This document shows positions 1-64,000 of a stretch of 64,000 nt of DNA, in pieces. The notes under the pieces are model-generated. The model was not told where the DNA came from. It worked only from the letters and a program-made list of their open reading frames with translations, and made no database searches. A program made the position numbers and the translations under genes. The stretch is taken from IMG/VR virus record IMGVR_UViG_3300025679_000005, one strand, 5' to 3'. How positions within the stretch are numbered: position 1 is the first letter of the stretch; every line of letters starts with the position of its first letter. Origin of the DNA: a virus (lineage: Duplodnaviria > Caudoviricetes).

Positions 1-2
1 AT

Positions 3-176
3 GTCCAGGACCTTCTAGGGCAGTATGAGGGAAAAGAGGTTAGGTTCACCCTGGCCTCTTTCGATAACTTGTCTGAATTGGCGAAGCTGGTTGAGAGTGC
101 GGGCGGAGGTTTGGTCTCTGGGATAACCCCCGAGCAATTGCCTACAGTTCCGTTCAATATCGTCCGTAAATCCTAA
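3..176 (+). CDS. 3' end of a hypothetical protein (begins before the window)
   Basis: Open frame from position 3 (VQDLLGQYEGKEVRFTLASFDNLSELAKLV...) to TAA at 174-176; not in the ORF track. Confidence 0.5.
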   Translation, partial: VQDLLGQYEGKEVRFTLASFDNLSELAKLVESAGGGLVSGITPEQLPTVPFNIVRKS

Positions 177-197
177 CGATTCGGTGTAAAGGGAGGG

Positions 198-2120
198 ATG
201 GTATCGCTCCCTCCCTCCCTTGCTCATCTGGACACCCTGAGGAAGAAGGTCGTTCAGGCTCAAATCGACTACACTCAGGGAAATCCTACGGTTTCAGATG
301 AGGTGTACGACGCTTGGCGGGACGAGGCAGTTGAGGCCTGTAAGGCACTGGGCCTCACCAACGACCCGATCTATGGGATCGGCGCTCCCGTAGAAGAGTC
401 CTCCGAGTGGCCTAAGGTGCGTCATTCCACGTTGATGGGCTCCTTGGACAAGGTCCAGATCCCAGACCAGATGAATGATTGGGTCAAGGCCCTATCCCGA
501 AAGACCGCTGAGGCTTACTTGATAACGGAGAAGATGGATGGCATATCCATCAATCTTCGATTCGAGAATGGCACCCTAGTTCAAGCCTCCACCCGTGGCA
601 GCGGGGTCATCGGGGAGAGTATCACACCCAACGTCCTTCGGATGAAAGGCTTGCCCAAAGCTCTAGCCAGAGACCTGAACATCACGCTTCGTGGTGAGAT
701 CGTGCTCCTCAAGAGCGACTTCCTAGCGCATTTCCCAGACAAAGCCAATCCCAGGAACACGGCCGCAGGTGTCTCTAAGCGGTCGGATGGCAAAGGGTGC
801 GAGCACCTCTCGATCATCGTCTACCAGATTCAAGAGGGGTATGACTCGATCACAGAGTACGAGCAGTTCCTGCATATGGCTTCGTTGGGGTTCACTCTCC
901 CCAACTTCTCGATCGTGTATGATGCGGCTGGCATCAATTCGGAGTGGGCTCGTTACCAGGCAGGCTTCCGGGACTCCCTGGACTATGAGATCGATGGTCT
1001 GGTCATTCGTTTGAATGACCTGGCGTACCAATACTCTCTAGGCGAGACGAACGGCTGCCCTCAGGGAGCTGTGGCCTACAAGTTCACCCCCATTGCCAAA
1101 GAGACTACGATTAGGGAGATTCTCTGGCAGGTGGGCAGCATTGGTCGGATCACCCCTGTCGCAGTGTTTGATACCGTGAACCTCATCGGGGCTGCAACAT
1201 CCAGAGCCAGCCTTTACAATCTGAAATACGTTGAAGATCTGGGAATCGACATCGGGGCCAAGGTCCTAGTAGTCCGCGCCAATGACGTGATTCCCAGAGT
1301 ACACCAGGTGACGGCTTCTACGGGAACGGTCGCGAAACCTCCGGGACAGTGCCCTGTATGTTCAGCTGTTACCGCCCAAGATGGGGAGTACATTATCTGC
1401 CCTAATGTCTCGGAATGCCCCGCTCAGGTCGTTGGGCGGATCAAGCAGTGGGTGGCGGAGCTGGGGATCCTCGAATGGGGTGAGTCAGTCATTCAGAAGC
1501 TGGTGGATGCCGGCCTGGTGACCCACGTGGCGGACCTCTACAGGCTCAAACAAGACCAGGTAGCCGCCCTTGACCGGATGGGCGACAAGTCTGCCAAGAA
1601 CGTTCTGAAGACCCTCTGGGGGGCCGCGGAGATGCCTCTGGAGAAGCTCCTGGGTGGGCTCAGCATTCCGCTTTGCGCCACTTCTACCATTCGAATTCTT
1701 GTGGACGCAGGGATGGACTCTGTGGATAAGATCGCCTCGGCGTCGGTCGACACCCTCCAGAAGGTCCCGGGGATGGGGCCTAAGCGGGCGGAAGCTTTGG
1801 TTGCCTGGCTCAAGGATCACCGTCCCATTGTGGATGACATCTTGTCTGTGGGTGTGAAGATCACTGCTAGGGCTCAAGGTGGTCTCACGGGTAAGTCTGT
1901 GTGTTTTACTGGCAAGTCGACCCGAAAGCGTGCCGAGTTGGAGCAGCTGGCCGAAGCCGCTGGGGGCACTGTTAAGAACTCCGTAGGCAAAGGTTTGACC
2001 TTTCTCGTGCTGGCCGACCCGAATTCGACATCCTCTAAGGCAGAGGCCGCCCGTAAGAACGGTACGACTTGTGTCTCCGAAGAAGACTTCGTGACCATGT
2101 GTGGTACTCCAAATGTCTGA
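198..2120 (+). CDS. ligA: NAD-dependent DNA ligase
   Basis: KxDG adenylation motif (ITEKMDG), OB fold (WQVGSIGRITPVA), C4 zinc finger (CPVC...CPNVSEC), HhH repeats, C-terminal BRCT (GKSVCFTGKS...AGG); RBS GGGAGGG. Confidence 0.95.
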   Translation: MVSLPPSLAHLDTLRKKVVQAQIDYTQGNPTVSDEVYDAWRDEAVEACKALGLTNDPIYGIGAPVEESSEWPKVRHSTLMGSLDKVQIPDQMNDWVKALSRKTAEAYLITEKMDGISINLRFENGTLVQASTRGSGVIGESITPNVLRMKGLPKALARDLNITLRGEIVLLKSDFLAHFPDKANPRNTAAGVSKRSDGKGCEHLSIIVYQIQEGYDSITEYEQFLHMASLGFTLPNFSIVYDAAGINSEWARYQAGFRDSLDYEIDGLVIRLNDLAYQYSLGETNGCPQGAVAYKFTPIAKETTIREILWQVGSIGRITPVAVFDTVNLIGAATSRASLYNLKYVEDLGIDIGAKVLVVRANDVIPRVHQVTASTGTVAKPPGQCPVCSAVTAQDGEYIICPNVSECPAQVVGRIKQWVAELGILEWGESVIQKLVDAGLVTHVADLYRLKQDQVAALDRMGDKSAKNVLKTLWGAAEMPLEKLLGGLSIPLCATSTIRILVDAGMDSVDKIASASVDTLQKVPGMGPKRAEALVAWLKDHRPIVDDILSVGVKITARAQGGLTGKSVCFTGKSTRKRAELEQLAEAAGGTVKNSVGKGLTFLVLADPNSTSSKAEAARKNGTTCVSEEDFVTMCGTPNV

Positions 2121-4323
2121 TACTTTACGGGGCCGTGTGTACTCGGTCGTGTTCAGCCAGGACGGGTACTACATCCTGAATTTCGATCCGGACGGCGGTG
2201 GTCGACCGGTCAAAGTCAAGGGTAACCTATATGGGCTGCTCCAAATAAAGGCAGGCATTGCCATCGAGCTGGTGGGGAAATGGGCCACCAGTAAGAAGTA
2301 CGGTCAGGAGTTCCTCATCCAGACTTGGCAACCTTGGGGAGACACGGCCGCGGAGGTCTCCGATTTCCTACAAACGTGTGTGAAGGAGTTCGCAGATTTT
2401 AGAGTGGTAGATGCTTTGGTTAAAACCCACGGTGTGTCTACCTACGAGCAGCTCACCAAACTAGCCGATGTCGTGATCGAGGCTCCGGAAGGGTTCTACC
2501 CGGATGTCTCCAAAGAGAGTATGTCTAAGGCAGTCCTGGGTTGGGAGACTGCCTTATCAACACGAGACCTCTCCGTACTGCTTCGGGAGGGGGGTCTAGG
2601 GGCCATGGAGGTCCAGGCGGCCATGGCTCGTTTTGGAGCCGACGCCCCCAGGATTGTTGCAGAGAACCCGTATCGTTTGATGGAAATATTGGGGTTTTCG
2701 TTCGCCAAAATAGACAAGCTGGCGATGAACCTGGGCTGTAAGTTTAGTGACCACAGGCGCATACAAGGGCTGGTGCTCTGGGCTCTTCAGGAAGCTGCCA
2801 AGCAAGGGCACCTCTACCTACGCAGAGGGGAATTGAGCGAGCACATTGCGGAGTTGGCCAAGAAGGACAGTCTGGTGTTGTCGCTTGCCGAGCCGGCCAA
2901 GGTATACGACGCTGCGGTTGTCGAGCTAGTAGAACACAAGGCGGTGATGCTCGATGTGGAGGCAGGCCTGTACCTACCTCAGCTGTTCGAGTTTGAGCGC
3001 AAAAGCGCCAAGTACATTGCCACCCTGCTTACAGAGTCCATCCCTCTTGGGGTAGACTCGTCCGCCTTCATAGAAGCCTATGAGAAGTCCCACCACATTC
3101 GCCTCTCTGACGCTCAGAGACAGGCGGTAGAACTGCTGTCCAAACACAGGGCTCTGGTGATTACGGGGCTGCCTGGCACGGGAAAAACCACCGTCCTGAG
3201 AGCCCTCGTGAGGTTTTTGGAGGAGGCTAAGGTGAGCTTCAAGCTCATGGCTCCTACAGGCATTGCGGCTAAGCGTCTGGCGTCGGTGACGGGCCACGAG
3301 GCGTCCACGGTGCACAGAGCCCTCAAGTACGACGGCAGCGCCTGGGGGTGCCACGAGAACAACTACTTCATGACAGACGCGGTCATCACCGACGAAGCCA
3401 GTATGATGGATCAGGAGCTGCTCTACCGGCTTCTGAGTGCTTTGCGTTCGGACACCAGGGTCGTTCTGGTGGGGGATGACGCTCAGCTACCCTCGGTAGG
3501 CCCGGGAAACGTTCTTCGAGAACTCATCGACTGCAAGTCGGTCCCCCATGTCAAGCTAACTGAGATCTTTCGCCAGGACTCTCAGGGGGAGATCGTCACC
3601 AATTCTCACAGGATAAACTCTGGGAAGATGCCTGAGCTGGCTGACCCTAAAAAGGAATCGGAATTCAAGTTCGTCAGGCTCAGTGATGAGGCTAGGATCG
3701 CAAGTTTGATCGTGGAGATGGCTGTCAAGCTCAAGTCACGGGACGCCAACTTTCAAGTGCTATCACCCAAGTACGATGGCATCGTGGGGGTAGACAACCT
3801 CAATGAGATGCTTCGTGACGCCCTGAATCCCTCTGGTCCTAAAGAGTGGTCTAACGGTAAACAGAGGTTCAGAGAGGGCGACCGTCTCATGGTCATCCAA
3901 AATGACTACAAGCTCAAGGTCTACAACGGAGACGTGGGCAAGTTGCGTTACGTGAACAAGGACACCTTAATTGTGAAGATCCATGGGTTGGGGTCGCAGT
4001 TGGAAGAGGACATCAGCTTCCCTGAAGGGGTAGCGGGCTCTAAGTTGAGACTGGCTTACGCCATCACAGTCCATAAGAGCCAGGGCTCTGAGTTCGATAC
4101 CATCATCCTCCCAATCGTTCGGACTCAGGGCCGCATGCTGCAACGCAACCTTCTGTATACGGCGGTCACTAGGGCTAAGAAGCGCGTCTGGCTAATTGGC
4201 GAAGAGACGGCTATTCAGAAGGCGATTGAGAACAACAAGGTAGTACGTAGGAACACGGTCTTGTCAAAGGCCATCGCAGGCAATCTGGTAGCTGTGGGCG
4301 TACCTGTCGGAGACAAATCATGA
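2113..4323 (+). CDS. recD2: RecD2-like SF1B 5'-3' helicase
   Basis: N-terminal OB and HhH region, Walker A GLPGTGKTT, DEASM, VGDDAQLPSVGPG, AYAITVHKSQGSEF, LLYTAVTRAK; ATG 2113 is the more likely start than GTG 2101. Confidence 0.92.
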   Translation: MSDTLRGRVYSVVFSQDGYYILNFDPDGGGRPVKVKGNLYGLLQIKAGIAIELVGKWATSKKYGQEFLIQTWQPWGDTAAEVSDFLQTCVKEFADFRVVDALVKTHGVSTYEQLTKLADVVIEAPEGFYPDVSKESMSKAVLGWETALSTRDLSVLLREGGLGAMEVQAAMARFGADAPRIVAENPYRLMEILGFSFAKIDKLAMNLGCKFSDHRRIQGLVLWALQEAAKQGHLYLRRGELSEHIAELAKKDSLVLSLAEPAKVYDAAVVELVEHKAVMLDVEAGLYLPQLFEFERKSAKYIATLLTESIPLGVDSSAFIEAYEKSHHIRLSDAQRQAVELLSKHRALVITGLPGTGKTTVLRALVRFLEEAKVSFKLMAPTGIAAKRLASVTGHEASTVHRALKYDGSAWGCHENNYFMTDAVITDEASMMDQELLYRLLSALRSDTRVVLVGDDAQLPSVGPGNVLRELIDCKSVPHVKLTEIFRQDSQGEIVTNSHRINSGKMPELADPKKESEFKFVRLSDEARIASLIVEMAVKLKSRDANFQVLSPKYDGIVGVDNLNEMLRDALNPSGPKEWSNGKQRFREGDRLMVIQNDYKLKVYNGDVGKLRYVNKDTLIVKIHGLGSQLEEDISFPEGVAGSKLRLAYAITVHKSQGSEFDTIILPIVRTQGRMLQRNLLYTAVTRAKKRVWLIGEETAIQKAIENNKVVRRNTVLSKAIAGNLVAVGVPVGDKS

Positions 4324-5090
4324 AGCAAGAACGCATCGAAGCCATCTATGATCAATTAGGGGACCTGGTAGTCGAACTATCCAGGGATCCCGTATCGATG
4401 GGTCCTGCTTACTTGCAAGACCTGATTGCAAGGACCCGCGGCTACCTCAATATAGCCAGCAATATGGTGCATGAGGTGCACCGCCAGAAGTCGTCTATTG
4501 AGACCGAGCTGGATGCCAAAGAAGCGGCGTTCCTGATCAGCTCGGATGGCTTATTGGCTGACGATGCAAGGGTGACTCGTCTCCCTAATATTGAGGATCG
4601 AAAGGCCATGATCAACCTGATTCTAAGGGAAGAACGGGCTGAAATACTGAAGCTAAAGAACCAGGTAAAAGAGCTTGGATTCGTGGACAAAGCCATCCGA
4701 CACCGCCATAAGGAGTTGGACAATACAATGAGCGCCATTCGCATGCAGAAGGCCCTCATTGACTCTGAACTGAGAACAGGCGCCTTTTATGGGGATGAAA
4801 CGGAAACCTCCCGTAAGTCATCCTACAGAGCCCCTTCAAAGGGCCCTGTGACGGCCGATAGCTTCTCTATCGACGACTCGGAGCTTCTACAGCTTCTGGA
4901 AGGCTCTGCGGAGCCTATAGGCCTGCTAGGCGCGGGCGAAATTATTGAGGAGGATGAGGACCCACAATCAGTAGTGGTGGCCCCTGCTGAAGAGCCCAAG
5001 GCAATGACAGCTGCGGAGTCTGAGGACAGCATGGCAGTCGAAAAATTCTTGGAAGGCGACGATTATTCAGCAGTGTTTGACAATCTTTGA
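4320..5090 (+). CDS. Hypothetical coiled-coil protein with acidic C-terminus (possibly a recombination mediator)
   Basis: 256-aa ORF with ATGA overlap; helical N-terminal 150 aa; lies between helicase and SSB-like gene; function is inference only. Confidence 0.55.
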   Translation: MKQERIEAIYDQLGDLVVELSRDPVSMGPAYLQDLIARTRGYLNIASNMVHEVHRQKSSIETELDAKEAAFLISSDGLLADDARVTRLPNIEDRKAMINLILREERAEILKLKNQVKELGFVDKAIRHRHKELDNTMSAIRMQKALIDSELRTGAFYGDETETSRKSSYRAPSKGPVTADSFSIDDSELLQLLEGSAEPIGLLGAGEIIEEDEDPQSVVVAPAEEPKAMTAAESEDSMAVEKFLEGDDYSAVFDNL

Positions 5091-5196
5091 TTGCACACGG
5101 TGTAGTAGCCAATAACGAGTTCACACCCCTACCCAACAACCTAATTTGTAGGTGGTGAGGACCCTTTTCAATCAGCAGTAGGAGCAAGAAACCATC

Positions 5197-6048
5197 ATGG
5201 AAATAGATCTCGATACGAACTACGATGACGATGTAGGTCTTGGTGCAGAAGACAAGAAGCACGCCCGTTCGAACCAACTAGAGTGGTTCAAAGGGGAGAA
5301 AGGCCGCACCTACCGTGTGTCCCTCGTGTACTTCAATCCGCTCGAAGCCTCTGTCGTCAGGGCTGTCCGGAAGAAGAACCCCCAGGCCACGAAGGAAGAA
5401 ATACTTGCCGCCGTAAACGGTGTCTTCGCCAAGAAGGCTGAAGCACTGGGTAAGTCCGCCGACCAACTAACCGGCGGGGACAAGCTGGACCTCAACAACG
5501 TCCGCTTCAAGAAAATAGAGGCGCACTACAAGGAGGGCGTCGGTTATGTCGTTTCCCGATTGGGTAAGGACGGACCCGAGGCCGACTCGGTTTGGAAGAC
5601 GTTGGGCGATATGAAGACCTACTTCACAACTTGCCTCATCGTTTACCCGACCACTCGCGAAGGCGAGCCGATCAAAGACCAGCTTCCTACCAACTGGACC
5701 GTCACCCCGTGGCGCTTCAGCAACAAGATATTTCGCCGCTTGCATGAAGTGGCGGAGTCGCTTCGTTCGAACGACTTGAACATCTGCATGCAGGATCTCA
5801 GCCTGAAGTGCACCAATACGGAGTTCCAGAACTTCGACATTGATGGTGCAGGCAAGGCTCTGTGGCGGATCAACGACAAGTTCCAAACAAGGGTGCTGGA
5901 GAAGGCTCTCCCGATCTACGAGAAGTTGGTGCCATTCCGTGAAATGAGCACCGCCGACTTGAAGATCAAGCTCGGAATTTCCGACGGTGGCGGTGTCGAT
6001 ACCACCATGGACGGCGGAGACTTCGGCAACTTGATGGACCAGGTCTGA
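5197..6048 (+). CDS. Putative single-stranded DNA-binding protein (gp32-like)
   Basis: Aromatic/basic core, acidic Gly-rich tail (DGGGVDTTMDGGDFGNLMDQV), RBS AGGAG at 5180, position next to recombination genes. Confidence 0.5.
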   Translation: MEIDLDTNYDDDVGLGAEDKKHARSNQLEWFKGEKGRTYRVSLVYFNPLEASVVRAVRKKNPQATKEEILAAVNGVFAKKAEALGKSADQLTGGDKLDLNNVRFKKIEAHYKEGVGYVVSRLGKDGPEADSVWKTLGDMKTYFTTCLIVYPTTREGEPIKDQLPTNWTVTPWRFSNKIFRRLHEVAESLRSNDLNICMQDLSLKCTNTEFQNFDIDGAGKALWRINDKFQTRVLEKALPIYEKLVPFREMSTADLKIKLGISDGGGVDTTMDGGDFGNLMDQV

Positions 6049-6054
6049 TCTGGA

Positions 6055-6795
6055 GTGGGGCTCCGGCCCCACGTCATGATCGTCCTAGGACTTGATCCGT
6101 CTTTGACCGGATTCGGCTGGGCAGTTCACAACTCCAATGTTGTGGGCCCCAGCCGAGTCTTGGCCAAGGGACAGTTCATCACAGATGCAAACGCCCTGTT
6201 CATTGAGCGTTATGCTGCAATTCGTGACGCGCTGATAACCCTGATAGGGCAGTACCCTATTGAGGCTGTGGGCGTAGAATCCCCTCCTTACGGAGAGAGC
6301 TTCAGTGAAGGCCTGTATGGCCTGTTCCTGTACGTGAATGAAGCCCTCCACCTTTGTCGGAAAGACGTTGTCTACTTCGATCCGACAACCCTGAAAATGC
6401 TGGCCAAGATGGACCCTAACGTCCGTCGAGGAACGATGGACAAGGGTGACATGGTGGAAGCGGCGAAGTCTGATACTCAGATCAAGAAGTGGCACCACAA
6501 TGAAGCTGACGCCTACCTCATTGCCAGAAGCGCAGCCCGCTTTTGGAAGAGGGAGTCGCAGCTGATTACAGATGAAGACCTAACACCTTCGGAGCTGCGC
6601 TCTTTCGCTAGAGTGCACACCTACCAAAAGGGGGCGAAGGCAGGTCGAACGGTCAAGGCAGGGCTGATATTCCGAGAGGACGACAGGTTCTTCCGGTACT
6701 CCAAGATACCCCCCATTCCAGAAGAAGAGGAACTAGTAAAATGGCTCAGCGCAAGAAACCACCAGAAGGCTCTGAAGATCAAGGTTCTCAAGTGA
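6055..6795 (+). CDS. ruvC: RuvC-like Holliday junction resolvase
   Basis: RNase H-fold start IVLGLDPSLTGFGWAV, second acidic AVGVES, C-terminal HNEADA; start could instead be ATG 6076. Confidence 0.78.
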   Translation: MGLRPHVMIVLGLDPSLTGFGWAVHNSNVVGPSRVLAKGQFITDANALFIERYAAIRDALITLIGQYPIEAVGVESPPYGESFSEGLYGLFLYVNEALHLCRKDVVYFDPTTLKMLAKMDPNVRRGTMDKGDMVEAAKSDTQIKKWHHNEADAYLIARSAARFWKRESQLITDEDLTPSELRSFARVHTYQKGAKAGRTVKAGLIFREDDRFFRYSKIPPIPEEEELVKWLSARNHQKALKIKVLK

Positions 6796-8096
6796 GTGCT
6801 CAGGCACCTGCCCCCAAAGCTCCCCCAAAGGCAGCTGCCAAGACTCCGGCCGCCAAGGCTGCTGACGAAGATGCTGCCAAGCGTGTGGCGATGGCCCGAG
6901 CAGCCATCCTCAGAAGCACCGGCAAGAAGATCGTGGGCGAGGACAAGAGTGCTCTCCCCTACGTATCCACCGGCAGCTTCCTCTTAGATCACCTCATCGG
7001 TGGCACCATGGCAGAGGACGGCAAGGCTTCGATTTGTCCAGGTTACCCCCGTCGCTGCTACACGGAAATATATGGCGCTGAAGCGTCGGGCAAAACCACA
7101 GCTGCCCTCGAAGCTGTCGCCGATATCCAGAAGCAACCTGGCGGCATCGCCATGTACCTCGACTTCGAGAAGGCTCTGAATCAGAAGTATGCTCGTTCGA
7201 TTGGGGTAGTATTCGACCCGAACAAGTTGATGCTGTTCCAGCCGGATACGATGGAAGAGGGCTTCAAGATGTTGTGGGCTGGCCTGAAGATGGGTGTTGA
7301 TCTCATCGTCATTGACTCGGTGGCGGCCATGGTTCCGAAAGAGGAACTAGAGAAGGGTTTTGACGACCCGCAACGCATCGGTGCTCAGGCCCGTGTCCTC
7401 AGCATAATCCTGCCCAAGCTGGCCACATGGTTCAACAATCCGACGATCTCTACGAACCCTAAGGGGACGGCGCTGATCTTCATCAATCAGATTCGTGCGC
7501 TGATCAGTACTACATCCAGAAATCCAGACGCAGACAACACTCCTGGCGGCAAGGCTCTGAAGTACTATGCCCACCTTCGTGTCAAGTTCACCAGGCTTCG
7601 AGGGGAGAAAGTCGAGCGCAAAAACAAGTTCACTGGTAAGGTCCAAAAGTACGACTTTGGGCAACATACCCAAGCCAAGATCATCAAGTCTAGGCTTGAT
7701 GGCTCGAACGGACACACCACGGACCTGTTCATCCGGTACGGCCACGGCATCGACAACTACTACAGTCTGATCGAATCGGGGGTGGCCACCCACATCATCA
7801 AGAAATCAGGGTCAACCCTCTCATACGGTGGTCATGACGAACGTAGCCGGGACAAGTTCCGCAGCTACTTAGTCAACAATCCAGCGATCTTCGAGGAACT
7901 GAAGATCAAGGTGGTTAGAGCTGTCAAGGATGACGCCCCGATTGAAGAGCTGGACGAGGACGACGAGTTGGTAGAATCGATGGATGAGGCTTTTGAAGCT
8001 TTGACTACAGAAGAATCCTCCTCAGAAGAGGTCATCGAGACCGAGGACTTCGTGGCCGAAGACCAGGCAGCTCAGGACGATACGGCAGCAGAATGA
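6741..8096 (+). CDS. recA: RecA-family recombinase
   Basis: STGS, EIYGAEASGKTT Walker A, DFEKAL, VIDSVAAMVP, IFINQIR, TPGGKALKYYA; Ala/Lys/Pro-rich N-extension and acidic tail. Confidence 0.93.
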   Translation: MAQRKKPPEGSEDQGSQVSAQAPAPKAPPKAAAKTPAAKAADEDAAKRVAMARAAILRSTGKKIVGEDKSALPYVSTGSFLLDHLIGGTMAEDGKASICPGYPRRCYTEIYGAEASGKTTAALEAVADIQKQPGGIAMYLDFEKALNQKYARSIGVVFDPNKLMLFQPDTMEEGFKMLWAGLKMGVDLIVIDSVAAMVPKEELEKGFDDPQRIGAQARVLSIILPKLATWFNNPTISTNPKGTALIFINQIRALISTTSRNPDADNTPGGKALKYYAHLRVKFTRLRGEKVERKNKFTGKVQKYDFGQHTQAKIIKSRLDGSNGHTTDLFIRYGHGIDNYYSLIESGVATHIIKKSGSTLSYGGHDERSRDKFRSYLVNNPAIFEELKIKVVRAVKDDAPIEELDEDDELVESMDEAFEALTTEESSSEEVIETEDFVAEDQAAQDDTAAE

Positions 8097-9334
8097 TCGA
8101 AATCGAAGTCAGCGACTTCCAGTCGATCAGGCATACCGATGTGACTATCGACAAGTTCTCGGTCATCGTGGGCCGCTCGAACATTGGAAAAAGTGCGCTC
8201 GTGAGGGCTGTTCAGTTTGCCCTCACGGGGGCTGTCGGCACTGACTTCGTACGTCACGGAGCGGCCTGTGACAGGGCCGCTCGTGGCACCAAGAAATGCA
8301 AGTGTTTCTCCAGGGTCCGGGTCAAGACCTCGGCCATTGAGTTTACTTGGGAGAAGGGCGACAACGTCAATCGCTATACGGTTATTCAAGAGGGCGTGTC
8401 TCAGGTGTATGAGGGACTGGATCGGGGCACCCCTCCGTTTCTAGCCGATACCTTCCAACCCATCAAAGTGGGGGACAGTAAGGAACTGGCTCAAATACCA
8501 GATCAATTCGAGCCCATTTTCCTCCTGAACAAGTCTGGGACGGTGGTGGCTGATGTTCTTAGTGATGTGGCTCAGCTAGATGAGATCAATGTGGCCATGG
8601 CTATGGCCGTCAAGGATCGTAAGGACTGCGGGGCCACTAGGAAGGTGAGAACGCAGGATATCGTCGATTTGAACAAGTCCCTGGAGAAGTACCTGGGCTC
8701 GGATACGGCCGTGGCAGCCGCCGCCGCCCTGCAAGTGCGTTTGGAAGGCGCCAAGCACAAGCAGACCCAAGCAGACTTGCTGGATCGCTTCGTCGCTTCA
8801 GCCAAGGCTCTGACCCTATCTTTGACGACGCTGAACAAGGCAACAGCCCCGGCCTTGCCAGACCTAGAGCCCTTGAAAGAGACCTCGGGCAGTCTCACCC
8901 AAATAGGCGCCTTCTGTTCTAAGGTGTCCGACCTAGCCCCACAGGTACAGAGCTTGTCGGGGGTTACGTCTGTGACGTTGCCTGAGGACCCCAACCTACA
9001 GGTTGGCCCTCAGAAGCTCTCCAAGATGGGGGTGTGGCTCAACCGCCTTCAGAGCCTAAAAGCGTCCCTGGACGGTTGGGAAACCCTAGAGAAGGTACCT
9101 GAGGTTGAGGATCAGGCTCCAGTGAAAGCCAAGTATCTGAAGCTGGTCGGGCTGAACATCCTGGTGTCCAAAGTGGTAGCCATCGAGGCCAGCTACAGTA
9201 CGGCCAAGAAGGACCTCGAAGCTGTCATCAAGCTTGAGGCGGAGATCCTCAAGGAACTGAACGACCTGGGGATGTGCCCAGCATGTTCCCAGTCAATTGA
9301 CGCCGAGCACGCTCTGCACCTGGAGGCCTCGTGA
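8093..9334 (+). CDS. SbcC/Rad50-like ATPase, N-terminal half ending at the zinc hook
   Basis: IEVSDFQSI...IVGRSNIGKSALVRA Walker A, Q-loop-like QIPDQFEPIFLL, long coiled coil, CPAC 16 residues from the stop; no Walker B or signature motif. Confidence 0.8.
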   Translation: MIEIEVSDFQSIRHTDVTIDKFSVIVGRSNIGKSALVRAVQFALTGAVGTDFVRHGAACDRAARGTKKCKCFSRVRVKTSAIEFTWEKGDNVNRYTVIQEGVSQVYEGLDRGTPPFLADTFQPIKVGDSKELAQIPDQFEPIFLLNKSGTVVADVLSDVAQLDEINVAMAMAVKDRKDCGATRKVRTQDIVDLNKSLEKYLGSDTAVAAAAALQVRLEGAKHKQTQADLLDRFVASAKALTLSLTTLNKATAPALPDLEPLKETSGSLTQIGAFCSKVSDLAPQVQSLSGVTSVTLPEDPNLQVGPQKLSKMGVWLNRLQSLKASLDGWETLEKVPEVEDQAPVKAKYLKLVGLNILVSKVVAIEASYSTAKKDLEAVIKLEAEILKELNDLGMCPACSQSIDAEHALHLEAS

Positions 9335-10296
9335 AATTTATCTTCCGGACGGACGTGCATGCCGCAGACAAGGGCCCCTCCTCGTGGAAGGGCGACTACC
9401 CAGCGGAGATTCGGAGCAATCTCGTTCAAATAGGCGAGATTGCTAGGAAGCACGGGGCGACGGCTGTCTTGGATGGGGGCGACTTCTTCCACGTCAAGGA
9501 TGCCGTGAAGAACTCCCATGCTTTGGTCAAGGACATCATGTCCCTGCACAACGAGTATTACCCGTGCCCTGTTTACTGTGTGGAGGGCAACCACGACATT
9601 GTGGGCAACAATCTCACGACCCTGTCCAAACAGCCCCTAGGAGTCTTGATCGAGTCCGGAGTGTTCCGAGAGCTTCGTGAGGAGGTTTTTACGGACGGGC
9701 TTGATCAAGTTAGAATCGTAGGCTTCCCGTACAGCTCGGAGCGCACTCTCAGGGAGATTCAAGAGGCGAGGAAGCAACCAGGGGACACCTGCCTGATAGC
9801 AGTCGTTCACGCACTGGCTGGGGAGAACCCGCCGGCCAATGTGGAGGACTTCTTCGGAGAGCCTGTCTTCCGGTACGACACCATGATCGTTGAGGGTGGC
9901 CCAGATGTCCTGTTGTTTGGGCATTGGCATCGAGATCAGGGGATCGTTCAGCTGGAGGGGCGATTCTTCGTCAATCAAGGCGCCGTGTCCCGAGGGGCGC
10001 TGGTACGGGAGAACTTAGAGCGTACACCCAAGGTAGCCCTCATTGAGGTAGCCGATGGCGTGATCACCGTCAAGGCCATGCCACTTACTGTGCTCCCGGC
10101 CGAAGAGGTCTTCGATGTCGAGCGCAAAGAGCGCCTGGAGAAAGAAGCCCTGGCTATTGATCAGTTCGTTGCACAGATGGAGGCGGATTCCGAGGAGGAC
10201 ACTCCCAAGGACATCGACACTAGCCTGTCTGTGCTGAATTTCGCTCCTGAGGTTCGAAAGCGGGCTCAGGTTTATCTAGAGAGAGCCCGGTCATGA
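9331..10296 (+). CDS. SbcD/Mre11-like metallophosphoesterase nuclease
   Basis: DVH, GGDFFH, GNHD, VVH, GHWH motifs; overlaps the SbcC-N stop. Confidence 0.82.
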   Translation: MKFIFRTDVHAADKGPSSWKGDYPAEIRSNLVQIGEIARKHGATAVLDGGDFFHVKDAVKNSHALVKDIMSLHNEYYPCPVYCVEGNHDIVGNNLTTLSKQPLGVLIESGVFRELREEVFTDGLDQVRIVGFPYSSERTLREIQEARKQPGDTCLIAVVHALAGENPPANVEDFFGEPVFRYDTMIVEGGPDVLLFGHWHRDQGIVQLEGRFFVNQGAVSRGALVRENLERTPKVALIEVADGVITVKAMPLTVLPAEEVFDVERKERLEKEALAIDQFVAQMEADSEEDTPKDIDTSLSVLNFAPEVRKRAQVYLERARS

Positions 10297-11240
10297 AAAG
10301 CGACAACTTCTACATCTCCTACTCCGGCTACAAGAAGTACGAGACCTGCAATTACGCCTATTGGAACAGCTACGTTGCTGAGACGAAGGTGGTGGGCCCG
10401 GACGACCGCCTAGGTTCTATCTACGGCTCAGTGGTAGGGCAGCTGTTTGAGCAGTTCTACATGGATCAGCTCTGGCGTAAAGACAACGCACAGGCAATTC
10501 TGGTCTCTAGGATTGAAGGCCAAGTGGACACGGCCATCAAAAAAGAGACAACCCCCTCAAGGTACGGCAAGGGTGGTGTATTGCTGTGGAAGGGTGATGG
10601 TGAAGGCCAGAGCCCGTACGGCATGTACGAGAGCAAAGAAGAGCTGGTAGCGGACATTAGAGATACGATCCCTAGAGGGTTTCGTATTATCCGGCATCAT
10701 CGTTTGCTGGGGCCTAGGGCAGAGGCGGAGACCAAGCTCGACTTCAGGGCTCCCAACGGGGATATCTGGGGCGGCCGATCAGACTTTATCATCCAACGTG
10801 CCAAACCCCACGAAGACCTAGTCATCATTGACGGCAAGGGCTCGAAGCATCGAGATAAGTACGTGGATCCTACCCAGCTTCAGTGGTATTCCATGCTATA
10901 TAAGCTGAACTTTGGCTCGGCGCCAGATCGGTTGGCTTTCTTGTTTTGGCGCTACGAGCCGACGGAGAGCATGGATTGGGTGGACACCTCTGACAATGAA
11001 ATACAGAGCCTATTCATTCAGGTCCGGGACACGATTGAGGAGATCAAGGACCGCAAGAAGCGGGCTTTGCCTGTGATGCCGTTCGCCAAAGCTAGGGAGG
11101 TTTTTCCCGTGAAAGCCAACAAGGAAAACTGCCGATTCTGCCCATACGCCACCGAGGAAATATGTCCGAAGGGCGCTAAGATCCAGCAGGAGATCAAGTC
11201 GCAACAAGAGGCCACACGAGCCAAGAGCAAAAAACCATGA
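10293..11240 (+). CDS. PD-(D/E)XK nuclease (Cas4/AddB-like) with a probable Fe-S staple
   Basis: SYS...C N-terminus, GRSD...IIDGK, QLQWY, C-terminal CRFCPYATEEIC. Confidence 0.8.
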   Translation: MKSDNFYISYSGYKKYETCNYAYWNSYVAETKVVGPDDRLGSIYGSVVGQLFEQFYMDQLWRKDNAQAILVSRIEGQVDTAIKKETTPSRYGKGGVLLWKGDGEGQSPYGMYESKEELVADIRDTIPRGFRIIRHHRLLGPRAEAETKLDFRAPNGDIWGGRSDFIIQRAKPHEDLVIIDGKGSKHRDKYVDPTQLQWYSMLYKLNFGSAPDRLAFLFWRYEPTESMDWVDTSDNEIQSLFIQVRDTIEEIKDRKKRALPVMPFAKAREVFPVKANKENCRFCPYATEEICPKGAKIQQEIKSQQEATRAKSKKP

Positions 11241-11509
11241 ACTCACTAGATCAAATACGAGAAAAGGTCGAAGAACTAAGCAAGCGGTACAAGGTCGCTG
11301 CCAACAAGAAGTCCACTCTGAGTGGGCTTCTTCAAGCCAAGAAGGAAGAACTCGCGACTCTGAAGAAGGAAATAGAGGACGCAGGGTACGACCCGAAGCG
11401 CCTTAAGGAAGAGCGCGACCGCCTCCAACAAGAGATGGTCGCGATGATAGAGGATTTCGACAAGAGACTAGGCGAAGTCGAGACTGCTTTGGCAGCCTTC
11501 GGTAATTGA
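11237..11509 (+). CDS. 90-aa coiled-coil protein
   Basis: Continuous heptad pattern; ATGA overlap with the upstream gene. Confidence 0.7.
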   Translation: MNSLDQIREKVEELSKRYKVAANKKSTLSGLLQAKKEELATLKKEIEDAGYDPKRLKEERDRLQQEMVAMIEDFDKRLGEVETALAAFGN

Positions 11510-11527
11510 GAAGAGAGAAGATACCAG

Positions 11528-12778
11528 ATGAAAATTCGTACCACAGTCGAGAATCTGAACCAAGCGTTCGAAATAGCGGGCATCGTCACGCCGAAGTTGA
11601 AGAACAACTCGGACGCAGCTTTTCTGATCGCCAACCATGGGGGCAAGCTGTATGTACACTCCCACGACGGGATTCGTGCAACTCGAACTGAGCTTAAGTT
11701 CGACTCCTTAGAGGGCGAAGGTGCCTTCGCGTTCCCCAACGACAAAGTCGGCTCTCTCAAGTACGTGGACGGTTGGATTGAACTGGAATCCGGTCATGAC
11801 GATAAGCGCCATTGGGTCAAGTACACTACAGAAGGTGGCGCCAAGGTAGACATCGCCTCCTACGACCCAGACGCCTACGCCACCCTCGTGCGAAATCTTA
11901 GCGAGACCACTGAGGAGCGCCTGTACCTCACGGCCATTCTTCGGGACGCCTTCAAGACGGTCTTCGGGTTCACCCCAAGGGGCACCGACAAGGATAAGGC
12001 TCCGGACTTTTACAGCACCTTACAGATCTTCGACGCCAGTAAGCCCGAGTGGTTAAGCGGCGACGGTGTGATGCTGGGGGCTGACGGTACCCGGGCAGCC
12101 TTTTTCTCATGTGAGGCTTTGAAGGGCAAAGGCCTTGGGGTGCATACTGATCACCTCTCGTACCTTACAGATTTCTTGGCCAAATGCGGCCCAACGGTCA
12201 AGGTGAAGTTCGGGGAAGCCATGAACTTCCTGATTGAGCTTATCCCTGAAGAGGATGGTACCTTCACCGAGGGGGCCGTCATTGGTTGGGTGAGCCATGT
12301 CACGACACACGCTAAGTACAAGTACTACGCCACTAGTGAGGACCACGCTGTTCTGATGGTGCCCAGGGACATGATGGTGAAGTCTCTGAGCCATATCAGA
12401 TCCCTGCTCTCTGGGAATCAGCCTAAGATTCGTTTGATTTTGAAGGACGGCTTCTTGAACTTCAAGTCAAATGACGGAGGCAACAGCCTGACAAGCGCTC
12501 CTGTAGGGGTGGACCTTCTCGCCTTGGATGATAAGTCTCCGTCGGTGGCAGGATTTGAGTGCAATGCCGACGCAGACCGGCTGGTGGACCTGTTCTCTTC
12601 TGCGAAAGGGCATGAAGTCGAGTTCCGCATTGCTCTAGTAGCTGAGAGCAAGCATCACAAATCAGGGGCCTTCTTTCGGACCTTCGATCGTTTCCGCTTG
12701 AATACTGAGGGTGCCGTAGTCATCTCTCCTGAGGACTCCTACGAATGCCTAGTGACTCGATTCACGCCTTCGGTGTGA
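11528..12778 (+). CDS. DNA polymerase III beta-like sliding clamp
   Basis: Size (416 aa) and three-domain alpha/beta pattern; MKIRTTVENLNQAF start; GADGTRAA resembles the ATDGHRL motif; DnaX nearby. Confidence 0.55.
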   Translation: MKIRTTVENLNQAFEIAGIVTPKLKNNSDAAFLIANHGGKLYVHSHDGIRATRTELKFDSLEGEGAFAFPNDKVGSLKYVDGWIELESGHDDKRHWVKYTTEGGAKVDIASYDPDAYATLVRNLSETTEERLYLTAILRDAFKTVFGFTPRGTDKDKAPDFYSTLQIFDASKPEWLSGDGVMLGADGTRAAFFSCEALKGKGLGVHTDHLSYLTDFLAKCGPTVKVKFGEAMNFLIELIPEEDGTFTEGAVIGWVSHVTTHAKYKYYATSEDHAVLMVPRDMMVKSLSHIRSLLSGNQPKIRLILKDGFLNFKSNDGGNSLTSAPVGVDLLALDDKSPSVAGFECNADADRLVDLFSSAKGHEVEFRIALVAESKHHKSGAFFRTFDRFRLNTEGAVVISPEDSYECLVTRFTPSV

Positions 12779-13422
12779 GGGTCAAGAACGCGGAAGCTGC
12801 GGCTACTCGGCTGGTTACCTTGAAAGGCAGGGTAACCGCCGAGCTTGCAGCTAAAGAAGCGGAGGTGACTCACCTTGACCAAGAGATCGAAATCCTGGGC
12901 AAGGTGGTAGAGCTTTTTCGCGTTCTGCTGGATCAGCTCGTCGAGAAGCAGGTGCGATCCGTCGAAAAGGTCGCAACCGAGGGCCTTCAGACGATTTTTA
13001 CAGACCAGATTCTCAGCTTGGAGTCCGAGGTGGCCCCCAAGCATAACAAGATCTCCGTGGATTTCTTCGTCCGTAGGGGTCTCAAGGGCAGCCCACGGTC
13101 ACATCGGGGGAAGCCCCTGGAAGCTTTCGGCGGCGGGCCTGCCACGGTCATATCCTTGATTCTGAGGGTATTGGCGGTAAAGCGTTTGAACCTTTGGCCG
13201 GTACTAGTCTTGGACGAGTCTCTGGGCGCCGTGTCTGATGAGTATGTCGACCATACTAGTCAGTTCCTACGGGGTATTGCTGAAAAGCTGGGTTTCGACC
13301 TGCTTTTGGTCACCCACAAGCCCGCCTTCAAGGAATACGCACATAATGTGTACCGTTGCTCCGAAGCCTTCGAGGAAGACGGTGTAACATCCTTCCTGGT
13401 AGTGAAGAAGGTACCCTCTTGA
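12775..13422 (+). CDS. SbcC/Rad50-like ATPase, C-terminal half
   Basis: Short coiled coil, then signature-like AFGGG, Walker B VLVLDES, H-loop LLVTH; GTGA overlap with the clamp stop. Confidence 0.78.
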   Translation: MRVKNAEAAATRLVTLKGRVTAELAAKEAEVTHLDQEIEILGKVVELFRVLLDQLVEKQVRSVEKVATEGLQTIFTDQILSLESEVAPKHNKISVDFFVRRGLKGSPRSHRGKPLEAFGGGPATVISLILRVLAVKRLNLWPVLVLDESLGAVSDEYVDHTSQFLRGIAEKLGFDLLLVTHKPAFKEYAHNVYRCSEAFEEDGVTSFLVVKKVPS

Positions 13423-13961
13423 AAGATCCCACGGAAATACTTGCCCGAGCAAAGGGCCTGTTGTGTGCGGAGCTGGACCGTCGAGTGCAGAACGCCTCCA
13501 AGCGCCTGCCGCATATGTGTGCGAACAATTACCGGCAGCCTCTGGATGGGCGCAAGACGGTTGAGGGGGTTGCCAACTCCAACTACAACCGGGTGTCCTT
13601 GCCTCTAGCGAGCACCATCGGTTTATGTATGCTGGGGTCAGAGGATCCAGAGCAGTGGCAGGGGACGATTTGTGAAGACCCGATTGATGCTCAGAAGTGC
13701 CCTTACTTCTCATCAACCATGACTAAAGATCAGGTCTTTAACGAATTCCTGGAGCAGACCTCTAACCCGGAGTGGTTAGAGGAGAACATGCCTGGAGTTT
13801 CCGAACTGTTGTGGGCAGCAGGACACTCCAAGTCTGTGGCACTGCCTTTCTGGAAACGTGTTATGATGCTGTTTACTAGGATCAAGGTTGAGCCTATTGT
13901 TAGAGTGCCCGATCTGACACCCCTCCTGACGGCTCCGAAGCATGAAGATCTCCGTTCTTGA
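13419..13961 (+). CDS. Hypothetical Cys-containing protein
   Basis: TTGA overlap start with RBS GAAGG; five Cys (CAE, HMCANN, LCML, ICED, KCPY). Confidence 0.6.
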   Translation: MKDPTEILARAKGLLCAELDRRVQNASKRLPHMCANNYRQPLDGRKTVEGVANSNYNRVSLPLASTIGLCMLGSEDPEQWQGTICEDPIDAQKCPYFSSTMTKDQVFNEFLEQTSNPEWLEENMPGVSELLWAAGHSKSVALPFWKRVMMLFTRIKVEPIVRVPDLTPLLTAPKHEDLRS

Positions 13962-14565
13962 ACGCATGCTCACTGCGGAGCGTATGCGCCAGAAGGCCTC
14001 TTTCGCCCCACCGGTAGCAAATCGGCGAGCAGCGACTCATGACGAGGGGCCTTGGGTCGTAACGAACACCAAAGGTGATGTGGTCTTGACCAGACTGCAG
14101 CACGACCCTAAGTTCGAAGAGGACTTTGTCTTGCAGGGTTTTTTTGATTGCCCTATTGATGAGGAGAGCCCGTTAGTCAGCAGGCTCTACGAGACTCTGT
14201 GGTCCTCGTCCAAGAAGCACGGGTGGGGTAACCGCTGCGAGGACTTGAAGGATTCGGCCGCCAAGATGGCTTCCTTGGGGTATGCCCCCAAGTGGCTACT
14301 GATATCACACTCTGAGGTATCGGAGGTTTGTGGTGGGGAACTCACTCCGGAAGATGTCGAGAAGCTGACTTTGATCAAGGGATACGTGGCGGAGGTGGAC
14401 TCGGTCAAGGTGTTGGTCACTGACGCTTTACCTGAGGGTGCCGCTATCTTAGGGGCCATGCCAAGTTTAGTGGGCCATTATATGCGTTCCTACGACTTCC
14501 TATCCATCTTGTTGGCTGGGGTTAACCGTACCATCGTATTGGTGGGCCATGACACGGTGGATTGA
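13942..14565 (+). CDS. Hypothetical protein
   Basis: 207-aa ORF packed tightly into the operon. Confidence 0.6.
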   Translation: MKISVLERMLTAERMRQKASFAPPVANRRAATHDEGPWVVTNTKGDVVLTRLQHDPKFEEDFVLQGFFDCPIDEESPLVSRLYETLWSSSKKHGWGNRCEDLKDSAAKMASLGYAPKWLLISHSEVSEVCGGELTPEDVEKLTLIKGYVAEVDSVKVLVTDALPEGAAILGAMPSLVGHYMRSYDFLSILLAGVNRTIVLVGHDTVD

Positions 14566-15250
14566 CACCTTAGTCGACTTCTCAGTGTCAAACTTGACAG
14601 AGCGTGTGTACGGGGAACTCTGGTCACGCGGGGTCTCGGACTCTCAAATAGTCGAGTACCGAATAGGGTACCTGAACAAGCGTCTCCCACAGTTGGAGGG
14701 TGCCGAGGAATTCCTGGAGTGGTGCTGGCAGGGGAAGCGCCTTGACGACATGTTCGTATTCCCAATGACCAATGCTTTGGGTCAGGTCAAGGGGGTACAG
14801 TTTCGTCACGTTGAGCGTAAATCTAAGGGGTACATAGACTATTTGACGGATCACGACGAGCCTGTGTTATTCGGGCTGGCCCAGGCAATGCCTCACGTAT
14901 GGCGCACCCAAGCCATCTGGCTAGTAGAGGGGGGATTCGACATGTTTCCTGTCCAGAGGGTGTTCCCGAACGTAATCCCTACGATGACGGCTTCAGTGTC
15001 CACGGCGTTGATGCGCTTTTTGAAGCGCAATGTTCGTGATGTTTGGCTAGGGTATGATACAGATTCAGCGGGCTACAAGGGCGCTCGGGATGTGGCCGCG
15101 CAAGCCACCACCGACTTCCAAGTGCATATCCCGAAGCTACCTAGGCTGAAGTTCTTTGATGGCCGCCAAACTAAGGACCCAGCGGACCTGTGGGAAGTCC
15201 TGGGGGACGACCGATTCGGTGTATACTTACGAAACCAAGTAGGCGTTTAG
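14549..15250 (+). CDS. DnaG-type primase catalytic core (TOPRIM), no zinc-binding domain
   Basis: LWSRGVS...YRIGY, FPMTNALGQVKGVQFR, LFGL, WLVEGGFD, GYDTDSAG, KDPAD. Confidence 0.72.
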   Translation: MTRWIDTLVDFSVSNLTERVYGELWSRGVSDSQIVEYRIGYLNKRLPQLEGAEEFLEWCWQGKRLDDMFVFPMTNALGQVKGVQFRHVERKSKGYIDYLTDHDEPVLFGLAQAMPHVWRTQAIWLVEGGFDMFPVQRVFPNVIPTMTASVSTALMRFLKRNVRDVWLGYDTDSAGYKGARDVAAQATTDFQVHIPKLPRLKFFDGRQTKDPADLWEVLGDDRFGVYLRNQVGV

Positions 15251-15269
15251 CCTAAACGGAGAGAACCAA

Positions 15270-15764
15270 ATGTCCAAAATATATAGCGAAGCTGAAGACG
15301 TTGCGCAGATTGCCTCAGGTCTGATCCCGAACTTCCACCCTGAACTAGCGGAGGCCCGCATAAGTTACGTGTACGTGGACAAGGCCTCGAACAAAGGGGG
15401 CCGCGCCCTCTATGGCAAAGTGAAGAAGTTCAGTGGCTACTTTGAGTGGGCCCTGGAGCGAGACTTCGTAGTCGAGGTGGCCGCGGACTTGTGGCAGGAA
15501 CTGTCTGACCCTCAGAAGACGGCCCTGGTGGACCACCTTCTGGAGCATGTCACAGGCGAGGAAGACGAGAAGACCGGCGTCATGAACTGGCTAACTCGGG
15601 AACCCGATGTCCAGGAGTTCTCGTCTATCCTGAATCGTCACGGCGCTTGGCACCAGGCTTTGGCAGGCTTTGCTTCGATTGCTCAGAAGCTCGATCTGAG
15701 TAGCCTTGTCGAGACTGAGGAAGAAAACCTCGCTGAGGGTCTTCTAGAAACAACCGAGAGCTGA
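15270..15764 (+). CDS. Phage metallopeptidase-like protein
   Basis: Pattern KTALVDHLLEH...PDVQEFSSILNRHGAW resembles the putative phage metallopeptidase family; RBS GGAGA. Confidence 0.5.
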   Translation: MSKIYSEAEDVAQIASGLIPNFHPELAEARISYVYVDKASNKGGRALYGKVKKFSGYFEWALERDFVVEVAADLWQELSDPQKTALVDHLLEHVTGEEDEKTGVMNWLTREPDVQEFSSILNRHGAWHQALAGFASIAQKLDLSSLVETEEENLAEGLLETTES

Positions 15765-15765
15765 C

Positions 15766-17157
15766 GTGTGGGACATCAAGTATCGCCCAGTACGTTTCAG
15801 TGACGTACTGGGGCAGGAGAGTACCGCCCAGATTCTCAAGTTACGACTGACTAAGGGGACTGCCTTTGACACGTCGTACATCTTCAGCGGTGGTCACGGT
15901 CAAGGTAAGACGACTTTGGCACGTATTCTGGCTAGATCCATGCTTTGCACGGATCTTCAGTCAGACGGCGAGCCCTGCAATGTCTGTGATATGTGCAAGG
16001 AAGTCCTCGCAGACGCCAACCCAGCCTTCACTGAAACTGACGCGGCCTCTAACGGCACCATCGACCATATACGGAAGATCGTTAGCGACCTTCCGTTCGC
16101 GATCAAGGGGGCTGACAAGCGCATATACCTCTTCGATGAGATGCATCGCATGGGTCCTGCTTCCCAGGATGTCTTGCTTAAGCCCATAGAGGACAAGAAG
16201 CTGGTCGGTATTTTTTGCACAACAGAGGCTGTGAAGATTCGAGGGACTATCCGTTCCAGGTGTGAAGAGTACAAGATCCGCAACATCACTAGGGAGGACA
16301 TCCTTGGTAGGATGCGGTTGATCCTGACCCAAGAACAGATCGAATTTGAAGAGGACGCGGTCCTCACTGTTATTGACCATTCCCATGGGCATGTCCGGGA
16401 TGTGGTCAATAAGCTGGAGATGATCGCCCAATTGGGGCCTATTCGACTTGAAGCAGTAAGAGAATACTTGAGTTTGTCTGTGGTTTCGATGTACTATGAG
16501 ATCTTACTCTCATTAGGAAATCCGGCAGTCGCTGTCAAACTAGCTGAAACTGCCTGTGATCAAGTAGGTCCTGACGCAGTCTACGAAGGTTTGGCAGAAG
16601 CAGCCATGACATCCTACCGGATGGCCAACCGTATGTATGTGGACTACACCTATGTGGACAGGATCTTGGCTGATAAGGTGCAAGCTCAATACAAGGACGC
16701 CTTGTTGCAGCTAACTGAGCACTTTGTGGCCGCACCCCCTAAGGCAGGGCGGATCCGCCTCCTGTGTGACATTCTGGCTTGCTCGACTGGTGTTCCCTCC
16801 AAGGCAGTGGTTACCAAAGTACAGGTCCAGGTGGCGGCTCCCATTATCTTGGACAGCCCACCAGTGCCCGTCCTAAACCCCCCTCAGCTGGCAGTAGCAG
16901 TGCTGGCTGACCTCATAAAACCCCCCTCCATACCTTCTACTGAGCGCACCTCAAAGGTAGGCAACTTGGGTTCTGACGATGCTTGCGCACTCACATCGTT
17001 GGATGAAAAAGCGATACGCCAGGACATGCCTAGGGGCACCTCGGAAAGTGTGAGGCCCTCAAAGGATGTCCCCAAAGGTAAAGCGGACCTGCTGACGCAC
17101 GACGAGTGGAGTCGTGCTATCTATCAGAGGATGGATATTTTTGGTATGGGGGTCTAA
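15766..17157 (+). CDS. dnaX: DNA polymerase III gamma/tau clamp-loader subunit
   Basis: KYRPVRFSDVLGQE, GGHGQGKTTLARI, EPCNVCDMC, DAASNGTID, FDEMH, TIRSRC. Confidence 0.88.
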   Translation: MWDIKYRPVRFSDVLGQESTAQILKLRLTKGTAFDTSYIFSGGHGQGKTTLARILARSMLCTDLQSDGEPCNVCDMCKEVLADANPAFTETDAASNGTIDHIRKIVSDLPFAIKGADKRIYLFDEMHRMGPASQDVLLKPIEDKKLVGIFCTTEAVKIRGTIRSRCEEYKIRNITREDILGRMRLILTQEQIEFEEDAVLTVIDHSHGHVRDVVNKLEMIAQLGPIRLEAVREYLSLSVVSMYYEILLSLGNPAVAVKLAETACDQVGPDAVYEGLAEAAMTSYRMANRMYVDYTYVDRILADKVQAQYKDALLQLTEHFVAAPPKAGRIRLLCDILACSTGVPSKAVVTKVQVQVAAPIILDSPPVPVLNPPQLAVAVLADLIKPPSIPSTERTSKVGNLGSDDACALTSLDEKAIRQDMPRGTSESVRPSKDVPKGKADLLTHDEWSRAIYQRMDIFGMGV

Positions 17158-18959
17158 TGGGCGAGTCTTGGGTAGTACTGGAACTCAGTTCGCGAAGCGA
17201 TCAGGAGGATCCTGATGTGGTTAAAGCGGCAATCGTCCGTTCATTGAAACGAGCCGAGGTGTTCATACCTGCGGCAGTGACACAGATAGGTGAGGATCGC
17301 TCTGTGCACGTTTTGATGGAAGGGTATGCCTTCGTGCGCCTTGACCGCGCTCCCCAGGACTACTTTAGGCTGGAGAATACCAAGTACGTCCAAGCTGTAC
17401 TGGCTTTACCTGGGGCTAATGGACGCCACCGCAAGCTCTCAACCGTAGACGACTCCGCCATTGCGAAGATGAGGGAGCAAATACGATTGCTGGTGGACCA
17501 GGGGATCAGCGTGGGGGATACCGTACGTATCACCTCTGGGCCATACCGTAACATGCAGGCGGAAGTGGTGGAGGAGATACCCGAGGAAGGGAAAGTGCAG
17601 GTTTACATCAAATTGCGCTCCAAGCAGAGCCTGGTGGCATTGCCCAGGTCTTTCCTAGTGGTGGTCGAACGCGCACCTCTGTCGACAGTCAGTGGGCGCA
17701 TCAACGTTTTGCGGGATTGGGCCTTAGCCGCACACCCTATAATCAAGTGGACCGCCGACTGGGCCTCTTTGGAGAAAGCGTATAAGCAGTATGCCAGGGT
17801 AGAGACACTACGTCGGCAGATGGCGCTCCTTATCGAGACGCGCATTTTCGATATCACCTATCCCAAGGAACTGGCTGATTTATCGAACAGGTGTCAGGTG
17901 GTGGGTGCCCTCCAACGGTGGGAGACTCAAATACGTCTCCTGGAGAGTTACATCGGATTCTATCAGGGAATTCCCAGCGGGGAAGACTTGGCTACGGCCC
18001 ACGGCAAGGTAGCGGAGTTGCTCTGGATTGACGAAGTCCTTGGAAAGATACGCTCGCTCTGGGAGGATGTTGAGAGCATATCCAGGGCTTTAGCTCACAG
18101 GCAGGAAAAAGAGATGGTCGAAAACGTGATTGTAGATGGGCACAATCTAGCCTGTCGTTGTGCCTATGCCCCTGGGATCTCCAATTTGATGGACAGTCAA
18201 GGGCGCCCAACAGGGGTGATTATCGGCTTCCTGCGTAGCCTGGGCTCTTTGAAGAAGCGCTACCCCGACGCAGTCCTCTACGTCACCTGGGACGGTTCCT
18301 CGAAGCGGCGCCGGGCTAGATTTTCTGAGTACAAGGCCCAACGCAACTCGATTCCTCCGGATATCAGGGTCTTGAAGGAACTACTCCCTTTGGTTGGAGT
18401 TCGTCAAGCTTGGAATCCTGACGAAGAGGCGGACGATGTCATTGCTACTTTGACGCGCCGTGACTTGGCCAAGCAACGAAATGTGATGTTCTCGACCGAT
18501 AAAGATTTACTGCAATTGGTCAATGACGAGACTTCACTTCTGATCCCGCCGGTCGGGTCGCGCAACGAGATCCTGTTTGACCCGACTACTGTTCTCGAAG
18601 CAGTGGGGGTAGCACCCTCTAAAATGGTGCAATTAAGAGCTTTCTACGGGGACACCTCGGACAATATCCCTGGCGTCCCTAGGGTACCTAAGAAGGTCCT
18701 CCGTTCGTTAGTCCAAGCACACGGCTCTGTAGAAGCAGTCTACAGGTCAGGACTCACAGGGTTGACCAAGGGTCAATATGAGAGGTTGCGCAGTGCCGAA
18801 CCTCAAGTCAAAATAAATGTGGAGCTGATGTCTCTGGTGGACGTGGTTGTCGAAGTCACCATGCCAGACACGGATCCTAATGCCGCTGCCTCAATCCTAA
18901 CGGAATATGAGATACAGCCGGGTAGTTTGCTAGAGACGTTTTTTAGGAGGTCCCTGTAA
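17157..18959 (+). CDS. NusG (NGN+KOW) fused to a PolI-type 5'-3' exonuclease/flap endonuclease
   Basis: N-terminus WVVLE...VFIP...LMEGYAFV, KOW GDTVRITSGPYRNMQAEV; C-terminus VIVDGHNL, TGVIIGF, TWDG, YKAQR, EADDVIATL, STDKDLLQL, GDTSDNIPGVP; one uninterrupted frame; TAATG overlap start. Confidence 0.82.
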   Translation: MGESWVVLELSSRSDQEDPDVVKAAIVRSLKRAEVFIPAAVTQIGEDRSVHVLMEGYAFVRLDRAPQDYFRLENTKYVQAVLALPGANGRHRKLSTVDDSAIAKMREQIRLLVDQGISVGDTVRITSGPYRNMQAEVVEEIPEEGKVQVYIKLRSKQSLVALPRSFLVVVERAPLSTVSGRINVLRDWALAAHPIIKWTADWASLEKAYKQYARVETLRRQMALLIETRIFDITYPKELADLSNRCQVVGALQRWETQIRLLESYIGFYQGIPSGEDLATAHGKVAELLWIDEVLGKIRSLWEDVESISRALAHRQEKEMVENVIVDGHNLACRCAYAPGISNLMDSQGRPTGVIIGFLRSLGSLKKRYPDAVLYVTWDGSSKRRRARFSEYKAQRNSIPPDIRVLKELLPLVGVRQAWNPDEEADDVIATLTRRDLAKQRNVMFSTDKDLLQLVNDETSLLIPPVGSRNEILFDPTTVLEAVGVAPSKMVQLRAFYGDTSDNIPGVPRVPKKVLRSLVQAHGSVEAVYRSGLTGLTKGQYERLRSAEPQVKINVELMSLVDVVVEVTMPDTDPNAAASILTEYEIQPGSLLETFFRRSL

Positions 18960-19616
18960 ATGAGCAACGGCTATGTTATCCCCATTGATCCCGCAGAACT
19001 AGCCAACCGTTTCTCATACGAGGACCCCCTCTTTGACGATGAGGATGAGGAAATAGACGAGGACCTCGTGACCAACGTCAGTGCCGACAGCTTGTCGGAC
19101 TACTTTTCTGACGGGGACTACGAGAGTCGCATTGCCCCACTCCTGGATCGAATACCCGAGCGCGAAGCTGACCTCATCTATCTGTACTTCATCGAGAAGA
19201 AGCGTCAGGCGGACATCGCCACCATCTTCGGTGTGACCCAGGCCGCCATCTCCTACCGCCTGGACCGAGGTATCAAGCGTCTCAAGTTCCTCCTATCGAT
19301 TCCCCAGCTGACCAAAGAAGAGCTGGAGGCCGACCTTCCATCTGTTTTCCCCCAGAAAATAGATGTCGACATCCTGATTGGTATGTGGGCCACCACCTGC
19401 CAATCAGAGGTCGCCTCCAATTTAGGGTTGACCCAGGGACGAGTCCGCCACCGCTTCTTCAAGGCCGTCAAGACTCTGGAAGAGGCGGCCCTGAAGGATG
19501 AGAGGTATGTACCCTATCAGAAGATCTTTTCCACAATAGCGGAAAAAAGATTCAACATCCTGAGAGAGGTACGTCTCCCCCAATGGCAAGACCGCGGAGG
19601 AGATGAGTGTACTTGA
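18960..19616 (+). CDS. Sigma70 region-4-like tandem HTH transcription factor
   Basis: LLDRIPEREADLIYLYF...RQADIATIFGVTQAAISYRLDRG, and a second QSEVASNLGLTQGRVRHRFFKA; no recognisable region 2. Confidence 0.65.
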   Translation: MSNGYVIPIDPAELANRFSYEDPLFDDEDEEIDEDLVTNVSADSLSDYFSDGDYESRIAPLLDRIPEREADLIYLYFIEKKRQADIATIFGVTQAAISYRLDRGIKRLKFLLSIPQLTKEELEADLPSVFPQKIDVDILIGMWATTCQSEVASNLGLTQGRVRHRFFKAVKTLEEAALKDERYVPYQKIFSTIAEKRFNILREVRLPQWQDRGGDECT

Positions 19617-19663
19617 GCACTTATGAACTCGCAAATATATTCAGAACAATGTTTTGAAAACAG

Positions 19664-19697
19664 TTGCTACATGGGTGTGATGTGCTAAGATCACCTA
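19664..19697 (+). promoter_or_regulatory. Sigma70-like promoter, probably giving a leaderless transcript
   Basis: TTGCTA (19664-69), 16-nt spacer, TG-c-TAAGAT (19686-91), ATG at 19697, no SD. Confidence 0.45.
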
Positions 19698-20806
19698 TGT
19701 ATTTTAAGCACAACCTTAGTCAGACCCCTGAATACAAGTGCTGGCAGCAGATCAAGTCTCGTTGCTTGAATCAAGACCATCGGGCGTACCCCAACTATGG
19801 CGGCCGAGGGATCATGATTTGTCCGGAATGGCTGAACGACTTTGAGTCATTCTATGCTTACGTGGGGCCGCGCCCGACTCCAAAGCATTCTCTAGACAGG
19901 TTCCCAAACAACGATGGGGACTACGAGCCTGGAAACGTACGTTGGGCAACCTGGGACGAACAGGTGGTCAATAGAAGGCCACACGGAGAGGGCAACACCT
20001 TGCCTCCTAGGCCCAGGTCTGAAAAAGTCACCAACTTCAAGCATGGCCTGATAGGTCGCCCGGAATATAAAAATTGGTCTGCGATGAAGGATCGCTGCCT
20101 CAATGAGAGTAGCTCGAACTACCCACATTGGGGTGGTAAAGGAGTCAAGGTGCATCCGGAATGGATCCACGACTTCGTAGCTTTCTTTCAATACATGGGG
20201 CCTAAGCCTACGCCCCAGCATTCATTAGACAGGTTCCCGAACAAGGGCGGGAACTACGAGCCAGGCAACGTTAGGTGGGCCACGAAGCGTGAGCAGAACC
20301 TGAATAGGCATGCATTTGTTACAGGCCCAGCCCACGGTAACCATGGTCACGGGGGCGTAGGCACTCCCGAGTACAAGGCTTGGACAAGCATCAAGACTCG
20401 CTGCTTCAACCCAAATCACGATGGCTACGCTGCATACGGGGCGTTGGGCATTACCATGTGTCAACGGTGGAAAGATGACTTTCCGGCTTTTATCCAGGAC
20501 TTGGGACCCAGGCCTTCAGAGGGTCACGTGGTAGGACGTACCGACCTCGCTGCTTCCTATTCTTGTGGTAAGTGCGAGGAGTGCCTTGCGAAACAGTGGC
20601 TGTCCAATTGCCAGTGGACTTTGAGGAGCCTAGCTCAGAACCGCAACCGTCGCTCAAACAAGCTGACCTTTGAGAAGGCGGAGTTGATCCGGCAACGATT
20701 GTCGGACGGGTGCACCTACAAGGCCGTAGCCGAAGAGTTTGGGATTGGGGTTTCGCTGGTCGGGAAGATCAAGTGCGGGGATATCTGGGCCCGCCCCACC
20801 CCGTAA
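19697..20806 (+). CDS. HNH-type homing endonuclease-like protein: three tandem domains plus C-terminal HTH
   Basis: Three repeats of PEYKxWxxIKxRC.N...YGGxG....W...F..F...GPxP...SLDR.P...YEPGNVRWAT, then KLTFEKAELIR...AVAEEFGIG. Confidence 0.8.
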   Translation: MYFKHNLSQTPEYKCWQQIKSRCLNQDHRAYPNYGGRGIMICPEWLNDFESFYAYVGPRPTPKHSLDRFPNNDGDYEPGNVRWATWDEQVVNRRPHGEGNTLPPRPRSEKVTNFKHGLIGRPEYKNWSAMKDRCLNESSSNYPHWGGKGVKVHPEWIHDFVAFFQYMGPKPTPQHSLDRFPNKGGNYEPGNVRWATKREQNLNRHAFVTGPAHGNHGHGGVGTPEYKAWTSIKTRCFNPNHDGYAAYGALGITMCQRWKDDFPAFIQDLGPRPSEGHVVGRTDLAASYSCGKCEECLAKQWLSNCQWTLRSLAQNRNRRSNKLTFEKAELIRQRLSDGCTYKAVAEEFGIGVSLVGKIKCGDIWARPTP

Positions 20807-20857
20807 AATAGGCCCTTTTCTACTTATGGCCCGGCGTTAACGGAGGAGTCTACCCCC

Positions 20858-21766
20858 TTGACGCTTTCCCCCGCCCGTATCCAAACTCAAGATGTTCAGT
20901 TCAGTGTCCTGGTAAGTGCCAGGACTTGGCGTTGGACAACGCGCATGGACGTGTCGGGACCATCCCCCACATTCCAAATCGTTGATATCGTTACGCCTTT
21001 TGGATTCTTGAGGGATTCCATTCCTCTTCCAGGGGATGTCGTCCAGTCGATGGCTACATCGATCCAGACCATGATGACGAACTTCAAGCCCACTATGCTG
21101 TTGGGCCCGCCTTCGTCCCTTGTGTTCAGTGTTGATGAAGGTCGCGGAATGTCCCCTTCACAGGCAGGTCTGCTGACGAATATCGGAGTTTTCGGGTCAT
21201 TGCTCGACGGTTCCTTGGCTTCTTCGGCAGATTACGTAGAGGTTTTGCCAGCTGTTATTGGGGGGTTGGCCAGTAACCAGTACGGTAGCTTCAATGTGAT
21301 CGTGGATTCTACGGATTTGTTGGCGGTCAGCAGCCCTTACAGTGCATCCATAACGGTGCAGGACCTGACCGCTACGACACCATCCTTGACATTTCCAATC
21401 ACCATCAACGTCCGGCCGAAGGCTGTCATTTCCACGAATGTGGCCATGGTTGTTTTCAATGTGGACTATCCGTTGGGCGGGGAGTACCCCCCGATAGACA
21501 GCTTACCTTTTTTGGTCACCAACACGGGGCTGACTAACTCGGTGCTGGAGTATCAAATCGTTCGTTTGGTGGGCTTGTCCCAGAACTGGCTCACGGGGTT
21601 CCTTCCCAGCAGCGGCTCTTTGAATGCGGGGGGTAGCGCAACGATCAACGTTAGTATCGCCCCTATCACGGGTCTGTACCCTGGGACTTACGAGGAGACC
21701 CTTCGAATCAGTGGGTACAGTTCTAACGCTTACACGGATGTTCTCATCAGACTCGTGATTACGTGA
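20858..21766 (+). CDS. Putative virion structural protein with Ig/BACON-like beta domains
   Basis: Thr/Ser/Val-rich beta-strand pattern (NWLTGFLPSSGSLNAGGSATINVSI...GTYEETLRI); TTG start after GGAGGAG. Confidence 0.55.
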   Translation: MTLSPARIQTQDVQFSVLVSARTWRWTTRMDVSGPSPTFQIVDIVTPFGFLRDSIPLPGDVVQSMATSIQTMMTNFKPTMLLGPPSSLVFSVDEGRGMSPSQAGLLTNIGVFGSLLDGSLASSADYVEVLPAVIGGLASNQYGSFNVIVDSTDLLAVSSPYSASITVQDLTATTPSLTFPITINVRPKAVISTNVAMVVFNVDYPLGGEYPPIDSLPFLVTNTGLTNSVLEYQIVRLVGLSQNWLTGFLPSSGSLNAGGSATINVSIAPITGLYPGTYEETLRISGYSSNAYTDVLIRLVIT

Positions 21767-21773
21767 GGTATTT

Positions 21774-22061
21774 TTGATGGCCAACTTCAAGCTAGACCAG
21801 ATCCAAAGCACTTCCTCGGGCATGGACGCCTTTTTCGAGTCGGAACCGGCGATCGTGACTCCCTTGGGTCAGAAGACCGCCGCAGTCGCTAAGCCTCATC
21901 GCATTCGTGTGGCCTCACTGGGCCAGCTCAACGAGTTCACTAGGGTGGCCTCGGACCAACTGATCCACAAGTCGACCAATGACCTCTGGTCTATCCGCAA
22001 GGAAGGCGAAGAGTTCTACATCGAGCGCCAGTTCGACAACAGTTCCCCAGTAAAGGGCTGA
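21774..22061 (+). CDS. Hypothetical head-region protein
   Basis: RBS GAGGT; contains KTA and two RVAS motifs. Confidence 0.7.
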   Translation: MMANFKLDQIQSTSSGMDAFFESEPAIVTPLGQKTAAVAKPHRIRVASLGQLNEFTRVASDQLIHKSTNDLWSIRKEGEEFYIERQFDNSSPVKG

Positions 22062-22064
22062 ACC

Positions 22065-23414
22065 TTGAGCAACCGAGACCTTATCAAGCGCGTAATGGCG
22101 AAGACCGCTACTGTTCAAAAGACAGCAGCGTTTCCGCCATTCGCTGAGAACGGCCCGCCCCAACCGCCTGAAGAGGATGGGGGTGGTGGCAACAGTCCTG
22201 TTGGCGGCAAGAGGAACATTCCGAAGGATCATCCTTACGATCCCAAGGCTTTGAAGCCGATGGCCACAGCCCTCTGGGCAGCCAGTGTCAGTTTGGGCCA
22301 CGCCCTGACGGCTTATCGTCACCTCAGCCGCTTGAAATCCGCTACCATCAGCCCTGATGGTATGTTGGGTGGGCGTGGCTACGTCATGGGAGTGCCCGAC
22401 GTACGCAAGAAGCTCTACGCAGCCTGCGAGGCCTTGAGTGCTATCACCGACACCCTCCACGACGAGATCACGGCTCCTCATTGGCGCCCAAAGTTGGCGC
22501 TGTTGGACGAGACTGATGCCGAGGAGATCGAACAGTACCTAGAGAAGTCTCAAGGGATCCTCGACGATCCGGAGGCGGAGGTCGAAGAAGAAGAGGAAGA
22601 GATTGAGGGCGGCAAGGACAAGCCGGAGAAAGAGCCGGAAGAGGCTTCGAGCATGCCAGACGGTGGTAGCGGCAACGAAACCAGCCAGGCTGTCCCGATG
22701 ATGCGCCCGAAAGAGGCCTCCTTCAACCCCTACGATCGCACCGCCAATTCCTCGGTTTCCCCAGGAGCTTTGGGTGGGCCCAGGGTTGAGCACCTAGACC
22801 GTGAAGACCAGCCGGACCCGGAAATGGCCTATGATGGTTGGGGGTATCCCTCAATGATCGAACACCAGGAATCTGAGAATGGTGAGGGTAACCTTAGTGA
22901 TCGCGGAGCTGGTTCGGGTATGCCAGGGGCAGTGACCGACACGACTCCGACGGAGGCCTATGACTTTGGTCTGGGCTACGGAGCTAACGGCCAAGGTGCC
23001 GGTGGTTACGGGAACCCTTCAGGTGAGGGTAACGGCACGAAAGGTGTGTTCGGACCGACCAGCGGCCTTCCAGGCGGTGGCTCAGGGTCGTCCGGGGACA
23101 CCACCCCAGAGTTCAATGCCGAGGTCAGTGATCGTCATTCAATGGATTCACTGCCCAACGATGATCAGCCTCCGGTTGCCCGTTCTGACTATTATCAGGG
23201 AGATAAGGGCAACATGGTGAATGATTCGGGCCCGATGGCTCAATCGGAGATGCCCGCTGAGCCGACCCCAGGTGGCGAGATGTCTCCCAGTATGATGAAT
23301 ACAGACTACACGTACACTGACATGGAAACACCGTACGTACGCTACGACTATACGACCCCCAACTATCGGCCGGATCCCCTCCACAATTGGCCCGAAAAAC
23401 AGCAGACAGGATGA
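22065..23414 (+). CDS. Hypothetical head-region protein, acidic/Gly-Pro-rich C-terminal half
   Basis: 449-aa ORF in the operon; KTA x2, KEAS and YDRTA motifs. Confidence 0.7.
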   Translation: MSNRDLIKRVMAKTATVQKTAAFPPFAENGPPQPPEEDGGGGNSPVGGKRNIPKDHPYDPKALKPMATALWAASVSLGHALTAYRHLSRLKSATISPDGMLGGRGYVMGVPDVRKKLYAACEALSAITDTLHDEITAPHWRPKLALLDETDAEEIEQYLEKSQGILDDPEAEVEEEEEEIEGGKDKPEKEPEEASSMPDGGSGNETSQAVPMMRPKEASFNPYDRTANSSVSPGALGGPRVEHLDREDQPDPEMAYDGWGYPSMIEHQESENGEGNLSDRGAGSGMPGAVTDTTPTEAYDFGLGYGANGQGAGGYGNPSGEGNGTKGVFGPTSGLPGGGSGSSGDTTPEFNAEVSDRHSMDSLPNDDQPPVARSDYYQGDKGNMVNDSGPMAQSEMPAEPTPGGEMSPSMMNTDYTYTDMETPYVRYDYTTPNYRPDPLHNWPEKQQTG

Positions 23415-23417
23415 ACG

Positions 23418-25406
23418 ATGGCTGATCTTGGTGACCTAACAGACTTCATCAAAGAAGGTAGCTCTGGCGTTTCCGACCTCGATTGGTTGGATGTCGACGA
23501 GGCGGAGTACCGCAAGAACGACACTCTCCCCAAGCAGAACCTGGACATTGCTCCAGATCTCATTGCCTTGTGGAGCCACCAGGACCAATCGCCTTCATCT
23601 CTAGTACCCAACAAGGGCGAACCCAAGACGATGGGCGATCTCTCGTCTATCCATGGGCATCTCCGAGCGGTGCCTGAAGACCTGATGCGTACAGCCCGTC
23701 TGGCTATCATGCAGTCGACTGATCCCAAGAAGATCAGCCACGCATTGTCTTCTAGGTACGATGCCAACATCCTCGCAACTGCCAAGACAGCCCTTGCTAC
23801 AGTATTCGCTGAACGGGGCCTCCTTGGTAAGTTGTACATCAGTGCTTCGGACTTCCCGGACTGCAATAAGGGTGGCAAGATTGCCTCCGAGTTCGTTCGT
23901 CGCTTTGCCTTGGATGCTCCTTTCGTTGTCGCAAAGGTTGCGTGCAGCGATTGCGTTCATCGTCAAATCACGGCCAACGGCAGCAGCCATTGCGGGGTTT
24001 TCCACAAGGAACTACAAGTGGAAGTGCCCTACTCCAATGAACTAGCGTCTACGGTAGAGAGGCAACAGGCTTCCAGGGGCAAGGCTGTCCTCGCTTCTAC
24101 GGGAACTACTCCGAAGGAACGTATTCGCCAAGCCTTCTTGGGCCAGGCTTCTACGGGAACTCAGGGCTTCACGGGTATTCCACAGGCCCCTCAAGCAGCT
24201 ATTGCTCAAGGCGATACAAGCCAGCAACTGATTGCGGTTGCCAGCCTCACGAAGAAGCGTGATGCCGAAGGCCAGCAGAAGCTTGCAGCTGCTAAAGCAC
24301 GCCCGATCATCGCTCTCCTCACTAAGGAGATGCTCAAGGGGCATGGCGAGCCCGAACTGGTTCACGCACTTCGTCTAGCCTTCGACTTGACTTTGCTCGA
24401 AGAGACCAAGGCTGAATGGGTGCCCCTCTTCAAGGAGGCTGGCCTGTTCGGTGCGGTTTATTCGAACCAGACAGCCTTTGATGACTGCCGTGAAGGAGCA
24501 GACTTCATCAACAAGCATGGATCGAAGATCCGGGCCATTGTTGCAGGCGAGAAGTGCGGCTCTTGCATCTTCAACAAGGTTGGCCGCTGTATGATGTATG
24601 GGCGTCAGCTAGTGGCATCTGCGGACGCAGTCCTCAATACGCAGACCGTGTCTGCGGTATTGGATGAGCATCGGATCGCTGGCAAACTTCCCCACGATGC
24701 TGCCAAGTACTCATGGGGGGACACCCCCATGGAGGCTCTCAAGGCCATCCACAAGGCTGCTTCTGCACCTTTGGCGTCCTCTGGCCCCAGCGTCCGCAGC
24801 TCAATCGAGAAGGCTTTCTACGGGCAGACTCGTGCGGCAAATACCAGTGACCTGACCAAGCGTGAGATCCTGAAGACTGCTTCGAGGTACATGAACGAAG
24901 GTCTATACGGAGATGACCTTCTCAATGTGCTGAAGAGCCGCTTCGATGTCCGGGATCTCACTGCCACGGCCGGAGATCTCAAGGTCGTGTTGGCGGAACA
25001 AGGCCTACAGGGTATCAAGTTCATCGACCCAACGGTTTACGACGATTACGGCAAGGGTTGTCACACGGCCGCTAGCGCCCATCGTTCACGGGCCGCTGTC
25101 CAATATCTCAAAGTCGGTGACAAGTGCGGTTCTTGCGTTCATCAGACCCGGGTCGGGTTCTGTTCCGTCATCAACAAGCAGTTGGTCGTGGAGCCCCCTT
25201 ACATCGACAAGCTGGCTGAACAGCGTGCGATCTTGGCGTCGGGGAACTCGACGGTGGTTTCCTACGAGAGCCTCATGAACAACGGTCTGAGTATGATGCA
25301 GGAGTATCAGCTCCAGCACGACACAGAGGGTTCCATCGACCTTCAGCCAGAGTTCAAGGTGGGCTCAGACACCATCGAATTCGGGACTCAGAAAGTCAAG
25401 CTGTGA
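23418..25406 (+). CDS. Hypothetical protein with three Cys4 repeat modules
   Basis: 662 aa; repeats FPDC..ACSDC..HC, FDDC..KCGSC..RC, KGC..KCGSC..FC. Confidence 0.75.
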   Translation: MADLGDLTDFIKEGSSGVSDLDWLDVDEAEYRKNDTLPKQNLDIAPDLIALWSHQDQSPSSLVPNKGEPKTMGDLSSIHGHLRAVPEDLMRTARLAIMQSTDPKKISHALSSRYDANILATAKTALATVFAERGLLGKLYISASDFPDCNKGGKIASEFVRRFALDAPFVVAKVACSDCVHRQITANGSSHCGVFHKELQVEVPYSNELASTVERQQASRGKAVLASTGTTPKERIRQAFLGQASTGTQGFTGIPQAPQAAIAQGDTSQQLIAVASLTKKRDAEGQQKLAAAKARPIIALLTKEMLKGHGEPELVHALRLAFDLTLLEETKAEWVPLFKEAGLFGAVYSNQTAFDDCREGADFINKHGSKIRAIVAGEKCGSCIFNKVGRCMMYGRQLVASADAVLNTQTVSAVLDEHRIAGKLPHDAAKYSWGDTPMEALKAIHKAASAPLASSGPSVRSSIEKAFYGQTRAANTSDLTKREILKTASRYMNEGLYGDDLLNVLKSRFDVRDLTATAGDLKVVLAEQGLQGIKFIDPTVYDDYGKGCHTAASAHRSRAAVQYLKVGDKCGSCVHQTRVGFCSVINKQLVVEPPYIDKLAEQRAILASGNSTVVSYESLMNNGLSMMQEYQLQHDTEGSIDLQPEFKVGSDTIEFGTQKVKL

Positions 25407-25795
25407 AAGATAGTCCCGCACGTCGTGTGGTCGCCCGCTTCAAGCAGGCAGACCAGCAACCCGGGGCTCGTCAAAAGGCGTGGAAGAACACCACACCCAT
25501 AAACAAGCCCAAGGGGATCGGCCGAGAAGTGACCAAGGACTACGCCGTGTCCAAGGATGAGGGCGGTGAAGTAGTTGAGGCCGATCGTAGAGATCTCCGA
25601 CCAGAGGATGTCTTCAACGTCACTCCTGACCAAACAGGGGTTCTGAACCTGGCCCAATCGGGCAAGGATCTGTCCAAGGCAATTGAGAAGCAAGTACCTA
25701 AAGACAAGGGCTACGATGTAGTCCGCAATCTGTCGCAGTACCTTATTCGCACCGAGGGGAACGGAGCGGAGGGGACGGCGGAAGGCAAGAAATGA
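25403..25795 (+). CDS. Hypothetical protein with N-terminal RRVVARFKQA motif
   Basis: GTGA overlap; 130 aa. Confidence 0.7.
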   Translation: MKDSPARRVVARFKQADQQPGARQKAWKNTTPINKPKGIGREVTKDYAVSKDEGGEVVEADRRDLRPEDVFNVTPDQTGVLNLAQSGKDLSKAIEKQVPKDKGYDVVRNLSQYLIRTEGNGAEGTAEGKK

Positions 25796-26400
25796 ACATG
25801 ACAGACACGAAGGATGATTACTTGGAAAATCTGGAAAGCATGGCTAACGAGTCGACCAAGATCGGCCCAATGGCGATGGTAGTCCCAGTACATGCAGCTA
25901 CTGGCCCCATCAAGCGTGGCGTCGGCCGCCCCAAGAAGATCAATCCCCAGCCTACTGTGAATGAATTGGCGTACCACGCTGAGATGCAGAGGCTTAAGGC
26001 GGAGTACACGAACGACATCGACACTGTTAATAAGGCAGTGCGGGGGCGTGTTGACTCCTTGGAGACCCTACAAAGGATCAAGGAAGAGATCGCAACGGAA
26101 GCCGCGTCACTGTACTGTGACCGCGTAGAAGCTGCGAAGTACGGTAAAGATACGACTCAAATATCGAGTCGTAGGATCGGAGCCCTCAAGGAAGTGGCTT
26201 CGATCGAGCTTGAGATGAGGCGGTTGGGCACCAACTTCATCGATCTCAAGAGTGAACGTTTTCAGAAGGTCTTCGCTTTCCTTCTCGATTCAATTCGAAA
26301 TGCGGCAACGGCGACATTCTCTTCTGAGCAAGTGGATATGCTTTTCAACCGCCTAGAGACCGAATTAGAGGGCTGGGAAGAAAAAGCCCAGAATCTCTGA
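25792..26400 (+). CDS. Possible terminase small subunit
   Basis: Directly upstream of TerL; helical; GRPKK basic motif; assigned by synteny only. Confidence 0.4.
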   Translation: MNMTDTKDDYLENLESMANESTKIGPMAMVVPVHAATGPIKRGVGRPKKINPQPTVNELAYHAEMQRLKAEYTNDIDTVNKAVRGRVDSLETLQRIKEEIATEAASLYCDRVEAAKYGKDTTQISSRRIGALKEVASIELEMRRLGTNFIDLKSERFQKVFAFLLDSIRNAATATFSSEQVDMLFNRLETELEGWEEKAQNL

Positions 26401-26408
26401 GGTAGCTA

Positions 26409-29400
26409 GTGGCTGAGAAGAAACGAGAGGGGCTGGTCAATCTAGTCCGGAACGCCAACCAGAAGGTCAAAGCCACTCAAGCTGTGGCCACCAATTCAGG
26501 TGCGGGTGGTGGCGGCCTAGGTGGCGGCCCCAAGATCTTCAGTGTGCTCGAATACATCGAGCAGCCTTGGGGTTTGGCAATGAACCTATACCCTGCCCAG
26601 CGCTTCCTGGTGAAGCTCTATTACAATCTGGAGCTGGACACCAAGATCCCTGACGATCCTAACAAGCGTATCCAAGTCACGGACATGCTCAAGACCAAGA
26701 TCCTGTACGAGCTGTCTGAGAGGGATTACCTGACATACCTCTTCAATGAGGGCCGGTGCAATATCGGGGAGCAGGATCACGACCGACGTGAATTGGTGCT
26801 TTCCATCGGTAGAAGAGGGGGTAAATGCGTCTGTGGGGATACCCTCGTATTGACGAATGACGGCATTCGTCAAATAGCTGATTTAGGGACGGCCCTTGAG
26901 GACGGCTTTTCGCCCTTGGAATTAGGAATAGTCCAAGAAGCAGGCAAGAGGTCCACTTCCGCTGCATTCTACAACGGGGGAGTTAAACCGACTTTCTCAG
27001 TCAAAACAGACTCTGGGTACAGCCTCAAAGGGACGGGCCCCCATCGAGTTAAAGTGCTGACTAAGACAGGTAAAGTCGAATGGGTCTACCTGGATCAACT
27101 ACAGGTAGGCGACTTCGTAGCGATCAACCGCTCGACTGACCTATGGGCGGCCAAATTGATGGATTTACGCCCGTTTCACAATGAAACGGGTCGTAAGGAC
27201 GTTAGACTACCGGAGCTGTTAGACGAGCGTTTAGGCAACTTCATCGGTTACTTGGTTGGTGACGGCACTTGGGGAGACGACCACGCCGTATCTGTGACAG
27301 TGGAGCACCCAGAGACGTGGGCTTACTTGAAGGAAGCCTTTCAGACATTGTTGGGGGAACCCAGAGTCCAGATGGACGAAAGAACTGTAAACACCGGGCG
27401 CCTAGAGTTCTGTAGCGTCAGGGCCCGAAGGTTTTTTGACGATATTGGCTGGAAGCAGGATTGTGCGAGAGATCAGAAGATGATCCCTTGGTCTATTCTT
27501 CAGTCGCCGAAGTCCGTCGTATGCGCCTTCTTGAGAGGTTTATTTGAGACAGATGGGTGTGCCGAGAGTGGTGGTCGAAGCATCACTTTCTCATCAGCTA
27601 GCTTTCGGTTGGCCCATGAGGTTCAGATTGTGCTGCTGAATCTAGGTATCGTCTCGAACGTAGCCCGTAAGTGGAACTCAAAGACAAAAAAACACTATGC
27701 TAATTTGAGGGTCAAAGGCACGAGGTCTAGACGCCTGTTCGCTCAATTGATAGGTTTCGATTCAGATAAGAAGCGCCTGCCAATGCTGGCCTCTTTGGAA
27801 CTTGCTCAAGAGGGTAAGTCTGACACAGAGAGCATTCCACATCAGTACTCGGCAATTCGAGATTGGCTGGAGTCAATACCCAAGGCGGGGCCTGGAGCTG
27901 GGCACAGGCGCTCTAGGCTAAGGGATGTCTTAGCCAACACCTGTAAGCCTAGTTCAGGTGAAGATCTGACCTACCCACGGCTGGCCAAGGCAATCAGTGT
28001 GGCTAAGGAAATGGGGGCAGGGGAACAGGAAACAGCCCACTTCGAAGAGTTGGCCAGATTGGACTACTTCTACGATGCCGTGACCTCAGTAGAACAAGGG
28101 GAAGACCAGGTTTATGATTTGACCGTACCTGATGGGGAGGCATTCGTTGCGAATGGTATGACCAATCACAACACAACTCTGTCGGGAATCTTCGCTTCCT
28201 ACGAGGTGTACCGACTTCTTAATCTGTACAATCCCCAGGAATACTATGGCCTGCCTAACGGCAACCGTATCCAGATCATCTCGGTAGCTACGGACAAGGA
28301 CCAGGCAGGACTGCTCTTCAACGAAGTGGCCTCCCATATCGTGAAGTGCGAGTACTTCAAGCCGCATACAGCGTCCAATACCCAGACGTTTTTGAACTTC
28401 CGCACGCCTTACGACATCGAGAAGTTTGGTACTGATGTCCGCAACGGGGATGGCAAATACCAGTCCTTGAACGGTAAGGCCACCATCCGCGTCACCTTCA
28501 AGGGTGCAAACGGCAAGGGGCTCCGTGGTGCAGGTAACGTCGTTATCATCCTCGACGAGGTTGCCCACTTTCTTGACAAGGGTGGGGGCTCTGCCGAGGA
28601 AGTGTACGGTGCCGTAGTGCCCTCATCGGCTGCCTTCTCCAAGAAGGATCAGAAGACTAAGCGTGCTTTGATTGATCCGATTACGGGCATAGAAGCCCCT
28701 GTGGAGAGCAGGGTCATTCTCATCTCATCTCCCTTGGGCAAGTCCGGCTTGTTTTACGACAAGTTCGATCTGGCTATGCGTGGCGGTCCCGGAGCACACA
28801 ACATCCTTGCTATCCAGGCCCCTACCTGGGAGATCAATCCGACGGTCCCCTCCTCCTACTACAAGGAGAAGTACCACGCGAATCCGATCACCTTCGTGAC
28901 TGAGCACGGCGCTCAGTTCAGCGATCAGGTACGTGGTTGGATTGAGCGTGAGTCGGATCTACAGGCCTGCATCAACCCAATACTACAGCCCAAACTAGCT
29001 GGGACCCCCAGGTCACCCCATCAAATGGGAATCGACGTAGGCCTTGTAAACGACGGTACAGCCATCGCCATTACACACGTTGAGGGGGACAAGATCGTCC
29101 TCGACTACCATGAAATATGGTATGCTGGAGAGAATTGGCGTGAGGCTAACCCGCATCTGGACTTCAGTGTGGCGACAGACTACGCCAAGAGCCTGGGGAA
29201 TGTCCAGCGCATCGACTTTGATGCCATCGGGGAATGGATCTTGGCTCTGTGTAAGAGATTCCACATCACCGCCGGCATCTTCGACCGTTGGAATGGCATC
29301 CCCTTGGAGCAGTTCCTGCACAAGCACGGTCTGAAGCAATTCACCTCGGATTTCTATACTAGAGACAACACTAGTAAGATGTACCAGACGGTGAAGGAAT

Positions 29401-29771
29401 TCATGTATGACGAGAAGTTGGAGTTGTACGACTTCCCGATTCCTGAGCGTGCCAAGGATGGCAGCAAGCATTCGCCATTGATCGCTGAGCTTTTGACCCT
29501 GCAAGCTGAGCAAATAAGCAAGAACATTGTGACCGTTCAGGCCCCCAACAAAGTTGGAGCCCACGACGACTTGAGCGATGCCTTGATTCGATCCATCTGG
29601 CTGAGTTCGGAAGTCATGATGAATCGAAAGCACACGGCCCACGGTCAGGCTTACCGCCCAGCGGTGGCTTCGGCCATGACCCCTCAAAGGTACCAGATGT
29701 CCCGCATGCTCAAGCATGGTGGTGGCGGAGATCGCAGTCTAAGCGGCCGTCGCCCAATTAGGCAGAGGTAA
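26409..29771 (+). CDS. terL: Terminase large subunit (intein-containing)
   Basis: Walker A reconstituted after splicing as GRRGGK|TT, Walker B VIILDEVAH, ISSP, nuclease MGIDVG...DGTA, HDDLSDA. Confidence 0.9.
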   Translation: MAEKKREGLVNLVRNANQKVKATQAVATNSGAGGGGLGGGPKIFSVLEYIEQPWGLAMNLYPAQRFLVKLYYNLELDTKIPDDPNKRIQVTDMLKTKILYELSERDYLTYLFNEGRCNIGEQDHDRRELVLSIGRRGGKCVCGDTLVLTNDGIRQIADLGTALEDGFSPLELGIVQEAGKRSTSAAFYNGGVKPTFSVKTDSGYSLKGTGPHRVKVLTKTGKVEWVYLDQLQVGDFVAINRSTDLWAAKLMDLRPFHNETGRKDVRLPELLDERLGNFIGYLVGDGTWGDDHAVSVTVEHPETWAYLKEAFQTLLGEPRVQMDERTVNTGRLEFCSVRARRFFDDIGWKQDCARDQKMIPWSILQSPKSVVCAFLRGLFETDGCAESGGRSITFSSASFRLAHEVQIVLLNLGIVSNVARKWNSKTKKHYANLRVKGTRSRRLFAQLIGFDSDKKRLPMLASLELAQEGKSDTESIPHQYSAIRDWLESIPKAGPGAGHRRSRLRDVLANTCKPSSGEDLTYPRLAKAISVAKEMGAGEQETAHFEELARLDYFYDAVTSVEQGEDQVYDLTVPDGEAFVANGMTNHNTTLSGIFASYEVYRLLNLYNPQEYYGLPNGNRIQIISVATDKDQAGLLFNEVASHIVKCEYFKPHTASNTQTFLNFRTPYDIEKFGTDVRNGDGKYQSLNGKATIRVTFKGANGKGLRGAGNVVIILDEVAHFLDKGGGSAEEVYGAVVPSSAAFSKKDQKTKRALIDPITGIEAPVESRVILISSPLGKSGLFYDKFDLAMRGGPGAHNILAIQAPTWEINPTVPSSYYKEKYHANPITFVTEHGAQFSDQVRGWIERESDLQACINPILQPKLAGTPRSPHQMGIDVGLVNDGTAIAITHVEGDKIVLDYHEIWYAGENWREANPHLDFSVATDYAKSLGNVQRIDFDAIGEWILALCKRFHITAGIFDRWNGIPLEQFLHKHGLKQFTSDFYTRDNTSKMYQTVKEFMYDEKLELYDFPIPERAKDGSKHSPLIAELLTLQAEQISKNIVTVQAPNKVGAHDDLSDALIRSIWLSSEVMMNRKHTAHGQAYRPAVASAMTPQRYQMSRMLKHGGGGDRSLSGRRPIRQR
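26826..28172 (+). mobile_element. Intein with LAGLIDADG homing endonuclease (449 aa) in the terminase Walker A
   Basis: Starts CVCGDTLV, GTGPHRV block B, GYLVGDG and GLFETDG motifs, ends VYDLTV...FVANGMTNHN followed by T. Confidence 0.92.
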
Positions 29772-29775
29772 CCCC

Positions 29776-30030
29776 ATGGATGACCCCCGTCCCCTACCAC
29801 TTGAATTTGCGAATCGAGTAATCCGGCAGTTCCTGGATCACTTGTTGGGTACGGATCTGATCGCCAAACCGAAGGACCTATTGAAACTTAGGGTTCTTTT
29901 TCGGCATCTAGGGGGAAATTGGGAACAGCTCCAGTTGGGGGACATCAAGCAGCTCCTTCTGTTGGAGAAGCTATTATCGAAGTGGGGTCAGAGCAAAGAC
30001 CGCGAACGTGAACCGAAGGACGGTGGATGA
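29776..30030 (+). CDS. Hypothetical protein
   Basis: 84 aa, RBS AGAGG, overlaps the next gene. Confidence 0.6.
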   Translation: MDDPRPLPLEFANRVIRQFLDHLLGTDLIAKPKDLLKLRVLFRHLGGNWEQLQLGDIKQLLLLEKLLSKWGQSKDREREPKDGG

Positions 30031-30551
30031 TGCCTCCTGAGCAATTTCGAACGAGGGACTGCGTTATCCTTGTGAAAGGAGACGCCTATCCGGTGACGGT
30101 TGCTCCAGCTATGGCTTCTGGTGGCTGGAAAGGTGGCCAAGGAGTCCAATGGGTCGCCTCATCCAAAGACGAGTTTCTGGTCACCTACTCCGACGGCCTC
30201 TATGCGGGATTCCTTCTTTGGGGATCAGATGAGTCTTCGGATCAGTTCACGGCGATGACTAGGAACCAGCCGGCGTATCAATTTACGACGATTGGCGCTG
30301 GCGGCTGGGTCATCATGACGACGGCCTACGAGCAATACACCTGGCAGTCCCGTCAATCTGGTCCGCTGGTGCCGATCGTGTATACTGCCAGTGATCGCCT
30401 GGTGTTCTCTCTTCGAGGATACTGGTCGAACCAGGACGAATGGTCTTTGTCGGGCGACCTCCGCGCTCCTAACAACTACTTCATAGGTTTCGTGATCCAA
30501 CCCCCGACACCTGCCCCTGGTGGGTATATGGCGATTCAAGTGAGCATTTAA
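30027..30551 (+). CDS. Decoration/cement-like protein, paralog 1
   Basis: Aligns by eye end to end with 31241 and 31759, and at the C-terminus with 45420. Confidence 0.65.
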   Translation: MMPPEQFRTRDCVILVKGDAYPVTVAPAMASGGWKGGQGVQWVASSKDEFLVTYSDGLYAGFLLWGSDESSDQFTAMTRNQPAYQFTTIGAGGWVIMTTAYEQYTWQSRQSGPLVPIVYTASDRLVFSLRGYWSNQDEWSLSGDLRAPNNYFIGFVIQPPTPAPGGYMAIQVSI

Positions 30552-30554
30552 AAG

Positions 30555-31244
30555 ATGGCCACGAAGACTTGTATCCTATGTGAGGTAGCCCCCAGTCGAG
30601 AGGGTAACTCTTGGTGTGCTGAGTGCGCCAAAGCTTACGGCAGGGCTTATATGAAGGAGCGAAGGACGGGGGCCCCTTTCGTGGAAGCCGAGCGTGTTTA
30701 CGCAAAGCTCCGTAGGCAAAATAATCTTGACAAGATGCGGGCCATTGACAGGGATCGTACCCAGACGCAGCAAATTTGGCTTAATCAGTTGAAATCAGCC
30801 CCTTGCTTGGATTGCTTAGGGCTATTCCCGCCATGTTGTATGGACTTTGATCATGTGCGTGGCCCTAAGGCCAAAGGCATAGGTGAGATGCTCACTTACA
30901 GTAAGGAAATAATCCTTGCAGAGATTGCCAAGTGCGATCTTGTCTGTGCCTGCTGTCACAGGGTTCGGACACATCCTCAAAGACACGCGACCAAGAACCC
31001 GTCTAGAGCTAGATACTATGCAAAGGTGGATGCTCTTAAGGACGTCCCTTGTTTGGATTGCGGGGGATGCTTCCAGCCAGTGGCCATGGACTTCGATCAT
31101 ATTCGAGGGGAGAAGATCGCCACCGTGGCTCAAATGCGTTCAATGCCTTGGGCCAGAGCCCTCCTAGAGATTGCAAAATGTGAGCTTGTCTGCGCCAATT
31201 GCCATCGAATAAGAACTCAACAACGCATGCCGAGGGCAGCATGA
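30555..31244 (+). CDS. HNH endonuclease with two tandem HNH units
   Basis: Two copies of PCLDC..F.P..MDFDH.RG.K......EIAKC.LVCA.CHR.RT. Confidence 0.82.
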   Translation: MATKTCILCEVAPSREGNSWCAECAKAYGRAYMKERRTGAPFVEAERVYAKLRRQNNLDKMRAIDRDRTQTQQIWLNQLKSAPCLDCLGLFPPCCMDFDHVRGPKAKGIGEMLTYSKEIILAEIAKCDLVCACCHRVRTHPQRHATKNPSRARYYAKVDALKDVPCLDCGGCFQPVAMDFDHIRGEKIATVAQMRSMPWARALLEIAKCELVCANCHRIRTQQRMPRAA

Positions 31245-31762
31245 CCGAGATCTTCCGCACTCGGGATGTAGTTGTGCTATTTAAGGGCGACTCGTACACC
31301 GTCGAGATCTCCTCGCAGATGCAGCAGGCTGGTTGGGCTGGGGGGCAGGCGGTGATGTGGGCGGACTCCCCCAAAGATGAATTCAGGGTTACCTACTCTG
31401 ACGGTCTCTACGGAGGGTTCTTTCTCTGGGGTTCGAATGAATCGTCCGACCAGTACGTGTCCTTCTTCGAGAACCAGCTGGAGTACGGCTTCGGAGTGCT
31501 TTGCCTGGGTGGGTGGTTGATCTCCACCACAACCTACGAGAGATACACCTATGCGTCTCGTACTGGCCCGGGGCCTTTAGTTCCGTTGGTATATACAGAA
31601 GGAGTGCGACTTCTATTCTCTCTTCGAGGCTATTTCACCATAGAGGATGAGTTTTCTTTATCCGGGGATCCCCGGGCTCCTAACGGCTTTTATATAGGCT
31701 CGATCACACAGAGTCCGAAGGCAGCCAACGATTTTTACCTGGGGATTCAAACGGCCATATGA
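31241..31762 (+). CDS. Decoration/cement-like protein, paralog 2
   Basis: MTEIFRTRDVVVLFKGD...; ATGA overlap start at 31241. Confidence 0.65.
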   Translation: MTEIFRTRDVVVLFKGDSYTVEISSQMQQAGWAGGQAVMWADSPKDEFRVTYSDGLYGGFFLWGSNESSDQYVSFFENQLEYGFGVLCLGGWLISTTTYERYTYASRTGPGPLVPLVYTEGVRLLFSLRGYFTIEDEFSLSGDPRAPNGFYIGSITQSPKAANDFYLGIQTAI

Positions 31763-32283
31763 CTGAAATAGCTCGCTTCCGCGATGTGGTGGTCTTTTTC
31801 AAGGGCGACACAACGACTGTCACTATTTCGAGTAATATGGTGGCCGGCGGTTGGGCTGGCGGCCAAGGTGTGCAGTGGGTGGGGACTGTCGCAGATGATC
31901 GTGTGGTGACGTATTCCAGCGGGCTCTACGGAGGATTTTTGCTGGAGGGGTCGGAAGAGGTGGGCGCCAAGTTCACGGCTATGACCGATCAGCAGACTAC
32001 CTACCGCTATGCGGTCATGATGTTCGGTGGTGCCTTGATTTCGACATCTACCTACGAGAAGTACACCTATGCATCACGCATTGCCGGTGGGCCTCTTGTG
32101 CTGTTGACCTACAATCCTAGTGATCCTTTATACTTCTCGCTAAGAGGCTTGTTTACGAATGAAGACGAGTTGTCTCAGCAGGTACCGTCAAACCCCCTAG
32201 CTCCAGCGTTTTTCGTGGGTTTCGTGGCTCAAATCCCGAAGGCACTGAACAACTATTGGCTGGGGATTCAGACGAGCATGTGA
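31759..32283 (+). CDS. Decoration/cement-like protein, paralog 3
   Basis: MTEIARFRDVVVFFKGD...; same length and motif spacing as the other two. Confidence 0.65.
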   Translation: MTEIARFRDVVVFFKGDTTTVTISSNMVAGGWAGGQGVQWVGTVADDRVVTYSSGLYGGFLLEGSEEVGAKFTAMTDQQTTYRYAVMMFGGALISTSTYEKYTYASRIAGGPLVLLTYNPSDPLYFSLRGLFTNEDELSQQVPSNPLAPAFFVGFVAQIPKALNNYWLGIQTSM

Positions 32284-32298
32284 TAGGCTGAACCCCGA

Positions 32299-32745
32299 AT
32301 GCCCCAACTAGACCCTAAAGCCATTCTCGCGGCGTTGACTGCTCAGCAGCCCGCCAATGAGAAGGACATCGATGAGCTGGTACTGCGAGTTCAAGAGGCT
32401 CGCAAATCAGCCGATGAGGCTATTTCCAAGCTGTTCGAGGTATCGAGCGAATTACGTGAAAAGGTTCGCAGGGCCCCTACAGCAGGCGCCCACAGCCATA
32501 TGATTTTTGCCAATGCCTACATTCGCCTAGCCGCTGCCTTTGCACAAGGCCTCAAGCGGCTGGTCTCCACTGATCGTCTTCTTGTTCGAGCCAAATCCGA
32601 ACAAGAAGAGGCGGCTAGGGATGAGGCCCAGCAGAAGGCTCAGGACGACGTGCGTAGGGCAAAAAAGCAGGCGGCCAAGCTAGTGCAGAGGACTGCCAGC
32701 GCTTTTGATGAACTGTATGGAGAGGTAATTTCAGATGCCAAGTGA
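32299..32745 (+). CDS. Hypothetical helical protein
   Basis: 148 aa, immediately upstream of the portal. Confidence 0.65.
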   Translation: MPQLDPKAILAALTAQQPANEKDIDELVLRVQEARKSADEAISKLFEVSSELREKVRRAPTAGAHSHMIFANAYIRLAAAFAQGLKRLVSTDRLLVRAKSEQEEAARDEAQQKAQDDVRRAKKQAAKLVQRTASAFDELYGEVISDAK

Positions 32746-35700
32746 TCGCTACACGAACTATGCGAGTCCTGGGCAGTACTTGGTGAGGACTTCCGTCCGC
32801 CCTCAAGCGACGCCCTATGTGGCTAATAGCTACACGAACCAACTAACCTACAAGGAGAGGTTGGCCAGGCAACAAATACGCACGGCGTCTATTGGCGGCA
32901 CTGGAGCGGGAGGCGGCGGCTTTAGCGGCGGCGGGGGAATGGGTGGAGGCACCATCCAGAGTTCCCAGGGCAATTTCTTCAGTCCTCAACTTTCGACGGA
33001 CTTTCTTGAACTACCCCAGAGCATTCGTGAGCGGAGAGAGATCTACCGCCACTTCTACGAGACGGACGAACTAGTCGGGCAGGCCATAGACCTGCACACG
33101 GAACTACCCCTTTCTAAGGTGCGCCTGGCGGCACCAAAGCCCAGGACTTGTCCCCCCGGATTCGAGAGTGCGGACTCCTATGGGAAGTACATCCTCAGTC
33201 GATTTGAGCGGATGTGCAAGAAGATCAAGCTGTTCCAGCGGCTCATTACCATGGTCCATCATTACTGGTTGGACGGTATGGCGGTTATTTTCGCTGAAGA
33301 CGGCCAGATAGATGTCCCGGAAGAAGTAGGCTACGAGCGACGCACAGTCAAGACAGCCCTTTTGACAGAGGATGGGGACGCTGTCGAGCGCGAGGAAACC
33401 CAGCTCTTTGAGAGGGCCGACCGCGAAGAGCAGGAGTTCAAGTACTACCAGAAGAACTACAAGGGCTGGACCAAGCTCACGGTATTGCCCATCGACAAGG
33501 TGCAGATCACCTCTTTCGATTACACGGACAAGTCCATCCTAGAGCTGATCCCTTCAGACAAGGATAAGGCCCTCCTGGAACGGGCTAGCATGGGCGACCC
33601 TGTAGCTCAGAGAATGGTCGAAGAAATACCCGAAGAAATACGAGAGCACATAGCCAACGGGAAGCTCATCCCGTTGGGCACGGACCCGGATGAGGGTTCT
33701 TTCGCCCATATTCTCACGGGCAGCAAGAGTGCCGACTCCTCCCTAGGACAGTCGATCTTGAATCGCTGTCATATTGCAGGCACTCCAGTTTTGGCGAAAC
33801 GTGACGGTCAAGTACTCCAGATCCCCATCGAGGAATTGAACCCCGACACCGACAAGGTGCTTAGCCATGCCGGGGTTTGGCGGGACTTTGAGATAGGGGT
33901 CCGCAGCGTTTCAGAGGAGATCTCCCTCCTACATGTCGCCAAGATGGGGGAACCTATTGGGTCGACTTCGGACCACCGCTACCCTGTACTTCGTGGGGAT
34001 GAAACGGTCGAGTTAGATGCGAAGGACATCGAGCCCGGAGACTATCTTCAGGTTGCTCAGATCCCCCTCAATGAGGCGATGAATCCGCGTGTCGACCTTT
34101 CCTATATCTTTGACGGAGTCTGTGAAGACTACAAGGCTAGGAAATCCGGGCAAGAGGTTGTCCAGACCCTTACTGTGACGGATCGGACCGACACGACCTT
34201 CGTGGTCCAGTATTCGAAGCCCGAAACGGGTTTCAGGATGCAGAAGCATTTAGACGGATTGGCCTTGGCGGCAGAATGGTTGCGAGGCGTTACAGAGCCT
34301 ACGACCATCAGAGCCCTGGTGTTTTGCGAACGCTTCGGATTCAACCACAATCATCTCAACCGAACTCTTGAGAAACTAGGAGCTTTGGGCGCCAGCTATG
34401 AGGTGGTCGGCCGCTCTCACGCCAAGACTAGTGCTTTTGACATCCAATTCAGTCCATCAACGATGGCGGACCCTTCGAAGGAGGCTACACGGACCAAGAG
34501 CTTCCCCCGTTGGCTGGCCCTCGACGGCGACCTGGGGTACTTCCTGGGGTATTGGCTGGGGGACGGCCATATCTCGAAGCAGGATGGGTTGGATTACGGC
34601 GCTCTAGGTTTCACCTATGGCCCCAATGAGCCAGCTTCGGTCGTCTCGATCGAACAACGGATCAAGCCGATGCTTGATCGTCTTAAGGTCACGTGGTCAG
34701 AAAGCCCTATGGGGGCAGGGATTCACATGGACGGCTATCAGGATGCTGTCATACGCTGGATGGCCCAGAATTTTGGCCACACTTGCGAAGACAAGTGCCT
34801 GCCACCGTGGATCTTCAGTGCCCCCAAAGACTTCCTGAAAGGCCTGCTACGCGGCTTCTGTGACTCCGATGGGGACGTGACGACCAAGAAGGATGGCAGC
34901 GTCTCGGTACGCTTCAGCGGCACCAACAAGGTGCTCATGGACCAGACCTTCCTGCTCTGCACCTCGTTGGGTATCCCCGTATCAAGGTGCACCACCAAAC
35001 GACGTTGGGTCAAGCAAGCAGATGGCAGTATGAGCTTTGCCAAGGAGCTGTACGCCGTTCACTTCACACATGGACCTTCCGTGAAGTCCTTCTTCGAGTC
35101 GGGCTTCCTAGCTAAGCGCAAGGAACACGATTCGTGGAAAGATGGCCGCTCGGGGTCTCGGCACAAGTTCGTAGGGGACAAGCTTTACTACAGGGTCTCG
35201 AAGGTGGGGTCAGCTCAGCACACGGGACCTGTCTTTAGTCTCAACGTACATGTTGATCATTCACTTTACGTTTCGCTCGTAAGTACGCGGAATTGCTTAA
35301 GAACTTTGTATTATCGCGAAAAACTACGTCAAGCGCAGACATCCATTGCCTCAAGAGCGATGACCCCCAAGCGTATTGTCTGGGCGGAGGGTCTAAGCGA
35401 AGTAGATGTCGACCAACTACGTGAGCAGGTGGACCTTTCGCTGGTCGACCCCGACTACTCGATTGTAGCCAACTACGAAATACATTGGGAAGAGATGGGG
35501 TCCAAGGATCGCCTCCTCGACCTTAGTGGTGAGTACGAGCAGACAGAACGGCGCCTCCTCGTGGGCATGGGCGTGACGGAGTCCCTCATGAGTGGTGAGT
35601 CTCTGTATTCAGGGGATCGCCTTAAACTAGAGGTCATCAACAACCGGTACCTGCATCTTCGTGAGATCCTTCAGGAGTACGTGGAAGACTCCCTGTTCGC

Positions 35701-36088
35701 TCCAGTAGCTCGCCGCATGGGGTTCGTAGAACAGGACGAATGGGGTCAGGAAGTTGTTCTGTACCCACGTTTGAGCTTCACACGATTGCCATTGCGGGAC
35801 AGCCAAGACACCTTCGACGCATTGTACAATCTGTACCAGAAGGGGTCTATTTCGATCGATCTCATCCTGGAGATGCTCAACATCGATCCATCTGATACCA
35901 AGTCCAAGATCGAACGTGACATGTTCACGGTCAATGACGCCATTTTCAATGAAATTCTACGGTCCCTGTACAATGAAGTGGGCCGGATGTTGGCAGACAA
36001 GACAGACATCCTTGATCGCGTGTCTGAGTACATGAACCTGAAGATGAAGCCCCAGGAGGGCGGCGGACAGGAAGAGTCCAGGTTCTGA
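32735..36088 (+). CDS. Portal protein (intein-containing)
   Basis: YRHFYETDELVGQAIDLHTELP, helical portal-like extein of about 608 aa, position between TerL and protease. Confidence 0.75.
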   Translation: MPSDRYTNYASPGQYLVRTSVRPQATPYVANSYTNQLTYKERLARQQIRTASIGGTGAGGGGFSGGGGMGGGTIQSSQGNFFSPQLSTDFLELPQSIRERREIYRHFYETDELVGQAIDLHTELPLSKVRLAAPKPRTCPPGFESADSYGKYILSRFERMCKKIKLFQRLITMVHHYWLDGMAVIFAEDGQIDVPEEVGYERRTVKTALLTEDGDAVEREETQLFERADREEQEFKYYQKNYKGWTKLTVLPIDKVQITSFDYTDKSILELIPSDKDKALLERASMGDPVAQRMVEEIPEEIREHIANGKLIPLGTDPDEGSFAHILTGSKSADSSLGQSILNRCHIAGTPVLAKRDGQVLQIPIEELNPDTDKVLSHAGVWRDFEIGVRSVSEEISLLHVAKMGEPIGSTSDHRYPVLRGDETVELDAKDIEPGDYLQVAQIPLNEAMNPRVDLSYIFDGVCEDYKARKSGQEVVQTLTVTDRTDTTFVVQYSKPETGFRMQKHLDGLALAAEWLRGVTEPTTIRALVFCERFGFNHNHLNRTLEKLGALGASYEVVGRSHAKTSAFDIQFSPSTMADPSKEATRTKSFPRWLALDGDLGYFLGYWLGDGHISKQDGLDYGALGFTYGPNEPASVVSIEQRIKPMLDRLKVTWSESPMGAGIHMDGYQDAVIRWMAQNFGHTCEDKCLPPWIFSAPKDFLKGLLRGFCDSDGDVTTKKDGSVSVRFSGTNKVLMDQTFLLCTSLGIPVSRCTTKRRWVKQADGSMSFAKELYAVHFTHGPSVKSFFESGFLAKRKEHDSWKDGRSGSRHKFVGDKLYYRVSKVGSAQHTGPVFSLNVHVDHSLYVSLVSTRNCLRTLYYREKLRQAQTSIASRAMTPKRIVWAEGLSEVDVDQLREQVDLSLVDPDYSIVANYEIHWEEMGSKDRLLDLSGEYEQTERRLLVGMGVTESLMSGESLYSGDRLKLEVINNRYLHLREILQEYVEDSLFAPVARRMGFVEQDEWGQEVVLYPRLSFTRLPLRDSQDTFDALYNLYQKGSISIDLILEMLNIDPSDTKSKIERDMFTVNDAIFNEILRSLYNEVGRMLADKTDILDRVSEYMNLKMKPQEGGGQEESRF
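33767..35293 (+). mobile_element. Intein with LAGLIDADG endonuclease (509 aa) in the portal; atypical ...STRN C-terminus
   Basis: Starts CHIAGTPV, STSDHRYP block B, GYWLGDG and RGFCDSDG, ends VFSLNV..DHSLYVSLVSTRN followed by C. Confidence 0.88.
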
Positions 36089-36098
36089 GACTGACGGT

Positions 36099-36120
36099 CC
36101 TTTTATGGATTCCGTAAGGG
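36099..36120 (+). promoter_or_regulatory. Candidate phage late-promoter motif overlapping an RBS-pairing hairpin
   Basis: CCTTTTAT at 36099; TTTTATGG-att-CCGTAAGG can fold and cover the AAGGG RBS before ATG 36124. Confidence 0.45.
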
Positions 36121-36123
36121 TGC

Positions 36124-39000
36124 ATGGACCGTTGGGCGACCAAGAACACTGTGGAGAGGCAGGACGACGAGGCTAGCCGTCTCGTTCGACCGTCTCCCAA
36201 GTATAAACCACCGAGGCGCGACCTTCGTCGGGAAAATGTGAGTCCGGAATCCGACTCCGATAGCGAGAGGGATCCCGACGAAAGCCGCAATTTCAAGGAT
36301 ATTGGGGGTTCGGTTCAACGGATAGCTCAGAGGTTCGCCAGGGACACTGAGAGGATCCCTGCCAAAAGTAAGGAGACAGGGGAAACGGTCAACATTTCCC
36401 CTGATACCCTCAAAGAGCAGCCAGATAAGTACGAGGCCCTTGATTCTGACGAGGCCGAAAGTGCTCCAAAAGAGCCCAAGGTAGACGCTCCAGCCGAACC
36501 GAAAGCTGAAGGGGAGACCCCCAAGAAGCCTGAGAACAAGGAGCAGCACTACCAACAAGCGGGTGATGCTCTCCGAGCTTTGGCTAAGGACGACCCTCAG
36601 CTCAAGGCCACACTGAAGAAGTTCACGACCCCTGGGGAGTTCTTCCACGGAATGGTGGAGCAGAACCCCGACTTCGAGGCATCCAAGCTCTTCAAGAACA
36701 TCCAGCTTCCCGAGGGTATCAAGACCATCTCGGACATGAAGCGGGCTCTTGAAACTAAGCCCAGTGCCCCTAAGGCGAAGGGGAAGAAGACTCCTGAGAA
36801 ACCCGCCGAGGCTGAGAAGCCCAAAGGCAAAGCTCCTGAGCCCTTGGCCGACGCTGAGGAATCGAAGCGCAAACCCTCCAAGGAGAAGGTAGAGCTTCCA
36901 GAGAAGCCCGCTCCAGTCGAAGGCGAGCCCACGCCTCCAGAGGAAGCCCTCAAAGACACGGAGAAGACCGAGGAGAAGCCGGTGGATGCCGCCCCCTCAG
37001 GAGCCCCTGAACCTGACGAAGCCCCCGCCAAGGGCAAAGAGAAGGGCAAGAAAGACCAAAAGGAGCCCTCCCCCAAGCCACCTTCCGAATCCCAGAAGCA
37101 TGGGATAGCGGATCCGGTGCGTAATCCGGCCAGCCAGGCGGAGAGGCAAGAGGCTTTGAGTTTGCTACTGAACACATTCGAGCCGGAGATGGCGGCGAAC
37201 TTTGCAAGCCTTCATCCTGCGGATGTGAAGACCCTTGTGAGGGATTACAACACTGCGAAGTTAGGGGTGAAGATTGCCAAACCCTCGGACTTCGCAGAGA
37301 AGGTGTCTCACTTCTTTCAGACGGATCCAGCCAAGGTAAAGCCTCCGGCAATGGGTACCTCTAAAACAGGCCAGAAAGTCCCATTCGAGTCGCTATCTCC
37401 TGAAGAACAGTCGACGGCAATGCGTGAGCACCAGATGCGGACTGTGGCTTTGAGCATGGCTGCTCAAGAAGCCCTGTCCAAGAAGCTCTCCAATCGAGGG
37501 ATGCTGTCGGGTAAGCCTAGAATCCCTGAGAAACTTACATCGACTTTGGCAAAGGCGATGCTGACGAATACACCTCCCGAGAAGGCTGACGAGATCGCAA
37601 CGAAGGTCTATGACAGCACCCTGGCTAGTGGGGATCCTCCACCGAAAATAGGGGACAATGCGGTCAGGAACTTCCTGGAGCAGGTCAAGGGGAACCCTGT
37701 AGCATCGAAGATGGCGAAGGCGTACTTGCAGGCCAACGACTATCAATTGGCCAAGGACGAGTTCCTCAACAAGCCTAGCTCAGCGATCTCGGAACGAGAC
37801 TCACCAGCAGGTATTGTTGATGGTCTGAAGAAGGTCGGCAAGTACTTCCAGAAGCGGAACGCACTCTATGGGGACGACCATGAGGTCAACCCCTCACAGA
37901 CGCTGTTTCGTACCAAGGTGATGGATCGCCTACGGTCCTTGGAGCCAGAGAAGGCGGCCAAGGTCCAGACCCTTTTGGGTCGTGTGGACCATGAGGAGTA
38001 TTCAGACCTACACAAGAAGTGGAAGACGAAGCACGGAGATTGGGAGAAGCGGAAGGCAGCTCACGAGAAAGCAGCTCACGCCTACTTGGACAGCCCCGAA
38101 GGCAAGAAGCCTCTAGGCAAATTTGCCGAAGAAGAGCCGAAAGAACCCACTAAGCCGGTAACGTCTTCCCCGGACGAGAAACCTGAAGACTCTGCGAGTA
38201 TTTGGGATGATGCTTTCGAGCAGGCTCCCAAGACTGCTAGTGTTTTTACTTATTCTAGAACACCTGTGATGGGATCTACCAACAAAACAGGTGTCTATCA
38301 CGGTGTCGATCCGTATGCCTATGGGCCACCGGACTACCCAGGATGGATGCAGCCGCATCAAAGGGATCTAGGGGACAGCGACTACAGGACGATTTTGGCT
38401 GAAGCCAAAGAGTTCCTGGGGTCTTCTCTATTGGATGTTGCCCAGGGCGGCATGAATCCCGATGCAAAATTCAGGGCGGCATTGGACCTGGCGATCTATT
38501 CAAGTCGCTACAACGGTGCAATCAATGCCACCGAATACTCCAAGCTTTTGGCGAAGTTGGCCGGCGAGCCTGAGCCTGCAATTGGCCAAACCCTCATGAC
38601 TGTTACCGCAGGTGAGAAGTCGTCCTCGGATAGCACTTCTTCTTTTACTCCCACACCAAGTGACCCCACTGGAGAAGTGACCACCATGAAAGCATCACGT
38701 GAAGTTCGCAAGTTCGCAGCCCTGGTTGCCAAGGTCGACGCCAAGACCGCATTCGAGATGACCGAATTCGCGGACCGTCTGGCCGAAGACGAAAAGAAGA
38801 TGCCGCCATGGCTCAAGGACAAGTTCGAAGGCAAGGGCGACGACAAAGACGACAAGAAGGAAGACAAGGGTCAGCAGCAAAAAGAAGCTTCTGACAAGTA
38901 CGCTTCGCTCAAGTCGACCGTCATCAAAGCAGCCAACGCCGATCCGGCCGCTCGCGCTGCCTATCTACCCCTTCTCCAGGCCATCAAGGCGCTGGGCTGA
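36124..39000 (+). CDS. Large head-region protein (958 aa, Pro/Glu/Lys-rich linker), probable internal starts
   Basis: Single long ORF; in-frame ATGs at 38269 and 38686 (GGAGA RBS before 38686). Confidence 0.75.
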   Translation: MDRWATKNTVERQDDEASRLVRPSPKYKPPRRDLRRENVSPESDSDSERDPDESRNFKDIGGSVQRIAQRFARDTERIPAKSKETGETVNISPDTLKEQPDKYEALDSDEAESAPKEPKVDAPAEPKAEGETPKKPENKEQHYQQAGDALRALAKDDPQLKATLKKFTTPGEFFHGMVEQNPDFEASKLFKNIQLPEGIKTISDMKRALETKPSAPKAKGKKTPEKPAEAEKPKGKAPEPLADAEESKRKPSKEKVELPEKPAPVEGEPTPPEEALKDTEKTEEKPVDAAPSGAPEPDEAPAKGKEKGKKDQKEPSPKPPSESQKHGIADPVRNPASQAERQEALSLLLNTFEPEMAANFASLHPADVKTLVRDYNTAKLGVKIAKPSDFAEKVSHFFQTDPAKVKPPAMGTSKTGQKVPFESLSPEEQSTAMREHQMRTVALSMAAQEALSKKLSNRGMLSGKPRIPEKLTSTLAKAMLTNTPPEKADEIATKVYDSTLASGDPPPKIGDNAVRNFLEQVKGNPVASKMAKAYLQANDYQLAKDEFLNKPSSAISERDSPAGIVDGLKKVGKYFQKRNALYGDDHEVNPSQTLFRTKVMDRLRSLEPEKAAKVQTLLGRVDHEEYSDLHKKWKTKHGDWEKRKAAHEKAAHAYLDSPEGKKPLGKFAEEEPKEPTKPVTSSPDEKPEDSASIWDDAFEQAPKTASVFTYSRTPVMGSTNKTGVYHGVDPYAYGPPDYPGWMQPHQRDLGDSDYRTILAEAKEFLGSSLLDVAQGGMNPDAKFRAALDLAIYSSRYNGAINATEYSKLLAKLAGEPEPAIGQTLMTVTAGEKSSSDSTSSFTPTPSDPTGEVTTMKASREVRKFAALVAKVDAKTAFEMTEFADRLAEDEKKMPPWLKDKFEGKGDDKDDKKEDKGQQQKEASDKYASLKSTVIKAANADPAARAAYLPLLQAIKALG

Positions 39001-39033
39001 AACTTACCAGGAAAGACACGAGAGGAACCTATC

Positions 39034-39429
39034 ATGCCGAACAAACTTTCCGCTGAACAGTCGAAGAAGGCGAGCACCGTGCTCAGCCACCTCGATCGCA
39101 TTGCCTCTGACATTCAAGCGAACTTCGCCTCCATGGGCTTGTCGTTCGACAACGCCAAGACCCTCGTCAACCACCTGGACAAGGTTGCTGATGAAGCCGA
39201 AGCTCACTTCTACGGCCCAGAGTCGATGACTCGCCGTCAGATCGAAGTCCTCAAGACGGCCAAGGTCATCCAGAAGGAATCGGATGAGCCGTACATGGCG
39301 ACCTTCGAGAACCCGATGGCGCCGATTCAAACCGACGCTGACGAACCGTACATGTCCGCCTACAAAGATGACCAGTCATCTGCGGTGAACAGCGGCAAGT
39401 CGACAACGGGCCGTCCCCTAGCCCCTTGA
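39034..39429 (+). CDS. Hypothetical head-region protein
   Basis: RBS GAGAGGA; internal DEPYM repeat x2; phage-structural codon bias. Confidence 0.75.
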   Translation: MPNKLSAEQSKKASTVLSHLDRIASDIQANFASMGLSFDNAKTLVNHLDKVADEAEAHFYGPESMTRRQIEVLKTAKVIQKESDEPYMATFENPMAPIQTDADEPYMSAYKDDQSSAVNSGKSTTGRPLAP

Positions 39430-39441
39430 ACCTGACTCTCT

Positions 39442-40110
39442 ATGCCGACAGCTAGTACCGCTGAAGCTGAGTCTGCCCGTCGAGCAAAGATCTCTGCGGC
39501 TCTTAAGGGCGTACCTAAAGGGCCCAGACTTCCTTGTAGTGCGGAAACTCGGGAAAAGCAATCGAAGGTATCGAGCCTTCGATGGGCCTCTATGTCTCAA
39601 GAAGATAGAGAAGCCGTAGGTACTGCAATCAGCAATAGCCTGACAGATTCCTCTAAGGTCGAAGACCTTGATAAAAAGCTCTGCAAGGAATGCCAGCACC
39701 CTCTTTTGAGGGCGGACTTCGTTAGCGATGTCCGAAATCGAGATGGGCTGTCTGCAATCTGTAAAGAGTGCAATAATCAACGGACAAAAGAGTGGGCACT
39801 GGCTCACCCTGAGTCCGTCAGAGGGTACAAGCGTAGTCGGTACAACATTGACTTTGAAGCCTTGTGGGAAGCTCAAAAAGGCCTGTGTGCTCTCTGCACT
39901 AAGCCCATGCTTCTAACGGGGCAAAAAGCAGAATCAGTTGTTGTGGATCATGACCACAATTGTTGCCCAGCAGGTAAGGCAGCTTCCTGTGGGAAGTGTG
40001 TTCGCGGACTCCTTCACAATTTCTGTAATCGGTTCCTGGGGTACTTGGAAAAGAACCCCGAGCTGGCACAGGCAGCAGAGGCCTACTTGGCAAAAAAGCG
40101 GGCAAAATGA
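39442..40110 (+). CDS. Endonuclease VII-like (HNH) homing endonuclease
   Basis: NUMOD3-like ETREKQS, CKEC..CKEC zinc motif, WEAQKGLCALC...VDHDHNCC...VRGLLHNFCN. Confidence 0.82.
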   Translation: MPTASTAEAESARRAKISAALKGVPKGPRLPCSAETREKQSKVSSLRWASMSQEDREAVGTAISNSLTDSSKVEDLDKKLCKECQHPLLRADFVSDVRNRDGLSAICKECNNQRTKEWALAHPESVRGYKRSRYNIDFEALWEAQKGLCALCTKPMLLTGQKAESVVVDHDHNCCPAGKAASCGKCVRGLLHNFCNRFLGYLEKNPELAQAAEAYLAKKRAK

Positions 40111-40817
40111 TTGATTACTGGAAATTAACTCGCGACTTTGCGCCTGGGGACTATGTACAGAAGTACATCTCCAGTCGGAGCGTCAGTCTGTCACCCTATG
40201 TGGGCCGCGTCACCGCGGTCCTACATGGGATCGGCTTTCTTGATGTCCAGTGGCCATTTGACAATGAGCGAGTCTCTCCCGAAGAGGTCGTGAAGGTCAA
40301 CAAGGAATTCGCTTCCTATCTGCCACCAAGCTTGAACTTCTCGTATTATCCTGGCTTAGAGCAGCTCAGGGAGGCGTCCACAAGCATGTGGCGCTCAACT
40401 GAGCTGCCTCCTGGGTTCCACAAGGAACTAGCGAAGCTGTTCCACAAGGGCGCTCACGAGGTTCAGGCCTATGACGAGCTGTGGCACCGATTCGCTTCGT
40501 TCTCGGACGACTCTGCTCTCAAGGATGAAGTAGACAAGTTCTATCGTTTCGCTTCGAACTCGATTGATCTCTTTCTCCAGGAGTTCATTCGTAAGTCTGC
40601 CACCTACTGGGCTGCTCAGAATCGCACCCATCGAGCCACCAAGTCTGAGGTCTCCAATCGCTGCCCCAATTGCCCCAAGTGTGGGACGGCAATGCGAAAG
40701 GCCACCTACAAGATGGCCGAAGGTCAACGTGAGCGTCTATTCGCTTGCCCTAAGGATCTGTACCTGATCAAGCAGACTGACATCCTAGGTCCTGGGGGAG
40801 AACCTGTATCATGGTGA
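40107..40817 (+). CDS. Hypothetical protein with C-terminal zinc ribbon
   Basis: CPNCPKCGTAM...LFACPK. Confidence 0.7.
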   Translation: MIDYWKLTRDFAPGDYVQKYISSRSVSLSPYVGRVTAVLHGIGFLDVQWPFDNERVSPEEVVKVNKEFASYLPPSLNFSYYPGLEQLREASTSMWRSTELPPGFHKELAKLFHKGAHEVQAYDELWHRFASFSDDSALKDEVDKFYRFASNSIDLFLQEFIRKSATYWAAQNRTHRATKSEVSNRCPNCPKCGTAMRKATYKMAEGQRERLFACPKDLYLIKQTDILGPGGEPVSW

Positions 40818-41170
40818 CTTCAAGCGTCCCTCCGACTGTGAAGGGCTTCCTCACCATTCTGGTGGGTCGTTTGACCCAGTACGACAAGAAGCTGCAAGCT
40901 AAGCAGCCCAACATCTATCGTCTGGGGTTGTTGTTTGCGGCTAAAGAGAAGGTCGAAGCCAGGGTCCGTCGCTACCTCCAGGACTCCACTCCTGGGGCCC
41001 TCAATGCTTTGAAGGAAGCTCTCACCAAAGAGTTCCTTGTGAATGACATGCCACCAGTCAAAGCCGTCATGAAGATGATTGATGAGTACTTGGCGAACGG
41101 AAAAGCCCCGAAGTACTCCTCTGTTGACCGCGTGATCGATCGCTTTTTTGGCGTCAAACCGTTGATCTGA
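40811..41170 (+). CDS. Hypothetical protein
   Basis: 119 aa; C-terminal RVIDRF motif. Confidence 0.6.
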   Translation: MVTSSVPPTVKGFLTILVGRLTQYDKKLQAKQPNIYRLGLLFAAKEKVEARVRRYLQDSTPGALNALKEALTKEFLVNDMPPVKAVMKMIDEYLANGKAPKYSSVDRVIDRFFGVKPLI

Positions 41171-41174
41171 ACCC

Positions 41175-44012
41175 ATGGCATTTTCAAAGTACGCGAACGC
41201 AGCAGTTGTTCAGCCCGTCGTTACGATGGCGGCATGGGATGACCTGCGTGCGAAGGCTTTGGCCATTGGCGGGGTGTTCGACAAGAAGGCCAATGCAGAG
41301 GTAGTTCAGAAGTACGACCCCAAAGAGTACATGCTGAGCCACTGCACGATCATTGCCTCGGTGGACACTGAGAACGGTCCGGGTTCGCTAGGCCGTACGT
41401 TTGACAACGGCTTTCAAATAGATCGCCGCTTCAAAGATTACTACATCACCCCTAACACCGCGAAGTACGTCAACAATAACTGCTTTGTGCCTGGTACCCT
41501 AATTTTGATGGGTGATGGTACAGAGCGTTCTATTGAAGATGTGGTCGTGGGGGATACTGTAGTAACGCATACAGGCAAAATTCGTAAGGTTCTTGAGACC
41601 TTCAAACACCCATTCAGAGGTTATCTGAGGGACATCAAGCGCCTTGGAGATAATCGTAAGTTATCTCTCACACCGGAACATCCTGTGTGGGCGATGACCT
41701 CGGCTATAACTTGTGCCTGTGGTTGTGGCACCCCTTTAGATCGTAAAGGGCGCAAAGCCGCTGTGCATCGATTCCAGGACTACGTTCAAGGGCACGGGGC
41801 AAAACCTCGTAAGAACCCTAAGCCAGACTATACTTGGATTTCGGCAGCTTTGTTGGAGAAGGGGGATTTCCTTTCTAGCCCTAGGTTGCAGGGTGTCTCT
41901 GACACTGCTGTGACCCCAGGTAAGGCCAGGCTGTTGGGTTATTATCTAGCTGAGGGGTTCTACCACAAACAGAAATCTGTTAGAGTTAGCGTCAAGTACA
42001 AGCAAGCTATTGAGGGCCCTGATTCAATTCCTGTCGGGGTCAATTTCGCATTATGCCTAGATGAAACAGACACTTTGGTTGCTGAAATCCAGCGATTACT
42101 CAAAGAAGAGTTCAATGTAGGCTCCTCTGTCAGTAGGGTCTCTGAAAATGGTGTCTGTGTCTACAGCCAACAGTCTATGGAATTGGTGCAGTTCATCAAA
42201 GAGCACGCGACGGAGTACGCTAAGAAAAAGCGACTACATGCTTCTGTTCTTACTTGGCCCCTGCATCTCCAACGTGAAGTGGCTCAAGCTTGGATTGAGG
42301 GCGATGGCTGCGTAGAGTCCACAGCGGGTGGGTGGATCTCTGTAACCTCTGCTTCCTCAGATCTTATCTCGCAGATGCATCTAATCTTCGGTAGGTTGGG
42401 GGTCTTTGCGACAAGAGGCGAACGGCGAGCCCAAGGTCGGAAGCGTAGTCGTGTAGCCAACGGGTCTTATGTTGTTGTCGCGGACCCTACCAAAGAGTGT
42501 GTGTCTTACACCTTGCAAGTAGGATCTGTTCACGCGGAAGCTCTCCTGGGAGGTTCTTTCCTAGAGGGTCTGTACAGGAGATCCGTTCAAAATAGGCGCA
42601 AGCACACTCTAGGATTTAGGGTGTCTCCTGAACGAACGATGTTCCCCATTCGTTCAGTTGAAAAGCGCTATTACGATGGGTCTGTCTACAATTTTGAGAC
42701 CGATGAGGATCACTCCTACGTAGCAAATGGGGTCGCCGTTCACAATAGTGATTCGTGGGAGCGCAAGCTTCTCCTTGGTACGTTCCGTACGTTCATTGGC
42801 GGCCAGAACTACGTCGAGCATCTTCAAATACCAGAGCTTTCAAAGGGTCGTATCATCGACGCCGCAGCCCGGGACCTTGGGGACACTGTCTACGTAGATA
42901 TCCTAGTAGCCACTGAGTTGAAGCACAGGCCATTAATTGCGGCGATTCAATCCAAGGAGCTGCAAACTCTGAGCATGGGGTGTTCTGTGCAGCATACGAC
43001 CTGCACACAATGTGGGAACGTAGCCGAGGATGAGACTCAGCTCTGTGCTCATATCAAATACTCCAAGGGCAACTCTTTCATGGATTCCTTGGGTAAAGTC
43101 AGGAAAGCTGTTGAGCTTTGTGGGCACCACTCTGATTTGCGATCAGTCAAGTTCATTGAGGCTTCATGGGTCGCCAATCCCGCTTTCACAGGGGCAGTCC
43201 TTCGCAACATCCTCACTCCTGAGGAAGCTGCAATGGCAGGTCATCGGATGCAGTTCGCGTTCTCGATGCCAACTCAAGTGCCGGATGCTTCGCAATTCGG
43301 TAAAGCGGCACGCATTGATAATACACGTCGTGAGCAAATTGCACGCTCAGGATATGTCAATCATGGTGCCAGAGTCGTTAACCATGTGAACAATCCTGCT
43401 ATCTTCCCAAGGATTGCAGTGTCGGACCCTTCACAGGGTGGACCCTCAGAAGAGCAATTTGAGGGTGCTGATGCAGCGACCCCTAAGAAGGAAGAGGGTC
43501 AACCCATTGATAAGGCGGTCGACAACCTCGCGGATCTGATCAAAGAGAAGGCTCTTGAGAAGGTCCGGGGAGAGATGAACAAAAAAGATCTCCCCCCTCG
43601 TGCTGATTTGGATGAAAATCAGAACAACACTTTGCTCCGTGAAGCAGTGTCGAAGAGTGCCTCGTGGAGACGTTTGGCAGAGGTTGTTATCGCCTCTACG
43701 CCCGACTCCGAGGCAGCTCGTAAAGTCTTGATCGGTCTGATGCTGTTCAAGAATGGCGGCTGGAAAGCTGTCAAAAAGGCTTCGTACTCAGGAATAGAAG
43801 TACTTGCAATCTCTCGCTTTCTGGACAAGATCCAGGGGGTCAAGATTGCTGGTGAGCACCGTATCTACCGCACCGTTTTGGCTGTTGGTGGGATGTCTGC
43901 TTACGGAGATGTAGATAGCTACCTAGCGGCTTGTCGTCGGGTAGTTGGACGTGAACTAACCACGTCAGAGGTCGATACCCTTGTTGCAAAAGGGAAGTTA
44001 TTCGACCTCTGA
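41175..44012 (+). CDS. Prohead (maturation) protease, intein-containing
   Basis: After splicing NNN|SDSW, YVEH (His), LSMGC (Ser), EASWVANPA; directly upstream of scaffold and capsid. Confidence 0.78.
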   Translation: MAFSKYANAAVVQPVVTMAAWDDLRAKALAIGGVFDKKANAEVVQKYDPKEYMLSHCTIIASVDTENGPGSLGRTFDNGFQIDRRFKDYYITPNTAKYVNNNCFVPGTLILMGDGTERSIEDVVVGDTVVTHTGKIRKVLETFKHPFRGYLRDIKRLGDNRKLSLTPEHPVWAMTSAITCACGCGTPLDRKGRKAAVHRFQDYVQGHGAKPRKNPKPDYTWISAALLEKGDFLSSPRLQGVSDTAVTPGKARLLGYYLAEGFYHKQKSVRVSVKYKQAIEGPDSIPVGVNFALCLDETDTLVAEIQRLLKEEFNVGSSVSRVSENGVCVYSQQSMELVQFIKEHATEYAKKKRLHASVLTWPLHLQREVAQAWIEGDGCVESTAGGWISVTSASSDLISQMHLIFGRLGVFATRGERRAQGRKRSRVANGSYVVVADPTKECVSYTLQVGSVHAEALLGGSFLEGLYRRSVQNRRKHTLGFRVSPERTMFPIRSVEKRYYDGSVYNFETDEDHSYVANGVAVHNSDSWERKLLLGTFRTFIGGQNYVEHLQIPELSKGRIIDAAARDLGDTVYVDILVATELKHRPLIAAIQSKELQTLSMGCSVQHTTCTQCGNVAEDETQLCAHIKYSKGNSFMDSLGKVRKAVELCGHHSDLRSVKFIEASWVANPAFTGAVLRNILTPEEAAMAGHRMQFAFSMPTQVPDASQFGKAARIDNTRREQIARSGYVNHGARVVNHVNNPAIFPRIAVSDPSQGGPSEEQFEGADAATPKKEEGQPIDKAVDNLADLIKEKALEKVRGEMNKKDLPPRADLDENQNNTLLREAVSKSASWRRLAEVVIASTPDSEAARKVLIGLMLFKNGGWKAVKKASYSGIEVLAISRFLDKIQGVKIAGEHRIYRTVLAVGGMSAYGDVDSYLAACRRVVGRELTTSEVDTLVAKGKLFDL
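41481..42746 (+). mobile_element. Intein with LAGLIDADG endonuclease (422 aa) in the prohead protease
   Basis: Starts CFVPGTLI, LTPEHPV, GYYLAEG and AWIEGDG, ends VYNFETDEDHSYVANGVAVHN followed by S. Confidence 0.92.
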
Positions 44013-44023
44013 GAATCGTAAAT

Positions 44024-44051
44024 CTCTTTATACCCCACTACAAGGCATAGG
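44024..44051 (+). promoter_or_regulatory. Candidate late promoter upstream of the scaffold gene
   Basis: TTTATACCCC-acta-c-AAGGC-a-TAGG, near-identical to 49716-49739. Confidence 0.5.
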
Positions 44052-44067
44052 AAAGGGTGATCCCGTC

Positions 44068-45339
44068 ATGCGCGAACGCACCACCTGGAATCGTGAGAAG
44101 CTTGCAGAGATTGTCAAAGCCGCCAACAACAAGGTTGCTGAAGACCCTCGTGCAATGAATCAAGACCACTTGAGCCAACAACCAGCAGCCGACAAGTACG
44201 AGATCGGTGGCCCTTCGGATTTTGCCGAAGATGTCGCCCCCTCGAATTGGAAGGCTGAGTACTCCGGTGGCGAAGTCAAGCGCAACGAGATCGGCATGCC
44301 CGAGATGCGTGGCGAAACTTTCACCCACTCTGAGAAGACTGCCGCGGAGCAGCAAGAGCAGGACGACGAGACCCTCGAAAAGAAGGCCGCCCTCTGCATC
44401 AAGCTCGCTACGAAGTGCCTCCCCAAGAAGGCCTCGGAATCGATGATCGAAGATCAGGCACTTGCATTCATGCACATGCCCGACGCCGCCCTCATCGAGA
44501 CTTCAATCCGCCTCGCAGCGGACGAGGACGAGAAAGAGGAAGAGCAGCAGCAGAAGCAGGCTCAACAGGATCAGCAGCAAGCTCAGGCTCAGCAGCAACA
44601 AGCTGACGAAGAGAAGAAGCAAGCTGGTCAGATCCCCGAGAACTTCAAGAAGAAGGACGACGAGGAAAAGGGCCAGCAGGACAAGGAAGCTGGTCAGATC
44701 CCCGAGAACTTCAAGAAGAAGGACGAGGACGACAAGGGCGAGCAGCAGCAGAAGCAAGCTCAAGGCCAGCAGCAACAGGACGAAGCCAAGGAAGAGCAGC
44801 AGAAGCAAGCTTTCGTGGCCTTCAAGAAAGCCTGTGATGCAATGGCTCAGGGTATGGGCGTGCCGCAAGACCAGGTCATGGCCTTGTTCCAGCAAGCTCT
44901 CTCGGGTCAGCAACAGCAGCAGATGCCGCAAGCTCCCGCTCAACAGCAGCAGATGGGCGACGACCAACTCTTGGATCAAATGCTCCAGGACGAAGGTCAG
45001 CAGCCTGTCATGGCCGGTCTCGACGACATCCAACTGGAAGGTACTTCCATGGATACCGGTGAGATTCGCTTGGGCTCGGAAGACGAGGTGCTCGCCACCC
45101 TGTTCGCCAGCCACGAAGAAGTTCGCAACGCCAATCATGCCAACGCAATCACCTCGGGCATCCCGATGGTGGCTTCGCAGGGCACGACCCGTACAGCTTC
45201 GACCCGTACTATCGGTACTCGCCCGTCAGCTGGCGTGTCCACAATCGGCAGCGGCAGCAACGCCTCTTCTGGTGGTGACATCGACAAGCTTTCGAGCCTC
45301 TGGGCTTCGGCTCCCGATGTGAAGGGTGTCTTCGGCTGA
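44068..45339 (+). CDS. Scaffold-like protein (Gln/Glu/Lys-rich)
   Basis: Low-complexity helical ORF between protease and capsid genes; many KQA/KEA/KTA motifs; ATG 44068 follows AAAGGG. Confidence 0.7.
   Translation: MRERTTWNREKLAEIVKAANNKVAEDPRAMNQDHLSQQPAADKYEIGGPSDFAEDVAPSNWKAEYSGGEVKRNEIGMPEMRGETFTHSEKTAAEQQEQDDETLEKKAALCIKLATKCLPKKASESMIEDQALAFMHMPDAALIETSIRLAADEDEKEEEQQQKQAQQDQQQAQAQQQQADEEKKQAGQIPENFKKKDDEEKGQQDKEAGQIPENFKKKDEDDKGEQQQKQAQGQQQQDEAKEEQQKQAFVAFKKACDAMAQGMGVPQDQVMALFQQALSGQQQQQMPQAPAQQQQMGDDQLLDQMLQDEGQQPVMAGLDDIQLEGTSMDTGEIRLGSEDEVLATLFASHEEVRNANHANAITSGIPMVASQGTTRTASTRTIGTRPSAGVSTIGSGSNASSGGDIDKLSSLWASAPDVKGVFG
44621..44726 (+). repeat. 40-bp perfect direct repeat, period 66 bp, encoding AGQIPENFKKKD
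   Basis: aagctggtcagatccccgagaacttcaagaagaaggacga at 44621-44660 and 44687-44726. Confidence 0.9.
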
Positions 45340-45419
45340 TTCAGCCTGAGACTCCGTACCTTTAAATCCAAATGTGAATCTGTCTACCCAGCAACAGCCC
45401 ATTTTAGGAGAACATAACA

Positions 45420-46019
45420 ATGCCTCTATCTCTCGGCCAAGGCTCGGGTGACTTCAGGGAAACTTCTGGTCGCGTGCAAATCTTCCACGTCGGTACCCGC
45501 AACAGCGTTGGTATCTTGACGGCGGACGCTTTCACCCAGGCGAATCCTGTGAACGTCACAGCCGGTGCCAACGTCAGCACAACGCTCGCAGGAATCAGCA
45601 AGAAGGGCGTCCTCGGCGCTTCCTTCGCCTTCTCCCGTCCCGATGCCGGTAACGGCTTCCACGGTGGCCCTCTGTTCAGCGGCGGCAGCGCCGTTGCTGC
45701 CCAGAAGCCCCTAGGTCTATTCATCAACGACTCGCTAGGCAATGCCTTCGAGAACACCCCAGGCGTTGCCTCGGGTCGTGGCCCGTACCTCTGTGGTTAC
45801 GGCACGGTTGGTGTTTCGATCTGGGAGACTCAGGTTCAGGTCGGTGCAAGCACCGCTCTGACATACGCAGCTGGTGACAAGCTCTATGCTTCTGTCAACG
45901 GCTTCGTCACCAACGTCGCTGCGGACGCAAACGAAGTGTCTGCCCCGACCATCATCGGCATCCTCAAGGTTGCCCCAGACGCGAACAACTCGCTGATGGT
46001 ATTCGACCTCCGCATCTGA
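45420..46019 (+). CDS. Head decoration/cement protein
   Basis: Immediately upstream of the MCP; beta-tulip-like pattern (KPLGLF...TYAAGDKLYASVNGFVT...IIGILKVAP); RBS AGGAG. Confidence 0.7.
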   Translation: MPLSLGQGSGDFRETSGRVQIFHVGTRNSVGILTADAFTQANPVNVTAGANVSTTLAGISKKGVLGASFAFSRPDAGNGFHGGPLFSGGSAVAAQKPLGLFINDSLGNAFENTPGVASGRGPYLCGYGTVGVSIWETQVQVGASTALTYAAGDKLYASVNGFVTNVAADANEVSAPTIIGILKVAPDANNSLMVFDLRI

Positions 46020-46053
46020 GCGGCGATCAGGTCCAATAAAGGAAAACCCAGTC

Positions 46054-46935
46054 ATGCCACAGCAAGTTTCTAACGAAATCAAGCAGCAGATCATCAGCGA
46101 GTACATCAAGACCGCCGCCGGTCGCGCCAAGCTCGCCGCTTCGATGATTCAGCCCCTCCGTCTCCGTCGTGACTACACGGCCGTTGGTCGCAAGACCTTC
46201 CTCGTGGAGCAACTACCGGACGGTGCTCTTCCGATCTACGACAAGGACCCCGAAGTCACAGCATTCGTGGTCGGCGAAGAAGGTCAGAACATTCTGGCCA
46301 TCCAGAAGCCCCGTCGCGTGATCTTCCCGCTGTTCGAGATCGCCTCGAACCCGGAGATTCCGCTCACCCAGATCAAGGAGCGTCGCTTCGACCTCATTGA
46401 ACGCAGCCAGGATCTCGCCAAGGCGCAGATTCAGGCCGCCGAAGATGAGCGCGTGTTCGCCGTCCTCGACAGCATCGCTGTCTCGGGCTTCGACACCCTC
46501 CCCGGTCAGACCAACCCGGACATCGCCGTGGTTGCTCCAATCAGCCCGTCGGTTCTCGCCGATGCGTTCGCCGAAATCGAGCGTCACGACCTCCGTGTTG
46601 CCCGCATCTACATGAACGCAGTCGACTACGCGGACATCCGCAAGTTCGGCCGTGACATCTTGGACATCGAGTCCCAGGCAACCCTGCTCAAGACTGGCCT
46701 CCAGGCCACCTTGTGGGGCGCTCAAATCATCACGTCGCGTCTGGTTCCGGCCGGCTTCGTGTATGTTTGCGCGGAACCCGAGAACTTCGGGCGTTTTCCA
46801 GTGAGGACCGAATTGACAGTCCTTTCTGCGGATGACCCGAAGGCTCGTACGATCGGCTTCAGCTGTTTCGAAAACGTCGGCATAGGCGCGTTTAATCCCC
46901 GTGGATTGACCCGTCTCGTCGTCACTCGCATCTGA
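46054..46935 (+). CDS. Major capsid protein (HK97 fold)
   Basis: 293 aa, strong C-ending codon bias, followed by a terminator; SMIQPLRLRRDY...PLFEIASNPEI...AEDERVF resembles, from recall, Bxz1-type capsid proteins. Confidence 0.82.
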   Translation: MPQQVSNEIKQQIISEYIKTAAGRAKLAASMIQPLRLRRDYTAVGRKTFLVEQLPDGALPIYDKDPEVTAFVVGEEGQNILAIQKPRRVIFPLFEIASNPEIPLTQIKERRFDLIERSQDLAKAQIQAAEDERVFAVLDSIAVSGFDTLPGQTNPDIAVVAPISPSVLADAFAEIERHDLRVARIYMNAVDYADIRKFGRDILDIESQATLLKTGLQATLWGAQIITSRLVPAGFVYVCAEPENFGRFPVRTELTVLSADDPKARTIGFSCFENVGIGAFNPRGLTRLVVTRI

Positions 46936-46955
46936 TCTATACCTAGATTAGAAGA

Positions 46956-47000
46956 CAAAACGGCCACCTGGGTTTTCCAGTGTGGCCGTTTTGCTTTTGT
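46956..47000 (+). terminator. Rho-independent terminator after the MCP
   Basis: CAAAACGGCCAC (46956-67) / GTGGCCGTTTTG (46982-93) followed by CTTTTG. Confidence 0.85.
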
Positions 47001-47044
47001 GCCGATTACCCCGTAAACGCCGAAGCAAAACAGGCATTCATCGG

Positions 47045-47070
47045 GTTCTCGTGCTTTGAGAACTTTTATT
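47045..47070 (+). terminator. Second, weaker terminator-like hairpin
   Basis: GTTCTC-gtgcttt-GAGAAC followed by TTTTATT. Confidence 0.45.
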
Positions 47071-47106
47071 ATTGACAACCCCAAGAACTGTGTCAATTAA
47101 GTGGTA
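47071..47106 (+). promoter_or_regulatory. Sigma70-like -35 with an overlapping inverted repeat (possible operator)
   Basis: TTGACA 47072-77; ATTGACA (47071-77) / TGTCAAT (47091-97) inverted repeat; weak -10; ATG 47106 has no SD. Confidence 0.4.
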
Positions 47107-49694
47107 TGCGTTGCAAAGGTTGTGGTCAAGACTTCGAAGCTGTTAATTCAGTACAGGAGTTCCACGACAAGGCCTGTCATGGTCGTTGGCGACGAAAGCA
47201 ACAGAGGCTGCTGGTGCCAGCTAAGACAAGTCGGGTGTTTGTCTGCAAGACTTGTGGGAAGTCTTGGAGTACTGAGAGCCTTGGGAACTTCTCCAAGTGC
47301 CCCAGTTGTTCAGAGCTGAAGGTCAAGGAAGCCAGAACCAAACAATGCCTCTATCGGCATTGCCTTCAGGTTTTTCTTGATGAATCGTCTCAAAATTCTG
47401 CTAAATTTTGCTGCCCAGAGCACCGTCGCCGCGAGAAGCTTTTTCGATCTGGAGTCGCCAAGGATATCTCTTACTTCAGGGATCCCTCACGACGGTTAGA
47501 TCCGTTGTGCGTAACGTGTGGCAATAGATGGGAGCCTGGCGAAGGGGACCGTGCGGTCAGGTGCCAGTCCTGTAGGGCTGCTGCTAGGCAAAAAGTTTGC
47601 ACCCTTTGTCACGAGTCGTTTGAAGACTCTTCCAAGAAGAATACTCGTAAGGCGCATCCTTTTTGCGTACGGCGAGTGCTGGGGGTCAAGGCGGACCCAA
47701 ATCGAAGTGCCCGACGGTCTCCTAAATTGGAGCTTCGAAGACTCCAACAGGTACGTTCTGGACTTCATGGTAGTTTGGCTGATCTGGCTACTGTGAAGAA
47801 GGGAAGCCAGACCTGGTGGGGCCGAGTTTCTGAGCTTATTTTTAGTCGATATCGGCCTCAAGCTTCAGACCTCAATCTGGATGTGGGTAATCGCGCCCCA
47901 TTTGATTTTCAAGATCCCTCACTGGGTCGAATTGATGTGAAGGGGTCCCGAGGACGTATCTCCAAGGAAGGCCGTCTTTCCTGGTCCTCCTCAATCGAGG
48001 CTCTGAAAGAATCCTGCGACTACCTGTTCCTAGTGGGTTATGCCCCAGACAGGGTCGAGGTTGTTCGTTTGTGGCTGATCCCTTCGATGGAACTTCCTGA
48101 CAGGTGCATCACGATGTCTCCTGGTAGCAATGAGTACTCCTGGTCTTCCAGGGAGGCTACGTCCTCTTGGGGTCTGGTGGCAGCTCAGAAGGTGCTTGAA
48201 GAGTGCATAGCTCTTCCTGAAGCGCCTAGGCCAAAAGATCGGTTCGAATGGTTGGATGACCCCTCTAAGCTTCACGACAGGGCTCCTGGACATCGGGGTC
48301 GTAGGGGTGAGCTGCTTTACAAGGAGATGTACCCTGAAGCTAGGGACGTGAATCGTACTGATGGCTCAACCGCCTCTTATGACTTTGAGCATCCAGACGG
48401 TACTAAAGTTAACGTCAAGACCTCAAGGTACCTCCTGAGGTCTAACAGCTCGACTTATAGGTGGTCCTTCTCCAGAGGTGCCTTGAAGGTCCACAATTGT
48501 GACCTGTACTCTTGCTTGTGTTTGGATGCTGGAGGTACTCTTATACGAGAGTACCGGATCCCTGCCCATGTTTTGACTAATCGTCGAGTGATACACATTT
48601 ACGGACACGAAGGGCAGTGGCAGCCTTATCGTGTTCAATTGCCTAGAGAAGGACTGAAGGTGTCTACCGGCAGTTGGAGTCCGATTTCTAAGGACTTGAC
48701 GGTAGGTATAGCGACAGGAGCTATCAGGAATTTCCCCACTGGTTCAGCGGATCTGGAGTCCGATGTACTGAGGACCCTCCTTAGGGTGCAGTTCCCTTAT
48801 CGGGACTACGGTGAAGAGCGCCTTTTGGGAGACTTCCTGGCGTTACGCAATAGCAAAGCCGTGCGAATTGAGGGAGGCGTCGTCACGGGTCAGTCTAACG
48901 CGGGCCTATCGGTGTGTGACGCTTTTTTCAAGCATCGCTACGAGGCCACTTACAGGGACTCTCTTAGCATCAAGACCGCTTGGGATGACCCCAAGTGGTT
49001 AGAGAAGGCCATCCACTTCCAGGTCACAGTGGGTGACCCTCTCTTACCCTGGAGCGTTTTTAGAGCCTTGAAGGCACTTCTGAGGACCCCATCCAATTTC
49101 CGCCCGTCGGTTGCCAAGGCACTCGTTGAGAAGTATGCCCCTGAGGGGGGTTTGGTCTTAGATCCTTGTGCGGGTTACGGCGGCCGAGCTTTAGCCACAT
49201 TGGCTTTGGGTCGTCGTTATCTGGGGATCGATCCTCACCCTGAGGCTCAGAAGGCTCATCTTGAGATGGCCAAATTCGTAGGGTTGGAAGATCGGTTGGC
49301 TTTTCACAACAGTCCGTTTGAAGATGTCACTTTGGATGAGGCTGTCGCGGATATGGCCATCACCAGTCCTCCTTATTTCTCCATCGAACGCTATGCGGAG
49401 GACCCTAAGCAGAGTTGGGTGCGCTACCCTGCGTGGGATGCCTGGCGGGACATGTTTTTGCGGCCTCTTGTGCACAACGTCTACCTAGCTTTGCGACCTG
49501 GGGCGGTTTTTTGCCTTAATGTGGCGGACGCCAAGTTTGGTACTAAAATTTGCCCCGTGGTTCAAGAATCTCTGATATTCGCTCAACAGGCCGGATTCGT
49601 TCGGGAGCCTGATATCACTATGCCTCTCAAACGCTTTGGAAAAAATGTGAGGACGGAGCCAATCCTCGTTTTCCGTAAACCCCAGACCCCGTGA
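47106..49694 (+). CDS. Multi-zinc-finger / two PD-(D/E)XK-like nuclease domains / amino-DNA methyltransferase fusion
   Basis: Five Cys clusters; SE...FDFQD...IDVK; GE...YDFEH...VNVK; motif I LVLDPCAGYGGR; motif IV ITSPPY. Confidence 0.75.
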   Translation: MRCKGCGQDFEAVNSVQEFHDKACHGRWRRKQQRLLVPAKTSRVFVCKTCGKSWSTESLGNFSKCPSCSELKVKEARTKQCLYRHCLQVFLDESSQNSAKFCCPEHRRREKLFRSGVAKDISYFRDPSRRLDPLCVTCGNRWEPGEGDRAVRCQSCRAAARQKVCTLCHESFEDSSKKNTRKAHPFCVRRVLGVKADPNRSARRSPKLELRRLQQVRSGLHGSLADLATVKKGSQTWWGRVSELIFSRYRPQASDLNLDVGNRAPFDFQDPSLGRIDVKGSRGRISKEGRLSWSSSIEALKESCDYLFLVGYAPDRVEVVRLWLIPSMELPDRCITMSPGSNEYSWSSREATSSWGLVAAQKVLEECIALPEAPRPKDRFEWLDDPSKLHDRAPGHRGRRGELLYKEMYPEARDVNRTDGSTASYDFEHPDGTKVNVKTSRYLLRSNSSTYRWSFSRGALKVHNCDLYSCLCLDAGGTLIREYRIPAHVLTNRRVIHIYGHEGQWQPYRVQLPREGLKVSTGSWSPISKDLTVGIATGAIRNFPTGSADLESDVLRTLLRVQFPYRDYGEERLLGDFLALRNSKAVRIEGGVVTGQSNAGLSVCDAFFKHRYEATYRDSLSIKTAWDDPKWLEKAIHFQVTVGDPLLPWSVFRALKALLRTPSNFRPSVAKALVEKYAPEGGLVLDPCAGYGGRALATLALGRRYLGIDPHPEAQKAHLEMAKFVGLEDRLAFHNSPFEDVTLDEAVADMAITSPPYFSIERYAEDPKQSWVRYPAWDAWRDMFLRPLVHNVYLALRPGAVFCLNVADAKFGTKICPVVQESLIFAQQAGFVREPDITMPLKRFGKNVRTEPILVFRKPQTP

Positions 49695-49712
49695 AAGCCG
49701 CTTCGTCATAGC

Positions 49713-49739
49713 CCTTTTATACCCCTCCTAAGGCGTAGG
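49713..49739 (+). promoter_or_regulatory. Candidate late promoter
   Basis: CCTTTTATACCCC-tcct-AAGGC-g-TAGG, matches 44026-44051. Confidence 0.5.
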
Positions 49740-49743
49740 GCAT

Positions 49744-49908
49744 ATGGACGACCCTCTCCGCCTGAAGCTAGTGTCCCTCCAGAGCCGCCTTTTGGACATG
49801 GCTTTGGAAATAGATCGGCTTTTGGCTCCGGAACTACTCGAATCTGGGGAGGCCCCGGAAAAAATCACCCTTCCGGCTGGACCTCCTGACTCCGAAAGCG
49901 GTGTATGA
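49744..49908 (+). CDS. Small 54-aa protein, below the ORF-track cut-off
   Basis: MDDPLRLKLVSLQSRLLDMALEIDRLLAPELLESGEAPEKITLPAGPPDSESGV; TAGGG RBS-like sequence; fills the intergenic gap. Confidence 0.55.
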   Translation: MDDPLRLKLVSLQSRLLDMALEIDRLLAPELLESGEAPEKITLPAGPPDSESGV

Positions 49909-49915
49909 GCTGGGG

Positions 49916-50254
49916 ATGTCCGACGAACTCCAGGCCAAGACCTCTGAAGAACTGCTACAAATAAAGCTGGATTTGGAGAAGGACATCGACTCGATCAAGT
50001 CCCAGATCGAGGCTGCTCAGGTGAAAGCCCGGGAGACTGGGGTTTACGCCGACTCGATGTGGTGGGGTAAGGTCAAGTGGGCTTTGAAGAGCAAGGGCAG
50101 GCAATGCCAGCAGATTCAGCTGCTCCTACGTCAGAAGAATCGAGCGGTTCAGACGGGCTTGGAGACTACGTTCGTGACCACAGCCCGTGAGTTGTTACCG
50201 CCCGAGCAATTCCAGGCGATCATGAATTCGGCCAAGTCACGAATCAGCCTGTAA
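49916..50254 (+). CDS. Hypothetical coiled-coil protein
   Basis: MSDELQAK..., heptads, WWGKVKWALK. Confidence 0.65.
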   Translation: MSDELQAKTSEELLQIKLDLEKDIDSIKSQIEAAQVKARETGVYADSMWWGKVKWALKSKGRQCQQIQLLLRQKNRAVQTGLETTFVTTARELLPPEQFQAIMNSAKSRISL

Positions 50255-50283
50255 TTCTCCTCCTATAGTATTGCTTAGGGGCA

Positions 50284-50817
50284 ATGGCTGAAATCAAGAA
50301 GTTGTGGTTGGTGTCAGACGCACCCAAGGTAGACGGGAATTTGGACTACCTTTGGGAGGACCCCTCAATGAATGGGGAAGATCATCGTCTAGCCCACTTC
50401 TGCGGTGCCCTTCAAGAAGGTGGGTACAGTGTGGATCAGTTTGCAATGGTCTATGCTGGTGGTGGCAAGCGAGTTCTCAGTGAGCACCCTAAGGCCTCGT
50501 TGGCTAAGAGCGTGGTTGCAAGGTTCAAGGGTGCGTCCACGTACGACCATGCCTTCCAGACGATGGTGCAGGTGGTTGACGACCTAGAGGCAGCTTCTAA
50601 GAAGATCCCCAAGGCACTTGATGCTTTGAAGGATCTGAAAGAGCATGCGGCGAAGGACCCTGATGTTGCTGGTCAGCCCGGCTTGAATAAGCACGCACCT
50701 GAGCAACAGATCGGCTTCCTGACCGACAAATTCGAGGCAGCCCAGAAAGCTGTTGAGAACCTGGTTGAACAGTACGAGGACTCGAACCAGTCCTTCCTAC
50801 GTATGAAGCTTCGCTGA
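50284..50817 (+). CDS. Hypothetical protein with internal SVVARFKGA motif
   Basis: 177 aa, RBS AGGGG. Confidence 0.65.
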   Translation: MAEIKKLWLVSDAPKVDGNLDYLWEDPSMNGEDHRLAHFCGALQEGGYSVDQFAMVYAGGGKRVLSEHPKASLAKSVVARFKGASTYDHAFQTMVQVVDDLEAASKKIPKALDALKDLKEHAAKDPDVAGQPGLNKHAPEQQIGFLTDKFEAAQKAVENLVEQYEDSNQSFLRMKLR

Positions 50818-50824
50818 GGGTCCC

Positions 50825-52000
50825 GTGATCCCTCGCGTAGTAGCCCGTTTCAAGGAAGCTGTCCGTAAGGGACAGGCTTCCCGAGTGGCTGCACGCTATG
50901 TGTCGGCAATGGCTGAGGACATCACCCCATTCCTCAATGGGTTCCGTCGGGCTGTTGAGGCCATGGAAAACAAGTGGACTGAGCTGGACGGTAAACGTGA
51001 GGACTCGATGACTGCTGTGAGGGCCATGGTCTTCTTGCCAGGTGCCTTCGAAGTCCTTCAGAATATAGGCAAAGCCCACCGTATCTTCTGGGGGATCCTT
51101 CAGCAGTACAAGATCTCCTCGACCTCGGATCGAAAGGTCATCGAACAGGCTTCGAAGGAGTTCTCCAAGCAACGCATCCAAAAGCCTAAGCGTGAAGTCG
51201 CTATGGAGGTCCTTAAGAAGAAGGCTGATCTGTATCGGACTTACTTGGAGGCTGCTGAAAGGGTCGTCAAAAAGGGAGAGCTTCATACTGACGAGACCTC
51301 GGGGACGACTGATACAGCAGGGTGTTTCACGTTAGTCAATGCTGGTGGTTTCTCGCCTGAGCAGATGGCAGATGTGGTCAAGGTCGTTGATAAGGCTTCG
51401 TCTCTGCTCAAGGCTAAGGGGTTCGGCAAGGTCTGCTACGGCACTGTCCAGGTGACTAACAACATCTCGAATGCGAAGATTTTGGCTTTCTATTCCGTGC
51501 AGACGGATGAGATGTTTGTTCGAGGGAGCCTCAAAGGTAAGCAGGGCCCGGCAGTTGGCACTGTCATTCACGAACTAGGGCACCGACTCCACGTCCAGTT
51601 CCTTAAGAGCCAGAACAACCAAATTAAGTCCATGTATGATGCCTTGCTTAGAGGTGAGGATGTGGCAACCCAGGAGATGCTGGAGGACAGGTCTAACTGG
51701 CCGAAGCCTGGGGACACACATGCTCAAAAGGACGGCAGTGTATTCGTAGTGGATCGAGTGGGTCTGAGTCGAACCAACGATTGGGTTGTCTTCACGTACC
51801 TGCAAGATGATCCAAAGATCAAGGGGACGATGGCCTTACAGGGCTGGCTTGGTAACAACGGCATCAAGAAGAAGGAAGTCTTCATTACGCCCTATGCCAA
51901 GACGAACTACAGCGAGAACTTTGCTGAGATGTTTGAGCACTACATCTTGGGGACTTTGCCTGACGGGCAGATCCAGATGCTCGAAGCCATCATCAAGTGA
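50825..52000 (+). CDS. Zincin-like metallopeptidase (lethal-factor/MPTase-like) with duplicated N-terminal RVxAR[FY] tag
   Basis: TVIHELGHRLH, downstream TPYAKTNYSENFAEMF third-ligand motif. Confidence 0.72.
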   Translation: MIPRVVARFKEAVRKGQASRVAARYVSAMAEDITPFLNGFRRAVEAMENKWTELDGKREDSMTAVRAMVFLPGAFEVLQNIGKAHRIFWGILQQYKISSTSDRKVIEQASKEFSKQRIQKPKREVAMEVLKKKADLYRTYLEAAERVVKKGELHTDETSGTTDTAGCFTLVNAGGFSPEQMADVVKVVDKASSLLKAKGFGKVCYGTVQVTNNISNAKILAFYSVQTDEMFVRGSLKGKQGPAVGTVIHELGHRLHVQFLKSQNNQIKSMYDALLRGEDVATQEMLEDRSNWPKPGDTHAQKDGSVFVVDRVGLSRTNDWVVFTYLQDDPKIKGTMALQGWLGNNGIKKKEVFITPYAKTNYSENFAEMFEHYILGTLPDGQIQMLEAIIK

Positions 52001-52007
52001 GGGGTAG

Positions 52008-52448
52008 ATGACGGTTTCATCACGTAGAGTCGTCGCCAGGTACCTGGAAGCCAAGGGCACTGGCGCCTCGCTGATTCCTGAGTTTACCAAGGCCAAGGAG
52101 AAGCTGGTCGAAGGTAGTTCAGAGGCTATGCTCGCTTTCATGGACCGTGTCCTCCCACAGATGTCTACGGAGTTGGTGGCCTGGCTTAAGAGTGATGGGC
52201 CTAAGTATGCTAGAGAGCTGATGACTTCTTACCTCGTGGGTATGGTCACGGAGAAGAACCTCCATGACGGGATCAAAGGCTCGAAGGATTTGAAGGTGGT
52301 CACTGACGACCTCCTACACGGACCTCTGTCGGTTACTCCCTACGGAGCTACTAAGCCCATGGAGAACTACGCTGAGGCTTTCGCCCACTACGTGTTGGGT
52401 ATGGACATGCCTCAGGAACTGGCAGACATCCTAGCGTCTGAAAAGTGA
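52008..52448 (+). CDS. Truncated or degenerate zincin-like paralog with N-terminal RRVVARYLEA
   Basis: TPYGATKPMENYAEAF matches the C-terminus of 50825; no HExxH. Confidence 0.6.
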   Translation: MTVSSRRVVARYLEAKGTGASLIPEFTKAKEKLVEGSSEAMLAFMDRVLPQMSTELVAWLKSDGPKYARELMTSYLVGMVTEKNLHDGIKGSKDLKVVTDDLLHGPLSVTPYGATKPMENYAEAFAHYVLGMDMPQELADILASEK

Positions 52449-52451
52449 CCC

Positions 52452-53270
52452 TTAGTCGACGACTTGGATCTTGCTGATCCTGACGTTCCTGGGGCTGTAC
52501 ACGGCGACTTCGGGAATGCCCCTGACGAGGTCAGGCCCATAGTAGAAGACGCTGTCATACCCCTGCTGGCGGGCTTTACGGGCCTTGGCCTGGCTCTTGG
52601 TGACGAGGGGTTTGCTGACGGTCACGGTTACCGTATAGACCTTGGGGCGGTAGACCTTGGAATTCAGGCCTACACGGTCTAGGTCATCGTAGATGTAGCC
52701 GGGCATCCCACTGCTCATGTTGAAGATGTTGACTGGGTCATCCCCTCCGAGCGTCTTGGTCTTGCTCCCGATGATATAGCCGGCGATGTCTTGAAGCTCG
52801 TTGGAGTCTAAGCCGCCTATGTATTTGTCGAAGCCGGCCATGTCGACTTGACCGACACCTGGAGAAGGGTTCTCATTCCAGAAGCCGTTTTCCTTCCAGA
52901 AGATGTCCCAGCCGTCGTTGCCGTGAGTGTAGAGCGTCTGCAAGAAGTCACCGGCTGGACCGTTCTTCCGCTTCAAATCGTTGATGATGCCGGGGTCGAA
53001 GCCCATGTTGCGGTTGGCTCCGGCGTACTGTTCGGCAACGATCTTCGATGGGGACAAGAAGATGCCCCGCCCGTAGTAGCCGTTCACCAACTCGTCTCGA
53101 CTTGCGTTCAGGTCGAACTTGCGAAAGAGCTTTGTGGTTCCGTGATACAGGGTGACCGGAGTGCCATTGGTCAGGCCTTCTAGGTGGTACTCAGCCAGGA
53201 TCTCTTCGGGAGGGCGTTCCTTTGCCGTGCGATCATAGCTGTAGAAGGTTCGGTCGTACTTGTAAGTCAT
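52452..53270 (-). CDS. ADP-ribosyltransferase-like protein (ART-PolyVal-type pattern)
   Basis: TLYHGTT..F..FD, YYGRGIFLSP...AEQYA, GYDSV...EVAVYSPRNVRI; the only credible minus-strand gene in the window. Confidence 0.65.
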   Translation of the reverse strand: MTYKYDRTFYSYDRTAKERPPEEILAEYHLEGLTNGTPVTLYHGTTKLFRKFDLNASRDELVNGYYGRGIFLSPSKIVAEQYAGANRNMGFDPGIINDLKRKNGPAGDFLQTLYTHGNDGWDIFWKENGFWNENPSPGVGQVDMAGFDKYIGGLDSNELQDIAGYIIGSKTKTLGGDDPVNIFNMSSGMPGYIYDDLDRVGLNSKVYRPKVYTVTVTVSKPLVTKSQAKARKARQQGYDSVFYYGPDLVRGIPEVAVYSPRNVRISKIQVVD

Positions 53271-53296
53271 GCTTACTAGATCCGTTCACAAGAAGA

Positions 53297-53332
53297 TTGA
53301 GTTTGAGGCTGGGTTTGGCTATACTCTAGAGA
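53297..53332 (+). promoter_or_regulatory. Sigma70 promoter, leaderless transcript
   Basis: TTGAGT (53297-302), 17 nt, TATACT (53320-25), 6 nt, ATG (53332). Confidence 0.6.
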
Positions 53333-53679
53333 TGCGGACTTACCAATTCGAGAGATTACTGGTGGGGTTGGTGCTGACTGCTGTGTGGTTTTGCACAGGA
53401 TGCCAGGGCATCGAGTTGTTAGGTAGCTTGGCTGTGCTCGCCACCTTCTGCCACGCCCAAATAGGGGATAGAATGGCTGAGCGTCAAGCAGCTAGGGAGA
53501 CTCCTGACGTTCATTGTTACGAATGGTCTAACCGGTACTATGTAATGAAGGAGGGCCTGTGGTTTGGGTATTTCGTCGTTCACCGTAATTGGGCAGCCCT
53601 TGTAGGGGTGGCTGTCTTCCTGGCTTACCCCTTATGGCGTGTGTGGTGGCGACGCCATTACCCTCTAGACCGCGTTTGA
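53332..53679 (+). CDS. Small membrane protein
   Basis: Hydrophobic segments LLVGLVLTAVWFC, LLGSLAVLATFC, WAALVGVAVFLAYPLW. Confidence 0.65.
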   Translation: MRTYQFERLLVGLVLTAVWFCTGCQGIELLGSLAVLATFCHAQIGDRMAERQAARETPDVHCYEWSNRYYVMKEGLWFGYFVVHRNWAALVGVAVFLAYPLWRVWWRRHYPLDRV

Positions 53680-53753
53680 TATTTCATTTGTATGCACATC
53701 CCTTTAGAGGCCCTCTCTAACTTTCGTTCTGGGCTTCTGGGAGATGTATTCAA

Positions 53754-54938
53754 ATGAGTCAACAAATCCAATTCAAATCCGGTCAAGCAGTAAGGTATAT
53801 CGCCACTCGTTCCTTCACTTTAGGGCTGCCGGGTAACCAGAGCTTCCCTATCACAAATGGGATGGAGTTGGATTATGACGGCACCTATGTGACGGCTAAC
53901 GGACACCCTCCGATGTCGGTCCCGCAACTACGTGGGGCTGTGAAGCAGGGGTGGGTTGTCCCAGAAGCAGATTACGATTCAGAAGATCAGACATCTTCGA
54001 TTCCGAGGTCGGCTGGCATTTCGATGCGTAACGCCGATGGTGGCAACCCGATGGACCCCCAGAAGCCCAGGGTTGCTGTGACAACAGTGGATGCCGAGGA
54101 GCGAGAGGTTGGGGATGTGCGTTCCCACGCTAAGGCAACCCGCGACCGCAATGCCACTCCCAGGGGTCAACGCCTGTCCTCTACTTTGATTGAGGACCAG
54201 GATGGCGTTCCTGTACGGAGCCTGTCTACGCCTACTCACCAGACCACGAATTTGGCCGATGGGTTTGGAGAGGCTGTTCGGGCAGCGGGGGCTGTAAAGG
54301 TCAGAGCCGGCCAAGGTCGGACTCGGGAGGACCTTCTGAACTCGATGACCAACGAAGAGCAGGAGACCTACCTGTCCGACATGGAGGCCCGCAGGACCTC
54401 CAGAGTAGAGCAGGAGGACCCTCAGGTTCTTCGTGAGCGTGCTCGCAATGAGGCCGCTCTAGCTCGTAGGGTGGTCGGTCAGGCCCCAGCCGTTCGGAAC
54501 CAGGTCAAAGAAGGCTTCAACGTCACCAATACCGTCGGAAACGGGATTGAGACCGTGGACATGGGTGGTACCGGTGGGGCGGGCCCCGATCAGGTGGAGG
54601 TCACCGAGGTCGAGGGTATTCGCATCACCAACACCAATGGCCCGAAGCGTTCCGCCAAGGTGGCTGTGAACGCGGTGCCTGCCCAGACCCGGGTGGTTGC
54701 GACACTATCTGAAAGGCCCTCGAAGGCTTCATTCGATGCTCGCCGTATGGTTGCAAAGACTGTCTGTCCTGACTTCCCAGATCTGTACAACTTCGATGAC
54801 ACCGTTCGTAAGAAGGTGGCACGAGTTCAGGCGGACTTCGAAGAGCGCCCCGACATCATTCGAGCGATTTTTGCGGCTGAATCAGACGATATGAAGAACC
54901 GCCTCCTCGAAGAGTTCCCTGAGGCCTTTTCCGAGTAA
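53754..54938 (+). CDS. Hypothetical protein
   Basis: 394 aa, RBS GGGAG, folded-looking termini with a low-complexity middle. Confidence 0.72.
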   Translation: MSQQIQFKSGQAVRYIATRSFTLGLPGNQSFPITNGMELDYDGTYVTANGHPPMSVPQLRGAVKQGWVVPEADYDSEDQTSSIPRSAGISMRNADGGNPMDPQKPRVAVTTVDAEEREVGDVRSHAKATRDRNATPRGQRLSSTLIEDQDGVPVRSLSTPTHQTTNLADGFGEAVRAAGAVKVRAGQGRTREDLLNSMTNEEQETYLSDMEARRTSRVEQEDPQVLRERARNEAALARRVVGQAPAVRNQVKEGFNVTNTVGNGIETVDMGGTGGAGPDQVEVTEVEGIRITNTNGPKRSAKVAVNAVPAQTRVVATLSERPSKASFDARRMVAKTVCPDFPDLYNFDDTVRKKVARVQADFEERPDIIRAIFAAESDDMKNRLLEEFPEAFSE

Positions 54939-54942
54939 GGCC

Positions 54943-55747
54943 GTGTCTATGGTTGTGGGTCGCATCTACCTAATCACCAACAAGGTGAACGGGAAGCAGT
55001 ACGTTGGGCAGACGAAGAAGACCATCCAAAAACGTTGGAACAGCCATATGTGTCTAGCTAAGAAGGGCAGCTCTCTTGCCCTTCACAATGCCATCCGGAA
55101 GTACGGTAAAGACAAATTCACTCTAGAGTGCCTTGAGGAGGTGTCAGGGTCCCATGTCGATCTGATGGCCGCAGAAATACGTCAGATAGCCTTGCATTCA
55201 TCTGTATACCCTTCAGGATATAATCTGACTCATGGTGGGGATGGTGTCGACTTCACCGTTCCCGAAATACGGGACAGAATGTTAGAGGCTGCTAAAAAAA
55301 AGAGCTTTAGACCCCAAATGGATAGAGGCTAATGCTGAAGCGGCCAGGAAACGAGCGGAAGACCCTGAATGGAAGATGGCTATAAGTGTTGCAGCTAGGA
55401 AACGAGCGGAAGACCCTGAATGGCAAGCGAATCAATTTGTGGGTGCTCAAAAACGTTCCGCAGACCCTGAATGGTACCCAGCTATACTTGAAGGGGCCAG
55501 GAAACGAGTAGAAGACCCCGAGTGGCGGGCGAATCAATCCGAGGGTGCTCGTAAACGTTCTGCTGACCCTGAATGGCCATCTAAAAATGCTGAATCTAGG
55601 CGGTTGGCTAATATAGCTTGTTCAGCTAAGGCTCTGGCCAAGGATGCCCTGTGTACCCCAGAAGAAACAGCCAAGCGTGTCCGGCTGAGAGAGAACTCTA
55701 GACGTAGTAAGACCAAAAAGCGATTGAGGGCCACGGAGACGGGCTGA
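54943..55747 (+). pseudogene. GIY-YIG endonuclease with 17-aa repeats, interrupted by a +1 frameshift in an A8 run
   Basis: GRIYLITNKVNGKQYVGQT in frame 0; the repeats continue in the +1 frame from A8 at 55294-55301 (KKRALDPKWIEANAE...), matching paralog 57656. Confidence 0.8.
55343..55590 (+). repeat. 51-bp tandem coding repeats
   Basis: Units start at 55343, 55394, 55445, 55496, 55547 (gc.aggaaacg...gaccctgaatgg). Confidence 0.85.
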
Positions 55748-55757
55748 TTTCCCTAGT

Positions 55758-55803
55758 CCTCTTGTGCACGCCCTTCAACGAATACCTGCGAAGGGCGTGC
55801 ATG
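55758..55803 (+). promoter_or_regulatory. 12-bp perfect hairpin covering RBS and start codon, preceded by a promoter-like motif
   Basis: TGCACGCCCTTC (55765-76) / GAAGGGCGTGCA (55790-801; the last A is the A of ATG); CCTCTTGT at 55758. Confidence 0.65.
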
Positions 55804-57357
55804 GCGGATTACACAGACGGTTGTCTAGAGCGTACGGGCCAAGTCAAAACGGCCTCCGCTACCATTTACCTCGTTGAGGAGGTTGGCGACGCTCGTTTAC
55901 GCTGTGATCAGCTCATACGTTACCTTGATGAGGCCGTGCAGCTCATTGAAAAGTCTGATAAAAAGGACCATTTCTTTGAGGTAGCCGGCCATCTGATCAA
56001 GGGGATCCCTGAAACAGCCTTCAAGCTGCAAAAGGCCCTACAGGCCGTTGCCCTGGCCACAGATCGTATCGATTACGAAGAACTCAAGCAAGAACTGCGA
56101 CCTGAAAAGGTAGAAGAACTCGAACGGGTCCTACAAGATGTTAGGATTAGGCCCGTACCCCATCGTTCGGAGACACCAATGAACCCCAAGCAAGCCGCCA
56201 AAGCCCTTCGCGAACTAGTCCGTATTGCCAATACCGAGGGCAGTCTCCCTGTCTACGAGGTGGCTGAATTCCTGACCACATTGGATCCTCCTGGGGTGGT
56301 TGCTGCGATCGAGCGCAAGGCTGCGGACAAGCTGGAGAAGCTGGCAGAGATGCTTGAGGACCCGAATCAGGAGCCCCTCAGCCGCGTTCGTTTGGCAGCG
56401 GTCATTCGTAGGGTTGCCATGGAAGCCGTGATCGACGATGCAATTCGTCAGGCAAGCACCCCTCGTTTGACGCAAGACCACATGCAGTTGGCGGACGCTC
56501 AAGAGGTCAAGGATAAGTTCAAAGAGTCCAATCCAGACATCTCCGAAGAGTCTTTGAACGAGATTGCTGAGCAGTGGAAGAAGAACAAGGACGTGGTCAA
56601 GGACAAGGCCGCCGGATTTGACGACTTTCCGAGTGTGCCTGCCCTTTTTGAAAGCATCAAGGACAAGGCTATTGTAGCTGTTAGGGCGGCTAACTCGAAG
56701 CGTTGGCGCCAGGCTCTCCTCGACCTCTCTTTCATTGTCGATGACATTGGGACCATCCTTGTGCAGATGGGGGCAATGGATGTAAGTAAGAGTGAGGCAT
56801 TAAAACGAGAAATCCGTAAGGTGATCCCCCATGCGGCCGAGTCCCTTGAGCAATCGGCTCCGATGATGATGGCTGCTTCTGAAGGTCCAGCCTGGGGTGT
56901 AGAAGCCACTGAAGAGAAGCGTACCAAGTTCGAGAAGGATAAGCCAGCTGACCCCACAGAGTCCATGTCCCCCAGCGATGCTGCGAAATGGAAGACTCAG
57001 ACCGAGGAGAACAAGGACAACTTCAAGGCTGCTACGGACGGAGAAGACGCTGCCCGTCGTTCCCGTTTTGAGCAGGGCGTGTCGGCCGACCCCACCCAGA
57101 ACATGGACCCAGAGGATGCCAAGAACTGGAAAGAAGAGCACGACAAGAACAAGGACAACTTCAAGGAAGCCAGTGGGGATGCTGTGGCAGCGGGCAAACT
57201 CACCACGCACCTCGAAGGCAAGAGCGGCCACACCATGTGTGGTGAGCAGTCGGATCCAAAAACGCTCGTGAAGTCTGTGAAGGACGCCTCTTGCTACTAT
57301 TGCAAGCAGGCTTGGGAGAAGAAGCACTCCAAAGCTGCTGTCGACTGGAAAGCATGA
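55801..57357 (+). CDS. Head-region-type protein with internal repeats and a C-terminal Cys/His motif
   Basis: KTAS, RQAS, KEAS motifs; two R.[KR]FE....ADPT..M.P.DA..WK...NKDNFK.A repeats; internal RBS+ATG at 56179. Confidence 0.75.
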   Translation: MADYTDGCLERTGQVKTASATIYLVEEVGDARLRCDQLIRYLDEAVQLIEKSDKKDHFFEVAGHLIKGIPETAFKLQKALQAVALATDRIDYEELKQELRPEKVEELERVLQDVRIRPVPHRSETPMNPKQAAKALRELVRIANTEGSLPVYEVAEFLTTLDPPGVVAAIERKAADKLEKLAEMLEDPNQEPLSRVRLAAVIRRVAMEAVIDDAIRQASTPRLTQDHMQLADAQEVKDKFKESNPDISEESLNEIAEQWKKNKDVVKDKAAGFDDFPSVPALFESIKDKAIVAVRAANSKRWRQALLDLSFIVDDIGTILVQMGAMDVSKSEALKREIRKVIPHAAESLEQSAPMMMAASEGPAWGVEATEEKRTKFEKDKPADPTESMSPSDAAKWKTQTEENKDNFKAATDGEDAARRSRFEQGVSADPTQNMDPEDAKNWKEEHDKNKDNFKEASGDAVAAGKLTTHLEGKSGHTMCGEQSDPKTLVKSVKDASCYYCKQAWEKKHSKAAVDWKA

Positions 57358-57659
57358 TTCCCATGAAGACCGCAGACTACGATCGCACCGCCCGGGGAGT
57401 CTCCGCTGACAAGCTCCTCAAGGATATGGAAGAGAGCGTCGAGAAAATGCTTGATGCTCGTGTCAGCATTCGAAATGTCCACTTGGCACTGGGCGAAGTC
57501 GCCAACGATGCCACGGGCACGATCTTCAAGGACACCTACAATGACCCAGAGTCACGTAAGGTATCCAAGACCTTGTACGATCTCGACTGGGCCATTGGCG
57601 AGGCCTTTCACGCTGTAGAGCATCTTGAGCGCGAACTCAAGAAGAAGCTGATCAAGTGA
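57354..57659 (+). CDS. Hypothetical helical protein with N-terminal KTA-DYDRTA motif
   Basis: ATGA overlap at 57354. Confidence 0.65.
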   Translation: MIPMKTADYDRTARGVSADKLLKDMEESVEKMLDARVSIRNVHLALGEVANDATGTIFKDTYNDPESRKVSKTLYDLDWAIGEAFHAVEHLERELKKKLIK

Positions 57660-58483
57660 GTTCACACCCCCAAATAGCAGGCTGCGTCTACCTCGTCACC
57701 AATACGGTGAACGGGAAGCAGTACGTTGGGCAGACGAAAAAATCCATTAAACGTAGGTGGAGTCAGCACAGGTGCGCCGCTAAGAAGGGTGAATCTTCTG
57801 CCTTATACAATGCTATCCGGAAGTACGGAGCCGATAACTTCACTATAGAGCGCATCGAGGAAGTGGTCGGGATCCACGCTGATTTGGTGGCTGCTGAGAT
57901 CAGACAAATAGCTAGTTACGATTGTGTAAGGCCTAATGGGTACAATCTGACCAGAGGCGGAGATGGGGTCGATTTCACTGTTCCTGAAGTCAAGGCCAAG
58001 ATGGTTGAGGCGGCTAGGGTACGAGCCCAAGACCCAGAGTGGCTTAGAAAGACGACTGAAGCTTCTCGTAAGAGGTCCCTAGACCCCGATTGGATAAGAG
58101 CTAATGCTGAGGGGGCTCTTAACAGAGTCGTTGATCCGAAAGTCCAACGTGAGGGTATGATCAAGAGGTCCGAAAACCCCCAGTGGAAACAGGCCAATTC
58201 GGAGAATAACCGTCGAATGGCCCAAGACCCTGAATGGCAGGCAGCTCAACTTGAAGGTTCTAGGAAAAGGTCCGTTACTCCTGAATGGCAGACATTACGT
58301 GCAGAAGGCCTTCGTAAGTACAATGAAAGTCCAGAGGGTCGAGCGCAACAAGCGGAAGTAACCCGCAAGGCCTTGGAAAAAGATGCTTCGTGTACCCCAC
58401 AAGAGGCGGCTAAACGTATTAGAGAACGGGAGTACATGAGGCGCAAAAGAGCTGCTCGAAAACTGGTGGATATCTCCCAATGA
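57656..58483 (+). CDS. GIY-YIG endonuclease with a 17-aa repeat array
   Basis: GCVYLVTNTVNGKQYVGQT; about 7 R...[DNTS]P.W-type repeats; C-cap ALEKDASCTPQE. Confidence 0.85.
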   Translation: MSSHPQIAGCVYLVTNTVNGKQYVGQTKKSIKRRWSQHRCAAKKGESSALYNAIRKYGADNFTIERIEEVVGIHADLVAAEIRQIASYDCVRPNGYNLTRGGDGVDFTVPEVKAKMVEAARVRAQDPEWLRKTTEASRKRSLDPDWIRANAEGALNRVVDPKVQREGMIKRSENPQWKQANSENNRRMAQDPEWQAAQLEGSRKRSVTPEWQTLRAEGLRKYNESPEGRAQQAEVTRKALEKDASCTPQEAAKRIREREYMRRKRAARKLVDISQ

Positions 58484-59355
58484 CCTCCCCCTTAGTCTCT
58501 CGCCCCCTCTACGGATCCCCAAAGCCCAGCACGTCCTTGGCAGTAGCTGAACTCCCTAGTGGCGGTCATTTAGACAAGGGTATATCTCTTGACTCAGGGA
58601 TCCCTGGAGAGTCAACTTTTGCCAAACCTCCTGATGATTTGCGTAAGGAAGACCCCAAGGATGAAAGTATCTATCGCGTAGAACAGCCTGGCGATTTGGG
58701 AAAGAGCCAAACTACTCCTGATCAAATAGATCATTCGGACGCCAAACCTAGTTTCAATGGACTCGGAAAACCTCCGGAAGGTACTAATGACAAGCCGAAA
58801 TATCCTTACCGTGATGGTGTCCCCAACGCCCACAACGCCTCCTTTGTCGCCGAGCTGTGGAAGCTAGGCAGTGCTCATACCCAGACGCTGAGAGTGTCCC
58901 AGGGGGTAAAGCTGGCTGCCATCCCCGAAGAGATCCTCAATGGTCTAGACCCCGAATTCAAACACCGGGCTGCTCAATGTACCACGACCCTTAAAAGGGC
59001 GGATTTGGGCAACCTCAGGTGGATCTTTGCTGTGGATTGTGGGAACGGTCCCAAAGCGGTCAAGATCAGGGCTTCTCGCCCTGGGAATGTGAGGGCCTTC
59101 GGGAAGCTTGACCTTGAGCTATCCTGTTCCTGCCCTGGCTGGCAGTGGCTAGGCCCAGAGTTCCACGCCAAGTCCGAGGGTTACATGTTGAATCCCCAAG
59201 TGGGCACCGCGTCTACACCTGATATCCGAGACCCTGATCGAACGCATAAAGTGTGTAAGCACGTGGCCTCGGTCTTGAGCTTTACCAGAAGCTGGGAAAT
59301 ACCCAAACAGAAGGCCCAAAAGGCCATCAAAAAAGCAATGAAAATGAGGAAATGA
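58480..59355 (+). CDS. SWIM-type zinc-finger protein
   Basis: LSCSCPGWQW...VCKHVASVL; low-complexity N-terminal half. Confidence 0.65.
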   Translation: MTSPLVSRPLYGSPKPSTSLAVAELPSGGHLDKGISLDSGIPGESTFAKPPDDLRKEDPKDESIYRVEQPGDLGKSQTTPDQIDHSDAKPSFNGLGKPPEGTNDKPKYPYRDGVPNAHNASFVAELWKLGSAHTQTLRVSQGVKLAAIPEEILNGLDPEFKHRAAQCTTTLKRADLGNLRWIFAVDCGNGPKAVKIRASRPGNVRAFGKLDLELSCSCPGWQWLGPEFHAKSEGYMLNPQVGTASTPDIRDPDRTHKVCKHVASVLSFTRSWEIPKQKAQKAIKKAMKMRK

Positions 59356-59762
59356 TGCCGACCTATACGTTCAAAACCAGTGATGGGACGATCCACACCA
59401 AGCGCCTGAGCTTCTCAGTTTACGAGGAGGTCAAGGCAGGCACCCAGACCTTAGTTGCTGACTCAGGGGAACCATTGGAACTAGTGTTCAATCCTGGGGA
59501 GGTGGGCTTCGTCATGAAGGACGGGGCCAGTGGGGGTTGGGCGTCGAAAACCGGGAAAGAGAAGAAGTACCGGGCAGAGCGGAATGTGGAGATGACACGC
59601 CGCGAAAAAGACCATGTTTTCAAGTCCAGATTGGTCCCTAATTACCAGGGTCAAGAGGCGCACTCATGGTCTGATGTCCAGGACCACGTCCGGACAACCA
59701 AGGGTGAATATTCAGCGAGCACTTATCAGCCGCTTGTTTCTAAGGAACGGAGCACATCCTAA
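59352..59762 (+). CDS. Hypothetical protein resembling FmdB-like zinc ribbons but without Cys
   Basis: MPTYTFKTSDG start, FVMKDGASGGWASK. Confidence 0.5.
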   Translation: MMPTYTFKTSDGTIHTKRLSFSVYEEVKAGTQTLVADSGEPLELVFNPGEVGFVMKDGASGGWASKTGKEKKYRAERNVEMTRREKDHVFKSRLVPNYQGQEAHSWSDVQDHVRTTKGEYSASTYQPLVSKERSTS

Positions 59763-60412
59763 TGGCTAGAACCTATAGTATTATTCGGCGTAGAGTGGGC
59801 ATTGTGGACTTACTCACCCCCAAATTAGTCGGAACACAGGGCTACCGCCTCTCCGCTGCGGTCAATTTCGACGGCTCCTTCACTGACCTTATGACGGCTC
59901 CGATCTCGTCAGGGTACCTGGACCCCTCAATCAATCCAGTGGTACTGAATGCCGTCAACAACATCAATGCCATTCGAATTGTCTTCAATCCTAACACCTT
60001 CACCGGAGCCGCCGGGATCGTAGATTCAGCACACTTTTGGCTGAAATTCACGCCAATCGATTTTGCTGGGACTCCGGGGACAGCCAGTGCCGCCGGGCTA
60101 GTGGTCACGGATAGTGAGCACTATGGCAACAGCAGGGTAGTGATTTCAGGGACGGCCCCTCAGGGGGCTGCCTTGGCCAATTCCCAGCAATTGGACCTCC
60201 CTTTCACGACCCAGGACCTCTACATCAAGAATGAAGAGGCCACTGGTGGGCATAATCTGTACATAGCTGCTCTTGCGGGTGGTGGTGAACAGCAAGTAGC
60301 CCCTCAGGAGACCCTTACAATCTTCCACGGCCCCATGGACACCCTGTTTGTTAGGGGTTCCGGGGGCACGGCTGCCTTTTCCGCATCTTTCACCAACTAC
60401 CTACCACTCTAA
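59762..60412 (+). CDS. Putative virion structural protein
   Basis: Beta-rich, Ala/Gly/Thr-rich; TAATG overlap. Confidence 0.6.
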   Translation: MARTYSIIRRRVGIVDLLTPKLVGTQGYRLSAAVNFDGSFTDLMTAPISSGYLDPSINPVVLNAVNNINAIRIVFNPNTFTGAAGIVDSAHFWLKFTPIDFAGTPGTASAAGLVVTDSEHYGNSRVVISGTAPQGAALANSQQLDLPFTTQDLYIKNEEATGGHNLYIAALAGGGEQQVAPQETLTIFHGPMDTLFVRGSGGTAAFSASFTNYLPL

Positions 60413-60416
60413 GGTT

Positions 60417-60450
60417 CCTTTTATCGCTTCTGATCCACAAGCGAGGAGTA
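60417..60450 (+). promoter_or_regulatory. Candidate late promoter plus RBS-pairing hairpin
   Basis: CCTTTTAT 60417; TCGCTT (60424-29) / AAGCGA (60439-44) overlaps the GAGGAG RBS. Confidence 0.45.
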
Positions 60451-60454
60451 TCGC

Positions 60455-61057
60455 ATGCTGAGGCTAACACACGCACAAACAGTTACGGGCGCCATTCGAG
60501 TCGACGACATCGACGACGGTCTTCCAAACAAGGAAGTGCATCGCCTTGGTAGCAAGGGTGACCCCAAGTCATACAAGCGCGACGGCTATGCCGGTGCGAC
60601 GAAGCAGGCTTGTTACATCCCCCGCACGAAGATCGGTGACACAACGGTTGCAGGGTATATCGATATCCTGGAATCGGAACGAGTCCTGATGTCGGCGGGC
60701 CAGGGCAAGATCTCTAAGCTCGTGAAGGCAGGCCTCATCACACAGGCGACAATATTGCCAACGGACGTGGCGATTCCGGTCATTACCTCGGTCACCTTGG
60801 ATTCACCTTCGACGGGTGATGTGACCTTCGTGGGCACGGGATTCCTCTCGGTAGCTCCAGAGGTCAGCACGGTCCGATTCAGTGGTGCTGGCGTGGGTAC
60901 GGTCACTTTGACCAAAGCCCAGATCCTTGTCCCGGGCGGCGGCATTTACACCGACACCTCGATCGTCGTCAAGGCATCGCTCATTGCGGGTCTTACCACT
61001 GGTGACACCGTAACGGTGCGTGCCGACGCTCTGGTCAGCAACATCAAGACATTCTGA
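60455..61057 (+). CDS. Putative virion protein with C-terminal IPT/TIG-like domain
   Basis: PVITSVTLDSP...VGTGF...; paralogous to the C-terminus of 62350. Confidence 0.65.
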   Translation: MLRLTHAQTVTGAIRVDDIDDGLPNKEVHRLGSKGDPKSYKRDGYAGATKQACYIPRTKIGDTTVAGYIDILESERVLMSAGQGKISKLVKAGLITQATILPTDVAIPVITSVTLDSPSTGDVTFVGTGFLSVAPEVSTVRFSGAGVGTVTLTKAQILVPGGGIYTDTSIVVKASLIAGLTTGDTVTVRADALVSNIKTF

Positions 61058-61071
61058 AGTAAGCCCGTGAA

Positions 61072-61425
61072 GTGCAGTACAGCATCCTACCAGGCATCCT
61101 TGAGCAAGAAGGGAATGACTTCTACCGAACCAACAACCGTTGGCAGCCGAAGAATCTCATTCCCGACCCGTATCGACGGAACTTGCTCAAGAATGCTCAA
61201 GCCCGGTTCAACCGGTTGGAGGAAGCTTCAGAGGAACTCGAATCCCTTGATCGCTACCCACTGTACTTCAAGCGCCTCAACAGAATGCGGATCCAGATCA
61301 AAAAAGCTCAGTTCGCCTGGAGAACTGATGACTTGCTCTTTCTCACAGCGATCTCCGATTTCTTCGCAGACTACGGGATCATTATCCAGAATCTCAAAAT
61401 TGATCAAGCCAGAGGCCGTCTCTAA
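61072..61425 (+). CDS. Hypothetical protein
   Basis: Helical, protein-like composition; preferred over the overlapping 61067 frame. Confidence 0.5.
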   Translation: MQYSILPGILEQEGNDFYRTNNRWQPKNLIPDPYRRNLLKNAQARFNRLEEASEELESLDRYPLYFKRLNRMRIQIKKAQFAWRTDDLLFLTAISDFFADYGIIIQNLKIDQARGRL

Positions 61426-61445
61426 GTGTACCTAAGAGAGTCGTT

Positions 61446-62282
61446 GTGGTCGAGCCTTCTGAAGTCATTGGCTGCGTGTATCTAGTCACCAATAAGGTGA
61501 ACGAGAAGAAGTACGTTGGGCAGACGAAGAAGACTGTCATTGGTAGGTGGAAGGCACACTTGAATGCCGCCAAAAATGATAGTCCCTATGCCTTGCACAG
61601 AGCTATTAGGAAGTACGGTAAAGAGAGCTTCACGATTGAGTGCGTAGAGGAAGTGGTGGGTACCCATTTAGAGTTGGTGGCAGCTGAGATCAGGCAAGTA
61701 GCTCTGTATGCCTCAACTTTTCCTGGTGGGTATAATATGACCAGAGGTGGGGATGGTATTGATTTGTTAGTCCATGCCACCAAAGAGCGACAAATGGCTG
61801 GAATCGCTAAGAGGTCTCAGAATCCTGAGTGGCTCAAGAAGCAACTAGAGGCTAGTCAGAGAATAGCTAAAACTCCGGAATGGCAACAAGCACATGCTGA
61901 GGGGATCAAGAAGAGGGGCGAGAGCCCGGAGTGGCTCAAGAACCTTCATGTAGGCATAGCCAATAGACCACCCCCTAGACCCAATGTGATAGAGACTTTG
62001 CGTAAAAATGCTCAGGCTCAATCGGCAACCGCCTTGGAGAGAGATGCTCTACTTACGCCCGAAGAAGCGGACTACAGGGTAAGGCATCGGTTGTACCGTA
62101 AGCGGAGCAAGGCCAAGAAAAAGGCAGAATTAGCGGGGAATCCCTACCCCAATGCCCAAGAGGCTAGAGATACCTTACGTACTCCAGAAGAAATACTTAG
62201 GAGGGCTAAAGAACGAGAGCGTGACCGTCGGCGCTATGCTGCAACCAAGGTCAAAAAGTTGGCCAAATCGGAAAACACCTAA
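61446..62282 (+). CDS. GIY-YIG endonuclease with 17-aa repeats and a duplicated C-cap
   Basis: GCVYLVTNKVNEKKYVGQT; 3 full ..PEW repeats; TPEE cap twice. Confidence 0.85.
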   Translation: MVEPSEVIGCVYLVTNKVNEKKYVGQTKKTVIGRWKAHLNAAKNDSPYALHRAIRKYGKESFTIECVEEVVGTHLELVAAEIRQVALYASTFPGGYNMTRGGDGIDLLVHATKERQMAGIAKRSQNPEWLKKQLEASQRIAKTPEWQQAHAEGIKKRGESPEWLKNLHVGIANRPPPRPNVIETLRKNAQAQSATALERDALLTPEEADYRVRHRLYRKRSKAKKKAELAGNPYPNAQEARDTLRTPEEILRRAKERERDRRRYAATKVKKLAKSENT

Positions 62283-62287
62283 GGGTT

Positions 62288-62295
62288 TCTTTTAT
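62288..62295 (+). promoter_or_regulatory. Candidate late promoter motif
   Basis: TCTTTTAT followed by caATCCACAA; ATCCACAA also follows the 60417 copy. Confidence 0.45.
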
Positions 62296-62349
62296 CAATC
62301 CACAATCCATAGTGAGTAAGTCAATGACACAAGCTTCAAGGAGTCTAAA

Positions 62350-63462
62350 ATGCGCTGTGGTGTAATTCGAGGTGATCTCCCGGGTCCGATCCATTTGATG
62401 GATCTGGAGCCGGTTTCTCAATTCAATGCTCCGACTGAGCCCAAGGGCCAGGAGCGTACTATCGGTCGTCCAACGACGGCTAGGCTTGATGCTGTGTTGG
62501 CGAACGCCACCACAGGTGCCGGCGCTGTCATTCAGGGCTCGGACATCTCTGGAAGCTTCCCGCTGACCCTAGTGGCTGCAACCAGTGACACGCTGAAAGT
62601 ACGCACATCGGCTTCTGGTGCGTTCTCGACAGTGGTGATTGTTGCCGCTGCTTACGCCAGCATCACGACATTGGTAGCTGCCATCAACGTCGCCCTCAAG
62701 GGTACCGGCGTTACAGCTTTCACAGGCGTCGGCTCTGGCGGTCGCGTTTCGTTCGAAGGCCCACACGGTGCCAGTGCTTACGTGGAAACGGCTACTGTTA
62801 CCCACTCGGCATATGCATTGTTGGGTCTCACAGCCACTTCGCGTACAACCCCGGCTTCAGCGACTTTCATCACTGCCTTGAACCCGATCAGCGGCACACT
62901 CGATGTGTCGACTGCTACGATCAATGCCGTTGGCACGAGCACGAATTCCAACGCTCTGTCGTTGATCCCATCGACTCGTGGAACCCAGGCGGCAATTGCG
63001 GATGCAATCGCCCCGAAGTTCGTCGAGACCGCCGTGGCCATTGACAGCTTCTTGGTTGGCATGCTTTCCGAGTATCGCTCGGCCAGCTACAACCCGGACT
63101 CCCGTCGTCTGCCCTCTCTAGGCGCAGCCGCTGCCATCTCCGTGGTCCAGGACGATGGCGTGACTGCCTTCGCCCCGACTCTGCCCGTCGTTTCGAGTGC
63201 GACCCACGATTCTCCGACCTCCGGCGCTCTGACGATCGCTGGCACTGGCCTGGGCGTCTACGACCGCAAAGAGACCGTAGTCAAGCTCACGGGTAAGGTC
63301 AGCAAGACCCTGTCCCAGATCGTCATCGAGAGGGCAGGCGGCTCCGTCGCTGCTACCGCGATTGTGATTCCGGCCTCGCTCCTTGCGGGTCTGACCGTCA
63401 CCACGACCTCTGTGCAGGTCAAGGTTCGCCAACGGGCTTCGCTCATCGTCGCCGTCGTCTGA
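62350..63462 (+). CDS. Putative virion protein with C-terminal IPT/TIG-like domain
   Basis: Ala/Thr/Ser-rich; PVVSSATHDSP...AGTGL; RBS AAGGAG. Confidence 0.68.
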   Translation: MRCGVIRGDLPGPIHLMDLEPVSQFNAPTEPKGQERTIGRPTTARLDAVLANATTGAGAVIQGSDISGSFPLTLVAATSDTLKVRTSASGAFSTVVIVAAAYASITTLVAAINVALKGTGVTAFTGVGSGGRVSFEGPHGASAYVETATVTHSAYALLGLTATSRTTPASATFITALNPISGTLDVSTATINAVGTSTNSNALSLIPSTRGTQAAIADAIAPKFVETAVAIDSFLVGMLSEYRSASYNPDSRRLPSLGAAAAISVVQDDGVTAFAPTLPVVSSATHDSPTSGALTIAGTGLGVYDRKETVVKLTGKVSKTLSQIVIERAGGSVAATAIVIPASLLAGLTVTTTSVQVKVRQRASLIVAVV

Positions 63463-63480
63463 GCCCTATAGTTACATTGA

Positions 63481-63504
63481 GAACCCCCTCGATTGAGGGG
63501 GTTC
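63481..63504 (+). terminator. Strong hairpin after the structural gene (no U-tract)
   Basis: GAACCCCCTC-gatt-GAGGGGGTTC perfect 10-bp stem. Confidence 0.45.
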
Positions 63505-63576
63505 AGATATAGATCCCAGATCCAAATCCATACGAGAACTAACGACCCCTTTGATGGGTCGAGATTGGAATCCCAA

Positions 63577-63828
63577 ATGAAGCCTACTACCCCTGAAAAT
63601 GAGTTTCGCACGTCCGATCTTTACTTCGCCGCGTATCTGCAAGTTGCTGGAGTCACCATGACTCGCACTGATCGCAACGGCTCCGGTAAGGTCAGTTTCA
63701 TCTTCGACACTTCGATCAGCAACATCGAAGAACTAAAGAACGCCTGGTTTAGCCAAGGTGGTAAAGTGGCAGCGTTACCTTATGCTAACGCTGTAAAAAC
63801 CCTTAAATCGGTTTGCCACATGCCGTGA
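63577..63828 (+). CDS. Small DUF5659-like protein
   Basis: FRTSDLYFAAYLQVAG...GKVSFIFD...Y.NAVKTLK pattern recalled for DUF5659. Confidence 0.5.
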   Translation: MKPTTPENEFRTSDLYFAAYLQVAGVTMTRTDRNGSGKVSFIFDTSISNIEELKNAWFSQGGKVAALPYANAVKTLKSVCHMP

Positions 63829-63851
63829 TACTTAGTAACATCGGCGATACC

Positions 63852-64000
63852 ATGAAGCGATGTACTAGGTGCGACATCCCGAAAGAGTTGTCGGAGTTTC
63901 CAAAGGACAAGAGCAAGAAGGATGGGCACTACCCTGTCTGCAAGCCTTGCCGTAGTCCTTTGACTAAGGTTTCGTATGTTGTGAATCGCGAAGGGATTCG
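63852..64000 (+). CDS. 5' end of another HNH/EndoVII-type endonuclease (runs off the window)
   Basis: MKRCTRCDIPKELSEFPKDKSKKDGHYPVCKPC, same zinc motif as in 39442. Confidence 0.65.
   Translation, partial: MKRCTRCDIPKELSEFPKDKSKKDGHYPVCKPCRSPLTKVSYVVNREGI

What the first reader, a model, noticed from the sequence alone, without database searches (positions are those of the whole stretch)
17157..18959. NusG fused to a PolI-type 5'-3' exonuclease/flap endonuclease
Seen: one 600-aa frame with complete NGN and KOW domains, a ~150-aa helical linker, then a full 5'-3' exonuclease with the acidic motifs intact. An in-frame ATG at 18114 with upstream AGGA could also give the nuclease alone. Known: NusG binds elongating RNA polymerase; 5' nucleases remove RNA primers, flaps and RNA in hybrids. 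I do not know of this fusion being described. Inference: a nuclease tethered to RNAP, for example for R-loop or transcription-replication conflict resolution, torpedo-like termination of host transcripts, or coupling of late transcription to DNA processing. A tandem sigma4-HTH gene follows with no gap.
Basis: partly seen in the sequence, partly recalled or inferred. Interest (0 to 1): 0.72.

Follow-up and report, generated by a model that had tools for sequence, protein, structure and literature searches.

The report
NusG-like factor fused to flap nuclease
A group of very large uncultured phages joins their only copy of an RNA-polymerase-riding factor (NusG-like) to their only DNA flap nuclease in one protein, an undescribed physical link between transcription and DNA replication that can now be tested.

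Summary
Window 17157-18959 (+) is one 600-aa frame: a NusG-type NGN-KOW module, a confident four-helix spacer, and a Pol I-type 5' nuclease (FEN) with every catalytic acid intact.

The frame is continuous in more than 120 protein clusters (47-90% identity) and in 48 of 56 IMG/VR loci, on phage contigs up to 512 kb. No relative was found in 185,579 cellular species genomes.

In five near-complete relatives this ORF holds the only FEN and the only NusG-like module. Their family-A DNA polymerase lacks a 5'-nuclease domain, and no canonical RNA polymerase subunit was found.

The order clamp loader, NusG-like/FEN, tandem sigma-region-4 protein is conserved. Clean two-gene (split) versions break exactly at residue 320. 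A sister phage has the NusG-like gene alone, and another relative fuses it to a sigma factor. Start-codon and Shine-Dalgarno signals persist at the joint, so a free nuclease may also be made.

Most likely reading: the NGN anchors the phage's replication flap nuclease on host RNA polymerase. Binding and substrates are inferred, not shown.

No paper describes the fusion. This scan has already met it in four other genomes, with similar readings.

The parts
17157..18959 (+). Whole gene: NusG-like NGN-KOW, helical spacer and Pol I-type 5' nuclease (600 aa plus stop)
   Evidence: Full-length homologs at 47-90% identity.
17166..17498 (+). NGN domain (aa 4-114) with invariant G56-Y57-A-F59
   Evidence: Pfam NusG 20.1 bits. 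Profile against PDB NusG, E 3.5e-8. RfaH NGN Z 9.5. Invariance in 118 sequences.
17499..17669 (+). KOW domain (aa 115-171). The loop L153-R154-S155-K156 replaces E. coli NusG I164-F165-G166-R167.
   Evidence: Pfam KOW 23.6 bits. T. maritima NusG KOW Z 11.4, rmsd 1.1 A. Alignment to E. coli NusG.
17682..18104 (+). Four-helix spacer domain (aa 176-316). Length is conserved, sequence is variable, W188 is invariant.
   Evidence: AF2 models with pLDDT 78-97 in this stretch. Mean column identity 0.37. Present in both fused and split forms. No fold match was tested for it alone.
18103..18116 (+). Joint: AGGA (18103-18106), a 7-nt spacer, then in-frame ATG 18114 (Met320). This is the former start of the FEN gene.
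   Evidence: The FEN starts at this place in split relatives. ATG or GTG in 36 of 39 fused genes, and an SD core in 16 of 39 against a background of 0.155.
18123..18956 (+). Pol I-type 5'-3' exonuclease/flap endonuclease (aa 323-600) with a complete two-metal acid set
   Evidence: Pfam E 2e-29 and 1e-13. M. smegmatis FenA TM 0.76. Alignment to Taq and M. smegmatis Pol I, E about 1e-27.
15766..17157 (+). Clamp-loader subunit gene, translationally coupled (TAATG) to the fusion gene
   Evidence: Pfam DNA_pol3_delta2 E 1e-22 and PHROG clamp loader E 9e-51. Upstream in 52 of 56 loci.
18960..19616 (+). Tandem sigma-70 region-4 protein gene, starting on the base after the fusion gene's stop
   Evidence: Pfam Sigma70_r4, two stretches, E 1e-14. 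Downstream in 45 of 56 loci and in all the long contigs inspected.
11528..12778 (+). Phage beta sliding clamp (possible partner of the nuclease; only weak support)
   Evidence: Profile against PDB Pol III beta, E 3.3e-6. Atlas model TM 0.77/0.86 to DnaN. Complex test.

Best explanation
**What is shown**
- The gene encodes a three-part protein conserved in a clade of uncultured huge phages (contigs up to 512 kb).
- The N-terminus is a NusG-family NGN-KOW module.
- The middle is a folded four-helix spacer.
- The C-terminus is a catalytically complete Pol I-type 5' nuclease.
- In near-complete relatives this one ORF carries the only FEN and the only NusG-like module.
- The phages' family-A DNA polymerase has no 5'-nuclease domain of its own.
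- No canonical RNA polymerase subunit was found in those relatives.
- The gene sits in a conserved block: clamp loader, NusG-like/FEN, tandem sigma-region-4 protein.

**What is inferred**
- The NGN docks on the clamp helices of the host RNA polymerase that phage sigma-like factors reprogram.
- The spacer holds the nuclease some tens of angstroms from the enzyme.
- The nuclease cuts 5' flaps and the RNA of RNA-DNA hybrids that arise where transcription and the phage's own clamp-dependent replication share a template. Examples are transcript-derived primers, R-loops and displaced Okazaki 5' ends.
- The same nuclease also does ordinary lagging-strand maturation together with RNase HII and PolA. 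For this it is probably also made as a free protein from the retained internal start at Met320.
- The KOW has lost the S10-binding Phe and has a conserved basic loop, so it probably holds nucleic acid or a phage partner and not the ribosome.
For: **Identity and conservation**
- Domain identity.
- Invariant G-Y57-x-F59. It matches RfaH Y54/F56 on the beta' clamp-helix binding surface; Y54 is among the most conserved residues in all NusG paralogues (PMC2871177).
- The fusion is conserved in more than 120 clusters, in 52 of the 150 best 50%-identity representatives, and in 48 of 56 IMG/VR loci.

**Links to transcription**
- A sigma-r4 gene lies immediately downstream in 45 of 56 loci.
- The sister phage LR745208 has clamp loader, standalone NGN-KOW, sigma-r4, and no FEN.
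- Relative P0183 fuses the same NGN-KOW to sigma-70 r2+r4.
- No RNAP beta or beta' family was found in 5 near-complete relatives.

**Links to replication**
- The start is coupled to the clamp loader.
- There is exactly one FEN per genome. PolA is present without a 5' nuclease. RNase HII is present. RNase HI is absent.

**A functional tie beyond the fusion**
- Clean split forms keep the genes adjacent and overlapping (L015, the P0146 contig, L016).
- A distant clade (L069-L073) keeps NusG-like, FEN and sigma-r4 as neighbours without the spacer.

**Internal start**
- ATG in 31 and GTG in 5 of 39 joints. GTG in 5 of 7 Val codons against 27% usage overall. SD core in 16 of 39 against a 0.155 background and 18 of 39 at true starts.
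Against: - No binding or activity was measured, and the host and its RNAP are unknown.
- The Pfam NGN score is just below the gathering cut-off.
- Split forms are nested among fused ones at several places on a quick tree, with at least 3 changes forced by well-supported branches. So covalent tethering is dispensable in some lineages.
- Retention of an internal start could mean that the free nuclease is the form that matters.
- Pol I-type 5' nucleases prefer duplex-containing substrates, and nothing shows such substrates at RNAP.
- The SD and codon statistics are not corrected for relatedness of the sequences.
- The 'only FEN / no RNAP' result comes from relatives at 46-61% identity in the NGN-KOW, not from this genome, which is not held.
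Confidence: 0.5

Rival explanations
1. Two independent functions share one frame. The NusG-like part is an ordinary phage elongation or antitermination factor for the downstream operons. The FEN is an ordinary Okazaki-primer nuclease. They were neighbours, and fusion only secures co-expression. The nuclease acts mainly as a free protein from the internal start, and tethering to RNAP has no mechanistic role.
For: - Clean split versions exist and are interleaved with fused ones.
- Start codon and SD are retained at the joint.
- A distant clade has the two genes adjacent without a spacer.
- LR745208 has the NusG-like gene without any FEN.
Against: - The fused state is the majority (48 of 56 loci; 53 of 77 tree tips) and persists down to about 38% identity.
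- A folded spacer of conserved length is kept between the parts.
- Where the FEN gene is present, it always sits between the NusG-like and sigma-r4 genes and not with the other replication genes.
Confidence: 0.2
2. A replication-coupled late-transcription connector, analogous in function to T4 gp33/gp55 with the gp45 clamp. The FEN domain recognises nicks, flaps or the phage sliding clamp on replicating DNA. The NGN holds RNAP. With the sigma-r4 partner, late genes are transcribed only from replicating templates.
For: - The gene lies at the replication-to-virion boundary, coupled to the clamp loader and followed by a sigma-r4 protein.
- T4 places its FEN-family rnh beside dsbA and gene 33, the gp45-gp55 connector (NC_000866.4).
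- The complex test of the phage beta clamp with FEN residues 323-600 gave weak support. The score was 0.44 and the best of 3 controls 0.00. The mark was reached by 58 of 80 solved complexes and 2 of 110 mismatched pairs. At 0.60 or under, it was reached by only 7 of those 80 and by both mismatches that passed. The runs agree in at least 0% of contacts. Partner pLDDT is at least 76.
Against: - That pass is of the kind that is more often wrong than right, and one of the three runs scored 0.00.
- The conserved C-terminal L-x-x-F-F helix aligns as part of the normal Pol I 5'-nuclease fold, so it is not a free clamp-binding tail.
- A connector would not need all the catalytic residues, yet all are kept.
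- The T4 parallel is gene order only.
Confidence: 0.12
3. The NGN-KOW has been re-used as an adaptor to a non-RNAP partner (replisome, SSB, helicase or nucleic acid). The protein would then be purely a replication or repair nuclease.
For: - The gene sits in the replication module and is coupled to the clamp loader.
- The KOW has lost the S10-binding Phe (R154 for F165).
- The KOW is the most conserved domain apart from the FEN (0.76 mean identity).
- The Pfam NGN score is sub-threshold.
Against: - The NGN signature Tyr and Phe are invariant.
- The same module is fused to a sigma factor in P0183.
- It is always next to a sigma-r4 gene, including in a phage with no FEN.
- From general knowledge, I know of no characterised NGN domain whose partner is not RNAP.
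Confidence: 0.1
4. Torpedo-like termination or host shut-off. The RNAP-bound nuclease degrades nascent RNA 5'-to-3' and dislodges RNAP, as Spt5-bridged FttA does in archaea.
For: - Spt5 bridges the 5'-3' ribonuclease FttA to the elongation complex (PMC11616081).
- The threading-arch residues (R384, R385, Y392, K393, R396) are conserved.
Against: - Pol I-type 5' nucleases are structure-specific DNA/hybrid nucleases, not processive single-strand RNases (general knowledge).
- This is the phages' only FEN, so a replication role is needed anyway.
- Nothing marks host as opposed to phage transcripts.
Confidence: 0.06

Closest known systems
Specialised NusG paralogues (RfaH, LoaP, UpxY, ActX/TaA) and housekeeping NusG/Spt5
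   Same: - NGN plus KOW architecture.
- The G-Y-x-F motif, with the Tyr equivalent to RfaH Y54, and Phe at +2 as in RfaH-like proteins (PMC2871177).
- Encoded by a mobile element next to the genes it presumably serves.
   Different: - Carries a 145-aa helical domain and an active nuclease at the C-terminus.
- The KOW has Arg where E. coli NusG has F165, which is essential for S10/ribosome binding (PMC7390762).
- No recruitment DNA element is known.
- RNAP binding is untested.
5'-nuclease domain of bacterial DNA polymerase I, and standalone relatives (M. smegmatis FenA, E. coli ExoIX, T5 D15, T4 RNase H)
   Same: - Same fold (FenA TM 0.76).
- Best sequence matches are Pol I N-terminal domains (E about 1e-27).
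- Full set of metal-binding acids and arch residues.
   Different: - Attached to a transcription-factor module instead of a polymerase, while the phage PolA lacks this domain.
- The helix-hairpin-helix G-I-G-E-K is replaced by an invariant R-V-P-K-K.
Archaeal Spt5-FttA (aCPSF1) termination complex; eukaryotic Rat1/Xrn2 torpedo
   Same: A NusG/Spt5-family factor connects a 5'-3' nuclease to the elongating RNA polymerase (PMC11616081).
   Different: - There the link is non-covalent, the nuclease is a beta-CASP RNase, and it acts on nascent RNA.
- Here the link is covalent, and the nuclease is a FEN-type DNA/hybrid nuclease that is also the only replication flap nuclease.
Phage T4 rnh-dsbA-33 gene block and gp33/gp55-gp45 replication-coupled late transcription
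   Same: A FEN-family nuclease gene lies directly beside late-transcription co-activators, at the border of replication and virion genes (NC_000866.4). A sliding clamp and a clamp loader are encoded by the phage.
   Different: - In T4 these are separate proteins with no known physical link between RNase H and gp33.
- No NusG-like module is involved there.
- The clamp is of the gp45 type, not the beta type.

Membership tests
NusG/Spt5 family (NGN-KOW) | NGN domain fold and sequence profile | tested here: met
   Pfam NusG scores 20.1 bits, just under the 22.2 cut-off. The family profile hits solved NusG proteins first (E 3.5e-8). RfaH NGN Z 9.5 with 97 aligned; NusG NGN Z 8.0 with 91 aligned. 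More distant relatives pass the Pfam cut-off (30.1 bits).
NusG/Spt5 family (NGN-KOW) | KOW domain after the NGN | tested here: met
   Pfam KOW 23.6 bits against a 22.3 cut-off. T. maritima NusG KOW Z 11.4, rmsd 1.1 A, 30% identity.
NusG/Spt5 family (NGN-KOW) | Conserved Tyr of the beta' clamp-helix binding surface (RfaH Y54) | tested here: met
   G56-Y57-A-F59 is invariant in 118 homologs. It aligns with P-G-Y of T. maritima and E. coli NusG. Role of the residue is from PMC2871177.
NusG/Spt5 family (NGN-KOW) | Binding to the RNA polymerase elongation complex | not testable with these tools
   The host is unknown and no RNAP genes were found in relatives. A pull-down or cryo-EM is needed.
Housekeeping NusG (ribosome/Rho coupling) | KOW loop Phe (E. 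coli F165), essential for S10/ribosome binding | tested here: not met
   F165 aligns with R154, at least 90% conserved within L-R-S-K. F165's role is from PMC7390762.
RfaH-type specialised paralogues | Recruitment by a specific non-template-strand DNA element (ops-like) | not tested
   No candidate element was sought. The GGTGTA motif noted elsewhere in this genome is not enriched in this window (22 found against 17.8 expected).
Pol I-type 5'-3' exonuclease / FEN (PF02739 + PF01367) | Both Pfam domains above their cut-offs, and the FEN fold | tested here: met
   102.7 and 51.9 bits against cut-offs of 34.3 and 40. FenA TM 0.76; Taq, ExoIX and T5 FEN also hit.
Pol I-type 5'-3' exonuclease / FEN (PF02739 + PF01367) | Complete set of metal-binding carboxylates | tested here: met
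   D327, D379, E424, D426, D427, D448 and D450 align with Taq D18, D67, E117, D119, D120, D142 and D144. The G-D-x-S-D motif is kept. Residues are invariant or at least 90% conserved.
Pol I-type 5'-3' exonuclease / FEN (PF02739 + PF01367) | Canonical helix-hairpin-helix glycine hairpin (G-I/V-G) of the H3TH motif | tested here: inconclusive
   Replaced by an invariant R509-V-P511-K512-K513. The domain still passes Pfam, and the effect on DNA binding is unknown.
Pol I-type 5'-3' exonuclease / FEN (PF02739 + PF01367) | Structure-specific 5' nuclease activity | not testable with these tools
   Needs a biochemical assay.
T4-type clamp-coupled late transcription | Direct binding of the factor to the phage sliding clamp | tested here: inconclusive
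   Weak support only. Score 0.44, best of 3 controls 0.00. The mark was reached by 58 of 80 solved complexes and 2 of 110 mismatched pairs, but at 0.60 or under by only 7 of the 80 and by both mismatches that passed. Run agreement is at least 0%, and partner pLDDT is at least 76.
Spt5-FttA type termination | beta-CASP/metallo-beta-lactamase ribonuclease bridged by Spt5 | tested here: not met
   The nuclease here is a FEN/PIN-like Pol I 5' nuclease. The resemblance is functional only.

The most novel reading that the evidence does not exclude
The protein is a covalent bridge between the replisome and RNA polymerase. Its FEN domain reads nicks, flaps or the phage beta clamp on replicating DNA, while its NGN holds host RNAP. 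Together with the adjacent two-region-4 sigma-like protein, this licenses late transcription only on replicating phage genomes. That would be a NusG-based, independently evolved counterpart of the T4 gp45-gp33-gp55 system.
Probability: 0.12. Interest if true: 0.9.

Novelty: new variant of a known kind. Interest (0 to 1): 0.7.

Why it matters
[quoted passage not shown] It normally works by recruiting partners (Rho, the ribosome, FttA) non-covalently.

Here a whole clade of huge phages has hard-wired its only NusG-like module to its only flap nuclease. That is the domain bacteria attach to DNA polymerase I. If the NGN binds RNAP, this is a natural, genetically simple handle on transcription-replication conflicts, R-loop or transcript-primer removal, or replication-coupled late gene expression.

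The natural fused, split and NusG-only variants provide ready-made controls. The finding also bears on the biology of phages that carry CasPhi, according to an unchecked note of this scan.

Tried and rejected
1. **PIP-box-like C-terminal tail (L592-x-x-F595-F596) as a clamp-binding peptide.** Rejected as stated. AFDB and PDB FEN domains align through residues 595-600, so this helix belongs to the normal fold.
2. **My first reading that the internal Met is not conserved.** That rested on Met in 45 of 118 in the protein alignment. DNA-level analysis showed ATG or GTG at the joint in 36 of 39 genes, so I revised it.
3. **The L013 (P0134) split as a natural split.** Rejected. The frameshift lies inside the last spacer helix and the FEN is truncated, so this is probably an assembly error or a decayed copy.
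4. **GGTGTA promoter motif near the gene.** Not enriched in this window. The sigma-70 and terminator scans gave nothing above shuffles.
5. **Helical spacer.** The Atlas feature search gave no usable hit. The fold searches were filled by NGN-KOW hits, so the spacer's fold is effectively untested.
6. **Cellular genomes.** No relative in 185,579 species genomes. In GenBank phages, only LR745208 has the NGN-KOW and none has the fusion.
7. **T7-type RNAP (PF00940) in relatives.** None found, but the control rang nowhere, so this is uninformative.
8. **Tools unavailable.** The window's own whole genome is not held.
9. **Literature.** No paper was found with NusG plus flap endonuclease plus phage, NusG plus huge phages, or NusG plus jumbo phage.


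Full report
**1. The observation**

Window 17157-18959 (+) is a single open frame of 600 codons plus a stop. Its ATG overlaps the stop of the upstream clamp-loader gene (TAATG). The next gene's ATG follows its stop without a gap.

Pfam finds both halves of the Pol I-type 5' nuclease well above threshold: residues 324-483 (E 2e-29) and 485-571 (E 1e-13). It also finds a KOW motif just above threshold, and the NusG NGN domain just below it at 20.1 against 22.2 bits. PHROGs gives 'exonuclease' and 'transcription antiterminator'.

The weak NGN call is backed by stronger tests:
- A profile of the N-terminal halves of 61 family members hits solved NusG proteins first (T. maritima NusG E 3.5e-8, Aquifex NusG 1e-6).
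- The AlphaFold2 model of residues 1-320 (pLDDT 93.5) matches only NusG, RfaH and Spt5 at the top of Foldseek.
- By VIA-align, the RfaH NGN gives Z 9.5 (97 of 101 residues) and the T. maritima NusG KOW gives Z 11.4 (rmsd 1.1 A).

The full-length model (pLDDT 90.5, pTM 0.56) shows NGN 4-114, KOW 122-171, four long helices 176-316 and the nuclease 323-596. The nuclease superposes on M. smegmatis FenA (TM 0.76), Taq Pol I, ExoIX and T5 FEN.

Direct alignment to Taq and M. smegmatis Pol I (E about 1e-27) pairs D327, D379, E424, D426, D427, D448 and D450 with Taq D18, D67, E117, D119, D120, D142 and D144. It also keeps the G-D-x-S-D motif and the Y-K-x-x-R arch motif. These residues are invariant or nearly so in 118 homologs.

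**2. The fusion is real and conserved**

- A word-indexed search found more than 120 clusters of 600-640 aa that cover 99-100% of the protein at 47-90% identity. JGI pipelines auto-name several of them '5'-3' exonuclease/transcription antitermination factor NusG'.
- An exhaustive HMMER search with residues 1-320 found 294 representatives. Of the best 150, 52 carry the nuclease.
- A scan of IMG/VR with the family alignment gave 56 loci on contigs up to 512 kb. In 48 the frame is continuous.
- No relative exists in one genome each of 185,579 bacterial and archaeal species.
- Among GenBank phage records no full-length match exists.

The element is a huge phage. The terminase is closest to a 485-kb uncultured phage, LR745208, and relatives lie on 360-512 kb contigs, several with terminal repeats. 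Unchecked notes of this scan call this genome a 464-kb peat phage with CasPhi and several sigma-like factors.

**3. Context**

The order is Toprim primase, metallopeptidase, clamp loader, NusG-FEN, tandem sigma-region-4 protein. It is the same in every long contig inspected. The clamp loader lies upstream in 52 of 56 IMG/VR loci, and the sigma-r4 gene downstream in 45 of 56.

Three natural variants are informative:
- **(a) NusG-like gene alone.** The sister phage LR745208 has clamp loader, a standalone 207-aa NGN-KOW and the tandem sigma-r4 gene. It has no Pol I-type nuclease anywhere in its 485 kb.
- **(b) Clean two-gene versions in the same slot.**
  - In L015, a 312-aa NGN-KOW-spacer protein ends right after the last spacer helix. 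A 289-aa FEN starts with a GTG in a GTGA overlap, followed by sigma-r4.
  - The P0146 contig has 367 aa, then 302 aa, then sigma-r4. L016 is similar.
  - The break is at the position of Met320 here.
  - A more distant clade (L069-L073, 27-30% identity) has a 194-219-aa NGN-KOW without spacer, then the FEN, then sigma-r4.
- **(c) Fusion to a sigma factor.** P0183 carries the same NGN-KOW at the C-terminus of a sigma-70 region 2 plus region 4 protein.

On a quick maximum-likelihood tree of the NGN-KOW module (147 rows, SH-aLRT support only, midpoint root), all 53 fused forms fall in one group of 77. Eighteen split forms are nested at several places, and well-supported branches force at least three changes. 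So fusion or fission has recurred. This result is provisional.

**4. What the relatives' genomes say**

I examined five near-complete relatives (408-512 kb; three with terminal repeats; CheckV 86-100%). In these, the NGN-KOW is 46-61% identical to the one here.

| Feature searched | Result in the 5 relatives |
|---|---|
| Pol I-type 5' nuclease (PF02739) | Exactly one each, in the fused ORF |
| NusG-like module | Exactly one each, in the same ORF |
| Family-A DNA polymerase | One gene each, far away in ORFs of 930-1422 aa, without a 5'-nuclease domain |
| RNase HII | One each |
| RNase HI | None |
| Pol III alpha | None above cut-off |
| RNAP beta | None |
| RNAP beta' | None |

So the domain that bacteria fuse to Pol I is here detached from the polymerase and joined to the transcription-factor module. 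The phages presumably use host RNAP. The window's own genome is not held, so this is an extrapolation from relatives.

**5. Residue-level reading of the NusG part**

- The G56-Y57-A-F59 motif is invariant. It aligns with P-G-Y-V-F/L-V of T. maritima and E. coli NusG.
[quoted passage not shown] Together with F56 it lies on the surface thought to bind the beta' clamp helices, and Y54F abolishes function (PMC2871177).
- By contrast the KOW loop I164-F165-G166-R167 of E. coli NusG corresponds to L153-R154-S155-K156 here, at least 90% conserved.
- F165 is essential for ribosome/S10 binding (PMC7390762). Canonical coupling to the ribosome is therefore unlikely, and the basic loop suggests another partner or nucleic acid.
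- The KOW is the best-conserved part of the N-terminal half (0.76 mean identity). The spacer is the least conserved (0.37), but its length is kept.

**6. The internal start**

- The ATG at 18114 (Met320) with AGGA 7 nt upstream is present.
- In 39 distinct fused genes the codon at this place is ATG in 31, GTG in 5, and another codon in 3.
- Where the residue is Val, 5 of 7 codons are GTG, against 27% GTG usage overall.
- GGAG, GAGG or AGGA lies 4-18 nt upstream in 16 of 39, against 0.155 for all in-frame positions of the same genes (binomial P about 1e-4) and 18 of 39 at the genes' true starts.
- Met makes up 1.7% of these proteins, and the residue lies in a coil in the model.
- The counts are not corrected for relatedness, and the K/R/E/G-rich end of the spacer favours purine-rich codons.

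Still, translation signals of the former FEN gene are retained, so a free nuclease may be made beside the full-length protein.

**7. Clamp binding**

ORF 11528-12778 is a beta sliding clamp: profile E 3.3e-6 to Pol III beta, and Atlas model TM 0.77/0.86 to DnaN.

A complex test of this clamp with FEN residues 323-600 gave weak support:
- The score was 0.44 and the best of 3 controls 0.00.
- The mark was reached by 58 of 80 solved complexes and 2 of 110 mismatched pairs.
- At 0.60 or under, it was reached by only 7 of those 80 and by both mismatches that passed.
- The runs agree in at least 0% of their contacts, and partner pLDDT is at least 76.

FEN-clamp pairs are textbook in other systems, so likeness may contribute. 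The conserved C-terminal L-x-x-F-F that prompted the test is part of the normal fold. I treat clamp binding as open.

**8. Mechanism**

Shown:
- A catalytically complete flap nuclease and a NusG-family module share one polypeptide.
- They are conserved and phage-specific.
- In relatives they are the only copy of each.
- They are embedded between a clamp loader and a sigma-region-4 gene.

Inferred (confidence about 0.5):
- The NGN binds host RNAP.
- The nuclease is thereby placed at transcription complexes on replicating phage DNA. There it removes 5' flaps and hybrid RNA (transcript-derived primers, R-loops).
- It also serves ordinary lagging-strand maturation, partly as a free protein.

Rivals:
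- Independent functions merely co-expressed (0.2).
- A T4-like replication-coupled late-transcription connector (0.12). T4 itself places rnh next to dsbA and gene 33.
- An NGN-KOW re-used for a non-RNAP partner (0.1).
- Torpedo-type termination, as with Spt5-FttA (0.06; PMC11616081).

**9. Novelty**

No paper in the searchable library describes the fusion. Standalone phage NusG/RfaH-like proteins are annotated in BFVD, and no AFDB cluster shares the combined architecture.

This scan has met the same fusion in four other genomes. Two follow-up reports reached similar readings: only FEN, and a conserved internal start. My tests of those two points agree.

I file it as a new variant of a known kind: a NusG paralogue with a covalently attached effector nuclease.

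Noticed in passing
window 19664-20806: An HNH endonuclease gene with three repeats (PHROG E 2e-89) sits between the sigma-r4 gene and the next conserved gene. It is absent at this site in L006, L008, L010, L011 and L012, and the P0146 contig has an Endonuclease_7 gene there instead. This looks like a hot spot for homing-endonuclease insertion.
   Followed up: partly
L014 3612-5237 (JGI 3300080028 contig): P0183 is a 541-aa protein with sigma-70 region 2 and region 4 followed by the same NGN-KOW module (residues 324-499). A helicase gene lies upstream and a Ku gene a few genes downstream. This sigma-NusG fusion may deserve its own look.
   Followed up: partly
L005 1949-3496 (LR745208.1, minus strand): The clamp-loader gene of the 485-kb sister phage appears to carry an intein-like insertion, a long extra segment before the AAA+ lid region. 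The clamp loader here does not.
   Followed up: no
window 18681-18695 (aa 509-513): The helix-hairpin-helix G-I-G-E-K of Pol I 5' nucleases is replaced by an invariant R-V-P-K-K in the whole family. This is a family-specific change at the DNA-backbone/K+ site.
   Followed up: partly
window 11528-12778: This is a beta sliding clamp that neither Pfam nor PHROGs recognises at E below 0.01. It is detectable only by a family profile against PDB sequences and by structure.
   Followed up: yes
G001-G005 (records of L020, L036, L045, L028, L034): The family-A DNA polymerases of these huge phages sit in ORFs of 930-1422 aa but have no 5'-nuclease domain. One of them (G003) gives two separated matches in a 1422-aa ORF, which suggests an insertion such as an intein.
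   Followed up: no
L069-L073 (IMG/VR contigs up to 393 kb): A distant clade keeps NusG-like (194-219 aa, no helical spacer), FEN and sigma-r4 as three adjacent genes. The three-gene association is therefore older than the fusion and the spacer.
   Followed up: partly

Follow-up and report, generated by a model that had tools for sequence, protein, structure and literature searches.

Two short peptides, here called the RV and YD tags, recur at the N-termini of many different proteins of a group of huge phages, and sequence comparison strongly supports the view that they are portable, functionally equivalent modules. We propose, with middling confidence and by analogy, that they are docking tags which would load proteins into the prohead for injection with the DNA. 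Both occur in a window of 64,000 nucleotides, i.e., the whole stretch of DNA analyzed. It represents the head-assembly module of a phage of 464 kb and has genes for terminase, portal, prohead protease, scaffold, and an HK97-type capsid protein. Its relevant features are as follows (window coordinates; proteins are named in the text by the first of these):

22731..22745, plus strand: internal YDRTA of protein 22065, unsupported as a tag.
25403..25795, plus strand: 130-residue protein of fold not known, with RV tag RRVVARFKQA at residues 7-16 (25421-25450).
36124..39000, plus strand: 958-residue charged low-complexity protein, with an RV-like motif at residues 65-74 (36316-36345).
40811..41170, plus strand: 119-residue protein, with C-terminal RV-like motif DRVIDRFFG (41126-41152).
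41175..44012, plus strand: prohead (head maturation) protease (phrog_18299, E 1.4e-10; Tunturi_5 head maturation protease).
43981..45339, plus strand: probable scaffolding protein, from its place between the protease and capsid genes and its conservation profile.
46054..46935, plus strand: HK97-fold major capsid protein (phrog_2522, E 1.5e-52).
50284..50817, plus strand: 177-residue fusion protein, with KSVVARFKGA at residues 75-84 (50506-50535).
50825..52000, plus strand: 391-residue zincin metallopeptidase (HELGH and a distal Glu), with two tandem RV tags, PRVVARFKEA at residues 3-12 (50831-50860) and SRVAARYVSA at residues 19-28 (50879-50908).
52008..52448, plus strand: 146-residue partial paralogue of the zincin, with RV tag RRVVARYLEA at residues 6-15 (52023-52052).
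52452..53270, minus strand: 272-residue ADP-ribosyltransferase (ART; ART-PolyVal, PARP-like fold), with two tandem YD tags, TYKYDRTFYSYDRTA, at residues 2-16 (53223-53267).
57354..57659, plus strand: 101-residue protein, with YD tag ADYDRTA at residues 7-13 (57372-57392).

All motifs reported in the initial annotation were found at their positions when the window sequence was re-read, and their number is far above expectation: the exact pattern RV[VA]AR[FY] was seen four times against 0.005 expected from 20,906 coding residues (Poisson P 3e-11), each time at or before residue 25 of its protein, and YDRTA three times against 0.012 expected over the same residues (P 3e-7), two of them at the N-termini of the ART and of 57354. 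The tags are ~10 residues long, lie at the extreme N-terminus, are often duplicated in tandem, and are followed by a flexible linker, which is polar and Pro/Gly-rich in 25403. Position-specific matrix scans of the window and a close relative placed 11 of 14 matches at or before residue 40, compared with about 0.7/3 for column-shuffled controls.

We then considered the tags across the clade, using the close relative (376 kb) and 80 metagenomic loci, all of the latter sampled ≤10 kb from the capsid gene. The consensus obtained was A-[RK]-R-V-[VA]-x-R-[FY]-x-x-A for RV and M-x-Y-S-Y-D-R-[RT] for YD. BLASTP sorted the tagged proteins into at least 25 clusters with no relation to one another, and many of the proteins are small non-enzymes (57–130 residues); the tags in these clusters lie within the first 25–40 residues; in the metagenomic loci, 21/27 tag matches were N-terminal, while controls mostly gave 0. 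Recurrence beyond the window and conservation in orthologues, the latter a condition that the initial annotation had set for its proposal, are both observed: 25403 retains its tag in the close relative as RRIVVRFKQA, 57354 has a YSYDLTA version at its start there, and the LR745208.1 homologue of 52008 has an RV tag at its start as well. The looser copies RVIDRF (40811) and RIAQRF (36124) likewise gained credit from orthologues nearer to the consensus. The same could not be said of the two copies proposed in 22065, where PYDRTA is deleted or replaced in a 72%-identical orthologue and RVMAKTA is conserved yet off-consensus, with no aromatic residue. The description of the tagged proteins as otherwise unrelated holds for the BLASTP clusters but not for 50825 and 52008, which have a C-terminal module in common (25% identity, E 3e-5, between the C-terminus of 52008 and zincin residues 252-376; 52008 has no HExxH). 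Further afield, RV raw counts in LR745208.1 were not above control, yet several copies are N-terminal, and in Tunturi_5 the RV pattern was not above control. A DNA scan of IMG/VR, among whose entries the window sequence itself is not found, returned 0 matches to the exact RVVARFKEA, and the shorter VVARFKEA matched only two relatives besides chance matches.

The strongest evidence for modularity came from the two enzymes. In the zincin, H249, E250, H253, and E364 are invariant across 78 homologues, giving the HExxH motif and third metal ligand of a zincin, although Foldseek against PDB gave no significant match for the whole protein and only weak matches to the zincin core, and Pfam Peptidase_Mx matches were below cut-off. 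The initial “ART-like” label can be made firmer: the ART matches Pfam PF18760 (39.2 bits vs a cut-off of 31.2), H43 and E254 are invariant among homologues, and Foldseek links it to tankyrase PARP catalytic domains (probability 1.0, E 2e-4). AF2 models were confident from residue 31 of the zincin (pLDDT 92.6 overall; 44–61 for residues 1–30) and from residue 21 of the ART (pLDDT 89.9; residues 1–20 a low-confidence coil), with pLDDT 44–65 in the tag regions of both, so that the tags are modeled as flexible add-ons to the folds. Among the 78 aligned zincin homologues, 42 displayed an RV tag, 28 a YD tag, and none both, every tag preceding the same conserved junction, and the tree requires at least seven RV/YD switches. 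For the ART, a motif scan of 120 homologues yielded 42 with RV, 37 with YD, and 41 with another or no tag; a tree of 82 of these (28 RV, 32 YD) requires at least six switches, against a shuffled mean of 20. We infer from these switches at the same junction in two unrelated enzyme families that the tags are interchangeable, which, together with their spread over unrelated clusters and their flexibility in the models, bears out the “modular” part of the address label first suggested.

Tags have also traveled with gene fusions. Downstream of the capsid gene the DNA forms a shuffled island, where fusions fall at or near tags, as in 50284 and the tandem tag of 50825. Residues 1-70 of 50284 come from one gene, which in locus L056 stands alone (117 residues, 94% identity). 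Residues 70-177 derive from a once-standalone protein, which in loci L089 and L085 is a 119-residue protein with an RV tag at its start, directly upstream of the protease. The copy described as lying inside 50284 is therefore present there, but it originated as the N-terminal tag of a formerly separate protein and is now internal because that protein was fused behind the first 70 residues of another gene.

A second recurrent setting is the stretch from portal to protease. Protein 36124, encoded between the portal and protease genes, has orthologues with consensus RV motifs in the same place, behind a conserved GGS stretch, and further RV copies near residues 207, 381, and 700–733; across relatives, this large protein contains one to several RV motifs, and it may be an ejection protein or an internal component of the head, and a hub with multiple tags. 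In the slot just upstream of the protease, several relatives encode small RV- or YD-tagged proteins. Here 40811 occupies this slot; its motif reads NRLVDRFLG in the relative, and its orthologue in locus L118 has an N-terminal YD tag instead.

The destination we favor is the phage head. Enzyme loading into the head is plausible from gene positions, translational coupling to head genes, the types of cargo, and analogy with phages T4 and P1. Five tagged window genes are on the head-gene strand and overlap or abut head genes, e.g., the start of 25403 overlaps the stop of the gene upstream and the start ATG of 57354 overlaps the stop codon before it; the head genes and the ART gene are on opposite strands. 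In the 376-kb relative, 9/14 tagged genes lie in a 33-kb head module (binomial P 4e-7, with module boundaries set post hoc), while four or five lie outside the structural region, and one protein encoded amid tail or baseplate genes has a YD-like N-terminus. For the metagenomic loci, the apparent link between tags and head genes is biased by sampling within 10 kb of the capsid gene. Under head loading, tagged proteins would be made from late head operons, be recognized by a component of the assembling prohead, become trapped inside the head, and leave it with the DNA, as T4 internal proteins, T4 Alt, and P1 DarB do. The receptor would be the very conserved capsid protein, the scaffold, or the core, and since RV and YD coexist in one genome, a single receptor is not guaranteed. 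Two candidate receptors are encoded in the window: the major capsid protein (median 94.5% identity across the clade) and the scaffold, whose likely start is the Met at residue 30 and whose N- and C-terminal parts are conserved around a Gln/Glu-rich middle. The protease, a candidate processing enzyme for the tags, is split at ~residues 103-524 by an intein (Hint and LAGLIDADG domains) that is missing from the close relative; it has no Pfam match and no solved relative, phrog_18299 being its only family. Searches of Pfam and PHROGs gave no family for 25403, 50284, 57354, 36124, 22065, 23418, or the scaffold.

A different destination, which we regard as possible though rather unlikely, is a non-capsid phage machine: the tags would be docking or recognition signals for a ClpX-like AAA+ unfoldase (recruitment, unfolding, timed turnover) or for another intracellular hub or compartment. 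ClpX recognizes short N-terminal and C-terminal peptides, and in the relative a ClpX homologue (AAA_2, ClpB_D2-small, and ClpX zinc-finger domains) is encoded immediately upstream of a tandem-RV gene; the tagged genes outside the head module also speak for this reading. However, that adjacency was seen only once, ClpP was found neither in the relative nor in the complete LR745208.1 genome, most tagged genes are within head operons, with the portal–protease slot repeatedly tagged, and the cargo types match known injected effectors (PMC5512222). The head-loading proposal can itself be extended to an address code, an extension that we judge unlikely as a whole: RV and YD would dock at different prohead sites or stages, the multi-tag portal–protease protein would be the hub, and tag presence would mark the whole injected effector set. 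Capsid lumen and portal-proximal core are examples of such docking sites. The set so marked would amount to ~3% of genes, and the clade consists of globally distributed CasPhi-bearing huge phages. In a bolder variant, a ClpP-less ClpX-like unfoldase may recognize the tags and feed proteins into the head.

Alternatively, the tags could be pro-peptides or regulators of stability or activity (keeping an enzyme inactive or setting its half-life) with no address function. Zincins and other proteases often have inhibitory pro-peptides, and the tags are indeed flexible extensions ahead of catalytic domains. This reading is nevertheless decidedly unlikely: the same two peptides occur on at least 25 unrelated clusters that include many small non-enzymes, they are repeated internally in the large low-complexity protein, and the swapping of two chemically different tags on a protease and an ADP-ribosyltransferase is hard to square with active-site-specific inhibition. 

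In chemistry, RV forms a basic amphipathic helix, with Ala0, Val3, Val/Ala4, Phe/Tyr7, and Ala10 on one face and Arg2 and Arg6 beside it; YD is extended and rich in Tyr and Arg. The suggestion that both tags end in an x-x-A cleavage motif is not supported. In RV, one conserved Ala directly precedes the tag and another is its tenth residue, the next residue being variable, and this pair fits the packing of the helix along its one amphipathic face; YD is usually YDRR across homologues, with no conserved Ala. No cleavage motif common to the tags and the structural proteins could be established from comparison with the capsid protein and scaffold, and the phage G proteome paper reported no relevant processing sites. 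That the prohead protease removes the tags is possible, though unsupported.

It is very improbable that the peptides are shared as a mere consequence of DNA-level events (recombination cassettes or a shared promoter-leader) or by chance, with no selection on the peptide. The shuffled, fusion-rich island downstream of the capsid gene would suit such an origin, and two of the YDRTA copies have an identical 15-nucleotide string. The five RV copies of the window, however, are written in different codons, with synonymous differences among them, and the DNA ahead of them is unrelated, which indicates conservation at the level of the peptide rather than the DNA; other reading frames of the window contain 0 matches to RV[VA]AR[FY], and the consensus is retained across phages whose other proteins are only 35–55% identical. 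Codon differences and conservation across the clade thus largely refute a DNA-level repeat. A putative late-promoter word, TTTTTACTTAT, occurs twice in the window, on a par with chance. Lastly, a Tat-like twin-arginine or Sec export signal, which the Arg-Arg near the N-terminus and the terminal Ala of many RV copies might evoke, is scarcely credible and was ruled out, since the RV tag is followed by polar, Pro/Gly-rich, or charged residues with no hydrophobic core, its spacing from Arg-Arg to the aromatic residue is not that of the Tat consensus, copies of the motif are also found inside proteins and at a C-terminus, and YD tags have no signal-peptide features.

If the tags do load the head, the injected proteins of uncultivated huge phages would be predictable by sequence alone, through a motif of ten residues. 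The tagged proteins so far, which comprise an ADP-ribosyltransferase and metallopeptidases as well as many uncharacterized proteins, would be candidate factors of host takeover in the first minutes or of anti-defence. Members of the clade abound: soils, sediments, peat, and sludge yielded more than 2,000 capsid proteins with identities of ≥86%. As a natural pair of interchangeable tags with numerous variants, RV and YD would also provide a ready design set for foreign cargo in very large capsids. Even with another destination, the repeated swaps on orthologues would point to a receptor-based sorting system.

Among the closest known systems is the capsid targeting sequence (CTS) of T4, whose sequence neither the RV nor the YD consensus is known to resemble, so that these would be analogues at best. 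The resemblance is in organization: a short N-terminal peptide on unrelated proteins, portable between them (evolutionary swaps serving here as a proxy), with genes tied to a head cluster of portal, small core proteins, protease, scaffold, and capsid, and with an ADP-ribosyltransferase among the cargo. In T4, the CTS is 10–20 residues long (PMC5694885) and is found on internal proteins IPI–III (Mullaney and Black 1996, as cited in PMC5694885 and PMC9024508), and Alt is a head-packaged ADP-ribosyltransferase (PMC5512222). Unlike in T4, a single phage uses two chemically distinct tags interchangeably, tags are often duplicated in tandem, some copies are internal or C-terminal, and no cleavage site common to tags and structural proteins was found; the capsid protein is a small HK97-type protein with a separate scaffold, and the protease matches one PHROG family only. 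In P1, the N-terminal 30 residues of DarB suffice to package a reporter protein, and an N-terminal stretch of <30 residues sends a large anti-defence enzyme, or a reporter, into the capsid (PMC9024508); the P1 signal is known on one protein and depends on other Dar proteins, whereas here two consensus tags are spread over dozens of families. Encapsulin cargo-loading peptides are similar as short peptides with flexible linkers that send diverse enzymes into the lumen of an HK97-fold shell, the candidate receptor here being an extremely conserved HK97-fold capsid protein, but they are usually C-terminal and have another consensus, while RV and YD are N-terminal. The head and ejection propeptides of phiKZ/SPN3US-type phages (PMC5694885, PMC10052503) are likewise N-terminal extensions linked to prohead assembly and are present on many proteins inside giant-phage heads, but they are mostly long (≤~130 residues), protein-specific, and defined by a protease cleavage motif rather than by a portable consensus held in common. 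The cargo itself resembles that of polyvalent proteins (PMC5512222), in which ART-PolyVal and zincin-like metallopeptidase domains are encoded in virion gene clusters. These join several effector domains in one giant polypeptide, as in Tunturi_5 gp321 with its SprT-like, 2H, three ART, and GNAT domains (domain search; PMC5512222), whereas the ART and zincin here are separate single-domain proteins with their own short tags. The tags would then replace the covalent linkage that joins ART and zincin domains in the giant virion-packaged polyvalent proteins of other phages.

All motif positions reported by the initial annotation were confirmed in the sequence. Where chance would give 0.005 matches to RV[VA]AR[FY], the core of the RV tag, the 20,906 coding residues contain four (P = 3e-11): one each in ORFs 25403 and 52008 and two in 50825, with every copy in the first 25 residues and zero matches in the other reading frames of the window. 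Since these copies differ in codons and their upstream DNA is unrelated, selection on the peptide is indicated. YDRTA, the core of the YD tag, was seen three times in the window against 0.012 expected, two of the three being N-terminal: one in the minus-strand ADP-ribosyltransferase (ART) gene, the other in the ORF starting with the ATG at 57354.

Looser copies fared unevenly. The one in 36124 is genuine, as its orthologues have RV motifs matching the consensus at the equivalent position and up to three further copies; the C-terminal one in 40811 is kept in a close relative of the phage (REL), and the orthologue in locus L118 has an N-terminal YD tag instead. Neither motif in 22065 holds up as a tag: an orthologue with 72% identity has no PYDRTA, and RVMAKTA, although kept, lacks the aromatic residue. 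The tag described as lying inside 50284 is present but was not originally internal, being the former N-terminal tag of a fused protein. Residues 1-70 of 50284 match a separate 117-residue gene of locus L056 (94% identity), and residues 70-177 match a standalone 119-residue RV-starting protein directly upstream of the protease in L089 and L085. Nor can 50825 and 52008 be counted as unrelated, because the C-terminal module of 52008 is common to the zincin, i.e., the metallopeptidase encoded by 50825.

The window, from a huge-phage contig of 464,302 bp, corresponds to the head-morphogenesis region and includes the following genes.

Structural and packaging genes of the window (coordinates, strand, product)
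26409-29771, + strand, large terminase
32735-36088, + strand, portal
41175-44012, + strand, prohead protease
43981-45339, + strand, probable scaffold
45420-46019, + strand, decoration-like protein
46054-46935, + strand, HK97-type major capsid protein, 293 residues

By capsid identity, the nearest records were the uncultured 485-kb phage LR745208.1 (84%), Tunturiibacter phage Tunturi_5 (47%) and Bacillus phage G (38%). REL (376.5 kb, joined from two overlapping IMG/VR contigs) is syntenic across the whole window, with a capsid protein 97.6% identical. Used as query against metagenomes, the capsid protein yielded 80 loci at 86-100% identity, and the protein database holds >2,000 capsid proteins of the same kind. 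Contigs of 400-620 kb are available for the clade. The protease, terminase and portal of the window each carry a large insert (~residues 103-524, ~142-576 and ~345-854, respectively) that REL lacks; the protease insert contains Hint and LAGLIDADG domains and is therefore an intein. Three GIY-YIG endonuclease paralogues (54943-55332, 57656-58483 and 61446-62282) are found among the structural genes. Terminase and portal genes are separated by three tandem paralogues of ~174-187 residues (30027-32283); REL likewise has three copies, and LR745208.1 a single homologue elsewhere in its head region. Compared with REL and L056, the island 3' of the capsid gene (46936-53700) is shuffled in gene content and order despite capsids 98-99% identical; the window has an 862-residue nuclease/methyltransferase fusion here and REL a homing-endonuclease-like gene, and the majority of tagged cargo genes map to it.

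Extending the motif search beyond the window, we found that the tags recur, mostly N-terminally, in REL and the 80 metagenomic loci. An RV position matrix detected 14 sites in the window and REL, 11 of them in the first 40 residues, compared to ~3 sites (0.7 N-terminal) for column-shuffled control matrices; on the 80 loci it detected 27 sites, 21 N-terminal, while controls mostly gave 0. The refined RV consensus, A-[RK]-R-V-[VA]-x-R-[FY]-x-x-A, usually begins 3-10 residues past the initiator Met and has conserved small/hydrophobic residues at positions 0, 3, 4, 7 and 10 and Arg at 2 and 6, a spacing from which we infer the periodicity of an amphipathic helix. The YD consensus, M-x-Y-S-Y-D-R-[RT], sits at the extreme N-terminus, and linkers after either tag are polar or Pro/Gly-rich. 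With the first 35 residues trimmed, tagged proteins formed 25 mutually unrelated clusters (BLASTP). N-terminal RV tags are found in LR745208.1 too, one on a homologue of 52008. The proposed x-x-A cleavage motif was not established by this comparison: the Ala just before the RV tag is equally conserved, the residue after the tag is variable, and YD tags, which across homologues mostly read YDRR, conserve no Ala. Besides RV and YD, a third N-terminal pattern of ~28 residues recurs on ART homologues that have neither tag (P0390, P0413-P0415, P0419, P0451 and P0458). It reads approximately RSRVIRLAH, a turn containing Pro, and LLPLLKTA, and could represent an additional type of tag or a longer version of RV.

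The decisive result is that RV and YD tags are interchangeable. The REL orthologue of zincin 50825 begins with two YD tags in place of the two RV tags, yet matches it at 62% identity from residue 28 on. In an alignment of 78 zincin homologues taken from huge-phage contigs, 42 carry RV, 28 YD (often in tandem), 8 neither and 0 both, with both tags ending at one conserved junction, and a zincin tree built without the tag columns requires at least 7 RV/YD switches. A motif scan of 120 ART homologues gave a similar picture (42 RV, 37 YD, 41 other or none), and the tree of 82 of these proteins (28 RV, 32 YD, 22 unlabelled) requires at least 6 switches, compared to an average of 20 for shuffled labels. 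The zincin structure model (pLDDT 92.6) is confident from residue 31, residues 1-30 reaching only 44-61 as a predicted loose helix; the ART model (pLDDT 89.9) is confident from residue 21, after a low-confidence coil at residues 1-20. Taken together, tag exchange in both families and the flexible tag regions in the models indicate add-on modules attached to complete predicted folds, with RV and YD treated by evolution as equivalent.

An RV-tagged small Cys-containing protein also occurs alone, with 57 residues in REL (L030:11790-11963) and 86 in L056 (L056:13329-13589). The tandem tag of 50825 seems to have arisen when a deletion fused the gene to this protein's tag, and in fusion intermediates the whole small protein lies in frame ahead of a zincin (P0272) or an ART (P0369). 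Possibly the small protein serves this address system as a larger carrier module.

As destination of the tagged proteins, the phage head is the leading candidate. Tagged genes sit in head operons, overlapping or abutting their neighbours, and of the 14 tagged genes in REL, 9 fall within the head module of 33 kb (P = 4e-7; the module limits were set post hoc). In T4, the interval between portal and protease holds small prohead-core genes; here it repeatedly contains tagged proteins, one of them a charged protein of 958 residues that bears RV motifs. The identified cargo comprises an ART-PolyVal ADP-ribosyltransferase and a zincin with intact HExxH+E. Other phages carry these domains within polyvalent proteins thought to be virion-packaged, and T4 Alt is an ADP-ribosyltransferase packaged in the head (PMC5512222). 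Tunturi_5 gp321 (L002:433-4521, 1,362 residues), encoded in the virion module, has SprT-like zincin, 2H phosphoesterase, three ART-PolyVal and GNAT stretches; by Pfam it is a classical polyvalent protein, and its deposited annotation as a MutT/NUDIX hydrolase is misleading. Across the clade, median identity is 94.5% for the capsid protein (62 loci, most columns invariant), 55% for the scaffold, 47% for the protease and 35% for the 36124 family, and the decoration, scaffold and protease neighbours of the capsid gene diverge to 47-63% identity (loci L054-L133). Such extreme conservation suggests an unusual constraint on the shell protein; the tag consensus is likewise constant across the clade, a suggestive fit to the capsid protein as candidate receptor.

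Other observations point away from the head. In REL, several tagged genes map away from the structural region, one YD-like N-terminus belongs to a protein among tail/baseplate genes, and, because loci were sampled around the capsid gene, the apparent tie of tags to head genes is biased. Tags could instead dock to a non-capsid receptor such as a ClpX-like unfoldase: a ClpX-like AAA+ protein with a ClpX-type zinc finger (L035:16077-17318; REL G001 116077-117318) is encoded directly upstream of a tandem-RV gene, and the tagged genes outside the structural region would fit, but no ClpP was found in REL or the complete LR745208.1 genome, and we consider this unlikely. That the tags act as a purely regulatory pro-peptide seems improbable to a greater degree. 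Chance or a DNA-level artefact is close to excluded by the codon differences, unrelated upstream DNA, excess and frame specificity of the RV copies, as is an export signal by the linkers. We therefore give loading of tagged proteins into the head an even chance.

The case for the head also draws on T4 and P1, where targeting of proteins to the capsid by short N-terminal peptides is established (PMC5694885, PMC9024508). In operation the tags would resemble the T4 capsid targeting sequence and the DarB signal of P1, to neither of which they are homologous. No description of RV/YD-type tags in huge phages was found in the searchable literature. The system differs from T4 and P1 in lacking a detectable cleavage consensus, in its small tagged carrier domain, in its frequent tandem as well as internal and C-terminal copies, and in having two unrelated tags interchangeable within one phage.

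What the first reader, a model, noticed from the sequence alone, without database searches (positions are those of the whole stretch)
54943..62282. Family of GIY-YIG endonucleases with variable-length arrays of a 17-aa repeat: candidate modular DNA-recognition code
Seen: three paralogs share an N-terminal GIY-YIG domain (...YNLT.GGDG.D) and a C-terminal cap (AL.[KR]DA..TP[EQ]E...R...R...RR.K). Between them is an array of 17-aa units, consensus [GA]xxKRxxDPEWxxxxxE. There are about 6 units in 54943 (e.g. AARKRAEDPEWKMAISV, GAQKRSADPEWYPAILE, GARKRVEDPEWRANQSE), about 7 in 57656 (one shortened to 14 aa) and 3 in 61446 (cap duplicated). Scaffold positions are fixed; the positions after W and around KR vary. 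The 51-bp DNA periodicity shows recent expansion. Known: GIY-YIG homing endonucleases are a non-specific nuclease tethered to modular binding domains (NUMODs, HTH). Inference: repeat number and variable residues may set target length and sequence, TALE-like, letting paralogs retarget by repeat shuffling.
Basis: partly seen in the sequence, partly recalled or inferred. Interest (0 to 1): 0.75.

Follow-up and report, generated by a model that had tools for sequence, protein, structure and literature searches.

The report
Homing nucleases with 17-residue helical repeats
Three copies of a selfish DNA-cutting gene sit between the structural genes of a very large peat-soil phage, and their DNA-gripping tails are built from a widespread, unnamed 17-residue helical repeat that looks like a variant of a known homing-endonuclease module, not a TALE-like code.

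Summary
Three GIY-YIG genes carry arrays of 6, 7 and 3 units spaced exactly 17 aa apart, plus a basic C-terminal cap. Copy 1 is broken by one extra A in an A8 run. DNA-level periodicity is seen only in copy 1 and is at most 76% identical.

They are free-standing I-TevI/Seg-type homing endonuclease genes. Relatives occupy five different intergenic junctions of one conserved late-gene block in 286-620 kb phage contigs. The sites of copies 1 and 3 are empty in the closest relative.

The repeat is not special to this family. A profile of the tail finds 1161 protein clusters, including HNH enzymes and proteins that also carry NUMOD1, NUMOD3 or HTH modules. It fails Pfam's NUMOD3 model, but shares its period, helix-cap motif and position, and hybrid units exist.

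The data do not look TALE-like. Units within a protein are only 40% identical, and variability is spread over 14 of 17 positions. Enzymes at different junctions share the modal array length, and enzymes at one junction differ in length.

A wide acid-free helix face does suggest that the array binds DNA. I read it as a new variant of a known kind, of moderate interest. A residue-to-base code is not excluded (about 8%).

The parts
54943..55332 (+). Copy 1, frame 0: GIY-YIG nuclease domain (129 aa ORF). It ends at a stop 31 nt after the A8 run.
   Evidence: PF01541, E 1.5e-11
55294..55301 (+). A8 homopolymer where the reading frame of copy 1 breaks. One A fewer would join the two frames.
   Evidence: the same A8 is in an independent assembly at depth about 84
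55289..55594 (+). Copy 1, frame +1: six 17-aa units.
55595..55747 (+). Copy 1, frame +1: pre-cap helix and basic cap (AKDALCTPEE...), with the stop codon.
57656..57967 (+). Copy 2: GIY-YIG nuclease domain. Its GTG start overlaps the stop codon of the upstream gene.
57968..58375 (+). Copy 2: linker (VDFTVPEV) and seven units, one of them 14 aa. AlphaFold2 models one helix per unit, broken at D-P.
58376..58483 (+). Copy 2: basic cap (EKDASCTPQEAAKRIREREYMRRKRAARK...). Its stop codon overlaps the ATG of the next gene.
61446..61757 (+). Copy 3: GIY-YIG nuclease domain (GTG start).
61758..62036 (+). Copy 3: linker, three units and the pre-cap segment.
62037..62282 (+). Copy 3: two caps in tandem (residues 198-226 and 239-278) and the stop codon.
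61426..62349 (+). The cassette inserted at junction J5, including copy 3. In relative L009, the homologues of the flanking genes (the 117-aa gene and the 370-aa gene) are 27 nt apart.

Best explanation
These are three free-standing GIY-YIG homing endonuclease genes of the I-TevI/Seg type in a very large phage from peat. One of them is frameshifted.

Each protein has three parts: an I-TevI-like nuclease, a short linker, and a basic C-terminal DNA-binding region. That region is an array of 17-residue helices (G-A-R-K-R-S-A-D-P-E-W-x-x-x-x-x-E, each capped by D-P) followed by a helical hairpin whose last helix is very rich in Arg and Lys.

The repeat is a widespread, unnamed nuclease-associated module. 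It is most simply read as a derived form of the NUMOD3 minor-groove helix.

Inferred mechanism: the array lies along the DNA through its acid-free face and, together with the cap, anchors the enzyme on a long, tolerantly read site. The tethered nuclease then cuts nearby, and repair copies the gene into phages that lack it. New sites are reached by ordinary divergence of the whole tail and by gain or loss of whole units, not by a one-repeat-one-base code.

Shown here: the nuclease fold and its catalytic residues, the repeat anatomy, the presence/absence of the genes at junctions, and the wide distribution of the repeat. Inferred: DNA binding by the array, the mode of binding, and homing activity.
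For: Nuclease:
- PF01541 and TIGR01453 match. I-TevI matches by sequence and by fold.
- Y12 is nearly invariant, and Y23, R34, H38, E81 and N97 are invariant. My own mapping, not a tool result, pairs these with I-TevI catalytic residues.

Mobility:
- Family members sit at five junctions (J1-J5) of one syntenic block in 286-620 kb phage contigs. Locus L008 has four copies within 6 kb. J1 and J5 are empty in the closest relative, L009.
- The window's three copies cluster on the nuclease tree (bootstrap/SH-aLRT 97/89 and 91/71). Site labels do not cluster.

The repeat as a nuclease-associated module:
- A profile of the tail finds 1161 clusters at E<=1e-3.
- Arrays also occur with HNH_3, NUMOD1/I-HmuI-like HTH, NUMOD3 and sigma-70 region 4.

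Likeness to NUMOD3:
- The next-nearest homologues carry PF07460 at the same place.
- Canonical NUMOD3 units in those homologues have the same 17-aa period and an [ST]-x-E helix cap.
- Hybrid units exist: TPEWRAKISAAKKGK (P0018) and NPEWRRKLSEAFKGR (Xanthomonas phage PhiXhv-7).
- ESM Atlas structure matches are to NUMOD3-bearing clusters (TM by query 0.47-0.67).

DNA binding:
- Array pI is 9.1-11.4 and cap pI is 9.6-11.9.
- About 220 degrees of the helix surface is free of acidic residues. It carries K4, R5, W11, G1 and the polar position 15. The acidic residues form one stripe on the other side.
- C-terminal identity is slightly higher for same-site pairs (permutation p 0.017).

Published role of NUMOD3: PMC2853131, PMC3664794.
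Against: - Pfam NUMOD3 does not match any family member at E<=1.
- The profile-profile score against NUMOD3 units is weak (hhalign P 0.0035, probability 3.8%). Outside the columns used to pick the units, there is no signal in that register.
- No solved structure resembles the array.
- AlphaFold2 gives long helices broken only at D-P, unlike the helix-plus-loop form of NUMOD3.
- No cleavage, binding or target-site data exist.
- Junction J2 is occupied in 8 of the 9 phage contigs that cover it. That could mean a fixed, host-useful gene and not an actively homing one.
Confidence: 0.6

Rival explanations
1. Modular code. Each 17-aa unit reads a fixed number of bases through a few variable residues, for example positions 12, 15, 16 and 2 on the acid-free face. 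Paralogs would then retarget by shuffling units.
For: - Array length changes in whole-unit steps (96, 113, 130, 164 and 181 aa).
- Copy 1 contains a two-unit duplication.
- Position 15 is N, Q, H, T or S in 67% of units. It lies on the acid-free face next to W11.
- One scaffold serves five insertion sites.
Against: - Units within a protein are only 40% identical, against 30% between proteins.
- Fourteen of the 17 positions have 2.4-3.3 bits of entropy, so there is no hypervariable pair on a fixed scaffold.
- All four J1 enzymes and three J2 enzymes share the 129-131 aa array length, while J2 enzymes range from 96 to 164 aa.
- In the characterised enzymes I-TevI and I-BmoI, NUMOD3 helices make few base-specific contacts (PMC2853131).
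Confidence: 0.08
2. Ruler or spacer. The cap, together with the nuclease and linker, carries the sequence specificity. The helical array binds DNA only non-specifically or not at all, and sets the distance between the anchor and the cut site, as the I-TevI linker does.
For: - The modal array length (130 aa) is conserved across different sites.
- The cap is the most basic part of the protein.
- In 2 of 15 family members the cap reaches bZIP basic-region models (PF07716, 22.9 bits against a cut-off of 22.3 in P0002).
- The model is elongated with no compact fold (pTM 0.45).
Against: - The array itself is basic and has a wide acid-free face.
- The same arrays occur in enzymes that lack this cap and use HTH modules instead, or no other module that Pfam recognises.
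- The window's own caps do not match bZIP models.
Confidence: 0.2
3. Domesticated or decaying genes. The copies no longer home. Copy 1 is a pseudogene. The nearly universal J2 copy has been kept for a phage function such as excluding competing phages or regulating genes.
For: - Copy 1 is frameshifted, and the frameshift is real in the assembly.
- J2 is occupied in 8 of the 9 contigs that cover it.
- Copy 2 is translationally coupled to both neighbours through GTGA and ATGA overlaps.
Against: - Catalytic residues are intact in all three copies.
- J1, J3, J4 and J5 show clear presence/absence between phages.
- Exclusion of competing phages is itself the known consequence of free-standing homing endonucleases (PMC2330249, PMC2988022), so this is not really a separate mechanism.
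Confidence: 0.1

Closest known systems
I-TevI, I-BmoI and T4 Seg free-standing GIY-YIG homing endonucleases (PF01541, TIGR01453)
   Same: - The N-terminal GIY-YIG domain matches by sequence and by fold, with the conserved active-site positions present.
- The layout is the same: nuclease, linker, then an extended C-terminal region.
- The genes are free-standing between conserved phage genes, with presence/absence between relatives.
   Different: - There is no zinc finger, no Pfam-recognised NUMOD and no HTH.
- The tail is a long array of 17-aa D-P-capped helices plus a basic helical hairpin.
- TIGR01453 scores (46.9-55.7 bits) fall below its 56.05 cut-off.
NUMOD3 (PF07460), the minor-groove alpha-helix of I-TevI, I-HmuI and I-BmoI
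   Same: - Both have a 17-aa tandem period.
- Both have a helix N-cap followed by Glu: [ST]-x-E in NUMOD3 and D-P-E here.
- Both follow a GIY-YIG or HNH domain.
- Both occur in the same proteins (P0174, P0088). Hybrid units exist.
- Predicted structures are alike in the Atlas search.
   Different: - It fails the Pfam model, and profile-profile similarity is weak.
- Gly falls at +10 from the cap, not +13.
- It has an invariant Trp.
- The helix is predicted to run through the whole unit, without the G-K-x-H loop.
TALE repeats and other one-repeat-one-base arrays
   Same: Both are tandem helical units of fixed length with variable copy number in a DNA-targeting protein.
   Different: The units here are 17 aa, not 33-35. 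They are only about 40% identical within one protein, have no hypervariable di-residue, and array length is not tied to the site.
bZIP basic region (PF07716, PF00170)
   Same: The cap's last helix is Arg/Lys-rich. Two of 15 family members reach the bZIP_2 model.
   Different: There is no leucine zipper. The window's three proteins give no hit. The likeness may be compositional only.

Membership tests
GIY-YIG homing endonucleases (I-TevI/Seg type) | GIY-YIG catalytic domain recognised by sequence and by fold | tested here: met
   PF01541 E 1e-8 to 1e-11. PDB 1MK0/1LN0 E 4e-10. Foldseek TM by target 0.75-0.79.
GIY-YIG homing endonucleases (I-TevI/Seg type) | Conserved active-site residues (I-TevI Y6, Y17, R27, H31, E75, N90) | tested here: met
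   Y12 is nearly invariant. Y23, R34, H38, E81 and N97 are invariant in 16 family members, and all are present in all three window copies. The pairing with I-TevI residue numbers is my own reading of the alignment.
GIY-YIG homing endonucleases (I-TevI/Seg type) | Gene present or absent at the same genomic site in related genomes | tested here: met
   J1 and J5 are occupied in the window and empty in L009. J3 and J4 are occupied only in L008/L011 and L010.
GIY-YIG homing endonucleases (I-TevI/Seg type) | Site-specific cleavage of the allele that lacks the gene, and gene conversion | not testable with these tools
   Needs enzyme assays or mixed infections.
NUMOD3 (PF07460) | Match to the Pfam model at its gathering score (20.4 bits) | tested here: not met
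   No hit at E<=1 in the three window proteins or in 15 family tails. The same search finds NUMOD3 in P0017, P0088 and P0174.
NUMOD3 (PF07460) | 17-aa tandem helical unit with an N-cap and Glu, placed after a homing nuclease domain | tested here: met
   Exact 17-aa spacing. One helix per unit in the AlphaFold2 models. Canonical NUMOD3 units in the homologues have the same period.
NUMOD3 (PF07460) | Profile-level sequence relationship to NUMOD3 units | tested here: inconclusive
   hhalign P 0.0035, probability 3.8%. The preferred register pairs D8 with the S/T cap. The circular-shift test gives z 2.6, driven by the motif columns. Hybrid units are seen.
NUMOD3 (PF07460) | Helix lies in the DNA minor groove | not testable with these tools
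   No protein-DNA modelling was available. The PDB fold searches returned no DNA-bound match for the array.
TALE-like modular code | Near-identical repeats that differ at one or two specificity residues | tested here: not met
   Within-protein unit identity is 0.40. Fourteen of 17 positions have 2.4-3.3 bits of entropy.
TALE-like modular code | Repeat number and residues correlate with the target sequence | tested here: inconclusive
   Same-site enzymes have arrays of 96-164 aa, and the modal length is shared between different sites. There is a small same-site excess of tail identity (p 0.017). The targets themselves are unknown.
bZIP basic region | Match to PF07716 or PF00170, with an adjoining leucine zipper | tested here: not met
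   Only 2 of 15 tails match, and none from the window. The proteins end right after the basic helix.

The most novel reading that the evidence does not exclude
The DPEW array is a new kind of modular DNA-reading repeat. Each 17-residue helix presents a few variable residues (positions 12, 15, 16 and 2, beside the invariant Trp) to a fixed stretch of DNA. Whole-unit gain, loss and exchange would then retarget homing nucleases of several catalytic families, and the arrays could be reprogrammed.
Probability: 0.08. Interest if true: 0.85.

Novelty: new variant of a known kind. Interest (0 to 1): 0.45.

Why it matters
The 17-residue D-P-E-W helix array appears to be a common DNA-binding module of homing nucleases that has not been described. 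It occurs in more than a thousand protein clusters, and with GIY-YIG, HNH and other domains. It has no Pfam model and no solved structure, and I found no mention of it in the searchable literature.

The huge-phage gene block described here is a natural experiment. One scaffold has colonised at least five neighbouring junctions, and occupied and empty alleles are both available. This gives a concrete set of enzyme-target pairs for asking how such arrays recognise DNA. It also allows a test of whether they are tolerant groove-binders like NUMOD3 or carry readable specificity.

If it is only a NUMOD3 variant, the value is better annotation and a clearer picture of how selfish nucleases shape mosaicism in giant phages.

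Tried and rejected
- Near-identical DNA search of the region against known phages found no match. No whole genome is held for this window.
- Tandem Repeats Finder found no 51-bp array.
- Pfam, NCBIfam and PHROGs gave no model for the repeat region.
- Fold searches with the tail model gave nothing I would call a fold relative:
  - PDB by Foldseek gave one row at E 1.3 (GerD).
  - VIA-align against 48,161 chains gave a best Z of 6.2, on the last two helices only.
  - AlphaFold DB clusters returned only other GIY-YIG tails, then STI1 DP domains, GerD and DUF3106 at E>0.06.
- phmmer with a NUMOD3 protein did not retrieve the I-TevI DNA-binding chain, so I made no residue-level comparison with the solved NUMOD3 helix.
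- The circular-shift profile test and hhalign against NUMOD3 units gave only weak signal.
- The nuclease-domain tree is poorly resolved: 11 of 17 inner branches are open. I use it only for the grouping of the window's copies.
- A per-position comparison of same-site and cross-site enzymes was dropped, because eight sequences confounded by ancestry are too few.
- Literature searches for 'DPEW' with endonuclease found nothing. The scan's own index has no look-alike.
- A -1 programmed frameshift at the A_AAA_AAG heptamer in copy 1 was considered and rejected, because the array lies in the +1 frame and the -1 frame has stops.
- Reads could not test for A7/A8 heterogeneity, because only contigs were available.


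Full report
**What is in the sequence.** ORF listing and translation show three related genes on the + strand. Copy 2 (57656-58483, 275 aa) and copy 3 (61446-62282, 278 aa) are intact. Copy 1 is split. Frame 0 (54943-55332) encodes the nuclease domain and stops 31 nt after an A8 run at 55294-55301. The repeat array and cap continue in frame +1 to 55747. With one A fewer, the junction would read ...EAAKKRALDPKWIEANAE, a normal first unit. An independent assembly of a 2016 peat-metagenome run covers the gene with no differences at depth about 84, so the extra A is not a local assembly slip. That run may be the sample the window was assembled from. Contigs also cannot show minority variants.

**Repeat anatomy.** Trp residues fall at exact 17-aa intervals: 129, 146, 177, 194 and 211 in copy 2, and 129, 146 and 163 in copy 3. 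In register there are 6 units in copy 1, 7 in copy 2 (one of 14 aa, the last degenerate) and 3 in copy 3, which also has two caps. Over 80 units of the close family the consensus is G-A-R-K-R-S-A-D-P-E-W-Q-K-A-N-A-E. Only D8, P9 and W11 are strongly fixed.

**DNA-level periodicity.** At DNA level the periodicity is weak. Tandem Repeats Finder reports nothing. Mean unit-to-unit nucleotide identity is 0.59 in copy 1 (maximum 0.76), 0.47 in copy 2 and 0.52 in copy 3, against 0.50 between paralogs. Copy 1 contains a two-unit (102-nt) duplication at 74% identity. The paralogs themselves are 56-63% identical in the nuclease domain and 40-44% in the tail. None of this is recent.

**The nuclease.**
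- Pfam GIY-YIG matches all three copies.
- TIGR01453 (group I intron endonuclease) matches just below its cut-off.
- PHROG homing-endonuclease families match at 1e-24 to 1e-28.
- A family profile finds the I-TevI catalytic domain in the PDB (E 4e-10).
- The AlphaFold2 model superposes on it (TM by target 0.75-0.79).
- The family's conserved positions Y12, Y23, R34, H38, E81 and N97 pair with the I-TevI active-site residues (the pairing is my own reading of the alignment).

**Genomic setting.** Earlier notes on this genome describe a phage with inteins in terminase, portal and protease (not re-tested here). The window's protein lies on a 464 kb contig. Fourteen close homologues (33-53% identity, same repeats and cap) come from metagenomes, several on contigs of 286-620 kb. 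Fetching their loci showed one conserved block of late genes. In window terms it runs 394-aa | 531-aa | 291-aa | 136-aa | 216-aa | 200-aa | 117-aa | 370-aa. Family members sit at five different junctions of this block:

| Junction | Flanking genes | Occupied by |
|---|---|---|
| J1 | 394 \| 531 | window copy 1, L008, L013, L014 |
| J2 | 531 \| 291 | window copy 2, L002, L004, L005, L007, L009, and two genes in L008 |
| J3 | 291 \| 136 | L008, L011 |
| J4 | 136 \| 216 | L010 |
| J5 | 117 \| 370 | window copy 3 |

L008 carries four such genes within 6 kb. The closest relative is L009, with 48-74% protein identity. It has J1 without a nuclease gene, and at J5 only 27 nt separate the flanking genes. 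In the window, copy 3 is inserted between the stop codon of the 117-aa gene and the preserved ribosome-binding site of the 370-aa gene. This mosaic is the signature of free-standing homing endonuclease genes, as known for T4 seg and mob genes (PMC2988022, PMC2330249).

**Retargeting.** On a tree of the nuclease domain, the window's three copies group together (copy 1 with copy 3 at 97/89, then copy 2 at 91/71). Site labels are no more clustered than after shuffling (12 changes against a shuffled mean of 11.1). The tree is otherwise poorly resolved. Tail identity is slightly higher for same-site pairs (37.7% against 34.8%). After regressing out nuclease identity, the permutation p is 0.017, and the two most similar tails are same-site pairs. 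That is what any target-binding domain would show. It does not reveal a code.

**How special is the repeat?** It is not special to this family. A profile of the tail searched against 1.84 billion representatives finds 1161 proteins at E<=1e-3, 367 at 1e-10 and 50 at 1e-30. Of the 142 top hits I inspected (of 150 listed), 94 did not match my simple regexes for the GIY-YIG motifs. Pfam scans of 20 of those 94, and the sequences themselves, show other architectures:
- P0133 has HNH_3, then eight near-perfect DPEW units, then a NUMOD1/I-HmuI-like HTH.
- P0174 has DPEW units, then NUMOD3 units, then an HNH motif.
- P0122, P0135 and P0149 have arrays in front of an unnamed Cys/His-rich C-terminal domain.
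- P0258 has arrays plus sigma-70 region 4.

So this is a nuclease-associated modular repeat in the sense of the NUMODs. No Pfam, NCBIfam or PHROG model covers it. I found no description of it, although subscription journals are outside the searchable library.

**Relation to NUMOD3.** NUMOD3 is the minor-groove alpha-helix of I-TevI, I-HmuI and I-BmoI. In I-TevI it makes one phosphate contact, and a preceding His makes the base contacts. In I-BmoI the equivalent residues tolerate substitution (PMC2853131, PMC3664794).

For a relationship:
- The next tier of homologues carries PF07460 in the same place.
- Canonical NUMOD3 units in those proteins have the same 17-aa period and an [ST]-x-E helix cap.
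- An intermediate 'W-x-D-P-E-[FY]-R-x-K' type links the two and is found by the DPEW profile.
- Hybrid units occur, such as TPEWRAKISAAKKGK in P0018 and NPEWRRKLSEAFKGR in Xanthomonas phage PhiXhv-7.
- The ESM Atlas structure search returns NUMOD3-bearing clusters (TM by query 0.47-0.67).

Against a relationship:
- The Pfam model does not match.
- hhalign is weak (P 0.0035).
- The signal outside the selected motif columns is nil.

I therefore describe it as working like, and probably derived from, NUMOD3. I do not file it as a member.

**Structure.** AlphaFold2 models of copy 2 (whole protein, then the tail alone) give one helix per unit, starting at P-E-W and broken only at D-P. The last two helices form a hairpin. 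pLDDT is about 90 but pTM is 0.40-0.45, which indicates an elongated chain with uncertain long-range shape. No solved structure matches the array.

**Does the array bind DNA?**
- Arrays have pI 9.1-11.4 and caps have pI 9.6-11.9.
- On a helical wheel of 515 units, the acidic residues form one stripe (E10 and E17, moment 0.86).
- The other roughly 220 degrees are essentially free of acidic residues. That face carries K4, R5, G1, W11, positions 12 and 14 (often basic) and position 15 (N, Q, H, T or S in 67% of units).
- This favours DNA contact along the array and counts against an inert spacer. It is inference only.

**Is it a code?** The data do not look like one.
- Within-protein unit identity is 0.40, against 0.30 between proteins. 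Fourteen of 17 positions have 2.4-3.3 bits of entropy.
- The distance from nuclease to cap is quantised in whole units (96, 113, 130, 164 and 181 aa) with a strong mode at 130.
- All four J1 enzymes and three J2 enzymes share that mode. Other J2 enzymes have 96, 119, 136 or 164 aa.
- However, several variable positions lie on the putative DNA face, and the targets are unknown. A residue-to-base relationship therefore cannot be excluded.

**The cap.** The conserved motif A-[RK]-D-A-x-x-x-P-E-E is followed by an Arg/Lys-rich helix. Two of 15 family members reach bZIP basic-region models (P0002: 22.9 bits against a cut-off of 22.3). The window's proteins do not, and there is no zipper. I treat this as a compositional likeness.

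**Verdict.** The genes are free-standing GIY-YIG homing endonuclease genes in a nuclease-rich giant phage. The repeat is a widespread, undescribed, NUMOD3-like helical module. The TALE analogy is not supported, though it is not excluded.

Noticed in passing
window 55294-55301 and 55376-55747: The break in copy 1 leaves two ORFs: a nuclease-only product of 129 aa, and a 123-aa ORF starting at Met 55376 that would encode the array and cap alone. The A_AAA_AAG heptamer lies in frame 0, but the array is in the +1 frame. So only a +1 shift or loss of one A by polymerase slippage could rejoin them.
   Followed up: partly
window 63813-63998 (runs off the end): A Cys-rich ORF start (C-x2-C ... SKKDG ... 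C-x2-C) resembles the N-terminal zinc ribbon of P0122, a protein with a long DPEW array. It may be a fourth homing-nuclease gene of another catalytic type.
   Followed up: no
L008 1154-6768: A related phage contig has four GIY-YIG genes of this family interleaved with four conserved late genes within 6 kb. This is an extreme hot spot.
   Followed up: partly
window 57291-57659, 57656-58483 and 58480-59355: Copy 2 is translationally coupled on both sides. Its GTG start overlaps the upstream stop codon (GTGA), and its stop overlaps the next gene's ATG (ATGA). All three copies are listed with GTG starts.
   Followed up: no
window 58480-59355: The conserved 291-aa gene downstream of junction J2 contains a C-x-C ... 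C-x-H pattern. Its homologue in L010 has a faint SWIM zinc-finger hit.
   Followed up: no
window 55762-57357: The 531-aa gene has an internal duplication of about 35 aa in its C-terminal half (KFEKDKPADPTESMSPSDAAKWK... and RFEQGVSADPTQNMDPEDAKNWK...).
   Followed up: no
P0015 (metagenome homologue): This family member has two DPEW units, but the basic cap is replaced by a C-x2-C ... C-x2-C zinc-ribbon-like tail. This shows module exchange at the C-terminus.
   Followed up: no
P0122, P0135, P0149: DPEW arrays precede a conserved domain (GGFW.G ... HHVYY.KK.CC ... GDPNKFV.LT) that no Pfam model recognises. It may be another nuclease type.
   Followed up: no
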